Below are positions 1 through 64,000 of a DNA stretch of 64,000 bases, in pieces. The position numbers were made by a program, and so were the translations under genes. The number at the start of each line of letters is the position of its first letter. Positions within the stretch are counted from its first letter, which is position 1. A model generated the notes under the pieces. The model did not search any database. It was not told where the DNA came from and saw nothing but the letters and a program-made list of their open reading frames with translations. The stretch is from Parcubacteria group bacterium Gr01-1014_29 (lineage in GTDB: Bacteria > Patescibacteriota > Minisyncoccia > Ryanbacterales > 2-02-FULL-48-12): NCBI GenBank assembly GCA_007376195.1, contig VMFT01000002.1, positions 1,273 through 65,272 of the forward strand, given 5' to 3'.

Positions 1-362
1 AACACAGAGAAATAATGAATAGCGGGGTGGGGTAAATTATGCGTGTTCAAACAAATACGAAAAGTCGGCATATAAATAGCCGCATCGTTTTTCTTCTCAA
101 ACACAGTTCTCCCACTTGCGTCACCGCTAAAGCTAGGGCGGCACGCGGTCGCGTAAAGCTTCGGAAGGACGCAGTAATCCTAAAGGACTGCGATTTACAG
201 TCGCCTTGCAAGGCGAGTAAATCGGGAGCATCCTCCACGATGGCACCCAAAAATAAGAAGGAAAGCGACTATATTTTTGGAGTGTGCCCGCATGGGTGCA
301 CCCAGAAAAGAATTGAACCAAGAAGTCCTTACGTGGTAGGGATTTTTTGGTATTATGAGCAT

Positions 363-995
363 ATGAATTTCGAACAGTCGCAACAAAATCCAAAAACTGA
401 AGTCATCGAAAAAACAAGCAACGATAGGCAATTTGCCTACAAACGCGAGGTTGGAGAATTGATTAAGGAGAGGCCGGGGATTCTGAAGGACGCCCTTAAT
501 CTTATTGCAGAAGCTGAAAAACTTGATGTAGGCAAGAGTATCGACGAAGACGACATAAAAGTTACTTATTTCCAAGAACGTAATTGGTCGCATAACTTTA
601 AAGTCGAAGTGAATGATAAATCATTTTTTGTCAGGAAAGAATTAGGCCGAGGGACTGGATTCAAGGCGATACGGGGATTTAAAGAAGCTGCACAGAGAAT
701 TGAAGGCAAGGAGGATGTGCGGCTCATTGATTACCAGCTTGGCTATACCGACAAGATGGGTAATGACTACTTTGTTGCGAAATGGGAAAATTTGCCCGTG
801 ATGGGAGATTACCTCAGCCGGGATTTGCCTGATGAAGAAAGAAAGTTTATCGCTCAAAAGTTAGAGTATGTATACGATACGTTTAAGGATTATGATGATG
901 TAACTACCGGAAACATGTTTTACGATCCAGAAAAGAAGCAGATCGTATTATTTGATCTGGAAAAGCAGGATATTTATGACAGTAATAAGGGGTAA
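363..995 (+). CDS. hypothetical protein kinase-like (PKL-fold) phosphotransferase
   Basis: Belongs to ORF 39..995. C-terminal motifs DVTTGN (catalytic D..N) and LFDLE (DFG-like) fit an APH/ChoK/RIO-type kinase fold. The in-frame stretch 39-362 is basic, low-complexity and GC-rich, so the true start is probably the Met at 363. Confidence 0.4.
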   Translation: MNFEQSQQNPKTEVIEKTSNDRQFAYKREVGELIKERPGILKDALNLIAEAEKLDVGKSIDEDDIKVTYFQERNWSHNFKVEVNDKSFFVRKELGRGTGFKAIRGFKEAAQRIEGKEDVRLIDYQLGYTDKMGNDYFVAKWENLPVMGDYLSRDLPDEERKFIAQKLEYVYDTFKDYDDVTTGNMFYDPEKKQIVLFDLEKQDIYDSNKG

Positions 996-1073
996 TACAT
1001 CTATGGGTTTTGAAGGGCCACAACTTCCACTAGAGAATACTCAAGCTACACAGGCGACAGAAAAAGTATTGTT

Positions 1074-1100
1074 GTCAAATTCACTTAAAGTGAATTTGAC
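1074..1100. promoter_or_regulatory. 11-bp perfect inverted repeat gtcaaattcac-ttaaa-gtgaatttgac upstream of abiEi; candidate operator or terminator
   Basis: Palindrome read directly; it sits about 60 bp upstream of the AbiEi start and is followed by TTGACA at 1136. Confidence 0.35.
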
Positions 1101-1156
1101 CTATTTTATGCCCTATATTCAGTAGTTTTAGCCTTATTGACAGCGGCGTTTCTGAT

Positions 1157-1795
1157 ATGATACACTATTGTCATACTATGAAAAGTAAGAATAATCTTCT
1201 AGAACAGCTCAAATCCTTACCCCATTTCGGGAAGAATACTGTATATCAGCTTGGCAAACAGTTGGGGCTCAAGGACTCTACGGTTAATACCTACATTAGC
1301 CGTTTTTTGAAGTACAAAGAAATTATCCAGCTCAGGAGAGGGTTGTATGTGTCTGCTGATTTTTTTGATAAAAATAGGAACGATGTTTCCTATTCATTCT
1401 ATCTTGCCAATGTCATTCGAACGCCGTCATATATCAGTTCGTGGGCGGCGCTTCAGTATTACAACCTTGCTACGGAGGCGATCCACTCTGTCACCTCGGT
1501 CACACCTAAAGTGACAAAAGAATACCAGACAAAGGCCGGTAATTTCGCATATCAGTCAATCAGCAAAAATTTTTTCGCAGACTTTTCTTTGGCAAAAGGA
1601 AAGTTTGATTTCTATATAGCTTCTCCCTCCAAAGCATTGTTTGATTTGCTCTATTTGAGGACCCGTCAGTTCAATAACCTTTCAGTAGAACAGATAAAAG
1701 CAATGGTTTCAGAATTAAGGATAGACATTGATGAAATGAGTAAGGAAGAGCAGGATAAATTTTATTCAATGATTAATAAATACTCCCATGAGTGA
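1157..1795 (+). CDS. AbiEi-family antitoxin / wHTH transcriptional regulator (type IV TA)
   Basis: N-terminal winged-helix region with the ...RLRRGLY... motif typical of AbiEi. The 3' end overlaps the next gene by 8 nt. Start could instead be the internal Met at 1178. Confidence 0.55.
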   Translation: MIHYCHTMKSKNNLLEQLKSLPHFGKNTVYQLGKQLGLKDSTVNTYISRFLKYKEIIQLRRGLYVSADFFDKNRNDVSYSFYLANVIRTPSYISSWAALQYYNLATEAIHSVTSVTPKVTKEYQTKAGNFAYQSISKNFFADFSLAKGKFDFYIASPSKALFDLLYLRTRQFNNLSVEQIKAMVSELRIDIDEMSKEEQDKFYSMINKYSHE

Positions 1796-3071
1796 ACAGA
1801 TTTCAACAATTCTAAAACGTAAGCTTGATGATCTTGCCGCCTACGGCAGTCTTGATGCGGAAACGCGCCGTAATGCTCTGAAAGGAGAGTTGCAGTTTTA
1901 TGTTCTCAATTTCATTTACCATCACCCGGAATACAACGCGTGGATCATGTATGGCGGTTCGGCACTTCGTATTATCCATGAGCTTGACCGCATGTCAGTT
2001 GACTTGGATTTTGAGATTTCTCATGCGGTAACGGAGAAGTTTTTAGAGGAATTGAAAAAAGAAGTTGAGGATTACTTCACTAATACCTTTGGCGCGGGAG
2101 CTGATTTTCTTACGATAAAAATAATCACCGGTAGAGGTCTGCTCTTGAAGTTCCACGTTGGTGAAGAGCTAAGCTCCGGACACCCCTCAAAGCAGGTGCA
2201 TGTAAAAATTGATCTCAATCACTTTGTCGCTCCCAAGACTGTCACTGAACGTCGGCCGATAAACCGCAATCAGTTATCCTTTGTGATCATCACCTACAAT
2301 ATGTCCTCGCTTATGGCGAGCAAGCTTGCCGCTATTTTCCTCCGTGGTACCCGTGGCGTGGGAGAAGCAACTTACGAGGAAAAAGGACGCGATATTTATG
2401 ATCTCCTTTGGTACATGAATAAAAAAGTAGTGCCAGACTTCGATTACCTCATAGCCAAAGGCATTGACGCGAAAGACCCTCGCGCGCTTTTCGATAAACT
2501 CACGCTTCAGATCAACAAAGTGAGCGATAAAAATCTTGAGCAGGACCTTGAGCCTCTGTTTGTGGATAAGACGTATATTAGAAATTTGCTCAAGAACTGG
2601 CGAGAGAGCTATCTACGACTTTTGGATGAATATAAAATTCGCAACATTAAAGAACTCGAGAGTATTGGTATACATCAGGACTTTCGCACAGATACTTTTT
2701 CTTTCGTGTATTGGTATACGACGGAGGACGGCGGATCGATCAGGGTTGTTTATAACCTAAGCGAGTACTGGATTATATTCGGCGAGGGTAATTTGCAGGT
2801 TGAAATAGATAAGAAACTGGAAGAGAGGATGGATTTCAGGAGCAACAGGGTTAGCAGTCGTCCGACTTCGCAGGATAGGCTTAAGCAGTACGCGACCCTG
2901 TTTTATCAGAAAACGGAAAAGTACTTCAAGAAAACGAATCGGATCATGCTCGGGGACAGCATTATCACTAAGATTATTCGGATAACGGCCGATAATTTGA
3001 ACCAGAAGGAACAGATCGTGCTTAATAAGTCGGCACTGCTTTCTTGTGAGCTTGATGACTTACTGAAATAA
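1788..3071 (+). CDS. AbiEii/AbiGii-family nucleotidyltransferase toxin (DUF1814) with about 130-aa C-terminal extension
   Basis: Motif MYGGSALRIIHELDRMSVDLDFE matches the GG(T/S)ALR...S.DlDF nucleotidyltransferase signature of AbiEii. Translationally coupled to AbiEi. Confidence 0.6.
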   Translation: MSEQISTILKRKLDDLAAYGSLDAETRRNALKGELQFYVLNFIYHHPEYNAWIMYGGSALRIIHELDRMSVDLDFEISHAVTEKFLEELKKEVEDYFTNTFGAGADFLTIKIITGRGLLLKFHVGEELSSGHPSKQVHVKIDLNHFVAPKTVTERRPINRNQLSFVIITYNMSSLMASKLAAIFLRGTRGVGEATYEEKGRDIYDLLWYMNKKVVPDFDYLIAKGIDAKDPRALFDKLTLQINKVSDKNLEQDLEPLFVDKTYIRNLLKNWRESYLRLLDEYKIRNIKELESIGIHQDFRTDTFSFVYWYTTEDGGSIRVVYNLSEYWIIFGEGNLQVEIDKKLEERMDFRSNRVSSRPTSQDRLKQYATLFYQKTEKYFKKTNRIMLGDSIITKIIRITADNLNQKEQIVLNKSALLSCELDDLLK

Positions 3072-3088
3072 ATTTTAGGAAAAGTTTG

Positions 3089-3334
3089 TTACAAAATTTT
3101 ATGACTTGAAGGAAGCCACTCTATGAGTTTTTTGCGATGCTTGTCAATTGACCATTCGTCGCTGTTTTTGAAAAGAGAAGGATAAAGCGACTGAAATTTT
3201 TTCAGTGTAGCAACTGATGCTTGAGTAAAATTTGCCGGTATGGTGCTATTGTACATTTCCATAAAAACAGGCAGAGTTGTTGCGATTTGATTGATTTCTA
3301 GATCGTTTTTTTTCTTTCCCTTCATGTTTATCAT
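3089..3334 (-). CDS. hypothetical small protein (81 aa)
   Basis: ORF only; AT-rich; no recognisable motif. Confidence 0.3.
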   Translation of the reverse strand: MINMKGKKKNDLEINQIATTLPVFMEMYNSTIPANFTQASVATLKKFQSLYPSLFKNSDEWSIDKHRKKLIEWLPSSHKIL

Positions 3335-3383
3335 ACTATCATAGCTTACTCAAAACATCAATCTCTTTATGTGTATGCATAAA

Positions 3384-3425
3384 AAATGCCCGGGAGAAAT
3401 TGTTCTCATCGGGCTTTTTGCTGTT
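3384..3425 (-). terminator. rho-independent terminator (minus strand)
   Basis: On the minus strand: gcccgatgagaacaatttctcccgggc stem followed by attttttat. Confidence 0.4.
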
Positions 3426-3817
3426 ACTTTTTGCCGCTGCGTTTTTTGGCATAGCAGCGGTTCAGGAACGATCTCGCTACTTCCCACTTGGTATGCGGGT
3501 CATTTGTTATGTAGTTGGGAATTACACCACGCTCATCAGTGGTAGTACCGTCCTTAAAAAATATGCGTCCGTTTGTAAATTTTAACACAGCACCGTCTGT
3601 AAATGTGTGTGTTATTTGCATTCTTTACTGTCGGCAATACCATATCGTTTGCAATGCGGATCATAACGCATTCATGCACCGCTTTTTTATCCAGCGGATA
3701 GAGCCACTGCTCTTCAAGTACACGCAGCAACTCGTCATAAGTGGTTTGGTCGCCACTGCTTATGCTAGTACTGCTCACAATTGTTGCGAGCACGGCCAAT
3801 ACGATAAAGCGCTTCAT
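3424..3817 (-). pseudogene. small secreted protein split over two frames at a T6/A6 homopolymer; apparent frameshift or sequencing error
   Basis: ORFs 3554..3817 (signal peptide MKRFIVLAVLATIVSS) and 3424..3621 overlap in different frames across the aaaaaa run at 3558-3563. A terminator follows directly at 3424. Confidence 0.3.
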
Positions 3818-4070
3818 GGTTCACCTCGCGTTTGTCAGATTTGTTCTTGATATAGCATACGGAAATATTTTTGTAAATGTCAACAAAGGGAGTTGACATT
3901 ATATTTATAAAATGTTAGCACTGGAAATGGTATAGAAGCAAAAATCAAGCTCTTTGACATATACAACTAGGACTTACGTGTTTGTGTATATTCTGGCTTT
4001 TTCTTTTCTGTCATTCTCGCGCAGGCGGGAATCCAGGACATTGTCAGTAATAGAAAAGGAGTGATTGGAA

Positions 4071-4889
4071 ATGAGCACAGCAAGGACACGCAAAGCAACA
4101 CACCAGGGTTCTAAACATCTCCAGCTTGGGTTTAATAACCAGGACGGGGTACTTTTGGAGTCTTTCAATATACCGGCTTTTGGGAAACAATATACCGTTG
4201 GCATCGTATGTGACGGCTGTACTGGGCTTCCTGGGTTTAGTAAAACCGAGGTCGGCGCGAGTATTTTGCCGGTTTTTGCGTTCGGACGGTGTCAAGAGTT
4301 CTTGTGCGCCGGTCTTCCGCTCGCGGATATACCGATGGTACTGTTTCAATCATGCACAGAATTCTTGCGCGATTTGGCGCAGAAGGTTATGCCCGGAAAT
4401 ATTTATTGGGGATATTCGGAAGTGTTGAGCACCGCTTTGGCAAAACTCAAAACGGGTCGCAAGGGTTGGGACAGTACTACACGCTTTCGCATCGACTATC
4501 TTTCGGCGACGCTGCTTGGTTTCGTTACAGACGAAACGCAATTAGTTACGTTTACGGCTGGCGACGGCATCGTGCTGGTAAACGATGACATTCGCGTTAT
4601 TGACCAGGACGACAAACCAGAATATCCGGCGTCTTCGATCAACAGCCCGGGAAAGGGATTTGACGTACATGTCTTGAGTCTCTCCGAAGTGCAGAGAGTT
4701 GCCATTTGTTCGGATGGGTTAAAGGAACTTATGCAGGACCAAAAGTTTGTGGACCAGATGTTTTCGTTCAGTCCCGGACTGTTCGGATTGCAGATTCTCC
4801 TTAACAATACCTACAGCGAACGTGATCACCTTATGGAGGATGATTGTACGGCGGTTACATTCGAAAGGAGCGATGAGCCATGTACCTAG
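4071..4889 (+). CDS. PP2C-family Ser/Thr protein phosphatase
   Basis: PP2C metal-binding motifs: NQD, GIVCDGCTG (xxDGxGG-like), CSDGL, DDCTAV. Strong RBS aaaaggag 9 nt upstream of the ATG at 4071; the ORF track starts at TTG 4065. Confidence 0.6.
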   Translation: MSTARTRKATHQGSKHLQLGFNNQDGVLLESFNIPAFGKQYTVGIVCDGCTGLPGFSKTEVGASILPVFAFGRCQEFLCAGLPLADIPMVLFQSCTEFLRDLAQKVMPGNIYWGYSEVLSTALAKLKTGRKGWDSTTRFRIDYLSATLLGFVTDETQLVTFTAGDGIVLVNDDIRVIDQDDKPEYPASSINSPGKGFDVHVLSLSEVQRVAICSDGLKELMQDQKFVDQMFSFSPGLFGLQILLNNTYSERDHLMEDDCTAVTFERSDEPCT

Positions 4890-6844
4890 TGAATGGCAAG
4901 AAATATGATGAAGATCCAAGCCGCAAACTTGGTGGCGGGTCTGAAGGTTCGGTGTATCCATTCGACGGCGACCCGGATAATACATGCGTCAAACTTTGGC
5001 ATCCAGTTGATCCGAAAGATCGTTCCGGACAGCAGATTGCGTTATACCGTGCAAAGAAAGTAAAAGCTGTTACGGGTCTTAACCTTCATTTGCCAGAACA
5101 GTTCATTCTCCCAAAACTTCCCGCACAAGACGGTAAGGGAAATATTATTGGCTATCTCATGCGACGCGTGCCGAAAGAGTATGTCAAGTTGATGAAGTTG
5201 CTTCAGCCAGCGTTTCGAACCAACAATTCGATTGGGTTGAAAGATATTGCGTTGTTGTACGCTTTTTTCTTCGAGGACTTGGAGGTACTTCAGAAGAATA
5301 GTATCTCGGTGGGGGACGTAAATCTTGGCGGCAACATGGTGAGATTCACCTCGAAAGGGATTGAGCGCGTATGGGTGGATACCGATAGTTGGAGCTATCC
5401 AGGATTTCCCTGTCTCGCTACAACGGAAATGTTCTGTCATCCGGATTTGTATGCAAACCTTGGGTCTGGTGGCAAATTTGTGCCGCCTATGCACAAGCAT
5501 GACTGCTTTGCATTCGAGGTGGAATTTTGTCTGCTGGCTCTGCCGGGAGCTCACCCATTTCGAATGGGGTTGCATCCGAGCGTTACCAGTCTTCAGGAGC
5601 GCGCAGAGGCGGGGATTACCATTTTCGATTCTAGTGTAGCTTATCCAAAGTACTTGCCATCTCCAGATGTGCTAAGTGATGAGTTGCTTCACGAACTTAT
5701 TCTCCGGTTGAAGCGGAAAAAGGAGGAACCGCTTCCTGCCAAACTGCTTCGGGATTTTGCCGAACAGTTGGTCGTATGCGCGAAGTGCAGCGAGCAGTAT
5801 CATCGCTCGCGTTCAAATTGTCCGAAGTGTCAGGAGAAAACCATAGTCGATCTAAAGAAATTGATCGAGCTCATAATCCAAGAAGTCTATGCCGCTTCGG
5901 AAGCGATTTTATACACGCAAGTTGTCGACAGTACACTTTTTGTGGTTTGTCGAGTTAGCGGGATGATACACATCGTAACTATTGATGAGAAAGGAGGTGT
6001 AGATACACTTGTAACTTTCATTTCAGCTCTCCGTGGTATGCGGTACCGATTCTTTGGATCACACCTGGTTGTGTGTCCTGATGTGTACGCTGATGCGCCC
6101 GTGCCGATTCAGATTTATAGGATTACAGGTAGCACGTTGCAGATGGTGCAGAATATAACAACCAACGGTCTCGAAAACGAGTCGGCGGTATTCGATGTGT
6201 CGTCACGGTTCATGTACCGTACGGCGGGCAACACTCTCCTGTGCGGGAAATGGATGTTTGGCGGCAAGGTCTTTGGTGAAGATCCTGTTACACAGGTGCA
6301 TCAAACGCAGAGCTGGTTTACTGTGGATCGCACATCCGGATTAGATCGGGAAGCGATATTCGGTTATGACCGTGCTCTTCGCGATATGCAATGGTTTGTT
6401 GTGAAGGGAGACAAGGCCGGAGAGAAGTTCGATTTTCACAACGTTACTCTTCCTGCAATGCGCGCGGGGGAAAGACTGGAAGATTTTGCAGTGGATTTCG
6501 GTGCGGATGCTGTGCTGTTGGTGCGGCAAACCCTTTATCAAGGCCGTCAATATATTCGGTATTCCATCATTGCTCTTAACGGGGTTGTGGTGGAAGATCG
6601 TGTGTTGAGGAGCGGAGATAATGGGTATGACGCATGGGAGAGTATTCACGGCAAATTGTTCCAAAAATCGAGCATTCTTCATGTAACTCCCTTGGGCGTC
6701 GTAAAACAGACGCTCCTGAACAATGCCTATGAACTTGTGGAGGATACGCGCGGTGTGGTGACGGCGGAGGATTGGCTGTTTCGGTTCAACAAGAGTGTCG
6801 GCATTGCACGACGTGGTGCCGTGCTGACAATGAGAAAAAAGTAA
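4880..6844 (+). CDS. atypical Ser/Thr protein kinase-like protein with internal Cys4 zinc ribbon and large C-terminal domain
   Basis: Gly-loop LGGGSEGSVY, Lys in VKLW, catalytic-loop-like SVGDVNLGGN, DFG-like VDTDSW, zinc ribbon CAKCSEQYHRSRSNCPKCQ. Overlaps the PP2C stop by 10 nt; RBS aaaggag. Confidence 0.55.
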   Translation: MYLVNGKKYDEDPSRKLGGGSEGSVYPFDGDPDNTCVKLWHPVDPKDRSGQQIALYRAKKVKAVTGLNLHLPEQFILPKLPAQDGKGNIIGYLMRRVPKEYVKLMKLLQPAFRTNNSIGLKDIALLYAFFFEDLEVLQKNSISVGDVNLGGNMVRFTSKGIERVWVDTDSWSYPGFPCLATTEMFCHPDLYANLGSGGKFVPPMHKHDCFAFEVEFCLLALPGAHPFRMGLHPSVTSLQERAEAGITIFDSSVAYPKYLPSPDVLSDELLHELILRLKRKKEEPLPAKLLRDFAEQLVVCAKCSEQYHRSRSNCPKCQEKTIVDLKKLIELIIQEVYAASEAILYTQVVDSTLFVVCRVSGMIHIVTIDEKGGVDTLVTFISALRGMRYRFFGSHLVVCPDVYADAPVPIQIYRITGSTLQMVQNITTNGLENESAVFDVSSRFMYRTAGNTLLCGKWMFGGKVFGEDPVTQVHQTQSWFTVDRTSGLDREAIFGYDRALRDMQWFVVKGDKAGEKFDFHNVTLPAMRAGERLEDFAVDFGADAVLLVRQTLYQGRQYIRYSIIALNGVVVEDRVLRSGDNGYDAWESIHGKLFQKSSILHVTPLGVVKQTLLNNAYELVEDTRGVVTAEDWLFRFNKSVGIARRGAVLTMRKK

Positions 6845-6871
6845 CCCCAAACCCATGAAAGGAGTACAGTA

Positions 6872-7945
6872 ATGACTACTGTCAAAATTGCGGCACACAT
6901 GCCGCTTCTCTACACGCCCAAGTTCTGGGCTCCGGCGAAAGCTTATGAGAACTACACGCCGGATATCGAGGGGGCCAAGCTCGAAGGCGCTGAATACGCT
7001 CGTAAGCATGGTCTCGAGCCTGCGTTCAGACTGTTGGAGCGGCCGGAGGGTGCCAGTATGGCATTTCTTACAGACTTACAACAGGACTTCCGTGATCATG
7101 GAAGATTGCCGGTTACTGGTACGGATGATGTTGTCCTTCGATGTGCCTCGCGCCTCATCAATGGATTTATTTCCGGCCATTATGCGGGGCTGAAACGTTC
7201 TAAGGATGGGCATCCGCCGGTGCATGTTTCGTTTGGCACATACTTTCGAACGCAAACAGGGGAGTTGTTCGATCTGCGGACACGCAAAGCATCTATCCTT
7301 GCGTTGGAAGATGATAAAAAGTGTATTTTCAAGGCTACATGTTTCGATCCGAGTGATGGTTCTCCCGTCGACGCGGGATACATTCAGCCCATGTACAAGC
7401 CACATGAATGTGTGGCATACAACCATTATCTGGAAAGTACAGGACAAGCACCGCAGTGGGCATTTGCCCAGCATTGTGAACTTGGTACGGACGGCGAATC
7501 GTTCCATCCGCTCATTGTCGAGGCAGTTGCTTTCGCGAGCGGGTTACGGAGCTTTGTTCCGGGACTGGTTAGCAAGGGGCATATCATGGAGTGGGATTGG
7601 TATGGCCCGCTCTGTTCGTGCGGAGGATATTCGGAGGATCCAAACATTGTGCCGGTAATTACCCACCCGCAAGGTGGGTTCCAGAAAGACATTGTCGATG
7701 GGTTCAAACCCTTTCGGAGTGTCGAATTCTTTGGGGTCGCGGAAGACTTCTGCGATTATTGGATGAAGAAGCAGAGCCGGTGGTATTTCAGAGGAACGGA
7801 GTTTCTCAAAAAGATGGTATTCGTCGAAGATGGCACTGCACCCATCGTCCCGAATGCCCAGCATGTGAAGACCCAGAATGCTGAAGCGAGGGCCGAAGGC
7901 GTGAAGTTCATTAAGCACGATACACCTTTCGCGCAATCGCTGTAG
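6872..7945 (+). CDS. isochorismatase-family cysteine hydrolase, nicotinamidase (PncA)-like, with about 100-aa internal insertion
   Basis: AFLTDLQQDF..G.LPV.G.DDVV...RLI aligns to PncA ALLLVDLQNDF...LAVPEGD...RLI. FHPL, the catalytic-Cys region GVAEDFCDYW (cf. GLATDYCV) and VFVEDG (cf. VITDG) are all present. RBS gaaaggag. Confidence 0.5.
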   Translation: MTTVKIAAHMPLLYTPKFWAPAKAYENYTPDIEGAKLEGAEYARKHGLEPAFRLLERPEGASMAFLTDLQQDFRDHGRLPVTGTDDVVLRCASRLINGFISGHYAGLKRSKDGHPPVHVSFGTYFRTQTGELFDLRTRKASILALEDDKKCIFKATCFDPSDGSPVDAGYIQPMYKPHECVAYNHYLESTGQAPQWAFAQHCELGTDGESFHPLIVEAVAFASGLRSFVPGLVSKGHIMEWDWYGPLCSCGGYSEDPNIVPVITHPQGGFQKDIVDGFKPFRSVEFFGVAEDFCDYWMKKQSRWYFRGTEFLKKMVFVEDGTAPIVPNAQHVKTQNAEARAEGVKFIKHDTPFAQSL

Positions 7946-8029
7946 AGAAGTGCATCATCGGAGGCGGTGACTCTCATTGCACCGCCCCCAATTTTTCATC
8001 AACAACCAAACAGTCAAAGGAGAAAATCC

Positions 8030-8905
8030 ATGCCAACAAAATCAGTTGACCCAACAATCGCGGCATTCTTCAAAGATCCTGATGCGAGCAGTGTTGTGGG
8101 ACTTAAGGCATCTCAAATCGTTGCGCCGATCGTGCGCGGCGAAGACGTGAGGCCGGAAGAGCTTATGATGGGTGGCGGCTTGCGCATTGTCCAGTTTGTA
8201 CTCGATCGTTCTCCGAGCATGGAGCCGGTGGGCAACATGCTTCGGGAGGACTTCAACACAGAGTTCGTACCGGCGGTGAAAGAGGCACGCGAGGATGATA
8301 TCAGTGTTCTGCGTATCGGCGGCACGTCGTTTTCAACCGACATCGAGCCGATTTGGAAGGGAAAAGGTTTATCCGGAGTCACTGAATATTATCATTCCAT
8401 CGATAATCTTCCAGCACTTACTCGCGCTGAATACGATCCGGAGAGAGGCTACACAACGGCACTTCATGATGCTATCCTCGACGGTACGGCACGTGCTCTG
8501 AAGTTTGCCGCGGACCAACAGCAAAAGACAGGTACGGCGCCTGATGTGGATGTGATTGTCTTAACTGACGGAGCCAATAACTGTAACCCCAGAGATCCTG
8601 CGGTAGTGAAAGATATGGTTGTGGGCGCAAACAAACGGCGAGTGCGGTTTATCTTCTTCTACTTCGAAACAGGTGACGGTCTCGAAAACCCGAAAGACTA
8701 TGCCGTTAGTGAGCTAGGTTTTGACGGTGAGAATGTCATGGAGTTCAAACAGGGGCCAGGCGAAACGAAGGAAGAACGCCGCAAGCGTTTCCGGCGCATG
8801 ATGCGGGTGATGAGCAGGGTCTCGGCATCCAAAGGCATGAGCGCTGTTCAAGCGGCCGCGACGCAACAAGTTGCCACCGCAACTGATGACGAAGATCTTG
8901 TCTAA
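8030..8905 (+). CDS. von Willebrand factor type A (vWA) domain protein, TerY-like
   Basis: MIDAS motifs DRSPSM (DxSxS), TALHDAI (Thr) and VIVLTDGANN (D). RBS caaaggag 8 nt upstream of the ATG at 8030. Confidence 0.6.
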   Translation: MPTKSVDPTIAAFFKDPDASSVVGLKASQIVAPIVRGEDVRPEELMMGGGLRIVQFVLDRSPSMEPVGNMLREDFNTEFVPAVKEAREDDISVLRIGGTSFSTDIEPIWKGKGLSGVTEYYHSIDNLPALTRAEYDPERGYTTALHDAILDGTARALKFAADQQQKTGTAPDVDVIVLTDGANNCNPRDPAVVKDMVVGANKRRVRFIFFYFETGDGLENPKDYAVSELGFDGENVMEFKQGPGETKEERRKRFRRMMRVMSRVSASKGMSAVQAAATQQVATATDDEDLV

Positions 8906-8917
8906 AGGAGTAGGACA

Positions 8918-9157
8918 ATGGCTTCTTTAATACAGCTCACCATGCTTGCTGAACTTACAGTAAAAGAAGTGAAAGCAAGCAAACTTCCTCTGGAGGAAGT
9001 TGATCTTGTGGAAGTCGCGGCTATCCTCATTCACGCAAAGCACCTTGATGGAAATACTGAGGGTCAGGCCGAGGTGAGTACGGAAGGGTGGCCGGATGTG
9101 TCCCTCGCATGGAAATCCCGTTATAGAAACCTTGCGAGACAGTTCTTTCAAAAGTAA
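8918..9157 (+). CDS. hypothetical small acidic protein (79 aa), last gene of the operon
   Basis: RBS taaaggag; 12 nt after the vWA stop; followed by a terminator. Confidence 0.4.
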   Translation: MASLIQLTMLAELTVKEVKASKLPLEEVDLVEVAAILIHAKHLDGNTEGQAEVSTEGWPDVSLAWKSRYRNLARQFFQK

Positions 9158-9172
9158 GCAGTTCATTTACCG

Positions 9173-9198
9173 GACCTCCCGAGAGGTCCGTTTTTATT
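9173..9198 (+). terminator. rho-independent terminator
   Basis: ggacctcccgagaggtcc hairpin followed by gtttttatttg. Confidence 0.5.
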
Positions 9199-9547
9199 TG
9201 GCATCCTTGCTAGATCAGTAGTTATATGATAAAAACCCGGAGGTTATTTTCAAGAGCGACGCGTTTGAGGGCCGCGAGCACGAGATCATCGGAAAGGAAT
9301 ATGCAAAGAGAATTAAAATTGTCCGCGATGTTGTGGACCATTCGTCCACAACGGAAATTTTAAGAGAAGCATCAAAACGACCTTATTGAGTTGGCGTGAT
9401 ATCAACGGTGAAACATCACATACACTAGGCATATGATCCCACTTTGAGCAGTGGGATTTTTTTCGTCGTAATATTCCATTCAATAACTGTTCGTTGTTTT
9501 TTAATCATTAGTTTTCTATTATTGTGATATGTCATACTGGTATTTCC

Positions 9548-9668
9548 ATATGAATCCCGTTAGAGATCGCAGACGCATAAAACTGATGCTAATCAAAAAG
9601 CAAAACAGTATTAATCACCATAAACACATAGGACGCGAGGCTTGTTCGTCTGCGTCTTATCTCTAACG
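9548..9668. repeat. long imperfect inverted repeat (arms cccgttagagat..cgcagacgc / gcgtctgcg..atctctaacggg) enclosing about 60 nt and ending at the HD-gene start codon
   Basis: Arms read directly; the right arm ends 2 nt before the ATG at 9671. Confidence 0.4.
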
Positions 9669-9670
9669 GG

Positions 9671-10267
9671 ATGAACAAAATTTTTCGTCATTTTCTTGAT
9701 CGCTCGCTTTCGCATGTGGTGCGCTTTAACAGCACTCCTCAGCAGTTTGGGGAATCAGTGGCGGAGCACTCGTTTTATGTTGCATATTTCACAAGCATTT
9801 TGATTTACTTTTTGCGCGAGGCAGGGGAAGAGGTGGACGAGGCGCGCGCGTTAAAAATTGCCCTTCTGCATGATGCGGAAGAGAAATTTAGCGGCGATAT
9901 TCTTACGCCGTTTAAGCATTACAACGAGGATGTGTTGCGCGCGATTCGCAAGGTAAATCAGGAGACGATCTCGTTTGTGTTTGAAGATTTACCTCCGGAT
10001 TTAAGCGCGGAATTTATCGCGTTGTGGAACGAAGATGTTAATCTTACAACCAAAGAAGCACAGATTGTCAAAACTGCCGACAAGGTATCTCTCCTCGCAA
10101 AATGTTACGAAGAAATTAAGATCGGCAACGAATTTTTCCTCCCTATTTATGAACGGGAACTGGGAAGACTCTCCGCGCTTTCATGGCCGTGGTGGCGAAA
10201 GATCAAAAAGCATATCCTTCCCCACCGCCGGACTCCCATACCGCTTCCGGTGGACCATTTGCATTAA
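9671..10267 (+). CDS. HD-domain phosphohydrolase, YfbR-like 5'-deoxynucleotidase
   Basis: SVAEHSFYVAY ... ALLHDAEEKFSGDI match the HD motif and YfbR-like context. Confidence 0.55.
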   Translation: MNKIFRHFLDRSLSHVVRFNSTPQQFGESVAEHSFYVAYFTSILIYFLREAGEEVDEARALKIALLHDAEEKFSGDILTPFKHYNEDVLRAIRKVNQETISFVFEDLPPDLSAEFIALWNEDVNLTTKEAQIVKTADKVSLLAKCYEEIKIGNEFFLPIYERELGRLSALSWPWWRKIKKHILPHRRTPIPLPVDHLH

Positions 10268-10362
10268 ATAAAAGCGACGATTGTTGTCACACCACTGGAG
10301 AGTTTTTGGTTTCCAAGTTTTTTCGCGGTCGCATATACTTCTTGGAAATGAGAAATAATATG

Positions 10363-10563
10363 TTAAAACCGTGAGGCACGGCTGTGTCTCGAGAATCTAT
10401 TACTTCGTCCACTGCTACCTCTGCTAGAAAAACCGCGTCCAAAAGCAGGTCGGGTACGCGTGCGCGGGCGCATTACTTTTTGAAGCGCCAGGAGCTCTTC
10501 CGAGACGCTCTCGGGGTACAGATGCTTGACAGCAGTGGCAAGTAAGGTATATGATAAAATCAT
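10363..10563 (-). pseudogene. duplicated 3' fragment of the DEAD-box helicase gene (C-terminal tail copy)
   Basis: Encodes ...ESVSEELLALQKVMRPR..., identical over 17 aa (about 50 nt) to the C-terminus of the helicase at 11773..12993, then diverges. Confidence 0.45.
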
Positions 10564-10584
10564 ATTATAATATCATATAAATAT

Positions 10585-10806
10585 ATGACTACCTTATCTG
10601 TGCCGGTGCCGCCAAAGTTGGAGGAATTGGTAAATTCTTTGGTGAAAAGAGGGTATGGGGCAAATAAAGCGGATGTTGTGCGAAAAGCCCTCGAGCTTCT
10701 TGCGGAGGAAGAAGCCATTAAGACCGTGCGGGAAGCGCAACAGGAAGTGCGCGATGGTAAAGTGCTCAAAGGAGACATTCGCAGGCTTATCAAGAACATG
10801 CTGTAA
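10585..10806 (+). CDS. ribbon-helix-helix type antitoxin (ParD/CopG-like)
   Basis: 73-aa protein with a predicted N-terminal beta-strand plus helices; stop overlaps the toxin ATG (TAATG). Confidence 0.5.
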   Translation: MTTLSVPVPPKLEELVNSLVKRGYGANKADVVRKALELLAEEEAIKTVREAQQEVRDGKVLKGDIRRLIKNML

Positions 10807-11069
10807 TGATCGGATTGCAATACGCGCCAAAGTTCTTGAAGCAGTTGAGTAAGCTGGATCCTGCTCTCCAAAAAGAGGCGTTTGCGAAGATTGAGCTCTT
10901 CAAGGACAAGAAAAACCATCAATCCCTAGAAGTACATAAGTTGCAGGGAAGGCTTTCCGGCAGCTATGCATTCTCGGTCAATTACAAAGATCGGATTGTT
11001 TTTGATTATGTTTCAAAAAGCGAGGCTGTTTTGCTTGCTATCGGGGATCATGATGTTTATAAAAAGTAA
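10806..11069 (+). CDS. RelE/ParE-family toxin (mRNA interferase)
   Basis: ...LQGRLSGSYAFSVNYKDRIVFDYVS...AVLLAIGDHDVYK shows RelE/ParE hallmarks. Confidence 0.6.
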   Translation: MIGLQYAPKFLKQLSKLDPALQKEAFAKIELFKDKKNHQSLEVHKLQGRLSGSYAFSVNYKDRIVFDYVSKSEAVLLAIGDHDVYKK

Positions 11070-11180
11070 TGAACTAGATTGTTTATCAGTGTGTATAAAC
11101 ACGCTTTTCTGTTGCATCTCGGCTGTTTTTATGGTATCTTCTTTGTGAACTACACAGAATAAATTTATAGGAGGTGCATA

Positions 11181-11672
11181 ATGGTAGTCATTGTTGTCAA
11201 AGATAATCGTCCGTTGAAGTTCGCGGTTGCTGTTGTAATTAGAAGTATAGATCGGAAAATGCTTTTTGTTGTACAACGGCCTCCCGACGATGATGAGTTT
11301 CCCGACATGTGGGGATTGCCTTCCGCAAGTGCGAAGCGTGGTGAGCTTCCCGAAGAAGTTGTGCGGCGCATTGGACGCGAAAAGCTCAATGTAGAACTCA
11401 CGCCGAATTGGTTTCTTGGCGTAAAATATGCCGAGCGAACTAATTACAAACTCATCTTGATGGATATGTGCGCTGACATTGCGGAAGGTGCTCTGAATGT
11501 CCGAATTGCAAACGTTCGCAACCGCGCAGTACCTGGTACAAAGTATGTTGACTGGCGGTGGGTGGAGGGTCTGGACATTCTCAAAGAAGCCGCGTCGCGC
11601 GGTTCCATCTGTTCGCAGATTCTTCTGGAGTATGAAGGTGTGGACTACCCAGACAAGAGGCACTTTAATTGA
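11181..11672 (+). CDS. Nudix-like hydrolase (degenerate Nudix box)
   Basis: GLPSASAKRGELPEEVVRRIGREKLNV approximates the Nudix box Gx5Ex7REuxEExGu. Confidence 0.35.
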   Translation: MVVIVVKDNRPLKFAVAVVIRSIDRKMLFVVQRPPDDDEFPDMWGLPSASAKRGELPEEVVRRIGREKLNVELTPNWFLGVKYAERTNYKLILMDMCADIAEGALNVRIANVRNRAVPGTKYVDWRWVEGLDILKEAASRGSICSQILLEYEGVDYPDKRHFN

Positions 11673-11772
11673 TATCGTTTCCAGCCCCCACGCTCATTTG
11701 AGTGTCGGGGCGTTTTCTTTTTCTACGCTCTTGCCGGTTGGCGGATTTTTTCGTGTTGTATGCTATGTCAAA

Positions 11773-12993
11773 TTATCTATGAGGGTTGGTTCGGGGCGCG
11801 CGGTTGGTTCTTACGAATGGGCGCGGGCCGCCGCTTCGAGGTGAGAAACTGCGCTGTGTCGGCCAGCTGGCGGATTGCTGATGTCTGCTTGTGCGCCCGC
11901 GCGGACGGGGGCGCATTACTTTTTGAAGCGCCAGGAGCTCTTCCGAGACGCTCTCGTGGCGTTTTACCAGAAGTGTTTTACGGATAAGGCGCTCAATAGC
12001 GCGAATTTCTCCTTGCTGGTCGGGGGTGGCCAGAGATATTGCCTTACCCTCCCTACCCGCGCGGCCCGTGCGCCCGATGCGGTGCACGTAGTCTTCAGAG
12101 CTTTCGGGTATGTCAAAATTTACCACTAACTCAATATTGACGACGTTGATGCCACGCGCGGCTATGTCAGTAGCCACAAGCACGCGATATTTTCCTTTTT
12201 TGAACCCTTCCAGCGCTTCACGGCGCTGGCCCATTGTTTTGTTTGAGTGTATTTCTACAGCACGTTCCCCAATGTCGCGGAGGTGCCGCGCGAGCTTTGA
12301 TGCGCCATGTTTTGTGCGCGAGAATATCAGAATGGTGCCCGCATGTTCCCGGAGAAGCGTTTCAAGGAGGGAAATTTTTGACTCCTTTTTTACTATATAT
12401 ATTTCCTGCTCTGTCGCTTCTATGGTGGTGCCCGCGGGCGCGACCTCAACTCGTACAGGGAGCGTCATGTGACGTGTGGCAATGGATACGATGGTATCCG
12501 GCATGGTTGCAGAAAACAGCATGGTTTGGCGCTTGCCTGGCTCCGGCAAGGCTTCAAAGATGATGCGTATTTGCGGAGCAAAGCCCATGTCAAACATGCG
12601 GTCGGCTTCGTCAAGAACCAGAATGGTTATGTTGCCAAGCGAGACAGTTTTTTCTCCAAGATGGTCAATGAGACGTCCGGGAGTCGCGATAATAATGTGA
12701 GGGCCTTGCCGCAGCTGGTCAATTTGACGCGGCATGGATTCGCCTCCTATGAGTACTGCGGTGCGAAGTCCCAGCGGATGCCCGATTTTCTGAAGCATAT
12801 CGTTTACTTGCAAGGCAAGTTCGCGCGTGGGGAGCACCACGAGCCCGCGTGCGCGGTGCTCTGCGATGCGTTGAATCATAGGTATGCCGAAGGCAAGGGT
12901 CTTGCCGGTGCCGGTCTGCGCGATGCCGATAATGTCTTTTCCTTCGATTGCCGCAGGAATAGATTGGTGTTGAATGGGGGTTTCTTGTGTCAT
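11773..12993 (-). CDS. DEAD-box ATP-dependent RNA helicase with RG-rich C-terminal tail
   Basis: Motifs AQTGTGKT, PTRELA, DEAD, SAT and HRIGRTGRAG. Start taken at the Met preceding TQETPIQ; the ORF track extends to 13077. Confidence 0.75.
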   Translation of the reverse strand: MTQETPIQHQSIPAAIEGKDIIGIAQTGTGKTLAFGIPMIQRIAEHRARGLVVLPTRELALQVNDMLQKIGHPLGLRTAVLIGGESMPRQIDQLRQGPHIIIATPGRLIDHLGEKTVSLGNITILVLDEADRMFDMGFAPQIRIIFEALPEPGKRQTMLFSATMPDTIVSIATRHMTLPVRVEVAPAGTTIEATEQEIYIVKKESKISLLETLLREHAGTILIFSRTKHGASKLARHLRDIGERAVEIHSNKTMGQRREALEGFKKGKYRVLVATDIAARGINVVNIELVVNFDIPESSEDYVHRIGRTGRAGREGKAISLATPDQQGEIRAIERLIRKTLLVKRHESVSEELLALQKVMRPRPRGRTSRHQQSASWPTQRSFSPRSGGPRPFVRTNRAPRTNPHR

Positions 12994-13148
12994 ACATGTG
13001 TGACCCGATTTCCTTTCGTGGGTCACACATCTTGCGAGAGATGACACAAATAAGGCGCGAGTCTTTAATAAAAGCAATTATACCACATTCATATATATTT
13101 TGCAAGGACTGATGGCTGGGGCCTTTTTGATATACTATAAATGGTACC

Positions 13149-14270
13149 ATGTTTGGTTTCGATAAAGAAAAATTCCAATATATTTTTGACCGCTACGAGC
13201 GGTGGGCGTTTTCAGGTTCCATGCTTTTGGGGTTTATTGTGGATAGCCTCACGCTTACTCGTATTGATTTATTGTTTGATAATCTTGTTCTCTTTTTTTA
13301 TCTCGCGGTTGCCGTTGTGGGCATTGTGATAACTAACCTATACGACACCGGTGTATGGCGGGGAACGCCCGACGGCGTGCGATTGCTGCATCGCATTCCT
13401 TCCTACGCGCGGATGGTGTCGCCCTTTTTGATGCAGTATGCCTTTGGAGGGCTTCTTTCCGGTTTTTTCGTGTTTTACTCGCGCGGCGCATCGTTTTCCG
13501 CCAGCGGACTGTTTTTAGCTCTATTGTTCGGACTTCTGGTGGGAAACGAATTTTTTAGAACGCGGTATCAGCAATTTACGTTTCAGGTAAGTATTCTCTT
13601 TTTTGTTTTGTATTCCTATATGATTTTCTTTATTCCCATTGTGGTAGGCGCCATGGGCGCGTGGGTATTTCTCGCGAGCGGAGCAGTAAGCATCGGCGGC
13701 ATGGGTTTCTTGCTCTATGGTTTTTCTTGTCTTATGCCTACCACGCGCCAGCAGCTTCGTACGGCTGTAGCCGGAAGCATCGGCGGGATATTTCTCGTTA
13801 TGAATGCCCTGTATTTTCTCAATATTCTTCCGCCACTACCCCTTTCCCTTAAAGAAGCAGAGGTGTATCACGAGGTTCGGCGCGTGGCTGGCGGGTATCG
13901 GGTTATGGGTGAAGATCAGCCATGGTACGCGTTCCTGCTACCGCGTAAAACGGTACACCTTATTCCGGGGAATCCCGTTTACTTTTACAGCGCCGTATTT
14001 GCACCTACGCGGCTCGCCCAAACCCGCATTATCCACCATTGGCAGTATTTTGATGAAAAAAAAGACGCATGGATAAGCCGTTCACGCATTGAGTTTCCAA
14101 TTGCAGGCGGCCGGGATGGCGGGTATCGCGGCTATTCGCAAAAAACAAACGTGGAGCCGGGTTTATGGCGGGTGCGCGTGGAGACAACACGAGGACAAGT
14201 GTTGGGGCAAAAGAGCTTTTGGGTGGAGCGGGTGGCAGAATCACCTGCATTAGTAGAACAAATATTTTAA
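13149..14270 (+). CDS. multi-pass membrane protein with C-terminal soluble domain, hypothetical
   Basis: Several hydrophobic segments; N-terminus is MFGFDKE. Confidence 0.45.
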   Translation: MFGFDKEKFQYIFDRYERWAFSGSMLLGFIVDSLTLTRIDLLFDNLVLFFYLAVAVVGIVITNLYDTGVWRGTPDGVRLLHRIPSYARMVSPFLMQYAFGGLLSGFFVFYSRGASFSASGLFLALLFGLLVGNEFFRTRYQQFTFQVSILFFVLYSYMIFFIPIVVGAMGAWVFLASGAVSIGGMGFLLYGFSCLMPTTRQQLRTAVAGSIGGIFLVMNALYFLNILPPLPLSLKEAEVYHEVRRVAGGYRVMGEDQPWYAFLLPRKTVHLIPGNPVYFYSAVFAPTRLAQTRIIHHWQYFDEKKDAWISRSRIEFPIAGGRDGGYRGYSQKTNVEPGLWRVRVETTRGQVLGQKSFWVERVAESPALVEQIF

Positions 14271-14301
14271 AATGTTCAAAGCTAAGCTTTGAACATTTTT
14301 G
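14271..14301 (+). terminator. rho-independent terminator (perfect 12-bp stem)
   Basis: aatgttcaaagc-taa-gctttgaacatt followed by ttt. Confidence 0.5.
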
Positions 14302-14309
14302 TCTTATGT

Positions 14310-14921
14310 ATGTTCGGATTTGATAAGGAAGAACTCAAACTTTTGCGCTTGCTCCGTACGCCGCGCGCGGTGCAGGATTATTTAGATACAGTCCCCATGA
14401 ATTTTGAACAGATGGGTGACACGTTGTTATCGCCGCGCCGCGTTATGCGCGAGAAAAAAGCGCACTGCATGGAAGGCGCGCTTTTTGCGGCAGCCGCGTT
14501 TTGGGTGCGGGGGAGAGAGCCGTTACTACTTGATTTGTGTACCACGCGCGAAGATGATGACCATGTAGTGGCGCTTTTCAAGGAACGCGGACGATGGGGC
14601 GCGGTAAGCAAAACAAACCACGCCGTATTGCGGTGGCGCGAGCCGATTTTTAAGAGTGTTCACGCACTCGCGGCTTCCTATTTTCATGAATATTTTTTGG
14701 ATGATGGCAAGCGGACTCTTCGCGCGTACTCGCGGCCGTTTGATCTTTCGACGCGAAAGTTTGCGGGGTGGACAGTTGCCGAAAACGATTTATGGCACCT
14801 TTCAAAAGCGCTTGATGCCGCGCGGCATTATTCTTTGGTACCGCGGGGTAACTTTCGCCACGCGCGTCTCGCGGACAGTCTTGAGATTGAAGCGGGAAAA
14901 ATAACAGAATGGAAAGTCTGA
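14310..14921 (+). CDS. hypothetical protein with Cys...His (HCMEG ... DDDHVVAL) arrangement, possibly a transglutaminase/papain-like cysteine peptidase fold
   Basis: Motif spacing only. N-terminus MFGFDKE is shared with the upstream gene. Confidence 0.3.
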   Translation: MFGFDKEELKLLRLLRTPRAVQDYLDTVPMNFEQMGDTLLSPRRVMREKKAHCMEGALFAAAAFWVRGREPLLLDLCTTREDDDHVVALFKERGRWGAVSKTNHAVLRWREPIFKSVHALAASYFHEYFLDDGKRTLRAYSRPFDLSTRKFAGWTVAENDLWHLSKALDAARHYSLVPRGNFRHARLADSLEIEAGKITEWKV

Positions 14922-14997
14922 ACGCAAGTTGTTGTTGCTTTTATTGATAGTTTTTGGTACATTCATATGAAATAAACCCGAGAGAAGGAGGCAATAA

Positions 14998-16437
14998 ATG
15001 AAACGGAATGAGTTTTTTCAACAACGCGAGGGTCGTTCTTTGAAACCAGATGATATAACACTTAACACAAAGTTTGTTGAATTTGTTCCCAAGCAGATTT
15101 CCCTGGCCACGCGTTTTTCGCGGAATGTTACGCTCAAGGTGCCGCTGGTGAGCGCCGCTATGGATACGGTCACAGAGGCGCGTATGGCTATTGCCATGGC
15201 TCGGTGGGGTGGCATGGGCATTATTCATCGCAATCTTACTCCACACAAACAAGCCGAAGAAGTAGACCGCGTGAAGAATGCCTGTAAATTCGGCCTCATA
15301 GAACAGCCAATCTGCGTTTTTGAAGACGAAACAGTAGAGAGTATCGATCGGCGTCGTGAAGAGAAGCAATACCACTTCCATAGTTTTTTGGTGATTGAAA
15401 GATTGATAGGGAGGCTTGTTGGGGTCTTTACAGGCCAGGATCGTCGGTTTTGCAAATCTCTTGCAGTGCAAGTTCGGGAAGTTATGACTAGGAACCCGGT
15501 GACTGGTATATTTGGAGATACTACCGTGGTGCAGGCGTTTGAAAAGATGCGCGAAAAGAAAATCAAAGTGTTGCCGCTTATAAGTACCCTCGGCACTGTT
15601 AGAGGGCTTTGGACACTTGCCGATGTGGAGCGTATGCTTGCGCAATCAGTACCGGACAATTTTGGGAGTGATGGACGCTACCAAGTAGCGGCGGCAATCG
15701 GTCTTCTTGGTGTAGATAAAGACACCGAGGAGCGTGTGGCTTTGCTTGTTGACAAGCATGTTGACGTCCTGAAGATAGATATGGCGCACGCAGGAACTGC
15801 CGCGGCAGTTGAGACAGTTAAATGGATCAAATGTATCTATCCGGTGGACGTTGTTCCTGGCAATGTGTCGGAAGAAAGTGCTACACGGCACCTACTTGAA
15901 GCTGGCGCTGATGGTATTATGGTAGGCCAAAGTCCGGGATCTGTGTGTAAGAGTAAGCAAGTCAAAGGAACAGGTCTTGCATTGGCAACAGCGGTGTACA
16001 AGTGTGCACAGATCACCGAGAAATGTGATGTTCCGCTTGGCGCAGACGGTGGATTGTGGCATCCAGGCGATATAGTCAAAGTGTTAGCAATCGGGGCTAG
16101 TTTTGCGGTTTGCGGCAGGAGGTTTGCTGGCACCGAAGAATCGCCGGGTGATGTGATAGAGGACGAAGAGACAGGGCTTCGAAAAAAATTGTACCGTGGC
16201 ATGGGATCGCTTGGTGCTATGCGCGACCGTATGAACATGGGATCACGCGAGCGGTATTTGCAGAACGATATGGAAGAATTGGTGGCAGAGGGGTTTGAAA
16301 CGGAGGTGCCCTATGTGGGACCTGCTGAAAAGATTACCAAGACACTCGCTGGCGGTATTCGGAAAGGCATGTTTGAGATAGGCGCTTACGATATACCTTC
16401 CCTGCGAATCGAAGCGGACTTTTACGAGGAGCAATAA
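14998..16437 (+). CDS. guaB: inosine-5'-monophosphate dehydrogenase
   Basis: PLVSAAMDTVTE..GGMGIIHRN, CBS-domain region and catalytic-loop GQSPGSVC. Confidence 0.75.
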   Translation: MKRNEFFQQREGRSLKPDDITLNTKFVEFVPKQISLATRFSRNVTLKVPLVSAAMDTVTEARMAIAMARWGGMGIIHRNLTPHKQAEEVDRVKNACKFGLIEQPICVFEDETVESIDRRREEKQYHFHSFLVIERLIGRLVGVFTGQDRRFCKSLAVQVREVMTRNPVTGIFGDTTVVQAFEKMREKKIKVLPLISTLGTVRGLWTLADVERMLAQSVPDNFGSDGRYQVAAAIGLLGVDKDTEERVALLVDKHVDVLKIDMAHAGTAAAVETVKWIKCIYPVDVVPGNVSEESATRHLLEAGADGIMVGQSPGSVCKSKQVKGTGLALATAVYKCAQITEKCDVPLGADGGLWHPGDIVKVLAIGASFAVCGRRFAGTEESPGDVIEDEETGLRKKLYRGMGSLGAMRDRMNMGSRERYLQNDMEELVAEGFETEVPYVGPAEKITKTLAGGIRKGMFEIGAYDIPSLRIEADFYEEQ

Positions 16438-16868
16438 TGGAAAACACACAAATCCACGATGACTTGCGTGCGGTGGCGCAATATGTTGAGACCGCTCTTA
16501 TGTATAAATCTTTCGTGCCAGGAGAGCCTCCCAAAGCGCTCAACCGTGTGTGGGCACTTTTCAAAAAATCGGTTGAGGAACGCACAATACCGATATCACC
16601 CGACGGGCTTACCGTACCCGAATGGTCCACCGACCCGTTATTAGTCGTCTTGAGACACCTCTACCATCTGGTACCCAACAAGGAGACACCGCTTTCATTT
16701 TTGGCCGTGTTTCGCTTTTTAAATTCCCTCGGCCGGCAGGAGGAGATTATATATCATGTAGATGCGGAAACCGGTCGCGAGCTTTTGGGGGTACTGAAGC
16801 GGTTGCAGGATGAGGATTTTGTTTTTGGCATTGTATGTGCCAGGTGCGGGATTTTTCTCGGCAGATAA
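16437..16868 (+). CDS. hypothetical protein
   Basis: ORF overlaps the guaB stop by 1 nt; no recognisable motif. Confidence 0.35.
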   Translation: MENTQIHDDLRAVAQYVETALMYKSFVPGEPPKALNRVWALFKKSVEERTIPISPDGLTVPEWSTDPLLVVLRHLYHLVPNKETPLSFLAVFRFLNSLGRQEEIIYHVDAETGRELLGVLKRLQDEDFVFGIVCARCGIFLGR

Positions 16869-16896
16869 GTAGTAAGGAAATTTGCACTTGTATCCG

Positions 16897-16935
16897 CTTG
16901 GAGTTTTATGCTTCAAGCGGTTTTTCTTTAACTCG
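16897..16935 (+). terminator. rho-independent terminator
   Basis: ccgcttg...caagcgg stem followed by tttttc. Confidence 0.4.
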
Positions 16936-16963
16936 ATAATTCTAAACGTGGTACTATAGATGC

Positions 16964-17428
16964 ATGGGGGAGTCTTTTGTTCACACATGTGACAGGAAGG
17001 TTATTAAAATCATACGGCAGCTTGCCATACCAATGGGGCGTGTGTCGTTGTTTGTCGTGTTTTTCTGGTTTGGGTTTCTAAAACTGCTTGGTGCAAGTCC
17101 TGCGGGTTCTCTTGTGAATGACCTTCTTGGTAAAACCATGCCATTTTGGCCGTTTGAGAGCTTTATGGTGTTTCTGGGCATCTTGGAAATGCTGGTAGGC
17201 ATCGCGTTTTTAATCGAGGGATGGGAACGTTTTGCGATTGCGCTTATGGCGCCGCATATGATCGTTACCTTTCTCCCGTTTATTCTATTACCAGAGGTGG
17301 TGTGGTATACGTTTTTAACACCAACATTAGAAGGGCAGTATATCATAAAGAACCTCGTGGTAATCGCGTTGGCGCTTAGTTTGGGGGCACGCTTGCAGCC
17401 GATCGGCGCGCCGCGCCGAGGCCGCTAA
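16964..17428 (+). CDS. DoxX-like small membrane protein
   Basis: Four hydrophobic helices; the start may be the internal Met near 17030. Confidence 0.4.
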   Translation: MGESFVHTCDRKVIKIIRQLAIPMGRVSLFVVFFWFGFLKLLGASPAGSLVNDLLGKTMPFWPFESFMVFLGILEMLVGIAFLIEGWERFAIALMAPHMIVTFLPFILLPEVVWYTFLTPTLEGQYIIKNLVVIALALSLGARLQPIGAPRRGR

Positions 17429-17504
17429 AATTGTTGTCCACAGGTTCTTACCGAGTTTGCTCGGTTTTTTTGTTGCGCGGATTTTTATTGCGCGAAGGAG
17501 TAGT

Positions 17505-17600
17505 GTAGAATACGTCTACTGGTAAAAATCCCCCTTCATCCCCCTTTTCCAAAGGGGGACATACGCTCCTCCCTTTGGAAAAGGGAGGTTAGGAGGGATT
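17505..17600. repeat. paired hairpin modules A (tcccccttt..aaaggggga) and B (ctcctcccttt..aaagggagg-ttaggaggga) upstream of nrdA
   Basis: Read directly; the same two modules recur at 29520-29625 in the opposite order. Confidence 0.5.
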
Positions 17601-17661
17601 TCGTAATTCAAAGTAGTTTTCTATCAACTAATGTCCAGCCGCAGCAAGATATGTTGCGGGT

Positions 17662-20586
17662 GTGTTGTCAGGCACCATGGAAAACATACAGAAAATAAAG
17701 AAACGCAACGGAGAGGTCGTAGAATTTGACCAGCATAAAATAACACTCGCGGTGCAAAATGCTTTTTTTGCAACGCGCGGGACGTTAGACGAGGCGCGTC
17801 TGCGCGCTATTACCGAGAACGTCGTTATTGAGCTTGTTGCTCTGTTTCCGTCCACCGAGCAGATTCCATCCGTTGAGAATGTGCAGGATATCGTGGAGCG
17901 CAAGATCATGGAGCAGGGCTTTTTTGATGTCGCAAAAGCCTATATTCTCTATCGGTATGATCATGCCAAAGAGCGGGAGGAGAAGAAAAAGGATACCTTG
18001 CGGCGCATTCAGGAAAATCAGATTACGATTATAAAACGGTCAGGCAAACCGGAGCCGTTTTCAATGGAAAAAATTCGTACATCGCTTCGCTATGCCGCGC
18101 GCGGCTGCCAAGACGCCGTGGATATAGAGAGGCTTGCGGAACAATGCCGTAACGAGGTGTATGACAACATGCCCACATCTGAAATTGCGCGCTCATTGGT
18201 GTTGGTTGCTCGATCGTTCATTGAGCTTGATCCGGCCTATTCAAAAGTGGCTGCCCGGCTGATGCTGGTAAAGCTCTACAAAGATATAATCGGCTCGAAG
18301 ATTGACTACGCCCGGCTCGATCAGCAGTACCGCGAGGCGTTTGTGCAGGTACTGCAACATGGCGTGGGCGTGGGAAAACTGGACAAGCGCATGCTGGAGT
18401 TTGATCTTGAAAAACTGGCTCTCCGCCTCAAGCCCGAACGCGACGATTTGTTGCGGTATCTGGGTGTGCAGCGGCTGTATGATCAATATTTTTTGAAAAA
18501 CGCGGAAACTCGGGATGTATTGGAAGCGCCGCAGATGTTTTGGATGCGCGTGGCGATGGGTCTGGCGCTGGGCGAGCAGGAAAAAACCAAATGGGCGGAA
18601 GAATTTTACGAAATACTCTCGATGCTCCGGTATGTGCCGTCGAGCCCCACGCTGTATCACGCGGGCATGGTGAAGGCGCAGTTGAGTTCGTGTTTTCTTT
18701 CCACGGTGGGGGACGACTTGCATGCGATTTTCAAATCATACGGCGACAGCGCGCATTTGTTGAAATGGGCAGGCGGCATGGGTATGGACTGGACTCCCGT
18801 GCGCGCCACTGGCGCTTTGGTGCGGAGCACCGGCGTGGAGTCGCAAGGCGTGGTGCCGTTTTTGAAAATAATGAACGACGTTACGATTTCCATAAACCGC
18901 AGCGGCAGGAAGCGGGGCGCGACGTGCGTGTATCTTGAAACTTGGCACTACGACATTGAGGACTTTCTGGAGCTTCGCAAGAATACGGGCGACGAGCGCC
19001 GCCGCACGCATGATATGAACACGGCCAACTGGATACCCGATCTTTTTATGAAGCGCGTGCGCGAAGACGGGGATTGGACACTTTTTTCATCGGAAGAAGT
19101 GCCGGATCTCCACGAAACATACGGCAGAAAATTCGAAGAGCGCTATATGGCATACGAACGGAAGGCCGATGAGGGGGGTATCCACATGTGGAAGCGTATG
19201 AAAGCGCGGGAGCTTTGGAAGAAAATGCTTGCCATGCTGTTTGAAACGGGTCATCCGTGGATTACATTTAAGGATCCATCCAACATCCGTTCGCCCCAAG
19301 ATCATGTGGGTGTTGTGCACAATTCAAACTTATGCACGGAGATAACGCTTAACAACTCCGCCGAAGAGACCGCGGTCTGCAATCTCGGCTGGATCAATTT
19401 CGCTGAGCACGTAACGGACGGTGTGTTTGACGAAGCAAAAGCGGCCCAAACCGTACGGCTTGGCATGCGCATGCTCGACAACGTTGTTGATTTGAACTAC
19501 TACCCCACAGTCGAAACCAAGCGGTCTAATATGCGCCATCGCCCGGTAGGATTTGGCATGGGCGGATTTCACGATGCGCTCTACCGGATGAATATACAAT
19601 TTGATTCGGAGGCGGCGGTTGAGTTTGCCGACCGCAGCATGGAGGTTATTGCGTATCACGCGTATCTTGCGTCTTCCCAGCTTGCGGCTGAGCGTAGCGC
19701 CTACGAGACATTCAAGGGTTCCAAATGGGATCGCGGCATCCTGCCGCAGGATACCTTGCAGCTTCTGGAGGAAGAGCGCGGCGAGCATATTCCCGTCTCG
19801 CGCCGAAGCTCGCTTGACTGGAGCGTGGTGCGCGACGCTATCAAACAATATGGCATGCGCAACTCCAACTGTCTTGCGGTGGCTCCCACAGCGTCCACAT
19901 CCAACGTGGTGGGGGCGATTCCTTCTATTGAACCGATTTACAAAAACATCTATGTAAAGTCGAATATGTCCGGGGACTTTACCGTGGTAAACGAGTACCT
20001 GGTGGAAGATTTAAAAAAGATCGGGTTGTGGAGCAGGGAGATGTTGAATAAAATTAAGTTTAAGGACGGCAATATTTCCAGCATCGCGGGCATTCCAGAT
20101 CATCTCAAAGAAAAATACAAAGAAGTGTTTCAGATAAATCCCAAGTGGCTTATTCGCGCGGCGGCTCATCGCGGCAAGTGGATAGATCAGAGCCAATCGC
20201 TGAACATTTTCTTTGCGGGTTCTTCCGGAAAGCAGATTTCTGAGATTTACCAGTATGCGTGGGAAATGGGCTTAAAGACTACGTATTATTTGCGTACACT
20301 TGCGGTCTCGCAGGTAGAAAAGTCTACCGTGAGCGCGGTAGAATACGGGTCCACCCACGTTCGTGTGCAAGAGACGGTTGCGGCCGCAACTCTCGCAGAG
20401 GGAATTGTGTCGCAGCAGGCGCAAGGTATGGATGCGGAGCGTATGGCAGTTAGCGAAAGGCCGGTATACTTGACACCCCACATCGAAGCGGCTGATATTC
20501 CGGAGTCGCCAGAGAGCAATCCCCTATCTGTACCACAGCCGAAACTGTGCAGTATCGAGGATCCAAGCTGTGAATCATGCCAGTAA
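17662..20586 (+). CDS. nrdA: ribonucleoside-diphosphate reductase alpha subunit, class I, with N-terminal ATP-cone
   Basis: ATP-cone at the N-terminus, NLCTEI, GGFHDALY, and a C-terminal CxxC tail (CESCQ). Start may be the Met at 17677. Confidence 0.8.
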   Translation: MLSGTMENIQKIKKRNGEVVEFDQHKITLAVQNAFFATRGTLDEARLRAITENVVIELVALFPSTEQIPSVENVQDIVERKIMEQGFFDVAKAYILYRYDHAKEREEKKKDTLRRIQENQITIIKRSGKPEPFSMEKIRTSLRYAARGCQDAVDIERLAEQCRNEVYDNMPTSEIARSLVLVARSFIELDPAYSKVAARLMLVKLYKDIIGSKIDYARLDQQYREAFVQVLQHGVGVGKLDKRMLEFDLEKLALRLKPERDDLLRYLGVQRLYDQYFLKNAETRDVLEAPQMFWMRVAMGLALGEQEKTKWAEEFYEILSMLRYVPSSPTLYHAGMVKAQLSSCFLSTVGDDLHAIFKSYGDSAHLLKWAGGMGMDWTPVRATGALVRSTGVESQGVVPFLKIMNDVTISINRSGRKRGATCVYLETWHYDIEDFLELRKNTGDERRRTHDMNTANWIPDLFMKRVREDGDWTLFSSEEVPDLHETYGRKFEERYMAYERKADEGGIHMWKRMKARELWKKMLAMLFETGHPWITFKDPSNIRSPQDHVGVVHNSNLCTEITLNNSAEETAVCNLGWINFAEHVTDGVFDEAKAAQTVRLGMRMLDNVVDLNYYPTVETKRSNMRHRPVGFGMGGFHDALYRMNIQFDSEAAVEFADRSMEVIAYHAYLASSQLAAERSAYETFKGSKWDRGILPQDTLQLLEEERGEHIPVSRRSSLDWSVVRDAIKQYGMRNSNCLAVAPTASTSNVVGAIPSIEPIYKNIYVKSNMSGDFTVVNEYLVEDLKKIGLWSREMLNKIKFKDGNISSIAGIPDHLKEKYKEVFQINPKWLIRAAAHRGKWIDQSQSLNIFFAGSSGKQISEIYQYAWEMGLKTTYYLRTLAVSQVEKSTVSAVEYGSTHVRVQETVAAATLAEGIVSQQAQGMDAERMAVSERPVYLTPHIEAADIPESPESNPLSVPQPKLCSIEDPSCESCQ

Positions 20587-20587
20587 A

Positions 20588-20676
20588 TTAGGCGCTAGGC
20601 ACTAGGCGTTAGGAACTAAGAAAGAAAAATATCTTTCTAGCATCCAGAGCCTAAAGCCTAAAGCCTAAAGCCTAAT
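20588..20676. repeat. intergenic palindromic element, ctaggc/cctaaag arrayed-heptamer type
   Basis: Left arm ttaggcgctaggcactaggcgttagg, right arm cctaaagcctaaagcctaaagcctaa, around an AT-rich centre that has its own inner palindrome. Confidence 0.5.
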
Positions 20677-20678
20677 CT

Positions 20679-21716
20679 ATGCCTATTCAAAAAACAACAG
20701 AACGCGTGAACAGTAATAAACGCCGCATCATCAACGGAGAAGACGCGGATGTAATGCAGTTATACCCCATTAAGCACAAATTTGCGTGGGATGCGTATAT
20801 AATAGGGAACGCCAACCATTGGTTGCCAACCGAAGTCAACATGCAGCGCGATGTTGAGCAGTGGAAGTCTCCGTATGTTCTTACGGCGGACGAGCGTCTT
20901 GCGCTGGAAACCGTGCTTGGGTTTTTCACCACAGCCGATTCTCTCGCGGCAAACAACCTGGTGCTTGCCTCCTATAAGCACATCACTTCGCCCGAATGCC
21001 GGCTGTATTTATTGCGTCAGGCCTATGAAGAGGCAATCCATACGCATGCGTATCAATACATTGTAGAAAGCCTGGGTATGGATGAAGGGCGCCTGTTCAA
21101 CATGTACCGCGAGCATGATGCAATTTACAACAAAGACGCGTTTATCCTTACGTTTAACGAAGGCATTTTTGACCCTCACTTCAAAACCGGCACATTCGCG
21201 TCGGATCAGAAGTTTCTTGAGAACATGGTTGTGTTTTCAATTATTCTTGAAGGCATCTTTTTTTACAGCGCGTTTGCCGTTATGTTCGGGTTCCAGCGGC
21301 AAAATAAAATGGTTGGCGCGGCCGAGGAGATCCAATACATCATGCGCGATGAGTCTATGCACCTTAACTTCGGGATTAACGTTATAAATACTATAAAACA
21401 GGAGCAGCCGGAGTTGTGGACAAAGGATTTCCAGGAGCATGTCATGGAGCTTGTGAAAACAGCTGTTGTGCTTGAATCCACATTCGCGGCAAGCGTGTTT
21501 CCACACGGCATTTTCGGCATGAACGCCGATGGATTTCGTCAGTATATACAACATATTGCGGACCGCCGGCTGCAGCGGATAGGTCTTCTGGCAGCATATG
21601 GCAGTCAGAACCCATTTCCGTGGATGTCCGAAGCCATTGACCTTTCCAAGGAAAAAAATTTCTTTGAGACGCGCGTTATTGAATATCAGACCGGTGGCGC
21701 GTTAGAATGGGAATAG
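20679..21716 (+). CDS. nrdB: ribonucleoside-diphosphate reductase beta subunit
   Basis: Ferritin-like di-iron motifs (EAIHTHAY, ESMHLNF) and a C-terminal tail; directly follows nrdA. Confidence 0.75.
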   Translation: MPIQKTTERVNSNKRRIINGEDADVMQLYPIKHKFAWDAYIIGNANHWLPTEVNMQRDVEQWKSPYVLTADERLALETVLGFFTTADSLAANNLVLASYKHITSPECRLYLLRQAYEEAIHTHAYQYIVESLGMDEGRLFNMYREHDAIYNKDAFILTFNEGIFDPHFKTGTFASDQKFLENMVVFSIILEGIFFYSAFAVMFGFQRQNKMVGAAEEIQYIMRDESMHLNFGINVINTIKQEQPELWTKDFQEHVMELVKTAVVLESTFAASVFPHGIFGMNADGFRQYIQHIADRRLQRIGLLAAYGSQNPFPWMSEAIDLSKEKNFFETRVIEYQTGGALEWE

Positions 21717-21790
21717 GAATCAACGAATAGCGAATCAGAAACGAATTTACGAATGAGGTGAATTAAGCTAAAAATAAGTCCTATTCGTTG
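21717..21790. repeat. acgaat-type TIR element (cargo-less copy) related to the GxxExxY cassette ends
   Basis: atcaacgaatagcgaatcagaaacgaatttacgaatg ... cctattcgttgat. The ends resemble the 30-bp TIRs at 38552 and 38984. Confidence 0.4.
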
Positions 21791-21800
21791 ATAAAATATT

Positions 21801-23177
21801 ATGCCTACCCAACCTCACCTAAAGTATCTCACGCCGGAAAAATTTCTCAACACGATTCTTGAAGAAGCGGTGCGCGACCGCGCGTCTGATGTGCACATTG
21901 AGCCCTTGGTAGATGAATTGCGGGTGCGCTTTCGTATTGATGGATACTTGCAGGAGCGTTACCACCGGCCGCTTATGGAAATTGAGCCGTTAGTAACGCG
22001 CATCAAGGCTATTTCCGATCTTGATCTTGCAACGCGCCTTCCGCAGGACGGTCATTTTGAGTTTAGTGTAGAGCTTTCAGAAAGCGCCAAAAACAACACA
22101 CAAGAAGCTACGCAGCCCGTTGTGGAAATGCGCGAGCCGCCGTCGCGTCTGGCAGACGCGTTCTCGTCACTCTTTAGCACAGGCAAACAAGAAGACGAGT
22201 TGGAACAGATTGTTTCTTCCCAGCCGGATAAAAAAGATGTAACAGAAATCAAAGGGACGCAAAAAACGCGCCCCGCGGGCGTGTATGTGCTTAATGTGCG
22301 TGTGTCGGTGTTTCCTACGGTCTATGGTGAGGCGGTTGTGTTTCGGTTGCTTAACCGCAGCGACATGCTTATCTCGCTTTCAGGTCTTGGTATGGAAGCA
22401 AGTGACCTTGCCGCCATGCGTGATCTTATTACTCGTACGTATGGCATGGTGCTTACCACGGGACCTTCCGGCTCCGGCAAGACCACGACGCTGTACGCGA
22501 TTCTTCAAGAGCTTAAAAACAAAGAAAAAAACATTATCACGCTAGAAGATCCGGTCGAGTTTTATTTTGGTGATATCCGGCAAACCCAGATTCGGCCCGA
22601 ACAAGGGCTTACGTACGCGGTAGGCATGCGTTCTGTTTTGCGTCAGGACCCCGACGTTATTATGATAGGTGAAATCCGTGATCGTGAAACGGCTGAACAC
22701 GCCATGCGCGCATCGTTGGTGGGACGCATGGTTGGCTCCACGGTTCACTCTAATACAGCTGTCGGTACCATCGCGCGCTTGATCGATATGAATGTTGAGC
22801 GCAGTCTTATCGCGTTTGCGCTAAACGGCATCATCGACCAGCGGCTAGTGCGCAAGGTATGCGATGTATGCGCCGCATCGTATGCTCCTGATCCTGCAGC
22901 GCTCCGGCGTATTGGTATTGCAGATGGCATGAAGGGTACGTTTCGCAAGGGTAGCGGATGCGCGGAGTGCGGCAGTACGGGCTTTAACGGACGCACAGGT
23001 GTGTTTGGTATTCTTGTTATGGATGACGAGTTGCAGTCTTTAATTGTGGAGCGTTCTCCCATGCGGGCGTTGCAGGAGTACATGGAAAAATCTGACATGG
23101 CAACATTGCGCCAGCGCATAGCGGAAAAAGTGCTCGCGGGTGTTATCACCGCTGAAGAAGCCGCCCGTGCGGTGTGA
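21801..23177 (+). CDS. type II/IV secretion system ATPase (PilB/GspE family)
   Basis: Walker A GPSGSGKTTT, Asp box, His box, and tetracysteine CDVC...CAEC. Confidence 0.7.
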   Translation: MPTQPHLKYLTPEKFLNTILEEAVRDRASDVHIEPLVDELRVRFRIDGYLQERYHRPLMEIEPLVTRIKAISDLDLATRLPQDGHFEFSVELSESAKNNTQEATQPVVEMREPPSRLADAFSSLFSTGKQEDELEQIVSSQPDKKDVTEIKGTQKTRPAGVYVLNVRVSVFPTVYGEAVVFRLLNRSDMLISLSGLGMEASDLAAMRDLITRTYGMVLTTGPSGSGKTTTLYAILQELKNKEKNIITLEDPVEFYFGDIRQTQIRPEQGLTYAVGMRSVLRQDPDVIMIGEIRDRETAEHAMRASLVGRMVGSTVHSNTAVGTIARLIDMNVERSLIAFALNGIIDQRLVRKVCDVCAASYAPDPAALRRIGIADGMKGTFRKGSGCAECGSTGFNGRTGVFGILVMDDELQSLIVERSPMRALQEYMEKSDMATLRQRIAEKVLAGVITAEEAARAV

Positions 23178-23409
23178 TATACAGTAGAACGAAACTCAAA
23201 AGAAGCGTTTTCGGACGTGCTCTCAAAATTAAAAAATCTCCTCGTGCCGTTACAAGTTAATTTTTACTATGTCAGTCATCAAAAAATGCTTTCAAGTAAT
23301 GCTTTTGTAGCTATTTGGTGTAGTTGATGTAACTTGTAACGGTACTCGCATCAAAAATGCGGGAGATGACGTGATTGCGCGTTAGACAATGTTGTAGTAC
23401 ATTGAAAAC

Positions 23410-23643
23410 ATGCCTACTCTTACAATCCCAAAAAAACTTACGAAAGGCGAAGACCTTGTAGTGATTCCGCGTAAGGAATACGAGGAGCTTTTGCGTGTTC
23501 AGCAGTCGATGCCAGAGAAAGTAAAAACATTTAAGCCGACTGCTAGTGAAAAGAAAGCTATCGCGGAAGCGCGTAAACGATTTGCGAAAGGCGAATATCT
23601 CACTCTCGAAGAGCTTCGTCATGAGCTGGCGCTTAATCGTTGA
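23410..23643 (+). CDS. antitoxin of a RelE/ParE module (77 aa)
   Basis: Small protein whose 3' end overlaps the toxin start by 23 nt. Confidence 0.45.
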   Translation: MPTLTIPKKLTKGEDLVVIPRKEYEELLRVQQSMPEKVKTFKPTASEKKAIAEARKRFAKGEYLTLEELRHELALNR

Positions 23644-23878
23644 TAAATCGGTAAGTAAAGAATTAAAACGCGTACCGCGCAAAATAGCTACGCGCGTTTT
23701 TTCTGTTATAGAGCATTTGGTTGAAGACCCTTTCTTTGGGGATATTGAAAAAATGGAAGGAGAAGATTTTGTGTGGCGTCGGCGTGTCGGTAGTTACAGG
23801 ATTTTTTATGAAGTACTGCAACGTGAGAAATTAATCCGAATTACGAATGTGAAACGGAGAACTTCAAAGACATATTAA
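23621..23878 (+). CDS. RelE/ParE-family toxin
   Basis: ...DPFFGDIEKMEGEDFVWRRRVGSYRIFYEV...LIRITNVKRR matches the RelE/ParE consensus. Confidence 0.5.
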   Translation: MSWRLIVDKSVSKELKRVPRKIATRVFSVIEHLVEDPFFGDIEKMEGEDFVWRRRVGSYRIFYEVLQREKLIRITNVKRRTSKTY

Positions 23879-23883
23879 GAATC

Positions 23884-23925
23884 ATAAAAAATCTCCTCGC
23901 ATCCAAGATGCGGGAGATGATGTAA
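23884..23925 (-). terminator. bidirectional hairpin; rho-independent terminator for nth on the minus strand
   Basis: tctcctcgcatc-caag-atgcgggaga; the minus strand has TTTTTTAT after the stem. Confidence 0.45.
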
Positions 23926-23964
23926 TTTACCGTTGTGTGGCATTATGTCAAGGTGAAAATATTC

Positions 23965-24678
23965 CTATACAAGTGCTGAGGGGCAGAGTTTATTAAGGGG
24001 GCACTCCACGCATTTGGGACGTTGCGCGATGCAGATTGCGCGGCCGTGGTTTATCAAGCGATAGGTGAGGCTAAACCAATTCTTTTTCGGGAAGAGCGTC
24101 ATCAAGTCTTTTTCAATTTTTACAGGATCGGTTTGTTTCGTAAAACCAAGCCGTTGAGAGAGGCGTATCATATGCGTGTCTATGGCGATGCCTTCTACTA
24201 CGCCGTAGGCGTTTCCCAGCACCACATTCGCGGTTTTGCGGGCTACTCCGGGCAAGGTAAGCAAGTCCTGCATGGTATGAGGAAGTTTTCCGTTGAAGGT
24301 ATCCTGGATTTTTTTACATGCCCTAATGATATGTTTTGTTTTTGCATGATAGAATCCCGATGGACGTATCTCTCTTTCAAATAGTGACGGTTTCGCATGC
24401 GCAAAGTCTTTCGCGGTTTTATATTTTTTGAAAAGGGGTACGGTAACTTCGTTCACTTTTTTGTCGGTGCATTGGGCCGAAAGTATAACAGCCACGAGAA
24501 GTTGGATATTGTTTCCATATTTCAACGCGATTTTTGCATTCGGGTACGTTTTGGTAAGCACCCGAACTATTTGCGTCGCGCGTTTTTTCTTGTCGGCGAC
24601 GGGTTCCGTTTTGATCCACGGTTTTGTATACATTTGAAATTTTTCCATAATTTTTTCAGATGTTTTTATTTTACACAA
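23965..24678 (-). CDS. nth: endonuclease III
   Basis: HhH-GPD motif LPGVARKTANVVL and [4Fe-4S] cluster C-x6-C-x2-C-x5-C at the C-terminus. Confidence 0.75.
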   Translation of the reverse strand: MCKIKTSEKIMEKFQMYTKPWIKTEPVADKKKRATQIVRVLTKTYPNAKIALKYGNNIQLLVAVILSAQCTDKKVNEVTVPLFKKYKTAKDFAHAKPSLFEREIRPSGFYHAKTKHIIRACKKIQDTFNGKLPHTMQDLLTLPGVARKTANVVLGNAYGVVEGIAIDTHMIRLSQRLGFTKQTDPVKIEKDLMTLFPKKNWFSLTYRLINHGRAICIAQRPKCVECPLNKLCPSALV

Positions 24679-24723
24679 TATATGATACTATGTGAAAGCA
24701 AGCATATATTCTAGATAAAATTT

Positions 24724-25317
24724 ATGCAAACATTTATCAAATACATCGTAGTACTTGGTATCATTACAGGCGCTGTTTTTTTGCTTTCGCGTAGCACTAT
24801 TTCACTAAAAGAAGAAGGCACAAGAGCGTCTGAACCATCACTCACTGCTGATATACAGACAAATTTCGGGATGATTACCGTGGAGCTTTTCCCGGAGGAT
24901 GCGCCGAAAACGGTAGAGAATTTTATCAAACTCGCCGAATCAAAGTTTTATGATGGCACAAAACTCCATCGCATCATCAAAAATTTTATGATTCAAGGCG
25001 GAGATCCAAACAGCAAAGATACTGATTGGTCTGATGACGGCAAAGGCGGGCCTGGCTACGCGTTTGAAGATGAATTTAACGAACACAAAGTGGTGCGTGG
25101 CGCGCTCGCCATGGCCAATTCCGGACCTAACACAAACGGCAGTCAGTTTTTTGTCGTGACTGCCAAGGAAACCCCGTGGCTCGACGGAAAGCATACCGTA
25201 TTCGGTCGTGTGGTAAGGGGCATGGAAATAATCGATAAAATAGAATTGATGGCCACAAATGAAAAAGATCATCCGCTGGAGGACGTAGTGATTGAGAACA
25301 TAGCGATACCACGGTGA
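24724..25317 (+). CDS. cyclophilin-type peptidyl-prolyl cis-trans isomerase with N-terminal membrane anchor
   Basis: HRIIKNFMIQGGD, GYAFEDEF, ALAMANSGPNTNGSQFF. Confidence 0.75.
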   Translation: MQTFIKYIVVLGIITGAVFLLSRSTISLKEEGTRASEPSLTADIQTNFGMITVELFPEDAPKTVENFIKLAESKFYDGTKLHRIIKNFMIQGGDPNSKDTDWSDDGKGGPGYAFEDEFNEHKVVRGALAMANSGPNTNGSQFFVVTAKETPWLDGKHTVFGRVVRGMEIIDKIELMATNEKDHPLEDVVIENIAIPR

Positions 25318-26018
25318 CCATGGAACAACAGGTTCGAAAACACAATAAAAGCGGCGAGTACCTAAAAGATGTCGTGTATGGCGCAAACGACGGTGTTATT
25401 ACGACGTTTGCAGTTGTCGCGGGCGTTGCGGGAGCAGGTCTTGATAGCGCTATTGTTGTTTTGTTGGGGCTTGCAAATTTGCTGGCTGATGGATTTTCCA
25501 TGGCCGCGTCAAACTATCTGGGCAGCAAGTCCGAGCGCGACTATGTCATGCGTGAACGAGATACGGAAGAAATGGAATTGCATGCTGAACCGAAAAGGGA
25601 ACACACAGAGATGTTTGGCTATCTGCGGCGCAAGGGATACGCCCAACAAGATGCCAAAGCTTTGCTTTCACTGCTTTCAAAAAACAAAAGCTTGTGGCTT
25701 GATATTATGAGTCATGAGGAACTTGGCATAAGTCCACCGAATGGCGCAAGTACACCCGTTCGCGCCGCGCGGGCGACTTTTTTTTCGTTTGTGTTTGCCG
25801 GCGCTGTGCCGCTTATACCGTATATGGTTTTTACCGGTGGCGACTTGTTTAGTATCGCTTCCTGGAGCACCGCCGTTGTTTTGTTTACGATTGGCGCGGC
25901 GCGGTCATTGTTTACCGATCAACGATGGTATACTGCGGGATTTGAAATGTTGTGTGTTGGTGGAACCGCGGCGTTGATCGCCTATAGCGTCGGTTATTTG
26001 CTAAGCGTGATGCTGTAA
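25314..26018 (+). CDS. VIT1/CCC1-family Fe/Mn transporter
   Basis: YLKDVVYGANDGVITTFAVVAGV and C-terminal TM helices. Confidence 0.6.
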   Translation: MTMEQQVRKHNKSGEYLKDVVYGANDGVITTFAVVAGVAGAGLDSAIVVLLGLANLLADGFSMAASNYLGSKSERDYVMRERDTEEMELHAEPKREHTEMFGYLRRKGYAQQDAKALLSLLSKNKSLWLDIMSHEELGISPPNGASTPVRAARATFFSFVFAGAVPLIPYMVFTGGDLFSIASWSTAVVLFTIGAARSLFTDQRWYTAGFEMLCVGGTAALIAYSVGYLLSVML

Positions 26019-26028
26019 TGGCGTTTTG

Positions 26029-27123
26029 TTATTTCCGTTCTTCAAGATGTGCGTGAGCAATTCTGCGTTTTGCGCCTTCGCTCAAGACGCCAAATCGCAC
26101 TTCGTCTCCTATGGTGAGTCCTTCAAGCATGTCTTCGAGGGTTTCTTTTTCGGTGATACGCTTTTTATTGCATGTAAGAATAATATCGCCTTCTCGGAGC
26201 CCCGCCTTAGCCGCAGCACTCCCGGGAACAATCGCATGGTCTCCGGGAAACGCTTCTTTAAGGATCAATGCGCCATGCGTAACCGGAAGCCCAAAACGAT
26301 CCGCGATGCGCTTGTTCAAGAGCACATAACGTACGCCCAGAAACGGCCGGCGAATGCGGCCATGCTGGGTTATGTCGTCGAGATCGCGCTTTGCCTTTAT
26401 TACGGGAATGGCAAAGCCGATGTTTTGCGCCCCAAATACAATAGCAACGTTGATACCAATGACATTGCCATCCAAGTCAATAAGCGGGCCGCCGGAGTTT
26501 CCCGGGTTTATGGCCGCGTCGGTTTGGATAAGGCCGCGGAGCCGTTCTTGGCGGCCGGACATATCGGTAATTGCCGAGATAAGGCGCGAGAGGCCGGAGA
26601 TGACGCCGGTGGAGACCGAGTTTTTAAATTCACCGAGCGCGTTGCCGATGGCGATCACCGTCTGCCCCAGCTCAAGCGGTTTTTCTTCGGCAAGCGATAC
26701 AACAGGAAGTTCCGGTAGCGTGCGCCCGCGCATCTCAATTTTAAGAATTGCAACGTCGTGAATGGGATCGCGCGCAACTATTGATACGGGGTATGACTGG
26801 TCGTTGTGCAGGACCGCAGTATATTCCGCTTCTGGGTCCGCGACTACATGGCGGTTTGTAAGAATGATGCCAGTTTTATTCACCAGAAACCCCGAGCCGC
26901 CGCCAAGCCGCACCTTGCCGTCGTCGGTGGTGGGAATGTCATCAGGAATTTCTTCGCTATCCATACCCATGCCGGGTGTGGCTTCTCCAAACGGTGATAC
27001 ACCAAAGGGGGCGAGTTTGCGGGCGGCTTCCTGCAACGCTTGCCAGTCTTTTGCCGCGGTAATGGATACTACGGCGGGCATGACTTTTTTAACTGCCTCT
27101 ACAATTTGTTCTTCGTATGTCAT
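26029..27123 (-). CDS. HtrA/DegP-family serine protease with PDZ domain
   Basis: GNSGGPLIDLDGNVIGIN and the catalytic His/Asp regions; C-terminal PDZ-like segment. Confidence 0.75.
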   Translation of the reverse strand: MTYEEQIVEAVKKVMPAVVSITAAKDWQALQEAARKLAPFGVSPFGEATPGMGMDSEEIPDDIPTTDDGKVRLGGGSGFLVNKTGIILTNRHVVADPEAEYTAVLHNDQSYPVSIVARDPIHDVAILKIEMRGRTLPELPVVSLAEEKPLELGQTVIAIGNALGEFKNSVSTGVISGLSRLISAITDMSGRQERLRGLIQTDAAINPGNSGGPLIDLDGNVIGINVAIVFGAQNIGFAIPVIKAKRDLDDITQHGRIRRPFLGVRYVLLNKRIADRFGLPVTHGALILKEAFPGDHAIVPGSAAAKAGLREGDIILTCNKKRITEKETLEDMLEGLTIGDEVRFGVLSEGAKRRIAHAHLEERK

Positions 27124-27201
27124 ATAGATAAGTATACTTGCAAATAGATAAGTAAGCTAGTATAGTAGGGGCGGATATGCGAAAGAAGAAAGGAGATACA
27201 G

Positions 27202-27564
27202 ATGGAAACAGGAATATATGAAAATGAACTGTTTGAATCGTATGTGCTGTTACCCGAGCAAGTTACCTCTTTGGCAGCAGCAGATTCTCCCGAACATCGG
27301 TTCATGCGGGTCGTGTTGGAAGATGCACTCAAGGGATATCAGAGATATAAAGACAAGAAATCTCTGAGAGCGCGGCGGTTGTTTCAGGAAGATGAGAAGT
27401 GGTTTCGGTCTGCTGACGTGTCGTGGCCGTTTTCTTTTGAAAATATCTGCATGGCGCTGGGTCTAGATGCCCAAGCAGTGAGGAAAGAGCTTTTCAGAAA
27501 GGATTCCAAAGTGAAAGTGCCAATGATTAACTTGATCACCTATCACCGCACAAAAATTGGATAG
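27202..27564 (+). CDS. hypothetical protein
   Basis: ORF only. Confidence 0.3.
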   Translation: METGIYENELFESYVLLPEQVTSLAAADSPEHRFMRVVLEDALKGYQRYKDKKSLRARRLFQEDEKWFRSADVSWPFSFENICMALGLDAQAVRKELFRKDSKVKVPMINLITYHRTKIG

Positions 27565-27628
27565 GTTTCACATGCGCTGCCAAATTGTGGCGGTGCTTTT
27601 TTGTTCCGTTTTCTGGTACAATACACTC

Positions 27629-28852
27629 ATGACTCAAGACAAAAAATTTCCGGATGGGTTTTTGTGGGGGGCGGCGACGTCAGCTCATCAAGTTGAAGGA
27701 GACAACCGGAACGATTGGACGGAGTGGGAAAAGAAAAACGCCGAGCGGCTTTCAAAAACAAATGGCGCGAAATATCCTCCGGAAAATTATATTTCCGATC
27801 AGGCGTGTGATCACTACAGTCGCTACGAGGAAGATTTTGATATCGCAAAGTCTCTTGGCCACAATGCGCACCGGTTTTCCATTGAGTGGTCTCGCGTGGA
27901 GCCGGAAGAGGGAAAGTTTGATGAGAAAGAAATTGAACACTACCGCGACGTAATCCGCGCGTTACGCGAACGGGGCATGGAGCCGTTTGTAACATTGTGG
28001 CATTGGACAAACCCTATTTGGTTTGCTGAAGCGGGCGGTTGGGAGAATAAAAAAGCGACGGAATATTTTGTGCGCTATGTGGAAAAAGTTGTTGATGTTC
28101 TCGGCGACGTGAAATTTTGGATAACCATGAATGAGCAAGAGGCGTTTGCGCGCCATGGCTACTTTACGAAAGATCGCCCGCCCGCCACCGGCACTATTTT
28201 TACGGCATATCATGTGCTTAAAAAACTGGTTCATGCTCATGAGCAGGCGTATCAAGTTATAAAAAATATACGACCAAAAAGCCTTGTGGGGTTTTCGGAA
28301 AGCCGTGTTTTTTTTGAACCGTATAACAGGTTGCCCCACAATCTCCTTGCGACAAAACTTATTGCGTGGTGGAGGAACAACGCTTTTTTTGATCAGTTTG
28401 TCAAACATTCTGATTTTATTGGCCAGCAGTATTATTTTCACTCAAGGGTACGATTGAATCCGTTTGTGTCCCACTGGGGCTTTCAGTATAACGAAAATAA
28501 GAAAGTAAGCGACATGGGGTGGGAATTGTATCCGGAAGGACTATACCATGTGCTCACGGACTTAACAAAATATAAAAAACCTATTTATATCACAGAGAAC
28601 GGGCTTGCCGATGCACGGGATGAACACCGGGCGTGGTTTATCCGGGAGCATGTTCGTTGGATGAAAAAAGCAATGGATGAAGGGGCTGATGTGCGTGGAT
28701 ATTTTTATTGGTCACTATTGGACAATTTTGAGTGGGACAAAGGATTCTGGCCGCGATTCGGACTCGTGGAGGTGAATTACCAAACGCTCGAGCGAACAAT
28801 TCGCCCGAGCGCGTGGGAGTATAAGAAAATAATTATGGATCATGAAGCGTGA
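27629..28852 (+). CDS. glycoside hydrolase family 1 (beta-glucosidase-like)
   Basis: FLWGAATSAHQVEG, TMNEQ and ITENG catalytic motifs. The ORF track starts at 27557 with a hydrophobic N-terminal extension. Confidence 0.75.
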   Translation: MTQDKKFPDGFLWGAATSAHQVEGDNRNDWTEWEKKNAERLSKTNGAKYPPENYISDQACDHYSRYEEDFDIAKSLGHNAHRFSIEWSRVEPEEGKFDEKEIEHYRDVIRALRERGMEPFVTLWHWTNPIWFAEAGGWENKKATEYFVRYVEKVVDVLGDVKFWITMNEQEAFARHGYFTKDRPPATGTIFTAYHVLKKLVHAHEQAYQVIKNIRPKSLVGFSESRVFFEPYNRLPHNLLATKLIAWWRNNAFFDQFVKHSDFIGQQYYFHSRVRLNPFVSHWGFQYNENKKVSDMGWELYPEGLYHVLTDLTKYKKPIYITENGLADARDEHRAWFIREHVRWMKKAMDEGADVRGYFYWSLLDNFEWDKGFWPRFGLVEVNYQTLERTIRPSAWEYKKIIMDHEA

Positions 28853-29013
28853 ATCATGAAGCATAAGATATTAAATTCCTCACTTTTATGTTCCATGTTT
28901 CAAGTTTTATGTTATATGCTTTATGAACTGGTTTCTCATATCACTTCTTGCACAATGGGTTACCCCCTGCGAACTCATTTGCTTTTCAAGCGTACATATT
29001 TTATAATACATAC

Positions 29014-29226
29014 ATGACTGTGGTTGAGCAAAAAATATCATTACTGGAAAAAGAAGTACAACAACTTCGCTCGTTTATTATTGGTATCGCAGGAAAAGAT
29101 CCGGAAGGCGACTATAAGCCGGAGTTTGTGGATGATATTTTTAAAGCGCGCAGTGAGAAATCTGCCTATACATTTCATGGAAAATCTTCATTTCTTACCG
29201 AACTGCACCGCCGCAAGGCATCATGA
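29014..29226 (+). CDS. putative antitoxin (coiled-coil, 70 aa) of a RelE/ParE module
   Basis: Stop overlaps the toxin ATG (ATGA). Confidence 0.4.
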   Translation: MTVVEQKISLLEKEVQQLRSFIIGIAGKDPEGDYKPEFVDDIFKARSEKSAYTFHGKSSFLTELHRRKAS

Positions 29227-29486
29227 TCCGCGTTCTTACAACAGAACGTTTTCTTGATGGAGCCGCATATTTACCAAAACAGCAACAGCAGAAACTTGCA
29301 AATCTTCTTATAACATTGGAAGAAAATCCCTTTCATCCAAAACTTCGCACAAAATTATTGCGCGGTACGCTCACCGGCCTTTATGCATTTCGTATAACGC
29401 GCGACTGGCGTGTGATCTTTCAATTTCAAGATACACACACCATACTACTCCTCCGCACCGCAAACCGTAAAGACATCTACCGATAA
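29223..29486 (+). CDS. RelE/ParE-family toxin
   Basis: ...LTGLYAFRITRDWRVIFQFQDTHTILLLRTANRKDIYR matches the RelE/ParE consensus. Confidence 0.55.
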   Translation: MIRVLTTERFLDGAAYLPKQQQQKLANLLITLEENPFHPKLRTKLLRGTLTGLYAFRITRDWRVIFQFQDTHTILLLRTANRKDIYR

Positions 29487-29519
29487 ATAGATTTCCTCTC
29501 ACATTCTACTCCACAAAAT

Positions 29520-29625
29520 AACTACTCACTCCTCCCTTTGAAAAAGGGAGGTTGGGAGGGATTTTACAAGATGTATTTTTTAAAAATCCCCCTTATTCCC
29601 CCTTTTACAAAGGGGGAATTTCCCA
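29520..29625. repeat. paired hairpin modules B then A (same family as 17505-17600)
   Basis: ctcctccctttgaaaaagggaggttgggagggatt ... aaaatcccccttattcccccttttacaaaggggga. Confidence 0.5.
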
Positions 29626-29667
29626 AGGTGTGAGCAGTTACTCCACAAACTATTGAACTTTGTCCTC

Positions 29668-29699
29668 GGACTCTGCATTTTAATGCAGGGTCCTTTTTT
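29668..29699 (+). terminator. rho-independent terminator
   Basis: ggactctgcattttaatgcagggtcc followed by tttttt. Confidence 0.45.
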
Positions 29700-29831
29700 G
29701 TACGCTAGAATAAAAATGGTAGTAGGTGAATATACGGGAGAAAAGTTGATATGTTTGGTTATTTAGAAAGCGCCTTTTAATTGAAAGGCGTTTTTTCTTT
29801 TGATGAGCTATACTAGAAGTGTATTTTAAAC

Positions 29832-29856
29832 TAACGCCTAAAGCCTAGCGCCTAAT
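29832..29856. repeat. solo arm of the ctaggc/cctaaag palindromic element family
   Basis: ctaacgcctaaagcctagcgcctaa immediately upstream of the ATG at 29863. Confidence 0.35.
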
Positions 29857-29862
29857 TTTTTT

Positions 29863-31737
29863 ATGAACTGGTTTCTTATATCACTTCTCGCACAGGTTGT
29901 TCTTGGCACCGCATCGGTGGTTGATAAGCTGTTCCTCAAAAAATCCTATCCAAATCCGGTAGGGTACACGTTTTGGATAGGAATATTAGGTTTAGTGTCG
30001 GTGTTTCTTTTGCCGTTCGGGTTTGAATGGGCAGAATCTGCAGTAGTGGTGCGTGCGTTGTGGGGAGGCGCTGTGTTTATGGCCGCACTTCTGCTTTTTT
30101 ATTGGGCATTGTATTACGGAGAAGCATCAGGGGCAGTGGTTGCCATTGGCGGTCTTTCGCCGGTAGCAACATTATTTTTTTCTTTTGTGCTCATGGGCGG
30201 TTCGCTTGCATCTTACGAAATTGCAAGCTTTTTTCTTTTGGTAATTGGCAGTTTTCTTCTGTCGTTTACCGCAGAGCGGACCGTGCGCCTGCGCGTGGCA
30301 GGGCTCGTTGCGGCAAGCGCCCTCTTATTTGGGTATTCCAATATTCTTGCCAAGCAAGTGTTTGACGCTACCTCATTTTTCACCGGATTTTTCTGGCTAA
30401 AAATCGGCGGAGTTATTGCGGTGTTCCTACTGTTTTTTTACGCGCCGTGGCGAAAGGCGATTCTCAATCCGGGAGAGAAAGACGAGTTTCATAATCGTCT
30501 TGGCTATTTTACCAACCGAGTGTACGCAGGCGTCGGTTCTATACTAATATATTACGCTATCGCATTAGGCGTGCCGCCGCTGGTGGATGCCATGCAGGCA
30601 GTACGGTTTTTATTTGTGTTTCTCGGCGGTTGGCTGGTGCTTCGTGAGACGTTTCGCGGAAAAATTCTTGCGCTAAAAATCGCCGCGTTTATAATAGTGT
30701 CTCTTGGGGTGTTGTTTCTCGGCGTGGGCACCTATCTCTCACACACAGCGCCAGATCCGAACCGGTCTATCGCGTGGGGAGTTACATTTTCAGAAAAATT
30801 CGCACGGGAATTTTTTGTGCCAAATGACAGTGCGCCCGGTCGGATGACCGGGTCGGATGAGTATTGGAAAAGTAACTATGACGCGATTCTTGATGATCTT
30901 GGCGTGCGGCATCTCCGATTGGTTGCTTACTGGGATCTTCTGGAGCCAACGGAAGGCGTATTTGATTTTTCAGGGCTTGACTATCAAATGCGCCGCGCGG
31001 AGAAAGTCGGGGCGGATGTTATCTTGGTGGTAGGAAAGAAAGTGCCGCGGTGGCCGGAGTGCCACACCCCGCACTGGGTGCGGGAATTTTCAATTTCCAA
31101 TTTTCAATTTCCAAACAAACAAGACGAAAAACTACTGGAGTTTGTTGAAGTAGTTGTAAAAAGATACAACGATTCTCCGGTACTTCGTTATTGGCAGGTG
31201 GAAAATGAACCATTTTTGCCGTTTGGAGAGGGAGCGTGCGCTCTTTCCGGGAAAGAGCTTTTGGAAAACGAAATAGAACTTGTGAAAAAACTAGACCCGG
31301 CGCATCCAGTTGTCATCACGGATTCAGGAGAAATTGGGGCGTGGGTGCGTGCCGCGAAACGCGGGGATGTATTTGGCACCACCATGTATAGAAGAGTACA
31401 CAACGACCGTCTTGGCAACTTCGAATATCCTATTGGTCCGTGGTTTTTCCGCGTGAAAGAAAAAATAGTCCGCTTTTTGCTTCAAGATTACGAGAAAAAA
31501 TTTATAGTGGTTGAACTTGGCATGGAGCCGTGGTTGCCCCAACAGCTCTATGAGACAACGCCGGAGGAACAAATGCAGGTTTTTGATTTTGAGTTTTTCA
31601 AAGATTCTGTGCGATTTGCCAAAGATACGGGGTTTGATGAGTACTATCTGTGGGGTGCTGAATGGTGGTATTGGTTAAAAACAAAACACAACGATCCCCG
31701 GTTTTGGGATGAGACGGGTGAGTTGTTTCCCAACTAA
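29863..31737 (+). CDS. fusion protein: N-terminal about 10-TM EamA/DMT-like membrane domain plus C-terminal TIM-barrel glycoside-hydrolase-like domain
   Basis: Hydrophobic N-terminal 300 aa; the C-terminal part has WQVENEP (GH5/GH42-like NEP catalytic motif). Confidence 0.5.
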   Translation: MNWFLISLLAQVVLGTASVVDKLFLKKSYPNPVGYTFWIGILGLVSVFLLPFGFEWAESAVVVRALWGGAVFMAALLLFYWALYYGEASGAVVAIGGLSPVATLFFSFVLMGGSLASYEIASFFLLVIGSFLLSFTAERTVRLRVAGLVAASALLFGYSNILAKQVFDATSFFTGFFWLKIGGVIAVFLLFFYAPWRKAILNPGEKDEFHNRLGYFTNRVYAGVGSILIYYAIALGVPPLVDAMQAVRFLFVFLGGWLVLRETFRGKILALKIAAFIIVSLGVLFLGVGTYLSHTAPDPNRSIAWGVTFSEKFAREFFVPNDSAPGRMTGSDEYWKSNYDAILDDLGVRHLRLVAYWDLLEPTEGVFDFSGLDYQMRRAEKVGADVILVVGKKVPRWPECHTPHWVREFSISNFQFPNKQDEKLLEFVEVVVKRYNDSPVLRYWQVENEPFLPFGEGACALSGKELLENEIELVKKLDPAHPVVITDSGEIGAWVRAAKRGDVFGTTMYRRVHNDRLGNFEYPIGPWFFRVKEKIVRFLLQDYEKKFIVVELGMEPWLPQQLYETTPEEQMQVFDFEFFKDSVRFAKDTGFDEYYLWGAEWWYWLKTKHNDPRFWDETGELFPN

Positions 31738-31753
31738 AGAAAAAACCGGCTTG

Positions 31754-32280
31754 CTACCGGTTTTGTGATTTGAAAGAGGAGTGATGCAAGTTATATTCTT
31801 TGAGATAGTTACGGAGTGTCCGCGTGGTCAATTTTGATATCTGAGCCGCTCTGGTCATGTTGCCTTGCGTTCTAAATAAGATCGCAGTAATGTATTGTTT
31901 CCTAGCGTCTGCGAGTGTCGGCAGTACCTCATCATATTTGATGAGCGGCGAAGGTATTTCGATGTGTGATAAAGAGATTTCAACAGGCGGCAAAGGTATT
32001 TCGTGAAGCTGGAAGAAGTCGCTAGCCCCAACAACTTGTTTATCCACTCGCTTTTTGATATATTGCAACTTTGTTGGTGGTGTGCGATTTTTTCTATAAA
32101 ATTTTTGTTAGAAATATAATCATCCACTTGGCTTTTACTTAGTTCCCGAGTAGTAAAAAGAAACATTAAAATCTCATAGTAAACGTGCTCCGCACTTCTT
32201 TTTAGTTTTTTCTCGGATATACTCATAGCTTTCCAGTGAACGGTTGATTGAGAATTGATTATCTTGGTGTTGGAACTCAA
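31754..32280 (-). pseudogene. AT-rich gene for a Fis-type HTH protein, apparently frameshifted (two overlapping ORFs)
   Basis: ORF 31754..32068 carries a C-terminal HTH (MTRAAQISKLTTRTLRNYLKEY). ORF 31855..32280 overlaps it in another frame; T-runs sit at 32088-32108. Confidence 0.3.
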
Positions 32281-32333
32281 GTTAGGCGCTATCTATCAAC
32301 TCTTGCAAGACATAACTACCCCAGATTTTAATT

Positions 32334-32408
32334 TGGTGTCCTCGGCAGGAATTGAACCTGCATCAAAGGCTTAGGACGCCCCTATTCTGTCCGTTGAACT
32401 ACGAGGAC
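32334..32408 (-). tRNA. tRNA-Arg (anticodon CCT)
   Basis: Minus strand: GTCCTCG acceptor, D-loop with GG, anticodon loop gTCCTaa, T-arm GCAGG-TTCAATT-CCTGC, 3' CGAGGAC-A-CCA. Manual fold; the anticodon stem has two G-U pairs. Confidence 0.65.
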
Positions 32409-33028
32409 ATAATTAACTGATTAAGTCTTTTTATAATGCAAAATATTTCTTTTAATAACAATCCTCCTTTTTTAACTCTGACTCTACACATGCCATATTT
32501 AAGTTTACCTTTCTTTTTACCTTTTAAAACATTCACGCTCGTCTCTTTCCCTAGCTTGATTCCGGTTACTTCAGACCAAAATTTAAGGCAGTTTTTCTTG
32601 TTGAGATCTTCATATATTCTTACTGAAATTTTAAGGTCGCTGTTCTGAATTCCGAAAGTAGTTCGTAAGGTATAAAGAAATAATCTAATTAAATCCGGAT
32701 CAGTATTGGAAAGTCCAAAATCTTTTTTTGATCCCTCAGCCCAATATAAAGAAGTTGCTATAAGGGCTAAATCTTTTCGTGTCAAACAATCCATTAATTG
32801 TTCGGCTTTTCCCTTAGCTGTATCCCAATGTCGCTCAGAAATGATTTTACTTGCATTACGGCGGTTAAGCCATCTTTGATAATGTTTAGGGAGTATGTTA
32901 ATATTTTTTATGTATCTCGATGCGGTTGATTTCGAAATTTCGCACATGCGGCTTATTTCGGGTACACTATAACCCCGAGCTCTTAAACTTCGGATTTCGG
33001 AGATTTTATCATCTTGGATAGGTAGCAT
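32399..33028 (-). CDS. AT-rich protein with N-terminal resolvase-type HTH and LAGLIDADG-like (LYWAEGS) homing-endonuclease-like domain
   Basis: GYSVPEISRMCEISKSTASRYIKN HTH; IATSLYWAEGSKK resembles a single-motif LAGLIDADG. GC content is far below its surroundings; the stop overlaps the tRNA-Arg 5' end by about 10 nt. Confidence 0.4.
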   Translation of the reverse strand: MLPIQDDKISEIRSLRARGYSVPEISRMCEISKSTASRYIKNINILPKHYQRWLNRRNASKIISERHWDTAKGKAEQLMDCLTRKDLALIATSLYWAEGSKKDFGLSNTDPDLIRLFLYTLRTTFGIQNSDLKISVRIYEDLNKKNCLKFWSEVTGIKLGKETSVNVLKGKKKGKLKYGMCRVRVKKGGLLLKEIFCIIKRLNQLIMSS

Positions 33029-33074
33029 ATACCCAGAGTATCAGTACATACAATTATGTCAAGGACGGACTTGC

Positions 33075-33110
33075 TCTATCCAGTTGAGCTATGGGGGCTT
33101 AGGCCATGGC
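33075..33110 (-). other. tRNA 5'-half-like fragment (acceptor plus D-arm) without a matching 3' half
   Basis: Minus strand reads GCCCCCA-TA-GCTC-AACTGGAT-AGAGC-A-AGTCC.. then loses tRNA structure; a second partial copy (GAGCGGATAGAGCAA) lies about 35 nt upstream. Confidence 0.35.
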
Positions 33111-33272
33111 GGGTAGGTGTTTGCTCTATCCGCTCCGACGCTCTGCTTTGCCCGCCCAGAGGCGGGTCCGCCTCGGGCGGAAACTACGAGGGCATGTTGC
33201 CATAGTATAAGAAAATGGTAGTATTGTCTTGTAGCAACTTGAAATACATCAATCCCGAAAAGGAGGGTTTAT

Positions 33273-33734
33273 ATGCCGCTACCTGGAATTCTTGAAAACC
33301 GCTTTTGCCCTCTTTGCGGGTTTCAACTCGAAGGCGATAATTTTCTTGAAACAATAGAGCAAAGCGAAGAAGAATATTATTTGTGCCTGCAAGGTAAACA
33401 CACCGCACCATGTGTGGTGCAAGAAGAACGGCACCACGAAGAATGGCCGGTAAGTTTTTTTGTGGTATGGCGGGCAGACGGCGCAAAAATCAAAAGCGAG
33501 AAGAGATGGTGTTTGTTTTGCGGCTTTCCAACAGATGAATGTTATACATATATTGATTTTACTGCGGAGAGTCAACAAAAAGGGTGTGTGTTCTCTGTTT
33601 GCTCTAGCGTAGAATCCCATGCGTGGCAAGAAGTTCATAATGAGACATGCATTTTCTTTGTAGAGGAAACAGTAGAGAAGTTGGCTCTTTTAGAGCACAT
33701 GTTCATGTTTCTTAGTTGGGGGTTGCCAAATTGA
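33273..33734 (+). CDS. hypothetical Cys-rich protein (two CxxC pairs; zinc-ribbon-like)
   Basis: CPLCGF ... CLFCGF pairs. Confidence 0.4.
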   Translation: MPLPGILENRFCPLCGFQLEGDNFLETIEQSEEEYYLCLQGKHTAPCVVQEERHHEEWPVSFFVVWRADGAKIKSEKRWCLFCGFPTDECYTYIDFTAESQQKGCVFSVCSSVESHAWQEVHNETCIFFVEETVEKLALLEHMFMFLSWGLPN

Positions 33735-33751
33735 TTAAGTCGCTCCCCATT

Positions 33752-33795
33752 ATGCTTTTCGCACGGTGTCTTGTTGCGAAAAGCATTTTATTTTG
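33752..33795 (+). terminator. rho-independent terminator
   Basis: atgcttttcgca-cggtgtcttgt-tgcgaaaagcat followed by tttattttg. Confidence 0.5.
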
Positions 33796-33941
33796 CCATA
33801 CATTATTATGTATACTAAGCGGTGTGTAACCCGCCCATAGCTCCCTCCTTCACTCGCCTTCGGCGAGCTTCGGAAGGGCACGCATCTCAATAACACGATG
33901 TTAGTCCTTCTGAAGCTAAGCGAATGCTTAGCGTAGGAGGA

Positions 33942-34014
<73 letters not shown>

Positions 34015-34067
34015 CACTTAGAAAAAGGCAAGCCAGAGGAAGCCGCCTCGCTTCGCTCGGCGACTGA

Positions 34068-34472
34068 TTGGTATTCAATTTTGTGGGTCTGAAAAACATT
34101 TTTGCAATCTCGATTCCGATTTTCATAGCACATGGGCTAGAAGAATACTTTACGGGATTTTTTAACATTGATAACATTTCCCGATTTGTTTTCAGCCCAC
34201 TTGAAACCATGCCTCTTCTCCAGGCCACTTTTCTGCTTTTCCAAATTATGATTTGGTTGCTTCTCATAATTTCTTTGCTCTTAATCACGAGTGAAAAATG
34301 GCAATCGCGTTTAATGATAATTCCAGGACTGATTTATATTTTTGAGTTGCACCATTTGTGGAAGGCGCTAATCTCTGGGGGCTATTATCCCGGACTAATA
34401 ACCGCAATTGCTTTTCCGATAATCGGCTTTCTATTTTGGAAAGAATTGTTAAAGCACTACAAACATGTTTAG
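34068..34472 (+). CDS. HXXEE-domain membrane protein
   Basis: IAHGLEEYFTGF (HxxEE) followed by TM helices. Confidence 0.4.
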   Translation: MVFNFVGLKNIFAISIPIFIAHGLEEYFTGFFNIDNISRFVFSPLETMPLLQATFLLFQIMIWLLLIISLLLITSEKWQSRLMIIPGLIYIFELHHLWKALISGGYYPGLITAIAFPIIGFLFWKELLKHYKHV

Positions 34473-34725
34473 AGTTATTGCTTTCGCAAATACTTTCGCC
34501 ATTATTGATTTGATACTCCATCAACTTTTCCATCTGTGGATTTCTGTCGCGCCACGCTCGTATGAATGGGCGATGAATTTGTTTGTCGCTGGTCTTCATC
34601 TCCAAGTAACTGATTTTGATAGCAGTTTTACTCATGTTGCCTTGGGTACCATAGTTGAAGCATCGGCTTTCTGGATTCTTGGTGCTTCATTTGCATTGAT
34701 TTACAATCGGCTATCAAAGTCATAG
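34465..34725 (+). CDS. hypothetical small membrane protein
   Basis: ORF only; hydrophobic. Confidence 0.25.
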   Translation: MFRVIAFANTFAIIDLILHQLFHLWISVAPRSYEWAMNLFVAGLHLQVTDFDSSFTHVALGTIVEASAFWILGASFALIYNRLSKS

Positions 34726-34983
34726 GATTAGTTGCCGCCAAAGAAAAACTTGTTCCCGTTTTATCTGGCAAAATGAAGTTACAAAACGCAATCCCGCCTT
34801 CTAAAATTTTAAATAAGTGGCGGGAACATTGTCATCCTCCTTCGCCAAGGCTACGGAAGGACAAGTCGGTGCGGCTCCGCCGCCTTTCGGATTTTTCGCG
34901 GGGGGTTCCTCGCCCTTCGACAAGCTCACTATTTTAAGAATACCGGACACTTGTTTTATTCCTCTTATTTGCTATGCTGTAAG

Positions 34984-35218
34984 CATGAAAAAACATAAAG
35001 AAATAATCTATCAATACGAGGTTCTTTTTGACCCAAATGGGGTGGGATATACCGTTACGGTACCCAAACTCCCCGGACTTGTTACTGAAGGGAACAATTT
35101 AAAAGACGCGCGGGAAATGGCAAAAGATGCTATTCGGTGTTACCTCGGAGCAATCTTAAAAGAAAAAGCTATTGCTTTCGGAACCACACGACATGAGAGG
35201 ATCAGAGTAGCAGTATAA
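34984..35218 (+). CDS. hicB: HicB-family antitoxin
   Basis: YEVLFDPNGVGYTVTVPKLPGLVTEGNNLKDAREMAKDAI matches the HicB/UPF0150 consensus. Confidence 0.55.
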
Positions 35219-35227
35219 TTTTACTTT

Positions 35228-35455
35228 GTGCCAAAACTTCCGCGTATACCATCTTCGTTGGTAATTCGAGCTCTCAAACGGGCTCATTTTTACGAATTTC
35301 ATCAATCGGGAAGCCATGTACAACTTCGACATCCTGATACACAGGAGTTGCGAGTCACAATACCATTTCATAGGAAAGATTTAACACCAAAAACACTGAA
35401 ATCAATTATTCAACAAGCTGGTTTAACTGTCGAAGAATTTATTAAATTGCTCTAA
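35228..35455 (+). CDS. hicA: HicA-family toxin (mRNA interferase)
   Basis: ...VIRALKRAHFYEFHQSGSHVQLRHP...VTIPFHRKDLTPKTLKSIIQQAGL matches the HicA consensus. Confidence 0.6.
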   Translation: MPKLPRIPSSLVIRALKRAHFYEFHQSGSHVQLRHPDTQELRVTIPFHRKDLTPKTLKSIIQQAGLTVEEFIKLL

Positions 35456-35483
35456 TCTGGCAGGAGCTCCCTGTCTTTTGATT

Positions 35484-35705
35484 TTACTTTGTTTGTCTGG
35501 AGCCATGTTTTTGCCCGCCCCTTAGGGGCGAGGTCTCGTCTTTGGCGGAGGCGGAAAACCACGCTTTTATTTTATCCCAAAATAGTATTCGAATTCCAAT
35601 AAATTCCAGACCAACAAAAATCAACCAAGAACCCGGTGTAAAAGGCGTAACCAGAGCCAAAAGACCGATAACGATTAAGAGAATGCCGATTGTTTTTTTA
35701 ACCAC
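35484..35705 (-). CDS. hypothetical small membrane protein (73 aa)
   Basis: Two TM helices. Confidence 0.35.
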   Translation of the reverse strand: MVKKTIGILLIVIGLLALVTPFTPGSWLIFVGLEFIGIRILFWDKIKAWFSASAKDETSPLRGGQKHGSRQTK

Positions 35706-35749
35706 AGATTTACACTTACATTATAGATTTTTCTCTCCTTGATATATTG

Positions 35750-35820
35750 TCGGGGTAGGCGGAATCGGACCGCCACTACAAGACCCCCAGCCTTGCGTAC
35801 TACCACTATACTATACCCCG
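35750..35820 (-). tRNA. tRNA-Pro (anticodon GGG)
   Basis: Minus strand: CGGGGTA acceptor, GTAT-AGTGGTA-GTAC D-arm, CAAGG-CTGGGGG-TCTTG anticodon arm, GGCGG-TCCGATT-CCGCC T-arm, TACCCCG-A. Confidence 0.65.
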
Positions 35821-35888
35821 CTACTTCTATTTTGGCATATGAAAAAAGGAGCTCCAACTCCCTCTTGTCCCTCTTCGCTTACAACTTG

Positions 35889-36092
35889 TTACTTGGTACT
35901 TACTGCTAATTTGAGATGCTTCCCGCCTTTGAGACACCGGGTGCATATTTTTATGCGCCTGCCCGTTGCCAACGTTGCCCATTGAAGATTGGGATAATGC
36001 CGTTTCCATTGCACGGGGTTGTAGTGCGCGCGCAGCAGACTGCGTTCACCACCCATGCGTGAAGTTTTATTGCAGGTTGGACACGATTTCAT
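35889..36092 (-). CDS. rpmB: 50S ribosomal protein L28
   Basis: MKSCPTCNK..., ..NPNLQ.., ..ICTRCLK matches bL28. Start taken at the internal Met of ORF 35889..36143. Confidence 0.6.
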   Translation of the reverse strand: MKSCPTCNKTSRMGGERSLLRAHYNPVQWKRHYPNLQWATLATGRRIKICTRCLKGGKHLKLAVSTK

Positions 36093-36180
36093 GGTCTTAT
36101 TTCTAGCAAATTTATTGTGAGTACGCAATAGACCAACATTCAATTGGGAGTTGTAAATTGAAAATCATTTCTCTATTATA

Positions 36181-36867
36181 ATGATTATGGATACAAGCGC
36201 TCTGAGTTTTATATTCCAAATAGCCATACTCGTTATGTCTGTGGTAATTCATGAAGTATCGCACGGTTTTATGGCTTATGCGCTGGGCGATCCTACCGCC
36301 AAATATGCCGGGCGGCTTACCTTAAATCCGATACCGCATATTGATCCGTTTGGTTCGATTATACTTCCGTTTGTTCTTTCCTTGTTGCCGGGCGGGATAG
36401 TGTTTGGCTATGCAAAACCAGTGCCTTATAATCCTTACAATCTTCGTGACCAAAAATGGGGCCCCGCATTAGTGGCTGGCGTGGGTCCGCTTTCAAATCT
36501 GTTTGTTGCGTTCGTGTTTGGACTCATTATCCGTTTTGGCGCGACTACTTCATTTGCGATCCCCGCTGCATTTTTTGAAATTGCATCCCTTATTGTTCTT
36601 TTAAATATTGTGCTTGCGGTATTCAACTTGGTGCCAATACCGCCGCTTGATGGCTCGCGCGTGCTCTTTACACTGCTTCCATACCACATGGATCACATCC
36701 GGCAGTTTCTGGAACAATATGGCTATATCTTACTGCTTGTGTTTATTTTCTTTTTCTTCCACATACTGCATCCTATCATCGAACAATTATTTTATTGGTT
36801 TACAGGTTTAGGGCCCAACCTCCTGGGGGATTTCATTGAATGTTTTCGCCATGGTTGTTCTTTATGA
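36181..36867 (+). CDS. site-2 protease family (M50) membrane metalloprotease
   Basis: HEVSHGFMA (HExxH) in a TM helix; LTLNPIPHIDPFG. Confidence 0.65.
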   Translation: MIMDTSALSFIFQIAILVMSVVIHEVSHGFMAYALGDPTAKYAGRLTLNPIPHIDPFGSIILPFVLSLLPGGIVFGYAKPVPYNPYNLRDQKWGPALVAGVGPLSNLFVAFVFGLIIRFGATTSFAIPAAFFEIASLIVLLNIVLAVFNLVPIPPLDGSRVLFTLLPYHMDHIRQFLEQYGYILLLVFIFFFFHILHPIIEQLFYWFTGLGPNLLGDFIECFRHGCSL

Positions 36868-37139
36868 TCATGGATGATAATGAGTTATACGGACGTAACT
36901 TCTTGCTTTCCGCGGCTTACTGTGATACAAATGCCAATATGCAGCAGGTTGTTGAACAAAAAATGAATTATGGAAAGGTGCTGGAACGGCAGGAAATTAT
37001 CCTGCGGGAGATTGATCAGATCAAAACTAAGATGCGACTACTTGGTTCTTTGGGTCGCTTCAAGGAAGTTGCACGGAGAGGGCAGCAATTTGCAAAGAAA
37101 CATGGGATAACACAAAAAGACGTTCTTGAGAATGATTAA
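36864..37139 (+). CDS. hypothetical protein, candidate antitoxin partner of the downstream PIN gene
   Basis: Small helical ORF that overlaps the PIN-gene start. Confidence 0.3.
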   Translation: MIMDDNELYGRNFLLSAAYCDTNANMQQVVEQKMNYGKVLERQEIILREIDQIKTKMRLLGSLGRFKEVARRGQQFAKKHGITQKDVLEND

Positions 37140-37533
37140 AGTTGTATTAGATACCAATGTTGTTATTTCTGCGCTTTTTTGGAAAGGTGTCCCCCACACT
37201 ATTGCTGAAAAAGGACTCAAAGGAAGTTTTGTACTTGTAACGTCGCATGAGATTCTAAAGGAGATTAAAGACAAACTTGAGGGAAAGTTCAGATTTCCTA
37301 CAATAGATACTGCCGCTTTTATCGATATTCTTGTACTAAACTCTGAAATTGTTATGCCAGTGGAGAAGCTCAATGTTGTTAGTAAAGATCCTACGGACAA
37401 TAAAATAGTTGAGTGCGCTATTGCTGGTAAAGTTGACTATATTATTTCTGGTGATAAGCATCTTTTGAATATCAAAGGATATGAGGGAGCGAGAATTATT
37501 TCTCCCACAGAATTTCTGAAACTGATTAGTTGA
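37126..37533 (+). CDS. PIN-domain (VapC-like) ribonuclease
   Basis: VLDTNVVISAL, DPTDNKIVECA and ISGDK acidic residues typical of PIN. Confidence 0.6.
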   Translation: MRMIKVVLDTNVVISALFWKGVPHTIAEKGLKGSFVLVTSHEILKEIKDKLEGKFRFPTIDTAAFIDILVLNSEIVMPVEKLNVVSKDPTDNKIVECAIAGKVDYIISGDKHLLNIKGYEGARIISPTEFLKLIS

Positions 37534-37581
37534 CACTGTGTCTTTATTTTGATAGCGTTATTTCTACGTTTTTGTTTACAT

Positions 37582-37992
37582 ATGCCAACAATTAACCAAT
37601 TAGTACGGAAACCGCGCAAGACCGCTCAAGCGAAAGCAAAAACGCCCGTGCTCCGGCGCGGCTTTAACACGGTTCACAATCGGCCTACGGAATACGCGTC
37701 GCCCTTTAAGCGCGGCGTATGTGTGGCGGTGCGTACGACAACGCCAAAAAAACCGAACTCGGCGTTACGTAAAATTGCCCGCGTACGGCTTACCAACGGC
37801 ATGGAAGTAACGGCATATATTCCGGGAGAGGGGCATAACTTACAGGAACACTCGGTGGTGATTATCCGCGGCGGGCGCGTGAAAGATCTTCCGGGTGTGC
37901 GGTACCACATTGTGCGCGGTATGCTGGACGCAAGCGGTGTGGAAGGTCGCAAACAGGGGCGGAGCAAGTATGGAGCAAAGAGACCTAAATAG
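37582..37992 (+). CDS. rpsL: 30S ribosomal protein S12
   Basis: [12 protein letters not shown]... with the conserved [10 protein letters not shown]. Confidence 0.9.
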
Positions 37993-38067
37993 GCTCTAGA
38001 GGGTTAGGCGCTAGGCTTTAGGAAAAGATATAGAAATGTCTTCTAGAGCCTAAGGCCTAGTGCCTAA
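37991..38067. repeat. intergenic palindromic element (ctaggc type)
   Basis: ...gggttaggcgctaggctttagg ... cctaaggcctagtgcctaa, with nested ctctagag arms. Confidence 0.5.
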
Positions 38068-38079
38068 TTTTCTAAACAA

Positions 38080-38550
38080 ATGAGACGAAAACCAGCAACA
38101 AAACGAGAAATACCGGCAGATTACAAATGGGACTCCCCGCGAGTTGCCAAGTTTGTAAATATAATCATGTGGGACGGCAAGAAATCAGTTGCCGAACACG
38201 TTGTATATGATGCGTTGGATATCGTTGCAAAAAAAGCGAGCGTGGAAAATCCTGTCGTGGTTTTTGACCTTGCGCTCGACAATGTTGCGCCGCTTGTGGA
38301 AGTGCGTTCGCGCCGCGTAGGAGGTGCAAACTATCAAGTTCCGGTAGAGGTGCGCGGGCCGCGCCGCATGACGCTTGCGATGCGCTGGCTTGCAGCCGCC
38401 GCCCGTTCGCGCAAAGGCGCGCCTATGGCCGAACGCCTCGCGGAAGAGTTGTTTCTGGCATCCAAAAACGAAGGCGTTGCAATAAAGAAGAAACTAGACA
38501 CGCATCGCATGGCGGACGCCAACAAGGCATTTGCTCATTTTGCGTGGTAG
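38080..38550 (+). CDS. rpsG: 30S ribosomal protein S7
   Basis: S7 family sequence; canonical str-operon position. Confidence 0.9.
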
Positions 38551-38551
38551 A

Positions 38552-39013
38552 AAATCAACGAATAACGAATTAAGTACGAATAAACGAATGAAGGAGTTGA
38601 AAAGAAGTGATTTGGTATATCCCGAATTAAGTTATCGGATTATAGGTTGTGCGTTTGAAGTTTATAACATTTTAGGTCAGGGTCGCCAGGAAAAGCATTA
38701 CCAGAAAGCGTTGGTGGAAGAATTCAAAAACATAGGGCTTGCAATAATTGAACAGGTTTACTATCCTATTTCATTCAAAAATAAAAATATCGGAAAAGAC
38801 TTTCTTGATTTCTTGGTTAATAGTCAGGTAGTTGTAGAAATCAAAAAAGGTGATAGATACTCCAAACAACACATTGATCAAGTATTAGAATATCTTAAAG
38901 TTAGCGACAAACAACTTGCTATCTTAATTAATTTTGGATCGCAGGGTGTCCACTTCAAAAGAATTATAAATTTTAATTCGTAAATTCGTACTTAATTCGT
39001 TATTCGTTGATTT
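38552..39013 (+). mobile_element. cassette with perfect 30-bp terminal inverted repeats (aaatcaacgaataacgaattaagtacgaat) carrying a GxxExxY gene, inserted exactly between rpsG and fusA
   Basis: Left TIR 38552-38581 and right TIR 38984-39013 are exact reverse complements; the fusA ATG is at 39014. Confidence 0.5.
38588..38983 (+). CDS. GxxExxY-family protein (PD-(D/E)XK nuclease superfamily)
   Basis: YPELSYRIIGCAFEVYNILGQG contains the G-x-x-E-x-x-Y motif; AT-rich gene. Confidence 0.55.
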   Translation: MKELKRSDLVYPELSYRIIGCAFEVYNILGQGRQEKHYQKALVEEFKNIGLAIIEQVYYPISFKNKNIGKDFLDFLVNSQVVVEIKKGDRYSKQHIDQVLEYLKVSDKQLAILINFGSQGVHFKRIINFNS

Positions 39014-41107
39014 ATGAGACAATACCCTTTAGAAAAAACTCGTGACTTTGGTATTATCGCTCACATCGACGCTGGCAAAACCACCGTTACCGAGCGCGTT
39101 TTGTTTTACACGGGGGTTTCCCACAAAATCGGCGAGGTGCATGAGGGAAAGGCCATTATGGACTGGATGGAGCAGGAGCGCGAACGCGGCATTACTATCA
39201 CTGCCGCTGCCACAACTTGTTTCTGGAAACGCACCTATGCGCCTGACACGGGAGAATTTCGGTTTAATATTATTGATACCCCGGGCCATGTGGATTTTAC
39301 CGCAGAAGTGGAACGGTCGCTCCGCGTGCTTGATGGAGGAGTGGTGGTGTTTGACGGAGTAGCGGGTGTGGAACCGCAGTCTGAAACCGTATGGCGCCAA
39401 GCCGACAAATACAAAGTGCCGCGCATTTGTTTTATAAACAAGCTTGATCGTATGGGCGCGAGTTTTGAGAAAAGTTTTGCTTCAATTCTCGATCGTCTCA
39501 CACCCAATGCTGTTGCGGTTACCATTCCCATTGGTCTCGAATCAGATTTCGCAGGCATTATTGATTTAGTCCGCATGAAGACGATTAAATTTTTGGGAGA
39601 GCGAGGCGAGCATGTATCAGAATCAGATATTTCGGCAGACAGGAAAGAAGAGGCAAAAAAGTGGCGCGCAGTGCTTCTTGAGAAAGTTGCAGAAACAGAC
39701 GACGTGCTTACGGAAAAGTTTCTTGAAGGAGGTGAAATTTCTGAAGACGAATTGCGAACAGCCCTTCGAAAGGCGACTCTTGCCTACCGCTTGGTCCCCG
39801 TATTTTGCGGGTCTGCTCTCAAGAACAAGGGTGTCCAGATTGTGCTTGACGGTGTCATTGACTATCTTCCCGCGCCGACGGACGTACTGCCCGTTACGGG
39901 GCATGACCCAAAGACAGATGAAGAAATAACACGCCAAGCGCGTGATGATGTTCCATTTGCCGCACTTGCATTTAAGTTGCAGACGGATCCTTATGTGGGC
40001 CAACTGACGTATTTTCGGGTGTATTCTGGCATGCTCGAGGCGGGGTCGTATGTTTTGAACGCGACAAAAGGAGAAAAAGAGCGCGTCGGGCGGATTTTAC
40101 GCATGCATGCGAATGATCGCGAGGATGTAAAAGAAATTTTTGCGGGTGAAATCGGCGCCCTGGTTGGCATGAAGAATACATTTACAGGAGATACGTTGTG
40201 TGATCCCGATCACCCGATTATTTTGGAAAAAATTACGTTCCCGGAACCGGTGGTCGCCATGCGTATTGAGCCAAAGACGAAGGCCGATCAGGAGCGTATG
40301 GGTCTTGCGTTAAAACGCCTGTCTGATGAAGACCCGACGTTTCGCATTAAATCAGACCCTGAAACGCTTGAAACCATTATCGCGGGCATGGGCGAGCTGC
40401 ATTTGGAAATTTTAGTAGACCGCATGAAACGGGAGTTCAAGGTGGACGCAAACATCGGCCGGCCGCAGGTAGCATATAAAGAGACAGTTAAAAAGAAGGC
40501 CGAGGCCGAAGGAAAATATATCCGCCAGTCGGGCGGTAGAGGGCAGTATGGGCATGTGTGGTTGAAGATCGAACCCTTGGAGCGCGGTGCGGGGCTTCTA
40601 TTTGAAGATAAAATAAAAGGAGGTGTGATACCGCGCGAGTATATTTCGGCGGTGGAGAAAGGTGTTCGCGAGGCGGCCGACAAAGGCGTGATAGCCGGCT
40701 TTCCATTCATTGACGCGAAAGTTACTTTGTATGACGGATCATATCACGAAGTAGACTCGTCGGAAGCCGCGTTTAAGATTGCCGGATCCATAGCGTTCCA
40801 GGAAGTTGCTAAACGCGCCAATCCCCTGTTGCTTGAGCCTATTATGAAAGTGGAAGTCGTAACGCCGGATACATTCATGGGAGATGTTACCGGCGATATT
40901 AATTCCAAACGCGGGCGCATTGAAGAGATGTCAGACCGCATGAACGTAAAGGTGATGCAGGCCCAAGTGCCGCTTGCCGAGATGTTCGGTTATGTAACGA
41001 ATCTTCGCTCCATGACCGAAGGCCGCGCAAGCTACACTATGGAATTCAGCCATTATGAGGAAATACCAAAACACGTCGCTGAGCAAATTGTGGAAGGAAG
41101 GAAATGA
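39014..41107 (+). CDS. fusA: elongation factor G
   Basis: [20 protein letters not shown] and the full EF-G domain order. Confidence 0.9.
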
Positions 41108-41230
41108 GTCGCCCGTTTTATTTCCAACAAACATACGCGATCGCGAAAAATGTTGGAAAAAGCACAAACTTGCCTTTTCCGCCAACTTTATCTTCTTGGT
41201 ATTCAATCATTTAGAATTCTTTCTTCAGCT

Positions 41231-41273
41231 AACTTTATAAAGTTCCTTTATTTTGCATAACTTTATAAAGTTT
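41231..41273. promoter_or_regulatory. two copies of the 14-bp perfect palindrome aactttataaagtt (28 bp apart) upstream of the HTH-Fic gene; candidate operator
   Basis: Read directly at 41231-41244 and 41259-41272. Confidence 0.4.
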
Positions 41274-41287
41274 GGTAATATAAATCC

Positions 41288-42220
41288 ATGACTATTCGTC
41301 AAAAACTGGAAATTATCCAAAAAATGCTGGGATTAACACAGACAAAGCTCGCCGAAAAATTCGGCGTGTCTTTTGCCGCTTTTAACAGCTGGTGGACCGA
41401 AAAATCAAAGCCCCGGCCTAAAATGCAGGCCGCCATAGACGAGCTGTTTTTGGAAGTGACCGGACAAAAAATAATATCCACTGATCAGCTTACAGCAAAA
41501 AAGCAAGCTCTCCGGCAGAAATCGGGAGAACACAAAAATATTGTGACAGAAATTCTGGATAATCCGGATATCCGCGATCAGTTTATTTTAAAGCTCACCT
41601 ATCATAGCAACAGTATTGAGGGTAGTACGCTTACCGAGCCGGATACAGCGGCGATTCTTTTTGACAATGCGGCTCTGCCCAATAAAAGTTTGACCGAACA
41701 ACTGGAAGCGAAGAATCATCAGACTGCTTTGAATTATTTGTTTGATTATGTCGCCAAAAAAGAAAAAGTTGATGAGGCACTGGTACTTAAACTTCATAGT
41801 ATTCTCATGAATGGTATCCGTCCGGATGCCGGTGTATATCGCAATCATGCTGTCAGAATCACCGGCGTTAATTTGCCAACTGCGAATTATATGAGTGTTC
41901 CTAAATTGATGCCAGAGGTAATGGCTCGAGTCGCTCTAAAAAACACAGACATACTTGCAGAGTCCGCCGGTGTTCATAGCAAATTCGAACAAATTCATCC
42001 TTTTTCCGATGGTAACGGCCGTATTGGACGATTGCTTATGAGCACAATGTTACTTAGTGCAAATTTTGCTCCTGCAATAATTCGTCAGGAACAAAAACGG
42101 CTGTATTACACATATCTTTATAAAGCTCAAACCAAAGATGACCACAGCCAACTAGAGGATTTTCTCTGTGAAGCTGTCAGGGACGGGTTCAAGATTTTGG
42201 AACGCACAGACGCGAGATAA
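41288..42220 (+). CDS. Fic-family protein (AMPylase-type) with N-terminal XRE-type HTH
   Basis: Fic motif HPFSDGNGRIGR; N-terminal LGLTQTKLAEKFGVSFAAFNSW HTH. Confidence 0.7.
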   Translation: MTIRQKLEIIQKMLGLTQTKLAEKFGVSFAAFNSWWTEKSKPRPKMQAAIDELFLEVTGQKIISTDQLTAKKQALRQKSGEHKNIVTEILDNPDIRDQFILKLTYHSNSIEGSTLTEPDTAAILFDNAALPNKSLTEQLEAKNHQTALNYLFDYVAKKEKVDEALVLKLHSILMNGIRPDAGVYRNHAVRITGVNLPTANYMSVPKLMPEVMARVALKNTDILAESAGVHSKFEQIHPFSDGNGRIGRLLMSTMLLSANFAPAIIRQEQKRLYYTYLYKAQTKDDHSQLEDFLCEAVRDGFKILERTDAR

Positions 42221-42293
42221 TCGTTCTGCTTTTTGGCAAAAAAATCCCCGGTTCGCTTGCGGCGAATCGGGGGAGTTTGTTTATGAGAAACAC

Positions 42294-42587
42294 TTAGTGC
42301 CGTCGTGGTACAACATGTCGGTAATCAAATGAGCTGTCTAAGCTACTGTTTACATCCCCGCACATGTTACATACACCAACACCAAGGCGTACCGTGACTT
42401 TTGTGTCAGCACGACACTTCGGTACACACCAGAATTCCACATAGTCATGGTCGCAGGTAAAGCGCTGGAACGTTATCACCAAACGTCGTAACATACAAAA
42501 CAGCGATACCCGTTTTACACTGACATGCGGGATCCTGCGGAATAGTACTTCTGTTGCCATTATTCGTCTCCTTTCGGTTTTCTTCAT
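42294..42587 (-). CDS. hypothetical protein with Cys motif
   Basis: ORF only. Confidence 0.3.
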   Translation of the reverse strand: MKKTERRRIMATEVLFRRIPHVSVKRVSLFCMLRRLVITFQRFTCDHDYVEFWCVPKCRADTKVTVRLGVGVCNMCGDVNSSLDSSFDYRHVVPRRH

Positions 42588-42643
42588 TCTTAGCGCACAG
42601 GTTGCGGCTTGTCAACAGGTGTAATGTTTTCTATTCTATAATA

Positions 42644-42958
42644 ATCATGCTTACAAAACTTGGATATTATCTAGGCCAACAGTCAATTCACAAACCGGTG
42701 CGCTATATTACCTTAAGCGGGGAGGAGTTTGTGGTAATGCCGGCGAAGGACTATGCGCTTCTTACCGGTCTTGACACGGATACCTTGCCAGTGATGGAAG
42801 TGTCTGATACTGTTACAAGTATAGCGCAGGTGGAAGAATCGGAAGAAGAAAAGCAAAACAGCCCAGGCATTTCCTCCGCTAGTGAAACTGGCTCGGCATG
42901 GGCTTTGGCCACTATCTCGCTGGAAGAGGAAATCAGCGTTGATCGGCTGCCGCTCTAG
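42644..42958 (+). CDS. Phd/YefM-like antitoxin-fold protein with acidic C-terminal tail
   Basis: N-terminus KPVRYITLSGEEFVVMPAKDYALL resembles the Phd/YefM N-terminal strand-helix. Start taken at the internal Met of ORF 42554. Confidence 0.35.
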   Translation: MMLTKLGYYLGQQSIHKPVRYITLSGEEFVVMPAKDYALLTGLDTDTLPVMEVSDTVTSIAQVEESEEEKQNSPGISSASETGSAWALATISLEEEISVDRLPL

Positions 42959-43035
42959 TCATGAAGCTTAAAACATGAAACTTGGAACATTTGTTTTATT
43001 TTTTATGCTTCACGTTTCATGCTTCAAGCTTCAGG
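42959..43035. repeat. intergenic palindromic element (catgaagc/gtttcatg type)
   Basis: catgaagcttaaaacatgaaacttggaacat ... atgcttcacgtttcatgcttcaagcttcag. Confidence 0.45.
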
Positions 43036-43116
43036 TTAACCCCTTGACGATTTTCCTCTCGATATGGTAAAGTATAAAAACGTTAATTATCATTATAACT
43101 CTAATTTTTACATACT

Positions 43117-44313
43117 ATGGCAACAGAAAAATTTGAGAGGTCAAAACCTCACGTCAATGTAGGCACTATTGGTCATGTAGACCATGGCAAAACTACTCTT
43201 ACCGCAGCAATTCTTCACTCGCTGAATCTCGCGGGCATGAAAGTAAAGTTGGAGAAGGTTGATGATATTGACAAGGCGCCTGAAGAACGCAAGCGCGGCA
43301 TTACCATAGCGCTTCACCACTCGGAATATGAATCCGAGAAGCGGCACTACGCGCACATTGACGCGCCCGGGCACGCGGACTACATCAAGAACATGATTAC
43401 GGGTGCCGCCCAAATGGACGGCGCGGTATTGGTGGTTTCTGCCGTTGATGGTCCTATGCCCCAGACCCGGGAGCACATTCTTTTGGCGCGCCAAGTGGGT
43501 GTGCCGGCTATCGTTGTGTTTCTAAATAAGGTTGACATGGTATCCGATGCGGAATTGATTGACCTTGTGGAAGCTGAAATTCGCGAACTTCTCTCGAAGT
43601 ATGAATTTCCTGGCGATGCCACCCCTATTATCCGCGGTTCTGCCCTAAAGGCGCTGGAAGCAAGTTCCGTGGACGACCAAAACGTAAAGCAGGTGTTGGA
43701 GCTCGTAAAGGCGCTTGACGAGTATATTCCGGAGCCTGTTCGTGAAAAAGAAAAGCCGTTTTTGATGCCGGTAGAAGATGTATTTTCCATTGAGGGGCGC
43801 GGCACGGTAGTCACCGGCCGTATCGAACGCGGTGTGGTAAAAGTAAACGAGGAGGTTGAAATTGTGGGGCTTCGCGACACGCAGCGTACCATTGTCACAG
43901 GCATTGAAATGTTCAATAAATCGCTCGATGAAGGAATCGCGGGAGATAATGCGGGGCTTCTTCTGCGGGGTTTAAAGAAAGAAGATGTTGAGCGCGGGCA
44001 GGTGCTCGCAAAACCAAAGACCATCACCCCGCATACAGATTTTGATGCCGAAGTATATATCCTTACCAAGGAGGAAGGTGGGCGCCACACCCCGTTTTTT
44101 TCAGGCTACAAACCGCAGTTTTATATCAGGACAACAGATGTTACCGGCGATGTAACGCTTCCGCAGGGTACGGAGATGGTCATGCCGGGCGATACGATAA
44201 CATTCCAGGTAAAACTTATTTCGCCGATTGCGCTGGAAGAACGGCAACGCTTTGCTATCCGTGAAGGGGGTCACACGGTGGGCGCCGGCATAGTAACGAA
44301 GATTACGAAATAG
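43117..44313 (+). CDS. tuf: elongation factor Tu
   Basis: [22 protein letters not shown]. Confidence 0.9.
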
Positions 44314-44337
44314 GCGACAGCATAGCGACGTATCGCA

Positions 44338-44667
44338 ATGGCATCACGAAAAGAAGAAGAAAAACAACGCCTTCGCATCCGCATCAAGGGATACGACCAC
44401 AAGATTATTGATTCAAGCGTGCGGCAGATTGTAGAGACGGTACTGCGGTATGGGGCGGATGTGGTAGGTCCTCTTCCGCTTCCAACGGAGATTCGTAAGT
44501 ATACGGTAAACCGCTCGCCATTTATACACAAAAACGCGCGCGAACAGTTTGAGATGCGGGTGCATAAGCGGCTGATTGACATATTGAATCCCGTGCCAAA
44601 AATTATTGATGCATTAACAAATCTTACGCTTCCCGCAGGCGTTGATATTGAGATTAAGATGGGGTAA
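44338..44667 (+). CDS. rpsJ: 30S ribosomal protein S10
   Basis: [15 protein letters not shown]... matches the S10 family. Confidence 0.85.
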
Positions 44668-44727
44668 GGGCGGCGAATGAAGAAGCGAAAATACCGGACA
44701 TCGCTCCGGTATTTTTAAAAAGCGATT

Positions 44728-45285
44728 ATGAAATATATTCTGGGTACAAAAAAAGAGATGACGCAGATGTTTCGCGTGGATGGTGTAACGGAACCAGTTA
44801 CGCTTGTTCAGGCTTTGCCGGTGGAGATTTCGCTTATTCGCACCGTGCAAAAAGATGGCTATGAAGCAGTACAGGTGCGCCAAGGCCGGGTGCGCCGCGA
44901 GTTTCGTATAATGGGTGGCGCGATCAGCGCTATCGAAGGCGTCCTCGGCGATACGCTGAATGTTGCGCAGTTTTTGGAGGGACAAAAGGTGACTGTTTCG
45001 GGCATATCCAAAGGGAAAGGATTTCAGGGAGGCGTGAAGCGGCACGGTTTTCACGGTGCGTCTAAAACACACGGCGTTAAGCACGCGCATCGCCAGCCCG
45101 GATCTATCGGCGCGGGCGGTGTGCAACGGGTTCTGAAAGGCCAGCGGATGGCCGGGCGCATGGGCAGTGATCGCGTTACAACCAAAGGGGTGCGCGTGGT
45201 AAAAGTCTATCCGGAGAAAAATCTGATCGCGTTAAAAGGCGGCATACCGGGAAGCAGGGGAAGTTTAGTGGAAATACGAGGATAA
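44728..45285 (+). CDS. rplC: 50S ribosomal protein L3
   Basis: Glycine-rich region of L3 plus order in the S10 operon. Confidence 0.85.
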   Translation: MKYILGTKKEMTQMFRVDGVTEPVTLVQALPVEISLIRTVQKDGYEAVQVRQGRVRREFRIMGGAISAIEGVLGDTLNVAQFLEGQKVTVSGISKGKGFQGGVKRHGFHGASKTHGVKHAHRQPGSIGAGGVQRVLKGQRMAGRMGSDRVTTKGVRVVKVYPEKNLIALKGGIPGSRGSLVEIRG

Positions 45286-45290
45286 GATGA

Positions 45291-45360
45291 TAGGCACTAG
45301 GCTCTAGGCATTAGGGAAAAAATATATGTTCCCAGCTAGTGCCTAAGGCCTAATGCCTAA
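45291..45360. repeat. intergenic palindromic element (ctaggc type)
   Basis: taggcactaggctctaggcattagg ... cctaaggcctaatgcctaa. Confidence 0.5.
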
Positions 45361-45366
45361 AAGATC

Positions 45367-46035
45367 ATGGAAACTAGCGTATACAATATGCAAGGGGAAA
45401 AAGTTGGTATGATAGACCTCCCAGCATCTGTGTTTGGCTTGCCGTGGAATGCCGCGCTTGTGCAGCAGGCGGTAGAGGCGGAGCGCAGGAATGCGCGCGC
45501 CGGGACCGCTCATACCAAGGATCGCGGTGAAGTTTCTGGCGGCGGAAAAAAGCCATGGCAGCAGAAAGGCACCGGGAGAGCGCGCCATGGATCCATTCGT
45601 TCGCCGTTGTGGAAGGGCGGCGGCGTTACACACGGTCCCCGCGTTGAGCGGATGTTCAGCGCAAAAATTAATAAGCGCGCGCGCAGGAAAGCGCTTCTTA
45701 CTTCGTTGTCTGAAAAAGCGCGCGATAACGAAATTGTCATATTTGATGTCTTAACATTTGAGGAAGCGCGTACGCGGAATGCCGCGCGCATGTTTCGTAG
45801 TCTGGCAGATCTTTATGTGCCGCGCATCGGCATGAAAGGTGGAACGGTATTGGTGGCGCTTGCTTCGGCTGACAGACAAGCGGTGCGCGCTCTCAAAAAT
45901 TTGGCGTATGTTCAGTCTGCCGAAGCACGGAATCTTTCCGCGCACCAAGTGCTCGCTTCGAAATATATAGCGCTGTCAAAAGAAGCGCTGCCGGTTTTGG
46001 AAACTTTTGCCGAGAAATTAACAAAACATGGGTAA
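45367..46035 (+). CDS. rplD: 50S ribosomal protein L4
   Basis: Order and L4 family similarity. Confidence 0.85.
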   Translation: METSVYNMQGEKVGMIDLPASVFGLPWNAALVQQAVEAERRNARAGTAHTKDRGEVSGGGKKPWQQKGTGRARHGSIRSPLWKGGGVTHGPRVERMFSAKINKRARRKALLTSLSEKARDNEIVIFDVLTFEEARTRNAARMFRSLADLYVPRIGMKGGTVLVALASADRQAVRALKNLAYVQSAEARNLSAHQVLASKYIALSKEALPVLETFAEKLTKHG

Positions 46036-46040
46036 TTTGT

Positions 46041-46394
46041 ATGATATTTGGAAAAAAAGAACAAAAGGTTGATGGTGTGCCAATCGGCGGCAGCGCGCCC
46101 GTTCAGGAGAAAAGTGGTTACGCGGAATATGGCATACTTCGCGCGCCGGTGATAAGCGAGAAAGCATCCTTATTGGCAGGGCAGGGTACGTATGTGTTTT
46201 TTGTGCGCCAGGGAGCGAATAAAATGGCTATCAAGAAGGCGGTGTCCACGCGGTTCGGTGTTGATGTAGTATCGGTACGCATTGGAAAAAAGCCGCAGAA
46301 GCGCATTCGGCGCGGAGCTCATACCGGACGACGGCACGGGTATAAAAAAGCGCTGGTATCGGTGCTTGCCGGGCAGAAGATAGAACTTGCATAA
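46041..46394 (+). CDS. rplW: 50S ribosomal protein L23
   Basis: Order and L23 family similarity. Confidence 0.8.
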   Translation: MIFGKKEQKVDGVPIGGSAPVQEKSGYAEYGILRAPVISEKASLLAGQGTYVFFVRQGANKMAIKKAVSTRFGVDVVSVRIGKKPQKRIRRGAHTGRRHGYKKALVSVLAGQKIELA

Positions 46395-46405
46395 GTTATA
46401 ATTGT

Positions 46406-47230
46406 ATGCGTCAATACAAACCAACAACACCAGGAAGGCGCGGTATGTCTGTAATGTCGCGGCCGTTTCTTTCTTCAGGGCGCCCCCAAAAGAGTCTGGT
46501 GGCGGGGAGAAAACGCGCTGTCGGCCGCAATAACGTCGGCCGCATAACAACGCGACACAAAGGAGGCGGCCACAAGCGTTTGTATCGATTTGTGGATTTT
46601 GGGCAGGAGAAGCGCGATGTTCCCGGGCGTGTGCTTTCATGCGAGTACGATCCGAACAGGACTTCATATATTGCGTTGGTCGCCTATCGCGACGGCGACA
46701 AGCGGTATATACTGCTTGGACAGGAGATGGCAGACGGAGCTGAAATTATCACATCAGAAAAAGCTCCGGTACAACCGGGCAACAGGCTGCCGCTCTCAAG
46801 GATTCCTGTCGGGACATTTGTATATAATGTCGAGGTGCATCCGGGCGGCGGGGGAAAACTTGTTCGCGCTGCCGGTGTGGGCGCCGAAGTTCTTGCGCAC
46901 GATACCCCGTATGTCTTGCTGCGTCTGCCGTCGAAAGAAATCCGCAAGATACAAGAACACTGCTGGGCTTCTGTGGGGCGCCTCAGCGGTGAGGAGCATC
47001 GCTTTGTAACAATAGGCAAAGCGGGTCGGTCGCGTTGGATGGGTAAACGGCCCACCGTGCGAGGGTCGGCAATGAATCCCGTTGATCATCCTTATGGCGG
47101 CGGTGAAGGCCGTGCGCTTCGCGGGACGCGGCGTCCAAAAAATCTTTGGGGGAAAGGAGTGCGGGGAGTAAAGACACGCGGGAAGAAGAAATATTCAAAT
47201 AAACTTATTATAGAGCGGAGGAAAAAATAA
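46406..47230 (+). CDS. rplB: 50S ribosomal protein L2
   Basis: L2 family motifs; order. Confidence 0.9.
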   Translation: MRQYKPTTPGRRGMSVMSRPFLSSGRPQKSLVAGRKRAVGRNNVGRITTRHKGGGHKRLYRFVDFGQEKRDVPGRVLSCEYDPNRTSYIALVAYRDGDKRYILLGQEMADGAEIITSEKAPVQPGNRLPLSRIPVGTFVYNVEVHPGGGGKLVRAAGVGAEVLAHDTPYVLLRLPSKEIRKIQEHCWASVGRLSGEEHRFVTIGKAGRSRWMGKRPTVRGSAMNPVDHPYGGGEGRALRGTRRPKNLWGKGVRGVKTRGKKKYSNKLIIERRKK

Positions 47231-47236
47231 CATAGT

Positions 47237-47569
47237 ATGAGTCGCAGTTCAAAAAAAGGTCCCTATGTCAATGAGCGTTTGCTGCAGAAACTTTCAAAAG
47301 AAAAGCCGGGAACACGGGCAGTTATTAAGACGTGGGCGCGTAGTTCCATGATAAGCCCCGAGATGGTCGGTTACACTATTGGCGTGCATAATGGCAAAGA
47401 TCATATCGCAGTTACTATTAACGAAGATATGATTGGTCACCGGTTGGGCGAATTCAGCCCTACCAGAAAATTTATTCGCCACGGCGGAAAAATGCAAAAA
47501 GAGCAGGAGCAAAAAGCAAAAACGGCAGCCGCTGCCGCTCCCGCGCCAAGCAGTAAGAAAACAGGATGA
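47237..47569 (+). CDS. rpsS: 30S ribosomal protein S19 (with C-terminal extension)
   Basis: [11 protein letters not shown]...GHRLGEF. Confidence 0.85.
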
Positions 47570-47904
47570 AAACAGTGAAAGCACAACTGAAGTATGCGCG
47601 CATATCGCCGCAGAAAGCGCGGCGTGTTGCCGATGTTATTCGCGGTATGTCGGTGCCTGCGGCACATGTGCAATTGGCGATGCTTGGGCAGCGGCCGGTG
47701 TTGGTACTGCGAAAACTTCTTGCTTCAGCCGTAGCGAATGCCAAACAATTAGGGCTTGAGACGAGCCGTCTTATCGTGCAATCGCTTACGGTTAACGAGG
47801 GACCCATGTTTAAACGTTCTATGCCGCGGGCACATGGCCGGGCAACGCCAATTCGGAAACGCACGAGTCATATTGCTTTGGTGGTAGGAGAAAAGGAATT
47901 ATGA
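47566..47904 (+). CDS. rplV: 50S ribosomal protein L22
   Basis: Order and family similarity; overlaps rpsS by 4 nt. Confidence 0.85.
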
Positions 47905-48617
47905 CACATGTAGCTCACCCCTACGGGGTACGATTGGGTATATTAAAAGATTGGCGGTCGCGTTGGTTTGACGCGCGTGGATATCGCCAGTTGCTGAAGA
48001 TTGATACACTTTTACGCGTTTACCTATGGCGCGAACTCGACGGTATTTTGGTTGACAGCATTGATATCGAACGTTCTGGGCGCGTGTTATCCGTTATAAT
48101 TAAAACAAGTCAACCCGGCTTGCTCGTCGGGCGCGGGGGTGAGGGGGCGGAGAAATTGAAAGAGAAAATCCGTTCCTATGTGGCAAAAATTGAGCGCCAG
48201 CCTGTTACGGGCGGCACATGTACCCCGGAGGGCGGTGTGGAAGGTCGTGGCCGCGTGGAAATCCGCCTTACCATTGAAGAAGTTCGAATGCCGGAAACGC
48301 ATGCGAATATTCTTGCGCAGATGGTGGTGCAGGATCTTGAGCGGCGGCTCCCGTTCCGGCGTGTTTTGAAGGGCGCTATAGAAAAAGCAAACACGAATAA
48401 AGAAGTCCAAGGCGTAAAGATAGCATTGAAAGGCAGGCTTGACGGAGCGGAGATGGGGCGGTATGAATGGCTGCGAAAAGGACGTATTCCATTACAAACG
48501 CTCCGGGCGGATGTAGATTACGCACAGCAGGAAGCACAGTTGCCATACGGCACCATTGGCATAAAGGTCTGGATTTATAAAGGGGAGCGCTTTGAGAATG
48601 AAAAACCAAGTGGGTAG
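47901..48617 (+). CDS. rpsC: 30S ribosomal protein S3
   Basis: KH domain; order. Confidence 0.9.
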   Translation: MTHVAHPYGVRLGILKDWRSRWFDARGYRQLLKIDTLLRVYLWRELDGILVDSIDIERSGRVLSVIIKTSQPGLLVGRGGEGAEKLKEKIRSYVAKIERQPVTGGTCTPEGGVEGRGRVEIRLTIEEVRMPETHANILAQMVVQDLERRLPFRRVLKGAIEKANTNKEVQGVKIALKGRLDGAEMGRYEWLRKGRIPLQTLRADVDYAQQEAQLPYGTIGIKVWIYKGERFENEKPSG

Positions 48618-48707
48618 TCCCTCGCTTTGCTCGGTGATGTCGAAGATACTGAACGCAGTGAACGTACTCAAAAATTATAGTCGTTATCACTCCTTAATTT
48701 TTGGCAT

Positions 48708-49121
48708 ATGCTAGTTCCCAAAAAAGTAAAACATAGAAAATGGCAGCGCGGACGGAGTCGTGGTCTTGAAACACGCGGCACAACCCTTGCTTTTGGAGCA
48801 TTCGGCCTCAAGGCAATGGAAGCGCGATGGATTGATTCCCGACAAATTGAGGCAGCTCGGCGCGCCATGACACGCTATGTTCAGCGCGGCGGCAAGATAT
48901 GGATCCGGATATTTCCCGACAAGCCCATTACCAAGCGGCCACCGGAGACAACGCTCGGAGGCGGGAAGGGCGCGCCGGATAAATATGTGTTTCCGGTTCG
49001 GCCGGGGCGTGTGCTTTTCGAGATGGATGGCATCGCGGAGAATGTTGCGCGCGAGGCGTTGCGTAGAGCAGGCGCGAAGCTCCCCCTCAAAGTAAAAATT
49101 ATTAGCAGGTTGAGTACATAA
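48708..49121 (+). CDS. rplP: 50S ribosomal protein L16
   Basis: [16 protein letters not shown]... Confidence 0.9.
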
Positions 49122-49124
49122 TAT

Positions 49125-49319
49125 ATGAAACCGCGTGATGCCAGGGAAAAAAGTATAGCGGAGCTCAAGACTGCTCTCTACGACGTTCAGAAGCAATTGG
49201 GCGATCTGTATTTTGATCTTGCCGCAGGCCGTATAAAAAACGTAAAGGGGGCGGCAACTCTTCGCCGCGAGGCCGCGCGCATAAAAACCATACTACATGA
49301 TGCAAACAACTCATCCTAA
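49125..49319 (+). CDS. rpmC: 50S ribosomal protein L29
   Basis: Order; small helical protein. Confidence 0.8.
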
Positions 49320-49542
49320 AAGATTACAAGGAACGATAGTATCCGACCGCATGCAGAAAACAGCGGTTGTGTTGGTTGTGCGGTTGGAAAAATATCCGAA
49401 GTACAAGAAATATCACAAAGTCAGCAAGAAATTCAAAGCGCACGATGAACAAAACGAATACAAAACTGGCGATAAGGTCGTGATTCAAGAAACACGCCCC
49501 CTGTCAAAAGACAAGAGATGGAAAGTTATTAGTAAGGTATAA
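49297..49542 (+). CDS. rpsQ: 30S ribosomal protein S17
   Basis: ..[14 protein letters not shown].. OB fold; overlaps the rpmC end. Confidence 0.85.
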
Positions 49543-49628
49543 TTAGGCTTTAGGCGCTAGGCATTAGAACACTGAATGAAAACTATGTGTCTAGTCCTAG
49601 AGCCTAAGGACTACTATCTAGCGCCTAC
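49543..49628. repeat. intergenic palindromic element (ctaggc type)
   Basis: ttaggctttaggcgctaggcattag ... ctagtcctagagcctaagg ... ctagcgcctac. Confidence 0.5.
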
Positions 49629-49633
49629 ATTAT

Positions 49634-49999
49634 ATGATTCAACCTCAAACACAATTGAAAGTAGCCGACAACTCGGGAGCAAAACTTATCCAGGTTTTTA
49701 AGATTTTGGGCGGGAGCCGCCGCCGGTACGCGCGCATCGGGGATTTGGTTGTGGCGTCGGTTAAGATAGCTGAACCGAAAAAGGCGGTAAAAAAGAAAGA
49801 TATTGTCCGGGTGGTTATCGTACGGCAAGCCCAGCCCTATCGACGCGCCGATGGGTCTTATATTCGTTTCGATGACAACGCAGGGGTTATCGTGGACGGA
49901 AAAGAACCAAAGGGAGGACGTATTTTCGGCCCCATTCCACGGGAACTTCGGGAGCGCGGATTTACAAAAATAATTTCATTGGCCGAAGAAGTGGTGTAA
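49634..49999 (+). CDS. rplN: 50S ribosomal protein L14
   Basis: [17 protein letters not shown]... Confidence 0.9.
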
Positions 50000-50007
50000 A
50001 TAGCAAA

Positions 50008-50085
50008 CTAGGCATTAGGCTCTAGGCACTAGGAAAAGAAATACAAAAGCATTTTTTCCTAAAGCCTAACGCCTAGAGCCTAGAG
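50008..50085. repeat. intergenic palindromic element (ctaggc type)
   Basis: ctaggcattaggctctaggcactagg ... cctaaagcctaacgcctagagcctagag. Confidence 0.5.
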
Positions 50086-50091
50086 TATTCT

Positions 50092-50397
50092 ATGCGCATA
50101 AAAAAAGGTGACAACGTGAAAGTAATAAGCGGAAAGGACCGCGGTAAGACGGGTACGGTTGTTCGGGCTGTTCCGGATCAGGATCGTATTGTGGTAGATG
50201 GTTTGAATATACGAAAACGCCATGTCCGCGCGAAGCGTGCGGGGCAGAAAGGAGAAGTCGTACAATTTTCCGCTCCCCTGCATGTTTCAAATATACAGCT
50301 GGTCTGTACAAAATGCGGAAAAACAACCCGCGTGGGTTATCGGGTGGACGGAGCCGTTAAAAGCAGGGTGTGTAAAAAATGTGGAGCGGATATATAA
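50092..50397 (+). CDS. rplX: 50S ribosomal protein L24 with C-terminal CxxC...CxxC zinc ribbon
   Basis: KOW motif at the N-terminus; CTKCGK...CKKCG at the C-terminus. Confidence 0.85.
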   Translation: MRIKKGDNVKVISGKDRGKTGTVVRAVPDQDRIVVDGLNIRKRHVRAKRAGQKGEVVQFSAPLHVSNIQLVCTKCGKTTRVGYRVDGAVKSRVCKKCGADI

Positions 50398-50398
50398 T

Positions 50399-50947
50399 AT
50401 GGCGCCATCAGCACTACAAAATAAATACCAGAAAGACGCACTACCCGCCATGCAGACCCGTTTTGGGCATGCAAATGTAATGGCTGTTCCTCGGTTACAA
50501 AAGACGGTCGTGAATATTGGGATTGGGCGTATTGCGAGAGAAAAGGGAAGCGATGAGGAGGTGGTAAAGTTTATAACGGGTATTACGGGACAAAAGCCTA
50601 CACCGTGTCTTGCGCGTAAATCCATTGCGGCGTTCAAAACACGCGCGGGACAAGTGATTGGTTATAAGGCTACATTACGCGGCAGGCGGATGTTCGACTT
50701 TTTGGAACGTTTTATTTCTGCGGCCATTCCGCGCATGAGAGATTTTCGGGGTATTGACCCAAAAGCGGTTGATGCCGGAGGAAACTTGACGGTTGGTGTG
50801 CGAGAACATATTATATTTCCAGAGACTATCGGTGAGGATATGCGCATGATTTTTGGGCTTGAAGTGACGACAACTACCAACGCAAAGACGCGTGAGGAAG
50901 CAGTCGAGCTATTTAGATTATTAGGATTCCCATTAAAAAGGCACTAG
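50399..50947 (+). CDS. rplE: 50S ribosomal protein L5
   Basis: Start taken at MAPSALQNKYQ within ORF 50222..50947. Confidence 0.85.
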   Translation: MAPSALQNKYQKDALPAMQTRFGHANVMAVPRLQKTVVNIGIGRIAREKGSDEEVVKFITGITGQKPTPCLARKSIAAFKTRAGQVIGYKATLRGRRMFDFLERFISAAIPRMRDFRGIDPKAVDAGGNLTVGVREHIIFPETIGEDMRMIFGLEVTTTTNAKTREEAVELFRLLGFPLKRH

Positions 50948-51012
50948 GGCACTAGGCTCTAGGCCTTAGGATTCTAAGTCCTAGAGCCTAGTGCCTAGGT
51001 TCCTAGCGCCTA
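50942..51012. repeat. intergenic palindromic element (ctaggc type), overlapping the rplE stop
   Basis: cactagggcactaggctctaggccttagg ... cctagagcctagtgcctagg ... cctagcgcctag. Confidence 0.5.
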
Positions 51013-51017
51013 GTATT

Positions 51018-51203
51018 ATGGCAAAAACATCAGTAGTAGCAAGGTCGAAGAAAAAACCAAAGTTTGTAACACGGCTTGTGCGGCGCTGTTTTCGCTGTGG
51101 CCGCAAGCGCGGGTATATGCGTGCTTTTGATCTTTGCCGCATCTGTTTTCGCGAACTTGCGCTCCGCGGCGAGTTGCCAGGTATTAAAAAATCATCATGG
51201 TAA
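51018..51203 (+). CDS. rpsN: 30S ribosomal protein S14, type Z (zinc-binding)
   Basis: [20 protein letters not shown]. Confidence 0.85.
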
Positions 51204-51209
51204 GTAGTA

Positions 51210-51292
51210 TCAACGAATAACGAATCTGTTACGAATAAACGAATAATAACCGCTGAATTCCATTCGTACATTCGTACAAGATTCGTTATTCG
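51210..51292. repeat. acgaat-type TIR element (cargo-less copy); ends nearly identical to the TIRs of the GxxExxY cassette
   Basis: atcaacgaataacgaatctgttacgaataaacgaat ... attcgtacattcgtacaagattcgttattcgatg. Confidence 0.5.
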
Positions 51293-51304
51293 ATGATTGT
51301 TTTT

Positions 51305-51700
51305 ATGACAGATTCTATTTCAGACACACTAACAAGAATTCGGAATGCGCAAATGGTTCAGAAGCGCAGTGTTGTGGTGCCTCATTCCGACATTGTGCAC
51401 GAGGTGCTGCGTGTATTGAAGGAAACAGGTTTTGTGCGGGAAGCTGTAAAGCGAGGACGCCGGAACCGGTGCGTTCTTGATGTGTCGCTTCTTTATGATG
51501 CCAGCGGTAGCGGGCATATGCAGGGCGCACGGCGTGTCAGCAAACAAAGTAAGCGTGTGTATGCGCGCGCGTGTGATTTGAGACCCTCCAAGAAAAGCGC
51601 CAAAGGTATCTTTATTGTTTCCACATCGAGCGGCATCATGTCTTCTTCTGATGCGCGCAAATCAAAAGTCGGCGGCGAAGTTTTATGCGAAGTATGGTAA
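51305..51700 (+). CDS. rpsH: 30S ribosomal protein S8
   Basis: MTDSISDTLTRIRNAQ; the ORF track begins four codons earlier at 51293. Confidence 0.85.
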   Translation: MTDSISDTLTRIRNAQMVQKRSVVVPHSDIVHEVLRVLKETGFVREAVKRGRRNRCVLDVSLLYDASGSGHMQGARRVSKQSKRVYARACDLRPSKKSAKGIFIVSTSSGIMSSSDARKSKVGGEVLCEVW

Positions 51701-51703
51701 TAA

Positions 51704-51786
51704 AACGTGAAGCCTGAAACTTGAAACGTAAAACCCAAGAAAATAATTTTTAAGGTTTAAGGTTTCAGGATTTAAGTTTCAGAATT
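51704..51786. repeat. intergenic palindromic element (gaaac/gtttc type)
   Basis: gaagcctgaaacttgaaacgtaaaacc ... aggtttaaggtttcaggatttaagtttcag. Confidence 0.45.
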
Positions 51787-51789
51787 TAT

Positions 51790-52338
51790 ATGGGTCGTCT
51801 ATCAGCAAAACCAATTCATGTTCCCGAAGGAGTGTCCGCCCGTTTGGAAAACGGTGTTTTCAGCGTGAAAGGGCCAAAGGGAGAGTTGTCGCGCGTATTG
51901 CCCCGCGATGTGGTGTTGGTCGTAGCGGAAAATGGGCGGGAGATTTCTGTCGTCGCATCAAAACGTGTCAAAACAGCAAACCTTCTTGGCACCGCATATG
52001 TCTCTGCCAGAAATATGGTTCAGGGTGTTTGGGAGGGGTTTTCGAAGATTCTAGAAATGGAAGGGGTGGGTTATCGCGCATCTAAGGAAGGCAACGATAT
52101 TGTTTTTTCGCTTGGTTTTTCTCACCCCGTCCGCTATACGCCGCCGGACAATGTTCAGCTTGCCGTTGAAAAAAATACTATACGGGTAGTTGGTATTGAC
52201 AAAGAGCTTGTTGGAAAGGTTGCTGCTGATATTCGCGCCTTAAGGCCGCCCGAGCCCTACAAAGGCAAGGGTATTCGGTACCAAGGGGAGCGGATTCAGC
52301 GTAAGCAAGGCAAGAAAGCTGGAGTGGGGGCAACGTAA
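51790..52338 (+). CDS. rplF: 50S ribosomal protein L6
   Basis: Order and family similarity. Confidence 0.85.
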
Positions 52339-52342
52339 AAAT

Positions 52343-52711
52343 ATGACACATACACTAAACAATAGAACACGAAGAACGCGGCGGCACAAACGGGTGCGAG
52401 CGAAGGTTCAGGGGACAGCGAAAGTGCCGCGTCTTTCGGTATTCCGTTCAAACCGGCATGTTTACGCGCAGATTATTGACGATGTTGCCGGGCGGACATT
52501 GGCGGGAGTGCATAGCGCTTCTTTCGTTTCTTTAAAAAAGGACTCAAAAGAAACAAAAACAGAACATGCGAAAAAAATTGGTACCCAGATTGCCAAACGT
52601 GCCAAGGAGCTTCGTATTGTGCGCGTTGTGTTTGATCGGGGCGGGTATCGGTATCAAGGGCGTGTACGCTCGCTGGCGGACGCTGCGCGAGAAGGTGGTC
52701 TTGAATTTTAA
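52343..52711 (+). CDS. rplR: 50S ribosomal protein L18
   Basis: Order and family similarity. Confidence 0.85.
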
Positions 52712-52755
52712 TGGTTTATCAGGCACCATAGGTCAATCATATAAAAATACATTAT

Positions 52756-53223
52756 ATGCGCAGACGAATGCAAAAACAAAAACGGGAACGCCCGGAATTC
52801 GATCAAAAGCTGATTGATCTTCGGCGTGTTGCGCGCGTGGTTTCCGGCGGGCGCCGATTTAGTTTTCGCGCATCGCTTGTTATAGGCAATCGCAAGGGGG
52901 ATGTCGGGTTTGCGTCGGCGAAGGGGGCGGACACTGCTATGGCAATTGAAAAAGCGTTTCGCCAGGCGCGTAAGTACATGATCAGCGTTCCCTTGACGTC
53001 GGAAGGTACCATTAGGCATGAGGTGTCCGCAAAACATTCCGGTTCCCGGATTTTATTGAAACCTGCGCGCAAAGGAAGAGGAATTATGGCAGGCGGCCCC
53101 GTGCGTATTGTATGCGATATGGCGGGCATCAGGGATATTACCGGCAAGATTGTTTCTCGCTCTACGAACAAGCTGAACAACGCGTTGGCGACAATGAAAG
53201 CATTACAGAAATTAAAAATGTAA
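52756..53223 (+). CDS. rpsE: 30S ribosomal protein S5
   Basis: ..RVARVVSGGRRFSFRASLVIGN.. Confidence 0.85.
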   Translation: MRRRMQKQKRERPEFDQKLIDLRRVARVVSGGRRFSFRASLVIGNRKGDVGFASAKGADTAMAIEKAFRQARKYMISVPLTSEGTIRHEVSAKHSGSRILLKPARKGRGIMAGGPVRIVCDMAGIRDITGKIVSRSTNKLNNALATMKALQKLKM

Positions 53224-53231
53224 TTTTTTTC

Positions 53232-53669
53232 ATGCAACTGCATACCATATCAGCGCCAAAACATACATCTGCCAAACGCATTGGCCGCGGCGGCAAGCGC
53301 GGCACGTTTTCGGGTCGCGGCACCAAAGGCCAAAAAGCGCGGGCTGGTCGCCGTATTCGTCCGCAATTGCGCGATATATTGAAAAAAATCCCAAAGAAAC
53401 GCGGGTATCGTTTTACGTCATTTCGCGCGCGACCAATCGGTGTTAACCTTTCCATCCTCAATGAAAAGTTTGAGTCGGGCGGTGTTGTTTCTCCTCAGAC
53501 GCTTGTCGAAGGGGGCATGGTATCCCGGAAGGGTGGTGCGTATCCTTCCGTAAAGATTCTTGGCACAGGAATTATTTCAAAAAAGCTTACCATTGAAGGA
53601 TGTCAGATTTCCGCATCAGCAAAAGAGAAGATCGAAAAAGCGGGAGGAAAACTAGTAGCTAGGCGTTAG
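53232..53669 (+). CDS. rplO: 50S ribosomal protein L15 (directly after S5; no L30 gene in between)
   Basis: MQLHTISAPKHTSAKRIGRGGKRGTFSGRG; start taken inside ORF 53112..53669. Confidence 0.85.
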   Translation: MQLHTISAPKHTSAKRIGRGGKRGTFSGRGTKGQKARAGRRIRPQLRDILKKIPKKRGYRFTSFRARPIGVNLSILNEKFESGGVVSPQTLVEGGMVSRKGGAYPSVKILGTGIISKKLTIEGCQISASAKEKIEKAGGKLVARR

Positions 53670-53733
53670 GCACTAGGCGCTAGAGGAACAAAAAAATATT
53701 CTAGAGCCCTAAAGCCTAAAGCCTAAAGCCTAA
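53652..53733. repeat. intergenic palindromic element (ctaggc/cctaaag type), overlapping the rplO stop
   Basis: ctagtagctaggcgttaggcactaggcgctagagg ... ctagagccctaaagcctaaagcctaaagcctaaa. Confidence 0.5.
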
Positions 53734-53734
53734 A

Positions 53735-54997
53735 ATGAATAAAATCCTATTGATATTCAAAGACCCCGACCTCCGTAAGCGCGTTCTTTTCATGCTTGGT
53801 ATTTTGGTTGTATTCCGGCTTACGGCAGCTGTGCCTATTCCCGGTGTTGACATCGGGCAACTGCAGGCGTATCTGTCCGGAAACCAATTGCTTGGTTTGC
53901 TGAATATTTTCTCCGGCGGCGCTTTGGATAATCTTTCTATTATAATGTTGGGGCTGGGGCCGTATATTACCGGCTCAATTATTATGCAGTTGATGACATT
54001 GGTATTTCCTCAGCTGAAGGAAATGTATCAGGAAGCGGGGGAGGCAGGGCGGCAGAAGTTCAATCAGTACTCGCGTTTGCTGACGGTGCCTCTTGCATTG
54101 TTGCAGGGATACGGTTTGTTGACGCTTCTGTCGCGGCAGGGCATTTTTACTGACGCGAGTTTTGCCGGCATTGCGGTAAATGTTGTTATTGTTACGGCAG
54201 GAGCGCTATTTCTTATGTGGCTGGGAGAACTTATTTCCGAATATGGCATCGGAAATGGCGTTTCCATCATGATTTTCGCCGGCATTGTAGCTGGTGTGCC
54301 GTCGAGCATACAGCAGACGCTCTTTTCGTTTGACAGTTCGCAGATTCCGCTCTTTGTGACATTTGCGGTTCTGGCAATTGTTGTTATTGCTTCTATCGTG
54401 TTTATTACCGAAGGCGAGCGGCCGGTTCCGGTTTCTTACACCAAGCGCGTGCGCGGTATGCGCATGTACGGAGGGTTTTCCACGTATCTCCCTTTGCGGG
54501 TAAACCAGGCAGGCGTAATTCCGATTATCTTCGCGCTTTCCATACTTCTGTTCCCGCAAATGTTCGCGGGGTTTCTCGCGGTCTCTTCCAACTCGTTTCT
54601 GCGCGGCATAGCTGATGTGTTTACAAACTTTACGCAAAATCTGTTACTCTATGGTACCGCGTATTTTATTCTGGTGTTCTTTTTCACGTATTTTTATACG
54701 GCAGTCACTTTTGATCCGGATACCATTTCAAGCAATCTGCAAAAAAGTGGCGGGTTCGTTCCCGGTATTCGCCCGGGTCGGCCCACGGCGGATTTTTTGA
54801 GCAATATCATCACGCGCATAACGCTCGTTGGCGCATTATTTTTAGGGCTTATTGCCGTTCTGCCGTTTATGGTGCAGGCCGCAACCGGAATTGTAACGCT
54901 TACGCTGGGCGGCACGGCACTGCTTATTGTTGTCTCTGTTGTGCTTGAACTTATGAAGCAGTTACAGGGGAAATTGGTGATGCGGGAGTATGAATAG
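53735..54997 (+). CDS. secY: preprotein translocase subunit SecY
   Basis: 10-TM SecY signature; order. Confidence 0.9.
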   Translation: MNKILLIFKDPDLRKRVLFMLGILVVFRLTAAVPIPGVDIGQLQAYLSGNQLLGLLNIFSGGALDNLSIIMLGLGPYITGSIIMQLMTLVFPQLKEMYQEAGEAGRQKFNQYSRLLTVPLALLQGYGLLTLLSRQGIFTDASFAGIAVNVVIVTAGALFLMWLGELISEYGIGNGVSIMIFAGIVAGVPSSIQQTLFSFDSSQIPLFVTFAVLAIVVIASIVFITEGERPVPVSYTKRVRGMRMYGGFSTYLPLRVNQAGVIPIIFALSILLFPQMFAGFLAVSSNSFLRGIADVFTNFTQNLLLYGTAYFILVFFFTYFYTAVTFDPDTISSNLQKSGGFVPGIRPGRPTADFLSNIITRITLVGALFLGLIAVLPFMVQAATGIVTLTLGGTALLIVVSVVLELMKQLQGKLVMREYE

Positions 54998-55038
54998 CGC
55001 TATTTGGCTGGAAGTGATAAAATAAAGTAAGAGGTTAT

Positions 55039-55620
55039 ATGGAAAAACCGCTTAACGTCGTTTTTATCGGTGTCTCGGGTTCGGGTAAGGGCACGCAGGT
55101 AGAACTTCTTGTGGGTGTTTTGAATTTGCGCCAAAAAACAAAAATTATTTCTTCCGGTGATTTATTCCGTGATTTGCAAGAACACGACACGGATACGGCA
55201 CATCGTGTAAGAGAAATTTTGCAGAAGGGAGGATTGCCCTATGATGATTTAGCAACGGCGCTTTGGATGCATGAAATCGCTTATACCGTGAAGGAAGACG
55301 AGGGGATTGTTTTTGACGGCGCTCCACGACGCGTGCAAGAAGCGAAAAATATCGATAGCTTTTTTACATTCCTTGATCGGTTGGATATGTTACGCATTTT
55401 GCATTTAAATGCTTCGCCGGAAGAAGTAACCAGACGTCTCCTGAAACGCGGCCGTGTAGATGATAACGAACCTGCTATTGCCGGGCGGATTGCATATTTC
55501 AAAGAAAAAGTTTTGCCAGCCACACTCTATTACCAAGAACAGAATCGTCTTATCGAAATAAACGGTGAACAGAGCGTTGAAAAGGTACATAAGGATATCG
55601 TGAAAGCATTGAAGCTCTAA
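55039..55620 (+). CDS. adk: adenylate kinase
   Basis: P-loop GVSGSGKGTQ; order. Confidence 0.8.
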   Translation: MEKPLNVVFIGVSGSGKGTQVELLVGVLNLRQKTKIISSGDLFRDLQEHDTDTAHRVREILQKGGLPYDDLATALWMHEIAYTVKEDEGIVFDGAPRRVQEAKNIDSFFTFLDRLDMLRILHLNASPEEVTRRLLKRGRVDDNEPAIAGRIAYFKEKVLPATLYYQEQNRLIEINGEQSVEKVHKDIVKALKL

Positions 55621-55626
55621 GATACG

Positions 55627-56394
55627 ATGGCATTCATAAAGTCTAAAAAAGAGATTGAAGCGCTTCGGGAAGGTGGACAAAAGCTCGCGGAAATATTACG
55701 AAAGGTGGTTGAAACGGTAAAACCAGGCGTTACTACTAAAGAACTCGACAGGCTCGCGGAGAGCCTGATTTTGTCTGTCGGCGGCACGCCGTCGTTTAAG
55801 GGATATCACATTCCCGGCGCGCATACTCCCTACCCAGCGTCTTTGTGCACATCCATCAACGACGAGGTGGTGCATGGGATACCTTCGGAAAAACGAGTTC
55901 TGAAGGATGGAGATATTATCGGCCTTGATATTGGCATGAAGTATAAGCGGTTGTACACCGATATGGCGGTAACGGTTGGAGTTGGCGCGATAGACGCCGC
56001 ATCTCGCAAGCTTCTTTTGGTAACCGAACACGCGCTTGCGGAGGGTATTGTCCAAGTTCGCGCGGGCGCACATGTGGGAGATATCAGTGAGGCGGTTCAG
56101 ACGTATGCCGAAGATCACGGACTTGGCGTGGTGCGGGAACTCGTAGGGCATGGCGTGGGGCACGCGGTGCATGAAAATCCGCCCATACCAAATTTTGGCA
56201 GCCGGGGGCAGGGAGAAAAGCTTCGCGAAGGAATGGTGATCGCGATTGAGCCTATGCTCACAGCAGGAGATTATGCCGTTGTTCTTGCGCCCGATGATTG
56301 GACATGGAAAACAAAAGACGGTTCTCGCGCGGCGCATTTTGAACACACAGTGGCGGTTACGAAAGATGGCGTACGGGTGTTGACAAAGATATAG
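55627..56394 (+). CDS. map: methionine aminopeptidase type I
   Basis: Pita-bread metal ligands (D..D..H..E..E); order. Confidence 0.85.
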   Translation: MAFIKSKKEIEALREGGQKLAEILRKVVETVKPGVTTKELDRLAESLILSVGGTPSFKGYHIPGAHTPYPASLCTSINDEVVHGIPSEKRVLKDGDIIGLDIGMKYKRLYTDMAVTVGVGAIDAASRKLLLVTEHALAEGIVQVRAGAHVGDISEAVQTYAEDHGLGVVRELVGHGVGHAVHENPPIPNFGSRGQGEKLREGMVIAIEPMLTAGDYAVVLAPDDWTWKTKDGSRAAHFEHTVAVTKDGVRVLTKI

Positions 56395-56563
56395 TCTTGT
56401 GCTATCTTTTCTATAAATTTGCGGGCAGAAGATTAAAGGAGGTTAAAGAATGTCAAAGAGGATTTCACCTGTGATTGTTGACCTAGAAAAGTCCCAATTT
56501 GCTAAGACTAGGAGATAGGCACATGTTTTGCATGTGCTTTTTCTTTTGCTTTTGGCGCGTAGA

Positions 56564-56605
56564 AATTCCTAAAAATATGGACGGTCGTCCATATTTTTAG
56601 GAATT
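56564..56605. promoter_or_regulatory. 42-nt perfect palindrome (aattcctaaaaatatggacg-gt-cgtccatatttttaggaatt) followed by a T-run; terminator or operator between map and ruvX
   Basis: Read directly; followed by cttgctatttttta. Confidence 0.4.
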
Positions 56606-56641
56606 CTTGCTATTTTTTATGCGGTGTCATATCCTTTCTTC

Positions 56642-57043
56642 ATGCGGATTCTTGGCATTGATTATGGCACCAAACGTATCGGGTTTGCGGTGGGAGATAC
56701 TGATCAGAAAATTGCGTTCCCGCGTGATGTTATGGAAGGCCGTGCTAGAGCGCTTGATTACGTGGATAGAATGATAGATCAGGAAGGAATACAAAAAGTT
56801 ATTATCGGCATTCCCATGCGTCATAGTGGGGAAGAGGGAGAACTTGCCGGCGAGATCCGTATATTTGCAAAAGAGATAACAGAAAAACTTGGCGTGGAAG
56901 TGGTGTTCCAAAACGAGATCCTTTCCACAAAAGCCATTCAGCAAGGCACTGTTTCTAAAGATAAAATAGACGCCGCGAGCGCCGCGCTTATTTTGCAGAG
57001 CTATCTTGATAGAATTATGAACCCAGAATCACGCGCCCACTAG
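56642..57043 (+). CDS. ruvX: Holliday-junction resolvase-like YqgF/RuvX
   Basis: MRILGIDYGTKRIGFAVGD. Confidence 0.75.
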   Translation: MRILGIDYGTKRIGFAVGDTDQKIAFPRDVMEGRARALDYVDRMIDQEGIQKVIIGIPMRHSGEEGELAGEIRIFAKEITEKLGVEVVFQNEILSTKAIQQGTVSKDKIDAASAALILQSYLDRIMNPESRAH

Positions 57044-57204
57044 CGCCTAAACGTAGCGGCAGCGGGTAGGCGAATTATTGCTTAGTGTACATCTTTTGAC
57101 GATAGGAAAAAGATGTACACTACTGTGGATTACAAAATGTGATAATGTGTTGCCAGGAATTGTGGTATTTCGTAATTCAACGTACCCTATGGTAAAGTAT
57201 CCCT

Positions 57205-57948
57205 ATGGAACGCGAACGTCCCTATCTCTCAATAATTGTTCCCACGTATAACGAGGAAAAACGCATTGAAAAAACGTTGCGGCGGCTTGATGAATATTTG
57301 CGGCAGCAATCGTATACATACGAAATTCTTGTGGTGGTTGACAATGCAACTGATAAAACTGCTGACATTGTACGCGGACTTGAGGTATCTATCCCACACA
57401 TGCGACTCTTGTGGAGGGATGTCAACTTCGGCAAGGGCGGTTCCGTGGTGCGCGGCATGGCGGAGGCAAAAGGCGAGATTCGGTTGTTTACCGATGCTGA
57501 CAATTCAACAGATATAACACACTTCGAAAAAATGAAACCGCTTTTTGATGAAGGATATGATATTGTTATTACGTCACGCAATCATTTAGACGCAGCGGGT
57601 GCAACCCAAGCCATATCTCAATCGTGGTTCAAACGCATCATGGGCATGGCAGGGAATATCTTTATTCAAGTTGTTGCCGTTCGGGGCATTTGGGACACAC
57701 AAAACGGTTTTAAAGCATTTCGTTTTTCCGTGGCACAGCGCATTTTTCCCCAGCTTGCGATTCATGGCTGGGGGTTTGACATTGAGATATTAGCGCTTGC
57801 GCGGGCAATGAACTCGCGTATCGGGATTATACCTGCGCATTGGATGAACGACGAAGAAAGCCATGTGCGCTTGATAAATTACTTTCAAGTTTTGTGGGAG
57901 ACGGTTCTTGTACGGTGGAATCTGATTACCGGGAAATATAAGATTTAA
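57205..57948 (+). CDS. family 2 glycosyltransferase (dolichyl-phosphate mannosyltransferase-like)
   Basis: LSIIVPTYNEE, VVVDNATD, DAD. Confidence 0.7.
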   Translation: MERERPYLSIIVPTYNEEKRIEKTLRRLDEYLRQQSYTYEILVVVDNATDKTADIVRGLEVSIPHMRLLWRDVNFGKGGSVVRGMAEAKGEIRLFTDADNSTDITHFEKMKPLFDEGYDIVITSRNHLDAAGATQAISQSWFKRIMGMAGNIFIQVVAVRGIWDTQNGFKAFRFSVAQRIFPQLAIHGWGFDIEILALARAMNSRIGIIPAHWMNDEESHVRLINYFQVLWETVLVRWNLITGKYKI

Positions 57949-57955
57949 TTTTCTG

Positions 57956-58996
57956 ATGTTTTCCAGAAAAAAAACAGAAAAACACAGCGAGTTGGTTTCC
58001 GAACTCCGAAAAGACGCCGTATCTGGTGAATGGATACTAGTTGCCGCGGGCCGCTCAAAGCGTCCGGGCGAGTTTAATCGGCATAAACACAAGAAGCCGC
58101 AGCCGCAGAGCTCGTGTCCGTTTGAAGATACGCGTATTAATGGGGAAGATCCCTTACTATGGTATCCACATCCGGAGAGCGGCGTGAAAGATTCTCTAGA
58201 TGAATGGTTTGTGCAGGTGATAGCCAATAAATACCCTGCGCTCATGCCGCACGCGGATCGTACATGTGCTATGATAAGCGATACCGGACCGTATAAACGG
58301 ATGGACGGTGTTGGGTACCACGAGATTATTGTAACGCGCCCGCATGAACGAAGTCTTGGCGCTATGACAATAGACGAGGCGGGTCTTGTGATACGCGCGT
58401 ATCGCGAACGGTTTGCCGCGCTTAAAAAAGATCCTTGTGTGGCGTATATTTTAGTATTTCACAACGATGGTGAGGAAGCGGGCGCGTCAATTAGTCATCC
58501 TCATTCACAACTCATTGCGTTTCCCATTATTCCGCCCGACGTACAGCAAAGCATTCGCGGATCTACGGAGTTTTACAACGTGCACGACGCATGCATTCAC
58601 TGCCGTATGATTGCATGGGAGCTGGAAGACGGAGAACGCATAGTGTTTGAAAACGAGAAATTTATTGTAATAGCGCCGTATGCGTCGCGCGTATCGTTTG
58701 AATTGCGCATCTATCCACGTGAGCATGCTCCGCATTTTGACCTTATGCCCGAACCCCAGCTTGATCTTTTTGCCCAAGCGCTTACGGTTACTCTCAAAAA
58801 GTTGCAGGATGCTCTGGGAGACCCCGCGTATAACTTTTTTATCCATACAGCTCCCACAAACCAGCACGACGGCGAGTTTTATCATTGGCATTTGGAAATA
58901 CTTCCTAAGACGGCAGTGCCGGCCGGTCTGGAACTTGGCACGGGGGTTGATGTTGTGACGGTGGCACCGGAGGATGTGCCGGGGTTACTGACATGA
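57956..58996 (+). CDS. galactose-1-phosphate uridylyltransferase-like HIT-family nucleotidyltransferase
   Basis: CPFE Zn-site region and HPHSQ active-site motif (cf. GalT HPHGQ). Confidence 0.55.
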   Translation: MFSRKKTEKHSELVSELRKDAVSGEWILVAAGRSKRPGEFNRHKHKKPQPQSSCPFEDTRINGEDPLLWYPHPESGVKDSLDEWFVQVIANKYPALMPHADRTCAMISDTGPYKRMDGVGYHEIIVTRPHERSLGAMTIDEAGLVIRAYRERFAALKKDPCVAYILVFHNDGEEAGASISHPHSQLIAFPIIPPDVQQSIRGSTEFYNVHDACIHCRMIAWELEDGERIVFENEKFIVIAPYASRVSFELRIYPREHAPHFDLMPEPQLDLFAQALTVTLKKLQDALGDPAYNFFIHTAPTNQHDGEFYHWHLEILPKTAVPAGLELGTGVDVVTVAPEDVPGLLT

Positions 58997-59009
58997 AAAT
59001 TCTTACGTT

Positions 59010-59609
59010 ATGAAATATAAACTGCCTCTCGTACATAGTTTGTATCATTGGACCTTGAAATGGGCAGCGCATCCGCACGCGGCGTGGATGCTTTTTTTGG
59101 TTGCATTTATTGAGAGTTCAGTATTTTTAATTCCGCCGGACGTATTGCTCATTCCCATGACACTTGCGGAGCCTCGAAAATGGTTCCGGTTTGCGCTCAT
59201 CACAACCAGCGCCTCTGTGCTGGGGGGTATAGCAGGCTATTATATCGGGTATGGTTTGTGGGAGACAGTAGGAAAACCCGTAATCGAGTTTTATAAATTT
59301 GAAGAAGCTATGATTGCTGTTGGGGCGCAGTATAGGGCAAATGCGTTTTGGGCAATTTTTACCGCAGCGCTCACCCCTATTCCGTATAAGGTATTTACTA
59401 TTTCAGCGGGTCTTTTTCATATACCATTAACAACACTGGTGGTCGCTTCCATTGTGGGGCGCGGTTTGCGTTTTTTCGCAGTGGGGTGGCTTATCAGAAC
59501 ATACGGTGATCCTATAAAAGTATTTATTGAAAAGTATTTTGATATACTTACCGTTGCTCTGGTTGTTTTATTGGTAGGCGGTTTTCTTGTCATACGATTT
59601 CTTATATAA
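59010..59609 (+). CDS. YqaA/DedA-family membrane protein
   Basis: Hydrophobic profile and the IESSVFLIPPDVLLIP motif. Confidence 0.5.
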   Translation: MKYKLPLVHSLYHWTLKWAAHPHAAWMLFLVAFIESSVFLIPPDVLLIPMTLAEPRKWFRFALITTSASVLGGIAGYYIGYGLWETVGKPVIEFYKFEEAMIAVGAQYRANAFWAIFTAALTPIPYKVFTISAGLFHIPLTTLVVASIVGRGLRFFAVGWLIRTYGDPIKVFIEKYFDILTVALVVLLVGGFLVIRFLI

Positions 59610-59613
59610 AGAA

Positions 59614-60399
59614 ATGAAAAAACTTATTGTCGCAAACTGGAAGTGTAATCCCGCAACTTTGCGCCAAGCGCAGGAGTTGTTTCGCGCGACAATTAAGGCG
59701 GTCCCAAAAAGCAAAAATGTTAAGGTTGTTGTCTGTCCTCCTTCTGTGTATCTTTCAGGCTTCAGGTTTTCCGCCAAAGGCGGATCCGCCTTTGGCGGAC
59801 AAGTTTCAGGTCTTAAGCTCGGCGCCCAAGACGTGTTTTGGGAAGATACAGGAGCATATACGGGTGCGGTGGGTCCGCGGATGTTGAAGAGCGTCGGCGT
59901 GACATATGTCGTCATGGGGCATTCGGAGCGGAGAGAACAATTTGGCGATACGAACGAGTCGGTAAGAAAGAAAGTGGCGGCGGCTCTGAAAGGGGGCCTC
60001 TGCGTTATTGTATGCGTGGGCGAGAAAACGCGAGAAGCCGATGCGTCAGAATACGCGTTATATGTGAAGAAAGAGGTTGAAGAAGCTCTTCGCGGCATTT
60101 CAAAGGCGGCGCTGAAAAATGTGGTGGTGGCATACGAGCCGTTATGGGCTATTGGATCGGATGAGGCGGATACGCCGGAAAGCACGCTTGAGATGGCATT
60201 GTATATCCGCAAAATAATTGCTGGTATGTTTGGTAATGTAGTCGCGCAGAGTTTTCCCGTGCTCTATGGCGGATCGGTAAACATAGGAAACGCGCGCGCT
60301 TTTTTGCGAGATGGCGGCGTTGATGGTTTATTGGTAGGGAGGGCAAGTTTGGACTCAAAGGCGTTTGGGAAGATAGTTGAGGAAGCAAATGGTTTATAA
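59614..60399 (+). CDS. tpiA: triosephosphate isomerase
   Basis: VANWKCN, GHSERR, AYEPLWAIGS, GGS. Start taken at MKKLIVANWK. Confidence 0.85.
   Translation: MKKLIVANWKCNPATLRQAQELFRATIKAVPKSKNVKVVVCPPSVYLSGFRFSAKGGSAFGGQVSGLKLGAQDVFWEDTGAYTGAVGPRMLKSVGVTYVVMGHSERREQFGDTNESVRKKVAAALKGGLCVIVCVGEKTREADASEYALYVKKEVEEALRGISKAALKNVVVAYEPLWAIGSDEADTPESTLEMALYIRKIIAGMFGNVVAQSFPVLYGGSVNIGNARAFLRDGGVDGLLVGRASLDSKAFGKIVEEANGL
59771..59798. repeat. 28-nt perfect palindrome ccgccaaaggcggatccgcctttggcgg inside the tpiA reading frame, flanked by ttcagg direct repeats
   Basis: Read directly; it encodes an extra SAKGGSAFGG loop relative to canonical TIM. Confidence 0.5.
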
Positions 60400-60471
60400 A
60401 AATATAAAATGTAAATATCAAAATGTAAAATGATTCCGGTGCAACCGGAATAAAGTTCTAAAATCATCATT

Positions 60472-61602
60472 GTGCTCTCTCAAAAACTTCCCGTTTTTAA
60501 TAAATCAGTTACGGTATCCAACAAGCGTGTCATCGTGCGTGTTGATTTTAACGTGCCTCTTGAACATGGTGGTATTGCGGATGACTACCGCATCATAAAA
60601 ACACTTCCGCTGTTAGAGCAGCTCCGTAGCGGAGGCGCGCGCCTTGTGTTGTTGAGCCATCTTACGGAAAAAAAGGAACACCGGAGTTTTGCTGCTTTGG
60701 TGGATGAGCTCAACCGCATTGTGGGGTTAGGCATGGTGTTTGCAAAAAGTGTTGAGGAGGCTCGTCAGAACGGCGCAGATGTTGTGCTTCTTGAAAATCT
60801 CCGCGTGTTTCCGGGCGAAGAACGAAACGATGTTGTGTTTGCCGAAGAGCTTTCTACGCTCGGGGATATATTTATCAATGAAGGTTTTTCGCAATCGCAC
60901 CGGCCGTATGCAAGCATCATGCATCTTCCAAAACTTCTTCCGTCTTATGCCGGCCCCCTATTTTATGAAGAAGTGATGAAACTGGAAGAAGCGCTAAATC
61001 CCGAGCGGCCGTTTATGCTGGTGCTGGGCGGCGTAAAATTTGCGACGAAAGTCGGTGTGTTGGAGCACTTTATGAAAACTGCCGACAAGATTTTTGTGGG
61101 CGGCGCGCTTGCAAATACGTTTCTTGCCGCAAAGGGGCATCGGGTTGGCGCGTCCCCAGTAGAAAAGGACGCTTTTGAATACGTTCGCGAAATGTTTTTA
61201 AATTCTCCCAATCTTATGCTTCCTTCGGATGTGCGCGTGGGAGAGAATAAGACGTTAGGCATAGGGAATATAGGAGAACGGGATGTCGTATATGACATAG
61301 GTCCCGCATCGTCTGACGCTCTTGGGCGCGTTTTGGGAGATATGAAGATGATACTCTGGAACGGCCCGCTGGGGTGCGTGGAAGAGGGGTATGGCCAGGG
61401 AACGGCTAATCTCCTTTCTGTTCTTGCCGCAACCAAAGCAAAAGTAATAATTGGCGGTGGAGATACTCTGGCGGTTGTACGCAACCAAGGGTTGGAGAAC
61501 AGGTTTTACCATCTCTCCACAGGTGGCGGCGCTATGTTAGAATTTTTGGCGAAAGGCACGTTGCCTGGCATTGAAGCGATACTTGACAACACAAAAGACT
61601 AA
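60472..61602 (+). CDS. pgk: phosphoglycerate kinase
   Basis: RVDFNVP and the hinge/nucleotide motifs. Confidence 0.85.
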   Translation: MLSQKLPVFNKSVTVSNKRVIVRVDFNVPLEHGGIADDYRIIKTLPLLEQLRSGGARLVLLSHLTEKKEHRSFAALVDELNRIVGLGMVFAKSVEEARQNGADVVLLENLRVFPGEERNDVVFAEELSTLGDIFINEGFSQSHRPYASIMHLPKLLPSYAGPLFYEEVMKLEEALNPERPFMLVLGGVKFATKVGVLEHFMKTADKIFVGGALANTFLAAKGHRVGASPVEKDAFEYVREMFLNSPNLMLPSDVRVGENKTLGIGNIGERDVVYDIGPASSDALGRVLGDMKMILWNGPLGCVEEGYGQGTANLLSVLAATKAKVIIGGGDTLAVVRNQGLENRFYHLSTGGGAMLEFLAKGTLPGIEAILDNTKD

Positions 61603-61747
61603 AAAGTTTGTTGCGGTAGTATTCAAAGCTAGAATTCTGGCTTTTTTCTTTTTTCAAAAAAGAATGATATACTATACCTCATGCTGAATTTTTATATGTT
61701 GTTTTTCTTTTCCAGTCTCCAGTCTCTAATTTCCAGCCTCTAGTGTT

Positions 61748-62533
61748 ATGTGGTACAAAGACGCATCAGAATTTATGGCAGAAATGGGACACAACCGCGA
61801 CGGCACATGGTACCCGCGCGTGACAAAAATACTCGATGTAAAATCAAAACCGGCGCTTGAGATATTTATGCGCGAAGTCGGCAGTTATGAAGCGGCTGAA
61901 GACATCAAAAACAAATCGGCCGAGGAAGGGAGTTTGGTGCATGAAGTGGTGCAGAAGGTCGCCACCGGGAAGCCTGTGAATGTTCCCGCTTCCATTGCGC
62001 CTGCCGTAGCGGCGTTTCAGGATTTCGCATCAAAACGTGGCATTCAGATGCATCCTGATTTTATTGAATGGCCTGTCATTTCTTCGAAGAATAGGTACAC
62101 GGGTACGGTGGACGCGCTTGCCGAGATCGACAGTAAGTTCGGCGTGCTTGATATCAAAACATCCACCGGGTTTTATCGGGAATACAATCTGCAGACCGCG
62201 GCATATGTGTCGGCAATTCAGGAGCCGGATTCCATGCGTATTCTTGCTTTGCCGCGCCCCATAGAGACGCGCTGGATTTTGCGTGTAAACCAACACCGCA
62301 TCTGCACGAAATGCAAAGCTACGCTGCGCGAGAAAGGCGGGCGTAACAAAATTAGAAATGCTAACATTGCTTCGTCGTGCCCGGAAGACGCGCACGAGTG
62401 GGGAGAGGTAGAAGGAGATGTGGAGCTCAAAGAATTTCCATATTATTATGCTGATGTAAAAGCGTTTCTTGCCGCAAAAACGCTTTGGGAGTGGGAACAT
62501 AGTTACTGGTTGCGGCAGGTGGGATATCTTTAA
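61748..62533 (+). CDS. hypothetical PD-(D/E)XK-like nuclease-fold protein with inserted Cys4 zinc ribbon
   Basis: GTVDAL ... LDIKTS (D...D/E-x-K) and CTKCKATL...SSCPED. Confidence 0.35.
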   Translation: MWYKDASEFMAEMGHNRDGTWYPRVTKILDVKSKPALEIFMREVGSYEAAEDIKNKSAEEGSLVHEVVQKVATGKPVNVPASIAPAVAAFQDFASKRGIQMHPDFIEWPVISSKNRYTGTVDALAEIDSKFGVLDIKTSTGFYREYNLQTAAYVSAIQEPDSMRILALPRPIETRWILRVNQHRICTKCKATLREKGGRNKIRNANIASSCPEDAHEWGEVEGDVELKEFPYYYADVKAFLAAKTLWEWEHSYWLRQVGYL

Positions 62534-62576
62534 AAATAATGTTATAATTATGATTATAATGCAGGACGTTCCATTT

Positions 62577-62608
62577 CCATCCATCCATCCATCCATCCAT
62601 CCATCCAT
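62577..62608. repeat. (CCAT)8 tetranucleotide microsatellite (plus one more CCAT 2 nt upstream)
   Basis: Read directly between the convergent 3' ends. Confidence 0.7.
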
Positions 62609-62668
62609 CATTCTAATGTAGAAGAAGCATTTTTGTGTGTACCGCACTGCTTTTCGCAGTGTTTTTTG

Positions 62669-63718
62669 TTATTCATGGAGCCAGAACCAGTATTGATTTT
62701 TTAGATCGTTGGTAAAGGCGTATGTATTGGCGTGAGAAAGTACCCCGAGATAAGATTGGAGAGATTGTTCGACGGCTTCGTAAGATATAATCCCTTGTTT
62801 ATGTTCACGAATGCGCCAAAAAAGTTTTTTGAGTATGCGCTTCTTGGTTTTTGTACGAAGTTGCTGATAATGCGGCAAAACAATATAGCCCAAAAAATCT
62901 ATGCCCTGATGAAATTTCCGAATCGTGACTTTGTTGGGATGCAGATTGAGAGTAAGGTTCTCTTTCAAAAACTTGCTGATTAATGGAATCAGGCCCTCAA
63001 GATAATTTCTATTATCAGAAACAACCACAAAATCATCCGTATAGCGAAGGTAGTTTTTTACTTTAAGCTCATGCTTCATAAATTGATCAAACTCATTCAT
63101 ATATACGTTCGCAAAGAGTTGCGATGTCAGATTTCCAATGGGTACACCTTTGCGTTCAAAAAAGTTGGAATATTTGGTAGTGAAGCTCTCTACAATCTCG
63201 GAGAGCAACCACACCGTGTCAGTATCTTTGATTCTTTTGCCAAGAATACGAAGCAGTACGCCATGGTCGATCGTATCAAAAAACTTTCTCACGTCGCATT
63301 TCAAGGCAAAAGATTTTTTGTGTCCATTGCCGCTAATCTTGCGAATGATGTTCGCAAGGGCCTTTATTCCTTTGTGGGTTCCTTTTCCAATGCGACAGGA
63401 AAAGGATTTTGCAATGAACGTGGGTTCAAAGATTGGATTGAGCATGGTAAAAATGGCGTGATGCAAGATCCGATCTCGCACCGTCGCCTTATGGATATGG
63501 CGAGGTTTTGGGTCCTTTATCCAAAAGCCGCTATAAGCGCCATGTTTGTATTGTTTTGTACGCAAGTCGCGATGCAGTGCAAAGATATTTTCCTCCAGTC
63601 GCCATTCAAATTCCTGCACGTCAATCCTATTCCGCTTATCGCTCTTAAAAGCGTCCCAGGCGGAAAAAAGATTTTCCAATGAGATTATTCGTTCGTAAAT
63701 ATTCTTATAAACTTTCAT
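62669..63718 (-). CDS. reverse transcriptase of diversity-generating retroelement (DGR) type
   Basis: RT motifs FALKCDVRKFFDTIDH (motif A), GVPIGNLTSQLFANVYMNEFD (with the DGR-diagnostic IGxxxSQ) and YLRYTDDFVV (YxDD); no endonuclease domain; AT-rich. Start taken at the Met of MKVYKNIYERI; the ORF track extends to 63775. Confidence 0.6.
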   Translation of the reverse strand: MKVYKNIYERIISLENLFSAWDAFKSDKRNRIDVQEFEWRLEENIFALHRDLRTKQYKHGAYSGFWIKDPKPRHIHKATVRDRILHHAIFTMLNPIFEPTFIAKSFSCRIGKGTHKGIKALANIIRKISGNGHKKSFALKCDVRKFFDTIDHGVLLRILGKRIKDTDTVWLLSEIVESFTTKYSNFFERKGVPIGNLTSQLFANVYMNEFDQFMKHELKVKNYLRYTDDFVVVSDNRNYLEGLIPLISKFLKENLTLNLHPNKVTIRKFHQGIDFLGYIVLPHYQQLRTKTKKRILKKLFWRIREHKQGIISYEAVEQSLQSYLGVLSHANTYAFTNDLKNQYWFWLHE

Positions 63719-63726
63719 AATTATTA

Positions 63727-64000
63727 TGCAAGACCTTGATATACCAATCTTCAAAAAGACGTACGATTTGTACAACGAATTCTACGGTCTTCGCAATGGC
63801 GTTCCCAAGCAAGATAGATTTACCATTTGGCAGCGTTGCGAAAATCTTATTCTTGAGATTCTGGAGTATATCCTCGACGCAAGCCGACTCTCTAAAATAG
63901 AGAAGCTACCCATACTCCAAAAAGCGAGCACAAAACTTAACCTGCTCCGCGTATTCCTTCGGCTCTGCAAGGACACGAAGGTATTGGATAGCAAAAAGTA
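63727..64000 (+). CDS. partial (runs off the window): Avd-like four-helix-bundle protein (23S rRNA IVS protein family), divergent from the RT
   Basis: Plus-strand frame from the ATG at 63727 is open to the window end: MQDLDIPIFKKTYDLYNEFYGLRNGVPKQDRFTIWQRCENLILEILEYILDA... The helical periodicity resembles Avd. Confidence 0.35.

Follow-up and report, generated by a model that had tools for sequence, protein, structure and literature searches.

The Correia or NEMIS elements of Neisseria are RNase III-processed MITEs, which are bounded by terminal inverted repeats (TIRs), are intergenic and co-transcribed, and form long stems; the TIRs of Correia elements are unique, 26 bp long and accompanied by a TA target duplication. 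Short tandemly repeated repetitive (STRR) heptamers and Elhai's small dispersed repeats (SDR) are known from heterocystous cyanobacteria. In REPIN-RAYT systems, the cognate gene is located between inverted copies of the repeat, and gene-less doublets are dispersed (PMC3116915). The 23S rRNA intervening sequence (IVS) of Coxiella has a 28-bp terminal-inverted-repeat stem with a PF05635 ORF in its loop and is excised by RNase III; that of C. burnetii contains tandem heptameric repeats (GACAGAT) with a copy number that varies between strains (PMC4990558). The rRNA insertions of candidate-phyla-radiation (CPR) bacteria also encode 23S_rRNA_IVP (PF05635) (PMC11270868). Intergenic tandem heptanucleotide arrays are described as the TAACTGA repeats of Beggiatoaceae, frequently just 5' of a start codon (PMC4679880), and heptamer arrays are present in the hup/hyp spacers of Nostoc (PMC2408588).

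In the Patescibacteria (CPR) bacterium analysed here, gaps between ribosomal-protein genes are filled by hairpins with arms of 7-base units. Those in the window, the whole 64-kb stretch of DNA that was analysed, are apparently copies, devoid of a gene, of a cassette that is widespread and elsewhere carries the small proteins of rRNA intervening sequences.

Heptamer-armed hairpins of the window

A sequence-only reading of this DNA had described palindromes composed of arrayed short units; these are real, were found where it had placed them, and occur far above shuffled expectation. Seven is the sole enriched tandem period (10 arrays of at least four units versus 0.0 in block shuffles), with the other periods from 4 to 12 at chance level in the window, and the unit, previously given as 6-8 nt, is corrected to a heptamer except in the ACGAAT family, where spacing is 7, 8 or 11 nt. 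With a looser threshold there are 22 period-7 arrays, whereas the shuffles average 1.8 and never exceed 4. Arrays paired with a reverse-complement array within 70 nt, i.e. strict hairpins, number seven against none in 30 shuffles, and looser inspection identifies 13 hairpin elements. They fall into discrete sequence families: TAGGC (seven hairpins and a solo arm), ACGAAT (three) and TGAARC (three). The TAGGC and TGAARC members, and a solo array, are as follows.

20587..20678, + strand: TAGGC hairpin, nrdA (stop 20584-20586)/nrdB (ATG 20679) spacer; left arm 4 x NTAGGCN, right arm 4 x GCCTAAA; -37.2 kcal/mol
29831..29855, + strand: TAGGC solo right arm (GCCTAA units), directly upstream of ATG 29863
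37986..38068, + strand: TAGGC hairpin, rpsL (S12)/rpsG (S7), rpsL stop codon within its first unit; -42.2 kcal/mol, z -8.7
45289..45362, + strand: TAGGC hairpin, rplC (L3)/rplD (L4); -36.4 kcal/mol, z -10.8
49542..49629, + strand: TAGGC hairpin with partly degenerate right arm, rpsQ (S17)/rplN (L14)
50007..50086, + strand: TAGGC hairpin, rplN (L14)/rplX (L24); -37.1 kcal/mol
50939..51014, + strand: TAGGC hairpin, rplE (L5, stop 50945-50947)/rpsN (S14, ATG 51017); -48.9 kcal/mol
53652..53734, + strand: TAGGC hairpin, rplO (L15, stop 53667-53669)/secY (ATG 53735); close copy of the 20587 element
28835..28925, + strand: TGAARC hairpin (CATGAAG / CGTGAAT units) overlapping the stop codon of a GH1 gene; downstream of it, a 37-nt sequence repeats the 5' end of gene 29863
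42959..43037, + strand: TGAARC hairpin 3' of a 103-aa hypothetical gene, with a promoter-like site and tuf downstream; -23.8 kcal/mol
51703..51788, + strand: TGAARC hairpin (NTGAAAC units), S8/L6 spacer; -26.1 kcal/mol
31083..31115, + strand: solo AATTTYC heptamer array inside ORF 29863-31737; the same unit forms the arms of four-helix-bundle cassettes at other CPR loci

The elements span the gene junctions, with a gap of 0-8 nt to the neighbouring stop or start codon. All 11 short elements form long stems (-23.7 to -48.9 kcal/mol) with mismatches 7 nt apart, and spacer fold z-scores range from about -2 to -10.8 (-4.7 to -10.8 for the clearest seven). The flanking genes agree with those first assigned (nrdA/nrdB, S12/S7, L3/L4, S17/L14, L14/L24, L5/S14, S14/S8, S8/L6 and L15/secY), and the L5 and L15 stop codons, reported as overlapped, are both within left arms, as is that of S12. 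CTAG is scarce window-wide (80 sites versus 245 expected from base composition) and, as had been claimed, is abundant in the elements; by our own tally from the site list, 33 of the 80 sites are within elements that cover <2% of the window. Four members had been missed (21720-21793, 28835-28925, 51209-51297 and the gene-bearing 38553-39013). A further proposed palindrome at 61713 is a direct array only (61708-61744) with no complementary arm, and is therefore not a palindromic element. The view that the elements have architecture but not sequence in common is an overstatement: they group into families with common sequence, the loop included. The seven TAGGC copies are mutually alignable, and for those at nrdA/nrdB and rplO/secY (E20588 and E53652) the alignment extends from end to end.

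Gene-bearing cassettes

The ACGAAT family includes a copy with a gene in its loop.

21720..21793, + strand: degenerate ACGAAT element between nrdB and the T2SSE ATPase gene; left arm complete (ATCAACGAATAGCGAAT..ACGAAT..ACGAAT), right arm retaining only its outermost unit ATTCGTTGAT
38553..38593, + strand: left arm of the gene-bearing ACGAAT cassette (ATCAACGAATAACGAAT-TAAGT-ACGAATAAACGAAT), its last unit containing the ATG (38588) of the enclosed gene
38588..38983, + strand: GxxExxY / PDDEXK_3 nuclease gene (131 aa) in the cassette loop, rpsG/fusA; PF13366 2.4e-31, TIGR04256 2.4e-32; stop codon inside the right arm
38975..39013, + strand: right arm of this cassette, ending one base before the fusA ATG (39014)
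51209..51297, + strand: ORF-less ACGAAT hairpin with a 17-nt loop, S14/S8; -34.5 kcal/mol; arms near-identical to those at 38553 and 38975

The inverted repeat of the gene-bearing cassette (38553-39013) scores 33.5, and all three ACGAAT copies have the terminus ATCAACGAAT...ATTCGTTGAT in common. Amongst 74 testable metagenomic homologues with 47-67% aa identity to the window GxxExxY protein, the flanking inverted repeat was greater than the maximum of 330 shifted-interval controls in 61 (82%), and the arms consist of the same conserved 4 x ACGAAT sequence as in the window cassette; they are conserved between genomes even though the cassette proteins are only about 50% identical. No comparable inverted repeat was found around other ORFs inserted in ribosomal-protein operons. 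ACGAAT pairs have a bimodal length distribution (54-163 nt and 437-592 nt), with the short and the long form often together on one contig. The ACGAAT hairpins of the window are the versions without an ORF of a conserved cassette in which inverted repeats enclose a GxxExxY gene. This flank is not universal in the GxxExxY family; of five distant plasmid-borne homologues one has a clear inverted repeat, one a borderline one, one a direct repeat and two have nothing. The AF2 model of the GxxExxY protein (pLDDT 92) is a minimal PD-(D/E)XK fold with Cas4, lambda exonuclease, the tRNA-splicing endonuclease and Hjc as nearest structures, and residues D71, E81 and K83 are invariant; from the modelled fold and these residues the nuclease looks functional.

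Genes for four-helix-bundle PF05635 proteins ('23S rRNA intervening-sequence protein', Avd-like) also sit in heptamer-armed hairpins (L086, L100, L284, L294 and L295, and in Planctomycetes and Zixibacteria L301, L303 and L299), with AATTTTC arm units in CPR bacteria and TAGGC-like units in Planctomycetes and Zixibacteria; the PF05635 gene of L278 has TAGGC-type arms. The window itself has no PF05635 gene, and the TAGGC/PF05635 link, drawn from distant phyla, could reflect convergence. The plan of the cassette is therefore two inverted arms, each of three to four tandem units of ~7 nt, around a loop that is either short (ORF-less, 55-165 nt overall) or encloses a single small gene (about 440-590 nt overall), and cargo matches arm: the GxxExxY PD-(D/E)XK nuclease is found with ACGAAT-type arms, and PF05635 with AATTTTC-type or TAGGC-type arms.

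Junctions, turnover and competing explanations

Comparison of orthologous spacers, a check proposed with the sequence-only reading, showed that the hairpins are absent from the closest sequenced relative at six junctions, where its spacers are -19 to 10 nt compared to the 43-92-nt hairpin spacers of the window. Other junctions are occupied in different forms: S14/S8 has a gene-bearing form in L085 and an ORF-less form in the window, and S7/fusA holds the cassette in the window and at eight other loci. The S7/fusA GxxExxY cassette co-diverges with S7, a pattern suggestive of long vertical inheritance at this site and not of a recent move. The units of any one element change together, independently of protein phylogeny. 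This is indirect support for the proposal that the elements are slippage-prone, against which near-identical assemblies show no unit-number change, nor any gain or loss of an element. No consistent target-site duplication was found in element flanks, and no transposase or RAYT in the window or beside any of about 90 cassettes examined; the elements are therefore not classical MITEs. Of the two earlier suggestions, degenerate TIR pairs of non-autonomous elements is nevertheless better supported than processing or terminator sites, given the ORF-less versions of an inverted-repeat gene cassette, the TAGGC-type and AATTTTC-type arms around PF05635 genes in other genomes, and the relative lacking the insertions. 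A terminator role is not supported, as stems are not followed by a T-tract in any element and the elements are located inside essential operons. Intercistronic processing is at most a putative role, and the arm mismatches (counts below) show no RNA-specific signature.

We favour the explanation, with a probability of roughly 0.55, that the window hairpins belong, as members without an ORF, to a class of IVS-like or REPIN-like palindromic cassettes in which the units of an arm evolve together. The cassettes would have inserted between the closely packed genes of operons with very short spacers, and may persist because, being self-complementary, they fold out of the way so that the upstream stop and downstream start stay adjacent. 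By analogy with the rRNA intervening-sequence stem, the 21-30-bp stem in the polycistronic RNA could be cut by RNase III, which would separate the cistrons or free the mRNA of the loop gene. Spread and homogenisation would take place on DNA via a hairpin or cruciform, perhaps with help from the encoded nuclease.

It is possible, though doubtful, that the hairpins are instead host-selected intercistronic RNA structures which grew and turned over in place by replication slippage without mobility, and that the gene-bearing forms are secondary insertions into existing loops. Such hairpins could stabilise mRNA, act in processing, or control translational coupling without Shine-Dalgarno motifs, which are almost entirely missing from this genome. 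Different hairpin families do occupy the S12/S7 junction in different genomes (ACGAAT in relatives, TAGGC in the window), other CPR genomes have hairpins of unrelated heptamer units at S17/L14 and L14/L24, and in L144 an ACGAAT cassette is nested within the loop of a TAGCTNN hairpin; the homogenisation of units independently of protein phylogeny and the lack of target-site duplications also fit. However, copies at unrelated loci have loop and terminal sequence in common, ACGAAT arms are conserved across genomes despite the divergence of the proteins, unit-number polymorphism was not seen between the assemblies compared, and at these junctions about 0-10 nt of spacer is enough for the closest relative. 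Neither a compensatory nor a G-U signature of RNA-level selection was found (G-U to A-C mismatches were 18:14 in the window and 59:63 in 58 cassettes). Cognate TAGGC arms pair only slightly better than non-cognate arms (-35.0 versus -33.0 kcal/mol, permutation p = 0.09), a margin that does not establish selection for pairing in the sense RNA.

The absence of an RNA-strand asymmetry, conservation of the TAGGC and ACGAAT cores while pairing at variable positions is not conserved, and the distinct arm unit of each gene family would also fit a reading of the heptamers as iteron-like arrays of double-stranded DNA binding sites for a sequence-specific protein, either the cassette product or a host factor, with the inversion reflecting symmetric protein assembly and hairpin potential a by-product. 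We regard this as improbable, as the units of L127 have switched together from ACGAAT to ACAAAT while its protein remains 74-76% identical to ACGAAT-armed relatives, the elements are restricted to intra-operon spacers, exactly from stop to start codon, and the window has no identifiable DNA-binding partner for its eight TAGGC copies. Membership of an IS/RAYT-type mobile system (MITE- or REPIN-like) is very improbable: the elements are multi-copy, intergenic, TIR-bounded and missing from orthologous sites in a relative, and a single gene flanked by inverted repeats with dispersed gene-less doublets mirrors RAYT-REPIN (PMC3116915), but the missing transposase and target duplications count against it, the arms are tandem arrays rather than unique TIRs or GTAG/CGTC-headed palindromes, and the enclosed genes encode a minimal nuclease and a four-helix bundle.

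Relationship to known systems

Like STRR and the Beggiatoaceae TAACTGA repeats, the elements are intergenic tandem heptanucleotide arrays; those repeats are mainly direct and in other phyla, and in the accessible literature neither the paired inverted architecture nor the GxxExxY/PF05635 link is described for them. Correia/NEMIS elements are likewise intergenic, TIR-bounded inserts forming long stems, whereas the window elements have no target duplication and no unique TIR. With REPIN-RAYT and the REP/BIME of proteobacteria they share short palindromic intergenic repeats, many within operons, but their cargo is a PD-(D/E)XK nuclease or four-helix bundle rather than a Y1 HUH transposase, their arms are tandem heptamers without a GTAG/CGTC head, and there are several cargo copies per clade. 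Compared to the 23S rRNA IVS of Coxiella burnetii, Leptospira and Salmonella, they lie between protein-coding cistrons and not in rRNA helices, their entire arm is a heptamer array, they have a second cargo gene (the GxxExxY nuclease) and ORF-less copies are numerous; the Coxiella IVS is excised by RNase III, whereas RNase III would be the predicted enzyme for the window elements. Both nevertheless have a loop closed by an inverted-repeat stem of about 20-30 bp, and the loop may hold a small PF05635 four-helix-bundle ORF.

Heptamer hairpins between the genes of the window

The source of the window is an uncultured bacterium of the Patescibacteria/CPR (a Parcubacteria MAG). The window is 99.9% identical over 12.6 kb to a public ENA contig (L001), and its ribosomal protein L14 has only 75% identity with that of the nearest GTDB species representative. 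One protein encoded in the window has 99% identity to a protein of Parcubacteria group bacterium Gr01-1014_29. An Rfam scan of the window at the gathering threshold detected three tRNAs only and no rRNA. A Shine-Dalgarno-like motif is nearly absent upstream of genes across the window (for example at the starts 44338, 46041 and 49634); translation initiation here must use other cues.

Gene blocks and hairpin families of the window
17.7-21.7 kb: nrdA and nrdB
37.5-56.4 kb: str, S10 and spc ribosomal-protein operons, then secY, adk and map
TAGGC family: seven hairpins and one solo arm, the copies alignable
ACGAAT family: three copies with the common terminus ATCAACGAAT...ATTCGTTGAT
TGAARC family: three copies

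The sequence-only reading had described intergenic palindromes with arms of tandem 6-8-mers, and Tandem Repeats Finder listed period-7 arrays at all of its coordinates. The short tandem units are real, and the unit is a heptamer. Period 7 is the sole enriched tandem period: the window has 10 arrays with four units or more where block shuffles have 0.0 (22 where shuffles have 1.8, at a looser threshold), and the other periods from 4 to 12 were at chance level in the same window scan. Seven pairs of an array with a reverse-complement array were found in the window and none in 30 shuffles. Every short element folds as a single long stem of 21-30 bp (-23.7 to -48.9 kcal/mol) in which the mismatches are 1x1 or 2x2 and lie 7 nt apart, and the spacers that carry elements rank among the most structured of the window, with fold z-scores down to -10.8.

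The members of the original list were found as given, and the list was incomplete, as further members lie at 21720-21793, 28835-28925, 51209-51297 and 38553-39013. An array at 61713 had also been counted as palindromic; it is a direct array (61708-61744) without a complementary partner. The idea that the elements share architecture but not sequence did not hold, as the copies form three sequence families, and the TAGGC hairpins at nrdA/nrdB (E20588) and rplO/secY (E53652) align over their full length, loop included. The order of TAGGC on the left and GCCTA on the right was considered as an orientation bias and rejected, because the reverse complement of a hairpin keeps the same order; the only orientation cue in the TAGGC hairpins is a weak one, the A-rich loop. 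CTAG was indeed rare in general and abundant in the elements, with 80 sites in the window against 245 expected, and 33 of the 80 (by our count) inside elements. Overall, the analysis confirms the original observation and extends it.

Every element is flanked by protein-coding genes and fills its junction, in agreement with the siting between ribosomal-protein genes noted earlier. The stem either starts 0-8 nt after the upstream stop codon or contains it; the latter applies to L5 and L15, as had been seen at rplE and rplO, and also to S12 and GH1. The downstream start codon is usually 0-8 nt past the stem, the exception being S17/L14, where it is about 27 nt past the main stem. The elements explain why some spacers are unusually long although the operons are compact elsewhere, and they give rise to spurious ORFs in CPR genome annotation. 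The public annotation of L001 has a 96-aa ORF (50981-51271, minus strand; L001 9525-9815) which runs antisense to the S14 gene and across two hairpins, and S14 itself is uncalled there. The elements have caused an annotation artefact here.

The window also holds repeats of other kinds. A second palindromic family, unrelated to the heptamer hairpins, consists of CCCCCTT/AAGGGGG modules (AAATCCCCCTTnnTCCCCCTTTTnCAAAGGGGGA paired with CTCCTCCCTTTGnAAAAGGGAGGTTnGGAGGGATTT) in two copies of opposite module order (17526-17601 and 29530-29620). The 5' end of gene 29863 (ATGAACTGGTTTCTyATATCACTTCTyGCACA) is duplicated over about 37 nt (28924-28960 and 29863-29899), and between the copies are a RelE/YoeB-type toxin gene with a small ORF upstream, a CCCCCTT repeat, a terminator-like hairpin and a solo GCCTAA arm. 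This arrangement looks like an insertion that duplicated its target and carried its own hairpin arm. Two perfect palindromes of 20 bp (56564-56605, AATTCCTAAAAATATGGACG) and 15 bp (57083-57122, TAGTGTACATCTTTT) are not built of heptamers, and the former is terminator-like and downstream of map. An insert between fusA and tuf (41108-43116) consists of an HTH-Fic gene (41288-42220), the strong terminator at 42245-42273 and a gene for a 103-aa hypothetical protein; the operator-like palindrome AACTTTATAAAGTT occurs twice upstream of the Fic gene (41231-41244 and 41259-41272).

The gene-bearing ACGAAT cassette and its relatives

One ACGAAT copy encloses a gene:

38553-38593: left arm
38588-38983: ORF, complete GxxExxY/PDDEXK_3 gene
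38975-39013: right arm

These arms are near-identical to those of the 89-nt hairpin at 51209-51297 and are separated by about 380 nt in place of 17 nt. The cassette (inverted-repeat score 33.5) fits exactly into the rpsG-fusA gap, and the start and stop codons of the gene sit within the innermost arm units. The ORF matches TIGR04256 with 111.7 bits (cut-off 35) and PF13366 with E = 2.4e-31. Residues G29, E32, Y35, D71, E81 and K83 are invariant in 26 sequences, the catalytic ones being D, E and K. The predicted structure (pLDDT 92) has its nearest folds in Cas4, lambda exonuclease, the Holliday-junction resolvase Hjc (at an rmsd of 2.6 A) and the tRNA-splicing endonuclease EndA. On this model the protein can be confidently predicted to be a minimal PD-(D/E)XK nuclease, and its fold is compatible with action on a hairpin, a cruciform or structured RNA alike. 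No solved structure of a GxxExxY protein turned up in a search by sequence, and literature on "GxxExxY" yielded incidental mentions only, PF13366 being listed as "unknown".

The generality of the arrangement was tested on 80 metagenomic loci with relatives of the window protein (47-67% identity), 74 of which were testable. For each gene, the upstream flank of 130 nt was aligned to the reverse-complemented downstream flank of equal length, and 330 shifted intervals served as controls. The median score was 20.25 for the GxxExxY loci and 8.0 for the controls (maximum 12.5), and 61 of the 74 loci (82%) scored above all controls. Beyond mere complementarity, the arms have one conserved sequence, ATCAACGAATAACGAAT-n4-5-TACGAATAAACGAAT and its complement, and as this is the same although the proteins are only 47-67% identical to that of the window, the arms hold a recognisable consensus. 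The distance between paired ACGAAT termini is bimodal, either 54-163 nt (ORF-less) or 437-592 nt (gene-bearing), and both forms often share a contig.

In 80 ribosomal-protein loci the only other GxxExxY homologue is at secY/adk (L053), and it too has inverted-repeat flanks. About 30 other inserts of more than 300 nt in ribosomal-protein operons of these 80 genomes lack flanking inverted repeats, which were seen at the two GxxExxY inserts only. The flank is not universal, as judged from five distant plasmid-borne homologues outside the CPR: CACAGAG units form a clear inverted repeat around the Bernardetia gene, the Treponema gene has an 11-bp inverted repeat, the Fusobacteria bacterium ZRK30 plasmid (L307, 540-1040) has 22-nt direct repeats (CAGATTTAATCCGTGTACCTAT) and not inverted ones, and no flanking repeat was found at two of the five.

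Occupancy of orthologous junctions was then compared, as the sequence-only reading had proposed. In L002, the closest sequenced relative, the six junctions compared (S17/L14, L14/L24, L5/S14, S14/S8, S8/L6 and L15/secY) are tight, at -19 to 10 nt, against 43-92 nt in the window. The GxxExxY cassette occupies S7/fusA in the window and at eight other loci, and the identity of its protein to that of the window declines at about the same pace as S7 identity, which argues for long vertical residence there. In L085 it is found at S14/S8, where the window carries the ORF-less twin, and other copies are at L14/L24, adk/map and secY/adk; at 68 GxxExxY loci no ribosomal-protein or elongation-factor gene was detected in the fetched flanks. 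At S12/S7 several relatives have an ORF-less ACGAAT hairpin and the window a TAGGC hairpin, and in L144 the loop of a TAGCTNN hairpin holds a nested ACGAAT cassette. Insertion into operon junctions is supported. No consistent target-site duplication was found at the element flanks (a possible AAGAT at 45291 may be chance), nor any transposase in the window or beside the roughly 90 cassettes examined. A mobility mechanism of the cassettes is inferred.

PF05635 cassettes and evolution of the arms

A second cargo gene emerged from a search for heptamer arrays that pair over long loops. In L086 (1388-1854) AATTTYC arrays enclose a gene for a PF05635 "23S rRNA intervening-sequence protein" (E = 6.8e-15), and all four loci picked on protein similarity alone (L100, L284, L294 and L295) have inverted AATTTTC-type arrays. 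Most of these cassettes (L284, L294, L295 and L100; about 1460-1940 or 4270-4720) are immediately 5' of pilin genes, where they follow pilC or a prepilin peptidase gene or are enclosed by T4SS pilin genes. A high-GC contig reached via the TAGGC motif (L278) has a PF05635 gene (E = 1.7e-33) between GGCTGTAGGCCATAGGCCGTAGGC and GCCTATGGCCTAGGGCCTATCGCCTA. Five homologues of this gene, from Planctomycetes, Zixibacteria and relatives, were chosen blind to their flanks; in three (L301, L303 and L299) TAGGC-like units make up clear heptamer arms in inverted orientation. The arms are weak in L298, and L296/L297 show a right-hand array only, with just 60-85 nt or so of upstream sequence at the contig end. 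Since TAGGC-type arms surround PF05635 genes, the main family of the sequence-only reading has gene-bearing counterparts, outside the window. Hairpins with this architecture thus contain PF05635 in L086, L100, L284, L294, L295, L278, L299, L301 and L303; the loop ORF of the window encodes GxxExxY, without PF05635. A long-loop pair in L123 (1307-1798) was rejected as a gene-bearing cassette, with no convincing ORF; within it (1339-1753) GGTTTAA/TTAAACC arms flank an internally repetitive 416-nt loop with a repeated "HFSLP"-type translation in one frame.

A solo TAGGC arm lies between S19 and L22 in a Paceibacterota genome. The TAGGC scan of viral contigs gave at least 120 matches, with at least 13 true hairpins, on high-GC contigs; by our estimate most of the single matches are at about the level expected by chance for 15 specified bases. 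The ACGAAT arm scan of viral contigs gave no match. Five IMG/VR contigs of 65-69% GC (L166, L169, L189, L196 and L215) each have several GGCAGTA/TACTGCC (TAGGCAG) hairpins, some with up to 10 units per arm.

DGR accessory Avd proteins and PF05635 belong to one four-helix-bundle superfamily. The window has a reverse transcriptase of its own, next to a microsatellite:

62576-62609: perfect (TCCA)8.5 microsatellite
62669-63775, minus strand: reverse-transcriptase gene (RVT_1, E = 3.5e-24), at the window end

It is a candidate for the DGR, group II intron, retron or Abi type, and no DGR template/variable repeat pair was found around it within the window.

Variant ACGAAT units cluster within elements well beyond chance (statistic 209; permutation mean 102, maximum 153). 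ACAAAT units are spread over both arms in L154 (8 of 8) and L127 (6 of 7), and as the nearest proteins to that of L127 (74-76% identity) keep ACGAAT arms, its switch is an independent concerted change. Concerted arm evolution is supported by these data. Homogenisation of units within and between arms, while families drift apart, could be the mechanism that makes the architecture look the same and the sequence different. The heptamer arrays are stable on short timescales: there are no indels between the window and L001, and ten population copies of one PF05635 cassette agree in the number of arm units, their sole arm difference being one substitution (L292). The window and L001 differ at 14 positions, which all fall in 130 nt of the Fic gene (41477-41605, L001 21-149) at the L001 contig end; either strains vary here or the assembly may be chimeric with a paralogue.

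Interpretation and comparison with known systems

The sequence-only reading had offered termination as one role of the hairpins. None of them is among 45 terminator-like sites in 37000-56900, where the real candidates are 42245-42273 and 56564-56605, and this role was rejected because no T-tract follows the stems. Cognate TAGGC arms pair at -35.0 kcal/mol and non-cognate arms at -33.0 (p = 0.09), a weak co-variation, and there is no excess of G-U over A-C mismatches, the sign of selection on sense RNA (18:14 and 59:63). From these weak or negative tests, the sequence fits a DNA-level palindrome with conserved cores at least as well as an RNA helix under selection. By analogy with the 23S IVS of Coxiella the hairpins may act at the RNA level, and RNase III may process them.

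The best-supported reading is that the hairpins are ORF-less members of IVS-like or REPIN-like palindromic cassettes with tandem-heptamer arms, the gene-bearing members of which carry GxxExxY nucleases or four-helix-bundle IVS proteins. A wider and more tentative proposal, to which we give a probability of about 0.35, is that heptamer-armed palindromes are one pan-bacterial class of selfish or semi-domesticated cassette with GxxExxY or Avd-like cargo. rRNA IVSs would be only its best-known insertion sites, and members would also colonise intercistronic junctions in operons with high expression, those of ribosomal proteins, pilins and nrdAB. Concerted evolution templated by the hairpin would keep the arms homogeneous, and cargo proteins would maintain or spread the ORF-less copies. 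No description of a link between heptamer hairpins and GxxExxY or PF05635 genes was found in the searchable literature.

To our knowledge, PF05635 and GxxExxY (PF13366) are very large, widespread families of small proteins with no established function; a PF05635 search found at least 8,000 members, as all of the best 8,000 candidates scored were within the E-value threshold. How rRNA intervening sequences arose and spread has, as far as we know, been unsettled since about 1990. If true, the proposal would give function and mobility context to both families and an origin to rRNA IVSs. With both genes in heptamer-hairpin loops and ORF-less copies crowding operon junctions, this is a concrete, testable system, which offers defined arm sequences as candidate nuclease substrates and orthologous junctions that are occupied, hold an ORF-less copy or are empty, and which predicts RNase III-type cleavage inside ribosomal-protein operons.

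Several known systems bear comparison. Intrinsic terminators differ from the window stems in their T-tract, and TIGR-Tas arrays were dropped as unrelated in architecture. In contrast to REP/REPIN elements, imperfect 20-40-nt palindromes with a cognate RAYT gene, the arms are tandem heptamers without a GTAG/CGTC head, and there is no Y1 transposase in the window. Unlike MITEs, the elements have no consistent target-site duplication, and what their gene-bearing forms carry is a four-helix-bundle or GxxExxY nuclease gene, with no transposase. Cyanobacterial STRRs, whose consensus units in heterocystous cyanobacteria are CCCCAGT, TTGGTCA and CAACAGT, are likewise intergenic tandem heptanucleotide arrays, period 7 being specifically enriched in the window, but the units here are TAGGCNN, ACGAATN and TGAARCN and the host belongs to the Patescibacteria. 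RNase III excises the 23S IVS of Coxiella, which has a 28-bp terminal stem, tandem heptameric repeats and a PF05635 loop ORF (PMC4990558); CPR rRNA insertions likewise encode a PF05635 protein (PMC11270868). The window elements resemble 23S rRNA IVSs in their terminal inverted repeats and long enclosing stem, but are located between protein-coding genes and not in a 23S or 16S rRNA helix.

Follow-up and report, generated by a model that had tools for sequence, protein, structure and literature searches.

The locus lies in the window, the whole 64,000-nt stretch of DNA analyzed here from Parcubacteria group bacterium Gr01-1014_29, an ultra-small groundwater bacterium. A GH1 glycoside hydrolase gene (27557–28852, +, likely start ATG 27629; PF00232 at 6e-86) is followed by an intergenic spacer of 27% GC (28853–28919, +). 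The next long gene (29863–31737, +) encodes a protein of 624 aa in which an EamA-like membrane domain (PF00892) is fused to a glycoside-hydrolase domain (PF02449), hereafter membrane-GH. This protein is full length by comparison with 120 homologues, the closest of which is 72% identical. Between the spacer and the gene lies a block of 905 bp (28955–29859, +; 940 bp with one copy of the repeat that bounds it), which is absent from relatives with GH1/membrane-GH synteny. The block has a GC content of 40% against 47% for the window, and a toxin-antitoxin pair makes up its only genes.

The first gene of the pair encodes an antitoxin-like protein of 70 aa (29014–29226, +) and directly precedes, with a 4-nt overlap (ATGA), the gene for an 87-aa toxin of the RelE/StbE-ParE superfamily (29223–29486, +; PF05016, 28.2 bits with a cut-off of 23; TIGR02385 RelE_StbE, 28.9 bits with a cut-off of 27.9). 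The antitoxin-like protein has no Pfam or NCBIfam match, its homologues show a weak match to PF10884 (DUF2683), and antitoxin and toxin are kept together in 76 of 80 metagenome loci. The toxin-family profile matches YoeB structures at 5e-5, and RelK structures too. Residues R82 and Y86 do not vary among 35 family members, and we take them to be the equivalents of RelE R81 and Y87, the C-terminal Arg/Tyr catalytic residues of RelE-type mRNA interferases. A putative promoter, TTGCTT-17 nt-TATAAT (28979–29007, +), was read from the sequence and ends 6 nt before the antitoxin ATG. Its −35 box scores below the threshold of the promoter scan, and homologous cassettes have TTGACA-type promoters at the equivalent position. 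Judged by these features, the cassette is a self-contained type II operon of the RelE/StbE type with its own predicted promoter. Its GC3 is 0.34–0.36 (0.36 for the toxin) versus 0.48 in the neighboring genes, and its nearest relative (78% aa and 76% nt identity, homology confined to 29013–29485) is found in another genome upstream of a trigger-factor-like gene. On the basis of GC3 and this different context, the cassette is best described as foreign and mobile. A phage vehicle was considered and rejected, as viral contigs hold only relatives of the toxin at 31–36%.

The operon is accompanied by about 370 bp of hairpin and terminator DNA. A MITE-like composite hairpin element (29507–29652, +) contains modules B (29529–29564) and A (29581–29617), framed by a 9–10-nt inverted repeat and 14-nt direct repeats. 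Two intrinsic-terminator-like sites were found by terminator scan (29668–29700 and 29765–29802, both +), and of the genome's GCCTAA-type intergenic palindrome only the right arm is present (29830–29855, +), directly before the second repeat copy. The region 29487–29862 has a fold z-score of −5.1, and an Rfam search with the hairpin modules returned only sub-threshold miRNA-like noise. The antitoxin, the RelE/ParE toxin, the B/A hairpin modules and the two terminators were thus all located where the earlier note had placed them, between the repeat copies. The A/B modules recur in the window at 17523–17601; a ribonucleotide reductase gene (17662–20586) lies near that copy. Both these modules and the GCCTAA arm belong to repeat families of the same genome, so the donor of the block would be a close relative, or these elements arrived later.

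A repeated gene start around the inserted block

The block is bounded by two copies of the start of the membrane-GH gene. Copy 1 (28920–28954, +, TTTATGAACTGGTTTCTCATATCACTTCTTGCACA) and copy 2 (29860–29894, +, TTTATGAACTGGTTTCTTATATCACTTCTCGCACA) are identical at 33 of 35 positions and start 940 nt apart. The 35-bp repeat described in the earlier note is therefore real, but copy 1 had been placed 1 nt off, at 28921–28955. A search of the whole window at up to 3 mismatches found no further match to the 35-mer besides the two copies, 100 dinucleotide shuffles gave 0 matches at the same tolerance (chance expectation, none), and in local alignment with wider flanks the homology stops at 35 nt. 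The longest exact runs shared by the copies are 17 and 11 nt. The match is in frame and corresponds to codons 1–11 (ATG at 28923 in copy 1 and at 29863 in copy 2), both copies encoding MNWFLISLLAQ. Over these codons, including codon 11 (CAA/CAG), there are three differences, all synonymous and all at third positions.

As had been proposed, the 624-aa gene truly begins in copy 2, and its N-terminus agrees with that of 11 homologues, which begin M[NS]W[FL][FLS][IVA][AS][LF][LFI]AQ. Copy 1 is an isolated stump of the original start, now stranded. A remnant ORF of 27 aa (28923–29006) begins there, and its homology is lost after codon 11. The membrane-GH gene survives the insertion because its start is present twice. 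An upstream copy lying inside an intact paralogous gene was the finding that the earlier note had named as fatal to its reading. Copy 1 being an isolated fragment, this test leaves the reading standing.

The source is a metagenome-assembled genome, and one may suspect an assembly chimera joined at the repeat. However, both junctions are reproduced in four independent assemblies, with contigs from three other samples and different assemblers covering the left junction, the right junction or both at 99.8–100% identity. Furthermore, because of the two mismatches, the exact words shared by the copies are at most 17 nt long, far under assembly k-mers. A chimera can be set aside as having a negligible chance of being correct. 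Other contigs with an identical toxin all carry the same filled allele.

In about 50 related Patescibacteria genomes from many lineages, the GH1 gene is followed by the membrane-GH gene at a gap of about 3–100 bp. The gap is 3 nt in L178 and L179, in which the order HtrA-p120-GH1-membrane-GH is intact, and at most 42 bp in L045, the closest relative. The earlier note had called for a comparison with related strains for empty sites; in L178, L179, L045, L177 and about 50 other genomes, a single gene start stands beside GH1, but these are different species (aa identity of at most 72%) and not strains of one. The sequence upstream of copy 1 can be aligned with the native spacer that precedes the membrane-GH start in L045 and L004, whereas the upstream flank of copy 2 does not align with the relatives' spacer, and this toxin-antitoxin pair is present at none of 80 related membrane-GH loci (0/80). 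From the adjacency of the two genes in about 50 genomes it follows that the cassette is an insertion. As read from these alignments, the 905-bp block is a horizontally acquired insertion in codon 11/12 of the membrane-GH gene, and its precise excision in silico restores an identical membrane-GH protein. An exact-pattern scan of JGI metagenomes with a 32-nt stretch of the repeat for a same-species empty site gave 0 matches, and exact-protein look-ups with the membrane-GH and GH1 proteins returned nothing on record.

The same distribution could arise if the cassette were ancestral here and lost in relatives, or if the repeat stemmed from a local tandem duplication that had nothing to do with the cassette's arrival. 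Precise loss via repeats is easy and is seen for a neighboring cassette in another lineage (L085 versus L089). Yet the cassette is absent from the roughly 50 genomes of many Patescibacteria lineages, its GC3 is foreign and its nearest relative occupies another context, and a repeated gene start would still require an insertion-type event. Ancestral presence or an unrelated duplication is accordingly very improbable.

A second case and recurrence in metagenomes

About 18 kb away, a DEAD-box helicase gene (11773–13077, −) shows a second such arrangement in its 3′ region. A 60-nt repeat (56/60 identical, 48 nt exact) consists of a proximal copy inside the intact gene (11900–11959, −) and a distal copy (10457–10516, −) that runs into a stranded helicase tail; the repeat lies 127 nt upstream of the stop at 11773 in the copy in use and 94 nt upstream of the stop at 10363 in the stranded copy. 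The 1383 bp between them (10517–11899) contain a candidate promoter (TTGACA-18-TATGAT, 10526–10555), a ParD-like antitoxin gene (10585–10806), a gene for a weak RelE/HigB-like toxin (10806–11069), a NUDIX gene (11181–11672) and the helicase tail now in use (11773–11899, −). The earlier note was right that a RelE-like cassette, unrelated to that at membrane-GH, lies here between repeats, but the repeat measures 60 nt instead of 35–50 bp and is not at the extreme gene end. No NUDIX gene and no such toxin-antitoxin pair were found downstream of the helicase in the contexts of its orthologues (L174–L176). Importantly, the tail in use matches those of orthologues P0220–P0223 (z 5.6–14.8, 0/500 shuffles), the stranded tail matches that of P0224 (z 4.4, 0/500 shuffles), and the two tails are unlike each other (z 0.7). 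Each copy of the repeat leads into a genuine helicase tail, the two tails being different, so that one gene end appears to have come in with the cassette.

The recurring pattern of RelE cassettes between gene-end repeats that had been proposed has two cases in the window and extends beyond this genome in a metagenome survey. Tight flanking repeats of at least 25 bp were observed at 6 of 37 non-redundant loci of the toxin family, versus 15 of 1066 control positions (1.4%). The repeats are 35 and 60 nt long here and 30–90 nt long at other loci, and their sequences differ at every other locus. At L152, a bare toxin-antitoxin pair lies between copies of a 30-nt repeat that includes the promoter, leaving gaps of only 5 and 11 nt. 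At L172, all differences between the stump and the live gene are synonymous (6/6, P ~0.007), and the first residues differ too. As side observations, several metagenome loci have TTCAAAGAACT at the edges of their cassettes, whereas it is absent near both window cassettes, and cassettes at L085 and L166 are separated by imperfect palindromes of 33–42 nt.

Origin of the repeat copies

No integrase or transposase was found in the insert or the tested neighbors within the 64-kb window, and no tRNA targets occur at the repeat sites. An IS, transposon or MITE was rejected, since the insert ends have no terminal inverted repeats and the repeats of 35 and 60 nt are not short target duplications of fixed length. 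An integron cassette was likewise rejected, the boundary repeats being coding sequence without dyad symmetry and the tested genes including no integrase, as was an integrase-type element, given two repeats that share no sequence and the lack of a recombinase among the tested genes. One could still think of site-specific integration of an integrase-less, cis-mobilisable element, with the 35-nt repeat as attL/attR and the recombinase supplied from another part of the genome. Gene ends are frequent targets of integrative elements, which bring a replacement end, and a recombinase acting in trans is conceivable given that 64 kb of the genome are covered. However, beyond the missing recombinase, the 35- and 60-nt repeats have no core in common, the 35-mer has neither dyad symmetry nor a long identical core, and every other locus has a different repeat sequence. 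Integration of this kind is improbable.

The term duplication used in the earlier note holds for the presence of a repeat, but as a process it is probably wrong, given the helicase tails and the synonymous-only differences between the membrane-GH copies. For the latter, 3/3 synonymous differences have P ~0.04 under copying in place followed by neutral decay, a value that is weak alone at 35 nt and three differences. One copy of the repeat probably came in with the cassette and was not made in place. Since the differences are synonymous only, one-sided homologous plus illegitimate recombination of foreign DNA, or its Campbell-type integration, is favored. Conversely, in line with the original concept of insertion with long target duplication, the target could have been duplicated in place if staggered breaks about 35 nt apart (60 nt for the helicase) were filled in after ligation of foreign DNA, both copies then being resident. 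The repeat is indeed short, its copies are 94% identical and directly adjoin the insert at either end, its length varies by case as it does for restriction-modification systems, and the tight repeat around the bare pair at L152 fits as well. Nevertheless, such duplication cannot account for the genuine but differing helicase tails that follow the 60-nt repeat, nor for the different N-terminal residues of the L172 stump and live gene. It also has to accommodate copy differences that are synonymous only, and the insert encodes no enzyme for such staggered cuts. We therefore view duplication in place as a rather unlikely, though serious, alternative.

The best explanation, to which we lean with some reserve, is that a foreign cassette entered by one-sided homology and an illegitimate joint, or by a single crossover of a circle, and that the resident start was left as a repeat. 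The cassette would have arrived on the DNA of a related bacterium, in which it directly preceded that bacterium's version of the gene. The recombination joint next to the gene would have been homologous, and the one next to the promoter, about 24 nt before the −35 box, illegitimate (the corresponding distance is 10 nt in the helicase case). The incoming gene start (copy 2) would thus have taken over at the far end of the insert, while the native upstream region and the first 11 codons were left behind as a stump (copy 1), giving the 35-nt direct repeat. An equivalent route would be a circle with the cassette and a short gene-start arm, integrated by a single crossover. Recombination between the repeats would permit scar-free loss of the cassette, but the toxin, through post-segregational killing, would put cells that lose it at a disadvantage. 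This may explain why it is addiction modules that occur in this configuration.

Several further observations bear on import. Two genomes with different HtrA share an identical membrane-GH protein, and the identity profiles have a mosaic form; by these sequence comparisons, recombination is frequent in the membrane-GH gene family. The window protein is closest to P0101/P0102 in its first 100 residues and to the P0099 group in its C-terminal third. This mosaic is suggestive of import but confounded, since recombination, which is evident in the P0101/P0102 lineages themselves, would explain it equally. A comparison of the 69 nt before the L177 gene with the flank of copy 2, made for a donor-type upstream region, was no better than shuffles, and no donor for the cassette was found. 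A gene for a PilB/T2SSE-type ATPase in the window is the sole support for the assumed DNA uptake. At only 35 nt, the arm would be close to the minimum for RecA-dependent exchange.

More speculatively, and with a good deal of doubt, Patescibacteria toxin-antitoxin operons may spread as recombinase-free "homing" cassettes with a short arm from a conserved gene. The arm, a copy of either end of a conserved neighbor gene, would direct the cassette by homologous recombination to the same gene in a new genome and would also replace the gene end destroyed by insertion. The repeats would let the cassette excise as a circle and repeat the cycle, with the toxin punishing loss. If homing of this kind is true, it would provide a general life cycle of addiction modules driven by host enzymes, and would also explain the long target duplications of restriction-modification systems.

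Significance and relation to known systems

The locus is ordinary in kind, and it shows for toxin-antitoxin genes a known but rarely documented route of transposase-free spread. How chromosomal toxin-antitoxin modules move between genomes without a transposase or integrase is an old loose end. The signature of long target duplication, known so far from restriction-modification systems, also marks RelE-type cassettes in ultra-small CPR bacteria, and since the toxin cannot make DNA breaks, recombination by the host must underlie the route. Some "duplicated" gene ends, at least, would be imported orthologous ends, which turns a descriptive category into a testable mechanism, i.e., one-sided homology with an illegitimate joint, or circle integration. 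Gene-end repeats that differ only synonymously may serve as a bioinformatic handle on recent gene flow in uncultured lineages. For annotation, short ORFs that duplicate gene starts or ends beside toxin-antitoxin pairs should be read as likely insertion scars.

Homology-facilitated illegitimate recombination, which reportedly takes place during natural transformation, resembles the proposed route in having one homologous anchor (here the conserved neighbor gene) and one illegitimate joint (here put at 10–24 nt upstream of the promoter), and in requiring no element-encoded enzyme. Experimental cases, however, usually delete recipient DNA and leave no repeat, whereas the resident gene end is kept as a repeat here, which would be because the illegitimate joint fell inside the anchor gene. 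Campbell-type integration of a circle with a short homologous arm would give an identical end product, with the arm on both sides of the insert and both copies potentially chimeric, and is reversible via the repeats; no circular form was observed here. The cassettes of integrons (chromosomal superintegrons) are also small, often promoter-less or single-operon units, frequently toxin-antitoxin, that are gained and lost between repeats, but the window repeats are pieces of host coding sequence and not attC-type palindromes, there is no array, and the tested genes include no integrase.

The closest parallel comes from restriction-modification gene complexes, for which insertion with long target duplication has been documented (Nobusato et al. 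2000, Gene 259:99; Furuta, Abe & Kobayashi 2010, PMC2853133). The criteria for this class were direct repeats >30 bp, an insert <20 kb without other mobile-element genes, and a single-copy empty site (Furuta et al. 2010). Here the repeats are 35 nt (33/35) and 60 nt (56/60), and the inserts of 905 and 1383 bp are without mobile-element genes. As in the restriction-modification cases, the cargo is an addiction-type pair with no mobility gene, the repeats exceed 30 bp and vary in length and sequence, and the empty site, compared between species here, has the repeat sequence in single copy. The restriction-modification cases come mostly from naturally competent species, and the authors suggested a route that requires double-strand breakage, with restriction enzymes as its agents (PMC2853133). 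In contrast, the present host is a Patescibacteria (CPR) bacterium and the cargo is a type II toxin-antitoxin pair with a toxin of mRNA-interferase type. As this toxin is not a DNA nuclease, the suggested breakage cannot apply here, and as the pair is of the RelE type, the locus falls outside the described cargo of the class; the literature searched contained no paper linking long target duplication to type II toxin-antitoxin systems. Also unlike in the restriction-modification cases, the sequences here point to an imported orthologous gene end, not to a copy of the target. With these differences, the outcome at this locus is, by analogy, the toxin-antitoxin counterpart of insertion with long target duplication.

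A duplicated gene start around the toxin-antitoxin block

The 35-nt direct repeat lies on the forward strand at 28920-28954 (copy 1) and 29860-29894 (copy 2), with a spacing of 940 nt and an identity of 33/35. The earlier note had described this repeat with the same identity, and both points hold, but its coordinates for copy 1 were one base too high. No further match with three or fewer mismatches was found in the window or in 100 shuffles, and the repeat was not lengthened by gapped local alignment with wider flanks. Both copies encode MNWFLISLLAQ in frame and, when the 11th codon (CAA/CAG) is included, they differ at three nucleotides, every one a third-position synonymous change. Copy 2, which had been proposed as the real gene start, begins the intact 624-aa membrane-GH gene (29863-31737), and its start motif is common to eleven homologues. 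Copy 1 opens a 27-aa ORF whose homology to the membrane-GH gene ends past codon 11, and is thus an isolated stump rather than part of an intact paralogue, in agreement with the earlier reading. Three other samples, processed with other assemblers, yielded contigs that match the left junction, the right one or both at 99.8-100%, so the repeat structure is not an assembly artefact. Strain variants were observed in this region: in another sample, an A-to-T change (Gln11Leu) falls on window position 29894 (position 894 of contig L003), the last base of copy 2 and exactly the repeat edge, and two more variants, both G to A, are at 30043 and 30049.

Roughly 3-100 bp separate the GH1 gene (27557-28852 in the window) from the membrane-GH gene downstream of it in about 50 Patescibacteria genomes. 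The full order HtrA, 120-aa ORF, GH1 and membrane-GH, with a 3-nt gap, is found at two loci (L178 and L179), and the gap is at most 42 bp in the closest relative (L045, 72% at the amino acid level). The native spacers of relatives align with the spacer upstream of copy 1 but not with the sequence preceding copy 2, and the same TA pair is absent at 80 of 80 related loci. The cassette's nearest relative (78% for the toxin at the amino acid level; 76% for the DNA, over 29013-29485 only) sits in a different genome, upstream of a trigger-factor-like gene and with an apparent truncated tRNA gene, without an ARAGORN call, on its other side. The extent of this homology and its context indicate that the mobile unit is essentially promoter, antitoxin and toxin. 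Comparison of these loci shows that the block 28955-29859 is, as judged from gene order and alignment, an insertion, and that the TA cassette is foreign, with its own promoter. Neither a same-species empty allele nor a donor was found in the databases searched.

The cassette promoter, TTGCTT-17-TATAAT (28979-29007, forward strand), ends 6 nt 5' of the antitoxin ATG, and homologous cassettes have TTGACA-type promoters in the same position. The antitoxin-like gene (29014-29226, forward strand, 70 aa) is without a family match and overlaps by 4 nt the 87-aa toxin gene (29223-29486, forward strand), whose product scores above the curated cut-offs of PF05016 and TIGR02385 (RelE/StbE) and whose family profile matches the YoeB and RelK structures. 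GC3 is 0.34-0.36 in the TA genes versus 0.48 in the flanking genes. Farther on lies a strongly folding composite hairpin element of two modules, A and B (29507-29652, forward strand), which recur circularly permuted at 17523-17601 and are 92-94% identical between copies; an Rfam search of the modules gave nothing above threshold. Like a MITE, the copy at 29507-29652 is framed by an inverted repeat of 9-10 nt and direct repeats of 14 nt (TACTCCACAAA[A/C]TA). The block also contains two terminator-like sites 3' of the hairpin element and, directly 5' of copy 2, a heptamer-built palindrome of which just the right arm is present (29830-29855). Full palindromes of this kind, composed of (C/T)TAGGCn units and their complement, occupy whole spacers between same-strand genes, from the stop codon of one to the start codon of the next (20584-20675, 38000-38067, 45293-45360, 49546-49620, 50011-50083, 50948-50998 and 53662-53733). 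Another intergenic repeat family, with ACGAAT/ATTCGT units, is present at 21707-21754, 38542-38589 and 51197-51244, and inverted at 38976-39012 and 51262-51298.

An identical membrane-GH protein (P0101) is encoded at L178 and L179, whose HtrA proteins share 68% and 80% identity with that of the window, and P0101 and another homologue (P0102) are 93% identical over residues 1-100 and 62-68% identical beyond residue 290; judging from these profiles, the membrane-GH gene family is strongly mosaic. The window GH1 is just 54-59% identical to the GH1 of relatives with about 80% HtrA identity, so the GH1 gene itself may have been replaced. The protein collection has no record of the window's membrane-GH protein, whereas it does include the toxin and the helicase of the contig. 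Downstream, on the reverse strand, an area covering 31754-32068, 32334-32408 and 32399-33028 holds a 104-aa HTH_8 ORF, an HTH protein with a putative LAGLIDADG-like motif, and the tRNA-Arg that it adjoins. The HTH_8 ORF matches only the last 51 residues of a 343-aa sigma-54-activator-type gene that follows membrane-GH in L177 (31% identity, E 0.001), and is possibly a remnant.

Repeat-bounded cassettes in related metagenomes

A recurring pattern of repeat-bounded RelE cassettes had been proposed from the window, and a survey of one toxin family bears this out. Of 80 metagenome loci searched for direct repeats bracketing the TA pair, 37 remained once redundancy and loci with less than 450 bp of flank on either side had been removed. 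Repeats of 25 bp or more, no farther than 450 bp away on both sides, were found at 6 of these 37 loci, compared with 15 of 1066 control positions on the same contigs, an approximately ten-fold excess over control positions that are not independent.

Two sorts of repeat occur. Some are pieces of neighboring genes. At L172, about 19 codons from the start of a P-loop GTPase gene are present twice, as a stump (MSLKIGIVGLPNVGKSTLF) and as the live gene (MLSIGIVGLPNVGKSTLFQ), and all six nucleotide differences are synonymous; at L152, a bare TA pair is bracketed by a 30-nt piece containing the gyrA stop codon and a promoter. Three cassettes at L139 (1845-3760) are separated by 133-bp remnants in which the 5' end of a ~580-aa Zn-ribbon-like gene, without a Pfam match, is fused to its 3' end. 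TA cassettes lie between tandem paralogues of this gene at L139, L119, L120, L140 and L170, and the first 90 nt are identical between the two paralogues in L119 and L120.

The other sort consists of short imperfect palindromes or longer intergenic elements (L085/L109, L166, L097 and L103). Two contigs of one Nealsonbacteria-like population have 100% identical flanks (L085:2957-3714 and L089:1227-1260), but a 725-bp low-molecular-weight phosphatase cassette, bounded by two 32-nt copies of TTGTGAAACTTGGCTAAGCCAAGTTTTCCACA, is precisely present in one and absent from the other; a third copy follows the adjoining TA pair. This difference indicates that natural populations gain or lose repeat-bounded cassettes as whole units. 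A motif near TTCAAAGAACT was observed at cassette boundaries in unrelated metagenome loci (L094, L097, L103, L106, L129, L155 and L161), just past the toxin stop codon or within flanking repeats; it could be a regulatory or recombination site shared within one clade, and is absent from both window cassettes.

The 64-kb window carries further addiction-type genes: an AbiEii toxin (1788-3071) preceded by its likely AbiEi partner (together 1157-3071), a HicB-like antitoxin (34817-35218), and a Fic/Doc protein between the EF-G and EF-Tu genes (41288-42220). A window-wide scan found no repeat of at least 24 nt flanking these loci.

Two helicase ends and the origin of the duplication

The helicase-tail cassette, which the earlier note had cited as another instance, is confirmed as such. 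In the 3' region of the DEAD-box helicase gene (11773-13077, reverse strand), a 60-nt repeat (10457-10516 and 11900-11959, 56/60 identical) brackets a promoter (TTGACA-18-TATGAT), a ParD-like antitoxin gene, a weak RelE/HigB-like toxin gene unrelated to the first toxin, and a NUDIX gene. Past the repeat, each copy enters its own arginine-rich helicase tail. The tail in use is homologous to those of four orthologues (P0220-P0223; z 5.6-14.8, reached by 0 of 500 shuffles) and the stranded tail resembles that of another (P0224; z 4.4, 0 of 500 shuffles), and the two have no significant likeness to each other (z 0.7). Other small TA-like gene pairs lie between a DUF2914 gene and the helicase 5' end in relatives (L175:1830-2864 and L176:3234-3787), one with a YafQ-type toxin accompanied by DUF6364 and NADAR genes; thus, both ends of the helicase look like cassette hot spots.

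Duplication of the target in place at a staggered break is a serious rival explanation for the repeats, although we consider it less likely. In-place copying cannot yield two different genuine helicase ends, one of which was then probably imported with the cassette. Copying in place followed by neutral decay also makes the synonymous-only differences improbable, with P of about 0.04 for the membrane-GH locus, 0.007 for L172 and 0.0009 for L139 under rough models. An imported gene end is further suggested by the ease of recombination in the membrane-GH family, seen in the identical protein of two genomes with differing HtrA and in the mosaic identity profiles. Taken alone, the evidence from the membrane-GH locus for an imported end is thin.

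A recombinase gene was found neither in the insert nor among the 40-odd proteins scanned from the 64 kb of genome available; the insert lacks terminal inverted repeats, and the 35-nt and 60-nt repeats have no core sequence in common. The repeats are host coding sequence. Precise recombination between repeats would, as judged in silico, restore an identical protein. On these comparisons, we lean toward acquisition of foreign DNA by one-sided homologous and illegitimate recombination, or by circle integration. The cassette would have arrived on DNA of a related bacterium, in which it stood beside the orthologous gene. The junction next to the gene would be homologous. That next to the promoter would be illegitimate and lie 5' of the -35 box, by 24 nt in the first case and 10 nt in the second. 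An illegitimate junction inside the resident gene would leave the resident end as a stump, and the imported end would keep the target gene intact. The same product would arise if a circle composed of the cassette and a short arm were integrated by a single crossover. Under selection, an insertion into a gene end would survive only with that end re-supplied, and a precisely losable insert would persist best if its loss kills the cell, which may be why only such events are seen.

Relation to known insertions

As a horizontally acquired TA cassette, the locus is of an ordinary kind; its insertion signature is clear and recurrent. Among mechanistic models, homology-facilitated illegitimate recombination and Campbell-type insertion-duplication come closest. 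Integron cassettes follow a similar logic, but their repeats are of another nature and they require an integrase. The literature searched contained no report of this type of event for type II TA systems or CPR bacteria, an absence that is not proof.

For restriction-modification systems, Kobayashi's group named such a structure "insertion with long target duplication," with repeats of more than 30 bp and variable length, and without mobility genes (PMC2853133). The repeats frequently include a start or stop codon, which keeps the target intact, and most cases are from naturally competent species; the mechanism was not established, and a role of the double-strand breaks made by restriction enzymes was suspected (PMC2853133). 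The end product at the membrane-GH locus is the same. A RelE-type toxin makes no DNA breaks, and thus the explanation by restriction-enzyme breakage is not transferable. The locus adds a new cargo and another phylum to this known, little-studied class, and brings evidence on how the class may arise.

What the first reader, a model, noticed from the sequence alone, without database searches (positions are those of the whole stretch)
31754..33200. AT-rich island abutting tRNA-Arg(CCT): HTH plus LAGLIDADG-like ORF overlapping the tRNA 5' end, a frameshifted HTH gene, tRNA-like fragments and paired GC hairpins
The 209-aa ORF (32399-33028) has GC far below the window average and a resolvase-type HTH, a LYWAEGS motif and downstream hydrophobic periodicity reminiscent of single-motif LAGLIDADG endonucleases. 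Its stop overlaps the 5' end of tRNA-Arg. Upstream of it (minus strand) lies a tRNA 5'-half look-alike (GCCCCCA-TA-GCTC-AACTGGAT-AGAGC-A-AGTCC) that loses structure at the anticodon arm, and a second partial copy. Two back-to-back GC hairpins follow at about 33140-33175, and a 12-nt near-copy of the tRNA-Arg 5' end (gccctcgtagtt) sits at about 33184-33195. The neighbouring 31754-32280 HTH gene is frameshifted. Together this looks like the decayed footprint of a tRNA-targeting mobile element (integrative element or intron/homing-endonuclease type), not ordinary intergenic DNA.
Basis: partly seen in the sequence, partly recalled or inferred. Interest (0 to 1): 0.6.

Follow-up and report, generated by a model that had tools for sequence, protein, structure and literature searches.

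The report
Selfish cassette that replaces tRNA-Arg
A 0.7-kb gene cassette has split the original tRNA-Arg(CCU) gene of this tiny-genome (CPR) bacterium right after the anticodon and supplied a new, altered copy of that tRNA; it belongs to a large, undescribed protein family whose branches each sit in front of one particular tRNA gene.

Summary
They are an intact tRNA-Arg(CCU), a 209-aa AT-rich ORF whose stop lies inside the tRNA, a perfect 37-nt tRNA 5' half upstream, and two older fragments. The LAGLIDADG assignment failed every test, and the "frameshifted HTH gene" has no homologues.

The ORF belongs to a family of about 2,400 clusters at 50% identity, almost all from Patescibacteria. In 80 of 80 related loci it directly abuts the 5' end of a tRNA gene on the same strand. 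Protein clades match tRNA identity exactly: Arg-CCU, Lys-CUU, Gln-UUG and Trp-CCA, with extra copies at Ala-GGC and Arg-UCU.

Nineteen "filled" loci share both flanking genes with ORF-free loci. There an intact "standard" tRNA-Arg(CCU) sits where the filled loci carry only its first 36 nt.

The break, CCT|TGACA, forms a -35 box. The tRNA downstream of the ORF has a different anticodon arm.

Best reading: an intron-less, homing-type selfish cassette that splits the resident tRNA gene and substitutes a probably resistant copy. The insertion is shown. Nuclease activity is inferred. No description was found in the literature searched.

The parts
32334..32408 (-). Functional tRNA-Arg(CCU) with encoded CCA. 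It is the replacement copy delivered with the cassette. Its anticodon arm is GGGGC-GT-CCT-AA-GCCTT, not the 'standard' NNYCC-GT-CCT-AA-GGRNN.
   Evidence: ARAGORN; Rfam tRNA 60 bits; anticodon-arm comparison.
32399..33028 (-). 209-aa ORF. It has an N-terminal HTH (residues about 9-43), a basic helix (RWLxRRNASK) and a roughly 125-aa alpha/beta C-terminal domain with invariant YWxEGxK...NxD. The stop codon lies inside the tRNA (10-nt overlap).
33035..33062 (-). Promoter-like junction. The -35 TTGACA (33057-33062) has its first T supplied by the anticodon's T36. A 16-nt spacer follows, then -10 TACTCT (33035-33040), then 6 nt to the ATG at 33028. This implies a leaderless or near-leaderless mRNA.
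   Evidence: Sequence. The same geometry appears in 19 of the 23 Arg-type loci (of 39 scanned) that have a promoter match of at least 9/12; 15 of 200 control windows scored that high.
33062..33098 (-). Remnant A: a perfect 5' half (nt 1-36/37) of a 'standard' tRNA-Arg(CCU) gene, GCCCCCATAGCTCAACTGGATAGAGCAAGTCCGTCCT. It is cut off right after the anticodon.
   Evidence: It is 33/37 identical to intact ORF-free tRNAs but 25/37 to the tRNA downstream.
33106..33146 (-). Remnant B: a decayed D-arm/anticodon-arm fragment. The exact 11-nt copy GGATAGAGCAA lies at 33121-33131.
   Evidence: repeat family D9.
33151..33180 (.). Two adjacent GC-rich hairpins (33168-33180 and 33151-33166) lying between fragments C and B. 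Their role is unknown and they are not statistically unusual.
33182..33195 (-). Fragment C: ATGCCCTCGTAGTT, a copy of the first 12 nt of a tRNA-Arg gene plus 2 upstream bases.
   Evidence: D5, 13/14 identical to 32397-32410.
31754..32280 (-). Adjacent AT-rich stretch downstream of the tRNA with two overlapping ORFs (104 aa with a Fis-type HTH_8; 141 aa). It is not shown to belong to the cassette.
   Evidence: It is absent from the closest relative L201.

Best explanation
The region is a compact selfish cassette of about 0.7 kb, made of a promoter, an HTH-protein gene and a tRNA. It was inserted into the resident 'standard' tRNA-Arg(CCU) gene within one nucleotide of position 36/37, at the 3' edge of the anticodon.

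The first 36 nt of the old gene remain as a dead 5' half (remnant A). The old 3' half is gone. A complete tRNA-Arg(CCU) with a different anticodon arm follows the ORF with no spacer and keeps the cell supplied with this tRNA.

The junction ...CCT|TGACA... creates the -35 box of the ORF's promoter. The ORF and tRNA are then transcribed together.

Inferred mechanism: the ORF product is a sequence-specific DNA endonuclease (HTH plus a new alpha/beta domain with invariant E98, K101, N108 and D110). It recognises the D-arm/anticodon-arm sequence of the standard allele and cuts in the anticodon loop. The break is repaired from a cassette-bearing copy, with the tRNA halves serving as homology arms. 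This is intron-less homing. The cassette's own tRNA escapes cutting because its anticodon arm is changed.

Sister clades of the protein do the same at other tRNA genes.

Shown: the architecture, the insertion site, filled versus empty alleles, the clade-to-tRNA specificity and purifying selection.

Inferred: nuclease activity, the cut site, resistance of the new tRNA and the repair route.
For: 1. In 80 of 80 related loci the ORF homologue is followed on the same strand by a tRNA. The gap is -81 to +62 nt in 77 of the 79 loci where a downstream tRNA was called. The exceptions are L054 (+135) and the pseudogene L056. In L040 the tRNA is cut by the contig end.
2. In a neighbour-joining tree every tRNA type is monophyletic: Arg-CCU 50, Lys-CUU 20, Gln-UUG 7 and Trp-CCA 2. 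Further copies sit before Ala-GGC and Arg-UCU and inside phage tRNA arrays.
3. A tRNA 5'-half remnant lies upstream of the ORF in 14 of 51 Arg-type loci, scoring above all 249 control windows. In 12 of the 14 it ends 31-41 nt before the ATG; L049 (10 nt) and L038 (91 nt) also end right after CCT, and the weakest hit, L030, is a partial match that stops before the anticodon, 4 nt from a GTG start. Four remnants are full length. The Arg-UCU copy in L026 also has a remnant ending ...TCT|GACA.
4. Filled versus empty: 19 ORF-bearing loci share collinear homologous genes on both sides with 20 ORF-free loci. The distance from the upstream gene to the tRNA is 727-953 nt in 17 of the 19 filled loci (two outliers: L001 1,496 and L035 1,858). 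It is 6-113 nt in the best-matching empty locus for 14 of the 19, and 190-545 nt for the other five. Worked example: in L137 the glutaredoxin-like gene is followed after 12 nt by an intact tRNA. In L033 the homologous gene is followed after 15 nt by the 36-nt remnant, then the promoter, ORF and new tRNA.
5. At least 117 intact tRNA-Arg(CCU) genes carrying the remnant's sequence (GGATAGARCA-NNNCC-GT-CCT-AA-GG) have no ORF upstream. Only 2 of 50 ORF-linked tRNAs keep CCGTCCTAA.
6. Remnants resemble ORF-free tRNAs more than their own neighbour tRNA: 33/37, 35/36, 34/36 and 30/37 against 25/37, 28/36, 29/36 and 25/37.
7. ORF GC is below flank GC in 76 of 79 loci, p = 2.6e-14.
8. dN/dS is 0.10-0.16 in the four close CPR pairs with an estimable dS, and 0.29 for the Streptomyces pair. 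One pseudogene was seen (L056).
9. A conserved junction promoter is present.
10. Precedent exists for homing endonucleases that cut tRNA genes: T4 SegB (PMC2330249) and the enzyme specific for the tRNA-fMet anticodon region, cited in PMC3984707.
Against: 1. No nuclease or recombinase domain is recognisable. Pfam, NCBIfam, PHROGs, a PDB profile search and Foldseek against PDB and BFVD find only the N-terminal HTH.
2. Identical proteins (P0020, P0003) were found in one genomic context each across all 24 contigs read per protein, from many samples, so there is no sign of very recent jumps.
3. Strong purifying selection and few pseudogenes would also fit a host-beneficial gene.
4. Most loci have lost the remnant. 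Remnants were clear in only 2 Lys-type loci, and none was detected in the Gln, Trp or Ala types.
5. No 3'-half remnant is ever seen apart from L056, and the new tRNA differs from the standard allele in both halves. The repair route is therefore unclear.
6. The sample of ORF-free tRNAs was selected by pattern. The frequency of the 'standard' arm among all CPR tRNA-Arg(CCU) genes is unknown.
Confidence: 0.6

Rival explanations
1. A minimal integrative element moved by a new kind of small site-specific recombinase or transposase (HTH plus an unknown catalytic domain). An attP that carries a tRNA 5' part recombines with the tRNA gene in the anticodon loop. This leaves the host 5' half on the left and rebuilds the tRNA on the right.
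For: The same left-remnant / right-intact-tRNA layout is expected. The N-terminal HTH resembles those of transposases and resolvases: Sleeping Beauty PAI, IS21 IstA, HTH_7 and HTH_38. The insertion point is precise.
Against: Conservative recombination in the loop would keep the host 3' half. In fact the anticodon-stem 3' strand and T-arm of the functional tRNA match the new 5' half, not the remnant. Only 4-6 nt of common core lie at the two junctions. No fold match to serine or tyrosine recombinases or to DDE enzymes was found. No inverted terminal repeats were found.
Confidence: 0.13
2. A domesticated, vertically inherited DNA-binding protein, for example a regulator or guardian of the downstream tRNA, or a nuclease now used against foreign DNA that carries standard tRNA genes. 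The insertion was ancient and the gene no longer moves.
For: dN/dS is about 0.1-0.16. Nearly all copies are intact. Identical proteins always sit in one context. The ORF is tightly co-transcribed with the tRNA. Remnants have decayed in most loci.
Against: 1. Filled and empty alleles occur in the same synteny across related genomes.
2. Pristine remnants occur in distant branches of the protein tree, in loci whose ORFs are only 32-38% identical to the window's.
3. The window's remnant is perfect even though dS to its closest relative is about 1.0 and that relative's remnant has decayed.
4. ORFs are systematically AT-rich relative to their flanks.
5. Relatives occur in Streptomyces and in phage tRNA arrays.
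Confidence: 0.2
3. One reading: the decayed footprint of an integrative element, or of an intron carrying a single-motif LAGLIDADG homing endonuclease.
For: An invariant acidic residue followed by Gly (E98-G99) sits at the C-terminal end of a predicted helix that leads into a strand, as in LAGLIDADG helices. The insertion is in the anticodon loop, where group I introns of bacterial tRNA genes also sit (my own knowledge).
Against: No LAGLIDADG Pfam hit at E <= 1 in any subfamily. hhalign against I-CreI gives a probability of 0.5%. No LAGLIDADG structure appears among the Foldseek hits. The predicted order of secondary-structure elements is a-b-a-b-a-b-b-a. No group I or II intron signal was found. 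No spliceable tRNA was found. There is no integrase and no att repeat. The ORF is intact, not decayed.
Confidence: 0.05

Closest known systems
Free-standing homing endonucleases with intron-less homing, especially phage T4 SegB (GIY-YIG) in the T4 tRNA gene cluster (PMC2330249; also PMC8421152)
   Same: It is a stand-alone selfish gene sitting among or next to tRNA genes, with a target inside a tRNA gene. It spreads together with flanking tRNA DNA. The gene is present or absent in otherwise collinear genomes.
   Different: The protein here has no GIY-YIG, HNH or other known nuclease domain. It lives in bacterial (CPR) chromosomes. It always abuts the 5' end of one specific tRNA. It leaves a 36-nt dead 5' half and supplies an altered replacement tRNA. 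Cleavage has not been demonstrated.
Group I introns in bacterial tRNA anticodon loops and their endonucleases: the tRNA-fMet intron enzyme specific for the anticodon region (cited in PMC3984707), and the tRNA-Arg(CCU) introns of alpha-proteobacteria (my own recollection of Reinhold-Hurek & Shub 1992 and Paquin et al. 1999, not checked here)
   Same: Same kind of target (the anticodon loop of a tRNA gene, including tRNA-Arg(CCU)). Same sporadic distribution. The selfish insertion keeps the tRNA functional.
   Different: There is no ribozyme and no splicing. Function is kept by duplicating and replacing the gene rather than by removing the insert from the RNA.
Integrase-type genomic islands and prophages that insert into tRNA genes and carry a tRNA segment to rebuild the gene
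   Same: The element carries tRNA sequence, so an intact tRNA survives insertion. A partial tRNA copy marks one boundary.
   Different: Those elements duplicate the 3' end, encode tyrosine or serine integrases and are many kilobases long. Here the 5' half is left behind, there is no integrase or att repeat, and the whole unit is about 0.7 kb.
LAGLIDADG homing endonucleases in the introns of CPR 16S/23S rRNA genes (mentioned in PMC10714607)
   Same: They are selfish endonuclease genes inside stable-RNA genes of the same bacterial group.
   Different: Those are intron-encoded and are recognisable LAGLIDADG proteins. This family is neither.

Membership tests
LAGLIDADG homing endonuclease | Match to the LAGLIDADG_1/2/3 sequence profiles | tested here: not met
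   No hit at E <= 1 for the window ORF or for seven members of other subfamilies. A profile search of PDB sequences finds only the HTH. hhalign of the family alignment against I-CreI gives a probability of 0.5%.
LAGLIDADG homing endonuclease | alpha-beta-beta-alpha-beta-beta-alpha core fold similar to solved enzymes | tested here: not met
LAGLIDADG homing endonuclease | Conserved acidic residue followed by Gly at the C-terminal end of the interface helix | tested here: met
   E98-G99 are invariant in 79 sequences of all subfamilies and lie at the end of predicted helix 84-98. This feature alone is not specific.
Free-standing homing endonuclease (intron-less homing) | The gene is present next to or in its target in some genomes and absent from collinear relatives that carry an uninterrupted target | tested here: met
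   19 filled loci against 20 empty loci with homologous genes on both sides.
Free-standing homing endonuclease (intron-less homing) | The carrier's own copy of the target differs in sequence (self-immunity) | tested here: inconclusive
   Only 2 of 50 ORF-linked tRNAs keep the CCGTCCTAA of the remnants and empty alleles. Resistance itself is untested, and the empty set was chosen by pattern.
Free-standing homing endonuclease (intron-less homing) | Site-specific double-strand cleavage of the endonuclease-free allele | not testable with these tools
   Needs purified protein and substrate DNA.
Free-standing homing endonuclease (intron-less homing) | Catalytic domain of one of the six known families (LAGLIDADG, HNH, His-Cys, GIY-YIG, PD-(D/E)xK, EDxHD; PMC3984707) | tested here: not met
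Group I intron in a tRNA gene | Ribozyme core, and exons that join into a tRNA | tested here: not met
   No Intron_gpI or group II match at E <= 10. Only 35 nt lie between the remnant and the ORF. ARAGORN with intron options finds no split tRNA. The remnant's stems do not pair with the downstream 3' half (read from the sequences).
Integrase-type tRNA-targeting island | Integrase gene and a direct repeat of the tRNA 3' end | tested here: not met
   No integrase domain. No repeat of the 3' end in the window. A 3'-end repeat is present in only 1 of about 80 loci (L056).
tRNA gene (for the fragment at 33062-33098) | Complete cloverleaf | tested here: not met
   Only nt 1-36/37 are present. It is not called by ARAGORN or Rfam. 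nhmmer with 5'-half profiles gives E = 4.5e-10.

The most novel reading that the evidence does not exclude
This is a seventh, structurally new family of homing-type endonucleases (HTH plus a YWxEGxK...NxD domain). It has radiated in CPR bacteria into clades, each retargeted to one tRNA gene: Arg-CCU, Arg-UCU, Lys-CUU, Gln-UUG, Trp-CCA and Ala-GGC, with relatives in phage tRNA arrays. It spreads by a mode not described before. It cuts the resident tRNA gene at the anticodon and overwrites it with a resistant tRNA carried by the cassette. In effect it is a natural 'cleave-and-rescue' gene drive acting on essential RNA genes. It may shape tRNA sequence variation across a whole bacterial superphylum.
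Probability: 0.4. Interest if true: 0.88.

Novelty: new variant of a known kind. Interest (0 to 1): 0.76.

Why it matters
If correct, it would matter in four ways.

1. It adds a new enzyme family and a new strategy to the list of selfish DNA. Instead of hiding in a self-splicing intron, the element keeps its host alive by bringing a replacement for the gene it destroys.

2. It would explain two things seen here. Many Patescibacteria carry a 'hypothetical protein' jammed against particular tRNA genes. Those tRNAs also have unusual anticodon arms.

3. It would offer a set of naturally retargeted, compact (about 210-aa) sequence-specific DNA-recognition proteins.

4. It would give genome annotators a rule: an ORF of this family marks a displaced tRNA gene. 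In GenBank the window's ORF is annotated as a truncated 131-aa uncharacterised protein.

Tried and rejected
1. Intron or split-tRNA reading. Rfam finds no intron. ARAGORN with introns up to 1,200 nt and lowered thresholds gives only spurious calls. The remnant's acceptor and anticodon strands do not pair with the downstream tRNA's 3' half.

2. LAGLIDADG membership. Rejected at the profile, profile-profile and Foldseek levels.

3. Integrase island. There is no integrase and no 3'-end repeat.

4. GC hairpins as a repeated mini-element or as terminators. The sequence is unique in the window, the energy is not unusual, and the hairpins lie in a divergent intergenic region.

5. A second family member in front of the window's tRNA-Lys(CUU) or elsewhere in the 64 kb. 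None was found.

6. Frameshifted HTH gene. Both ORFs returned zero homologues, so this is undecidable.

7. Longer family members (396-560 aa) as a clue to a fused known domain. Only HTH domains were found.

8. Recent mobility via identical proteins in different contexts. Not seen.

10. Seven literature searches found no description of this family or architecture. The library is incomplete, so this is not proof of novelty.
Full report
**What is in the window.** ARAGORN and Rfam find an intact tRNA-Arg(CCU) with an encoded CCA at 32334-32408 on the minus strand. A 209-aa ORF (32399-33028, minus) ends with a TAG that is tRNA nucleotides 8-10. It is AT-rich, at 34% GC against 44% in the flanks.

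Reading the minus strand upstream of the ATG gives the following:
- 6 nt, then TACTCT, then 16 nt, then TTGACA.
- The first T of that -35-like hexamer is the last base of a 37-nt stretch (33062-33098), GCCCCCA-TA-GCTC-AACTGGAT-AGAGC-A-AGTCC-GT-CCT. This is a flawless tRNA-Arg 5' half running through the anticodon.
- Further upstream lie an 11-nt exact copy of its D-arm (33121-33131), two GC hairpins (33151-33180) and a 12-nt copy of a tRNA-Arg 5' end (33182-33193).

The hairpins are real but not statistically unusual and are not repeated elsewhere in the window. The neighbouring 'frameshifted HTH gene' consists of two overlapping ORFs. The 104-aa ORF has a Fis-type HTH and is already the size of Fis. 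Neither ORF has any homologue. That claim therefore stays open, and I do not count the stretch as part of the element.

**The protein.** Only the N-terminal HTH is recognisable. It resembles the HTH_23, HTH_38 and HTH_7 families and the Sleeping Beauty PAI and IS21 IstA HTH domains.

The family alignment gives a confident AlphaFold model (pLDDT 92.8). Its C-terminal 125 residues run a-b-a-b-a-b-b-a. Several searches were run on this domain:
- Foldseek against the PDB and against viral models gives nothing below E = 0.01 and no LAGLIDADG entry.
- Pfam, NCBIfam and PHROGs are silent on it in every subfamily.
- hhalign against I-CreI gives a probability of 0.5%.

Across 79 sequences of all subfamilies Y95, W96, E98, G99, K101, N108, D110, W151 and G179 are invariant. 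An acidic residue plus Gly at the end of a helix does recall LAGLIDADG enzymes. Even so, membership failed every test I could run.

The family is large, with 2,400 clusters at 50% identity at E <= 1e-10. It is almost entirely from Patescibacteria. The window itself is Parcubacteria bacterium Gr01-1014_29, where GenBank annotates only a 131-aa piece of the ORF. The gene is under purifying selection, with dN/dS of 0.10-0.16 in the close CPR pairs where dS could be estimated, including 0.10 against the closest relative.

**A fixed link to tRNA genes.** I fetched 80 loci from species-representative genomes. In 79 of them the ORF is followed on the same strand by a tRNA. The gap is -81 to +62 nt, apart from L054 (+135) and one pseudogene, L056. 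In the 80th locus the tRNA is cut by the contig end but is visible.

Which tRNA follows depends on the protein clade. In a neighbour-joining tree Arg-CCU (50), Lys-CUU (20), Gln-UUG (7, including two Streptomyces) and Trp-CCA (2) are each monophyletic. Second copies in the same loci sit in front of tRNA-Ala(GGC) (L003, L005, L129) and tRNA-Arg(UCU) (L026). Distant relatives (25-29% identity) lie inside tRNA arrays of large viral contigs.

The C-terminal tails of many homologues are simply the translated tRNA...SPRSSMDRTxxS, with a stop at U36-A37-A38.

**The half-tRNA marks an insertion.**
- *Frequency of remnants.* Profile searches find a tRNA-Arg 5'-half remnant upstream of the ORF in 14 of 51 Arg-type loci, above all 249 control windows. 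In 12 of the 14 it ends 31-41 nt before the ATG; L049 (10 nt) and L038 (91 nt) also end right after CCT, and the weakest hit, L030, is a partial match that stops before the anticodon, 4 nt from a GTG start. Four remnants are full length. The Arg-UCU copy in L026 has one ending ...CTTCT|GACAAG.
- *No 3' remnants.* 3'-half remnants are absent, with one exception of another kind in L056.
- *Remnants match ORF-free tRNAs.* The remnants all carry ...(Y)CC-GT-CCT. A metagenome scan for intact tRNAs with that D-arm and anticodon arm hit its 120-locus limit. 117 of these are intact tRNA-Arg(CCU) genes, and none has the ORF in front.
- *Filled versus empty loci.* Twenty of the ORF-free loci share homologous genes on both sides, in the same order, with 19 ORF-bearing loci. 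The distance from the upstream gene to the tRNA is 727-953 nt in 17 of the 19 filled loci (outliers: L001 1,496 and L035 1,858). It is 6-113 nt in the best-matching empty locus for 14 of the 19, and 190-545 nt for the other five.
- *Worked example.* In L137 a glutaredoxin-like gene is followed after 12 nt by the intact tRNA. In L033 the homologous gene is followed after 15 nt by the first 36 nt of that tRNA, then TGAACG..., a promoter, the ORF and a new tRNA.
- *Similarity of the remnants.* Remnants match ORF-free tRNAs at 30-35 of 36-37 positions, but their own downstream tRNA at only 25-29.
- *Altered anticodon arm.* The ORF-linked tRNAs have different anticodon arms, mostly xxxCA-CT-CCT-AA-CGxxx or xxxGA-CT-CCT-AA-GCxxx, often with position 31 unpaired. 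Only 2 of 50 keep CCGTCCTAA.

I conclude that the cassette entered the standard tRNA-Arg(CCU) gene within one base of position 36/37, and that the tRNA now in use came with it.

**Expression signals.** 23 of 39 Arg-type loci have a sigma-70-type match of at least 9/12 in the 60 nt before the ATG, against 15 of 200 control windows. In 19 of those 23 the -10 hexamer ends 6-9 nt before the ATG, which suggests a leaderless message. The -35 box is completed by the anticodon's T. There is no room for a separate tRNA promoter, so the ORF and tRNA are probably co-transcribed (inference). Where the stop codon lies inside the tRNA, as in the window, RNase P cleavage would leave a non-stop mRNA (inference, unexplained).

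**How it probably works.** The pattern matches a homing-type selfish gene. It is sporadic, sits at one exact site in a conserved sequence, is AT-richer than its host in 76 of 79 loci (p = 2.6e-14), has a changed target in the carrier, and has clades with different targets.

I infer that the protein recognises the D-arm/anticodon-arm DNA of the standard allele and cuts in the anticodon loop. I further infer that repair from a cassette-bearing copy, with the tRNA halves as homology arms, copies the ORF and the resistant tRNA into the broken gene.

Endonucleases that cut tRNA genes and spread tRNA regions are known: T4 SegB (PMC2330249) and the enzyme of the tRNA-fMet intron specific for the anticodon region (cited in PMC3984707). 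Here there is no intron. Rfam finds none, only 35 nt separate the remnant from the ORF, and ARAGORN with intron options finds no spliceable tRNA.

**Evidence that cuts the other way.**
- No catalytic domain is identified.
- Identical proteins always occur in one genomic context.
- Selection on the protein is strong and pseudogenes are rare, which would also fit a domesticated gene.
- Remnants are rare outside the Arg clades.
- The fate of the old 3' half is not explained.

One observation argues for continuing activity. The window's remnant is perfect. In its closest relative (L201, same tRNA-Lys/ORF/tRNA-Arg block, 81% protein identity, dS about 1.0) the remnant has decayed to 17/37 identity. 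Either the window's copy was renewed recently or the remnant is under selection.

**Verdict.** What is there is one member of a large family of tRNA-specific replacement cassettes. I found no description of it in seven literature searches, but the library is incomplete.

Noticed in passing
window 33273-33734 (+), upstream of tRNA-Lys(CUU) at 33942-34015: A 153-aa ORF with two CxxC zinc-ribbon-like motifs lies between the Arg cassette and tRNA-Lys. It is absent from the closest relative L201, where tRNA-Lys directly adjoins the cassette. It is unrelated to the family studied here.
   Followed up: partly
L003 1170-1814 (-), L005 1077-1700 (-), L129 203-799 (-): A second family member sits in front of tRNA-Ala(GGC), between tRNA-Val and tRNA-Ala. 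In L002 and L007 those two tRNAs are only 6-31 nt apart. Two cassettes of different clades can therefore lie side by side.
   Followed up: partly
L026 601-1463: An Arg(UCU)-type cassette with its own 5'-half remnant ending ...CTGGCCTTCT|GACAAG. The break point is the same as in the Arg(CCU) type.
   Followed up: partly
L202-L209 (IMG/VR contigs of up to 498 kb): Distant relatives (25-29% identity) are embedded in dense tRNA arrays of large viral contigs. Some abut tRNA-Cys, tRNA-Val or tRNA-His.
   Followed up: partly
L056 2956-3834: This is the only pseudogenised copy: the ORF is cut to 116 aa. The same locus has a 22-nt exact repeat of the tRNA 3' end 125 nt downstream of the tRNA, which looks like the att site of an unrelated integrase-type element.
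   Followed up: no
ORF-linked tRNAs of L001-L049: Many have position 31 opposite C39 or G39 (unpaired), giving in effect a 9-nt anticodon loop. They have C32 or U32 where the ORF-free allele has the unusual G32.
   Followed up: partly
L072 and L075 (Streptomyces), 2812-3776: GC-rich (65-68%) family members of 283-289 aa, with an extra N-terminal HTH, sit in front of tRNA-Gln(UUG). The family has therefore reached a cultivable phylum where it could be tested genetically.
   Followed up: no
L223 2049-2315 and L225 1772-2038 (-): An 88-aa GIY-YIG gene is called just upstream of the cassette in 2 of the 8 contigs shown for this protein; no gene is called there in the other six.
   Followed up: no
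window 32397-32410 and 33182-33195: The fragment at 33182-33195 shares with the functional tRNA two extra bases upstream of +1 (ATG...). It may therefore derive from an earlier cassette's ORF-tRNA junction rather than from a standard tRNA gene. The extra 2 nt could also be chance.
   Followed up: no
window 31742-31764: A terminator-like hairpin with T-runs on both sides lies between the converging 624-aa EamA/glycoside-hydrolase gene and the 104-aa HTH ORF.
   Followed up: no
P0217, P0240, P0247, P0250, P0251, P0264: Some family members are 396-560 aa long and match the profile in two or three separate stretches. They are possibly tandem-fused versions.
   Followed up: partly
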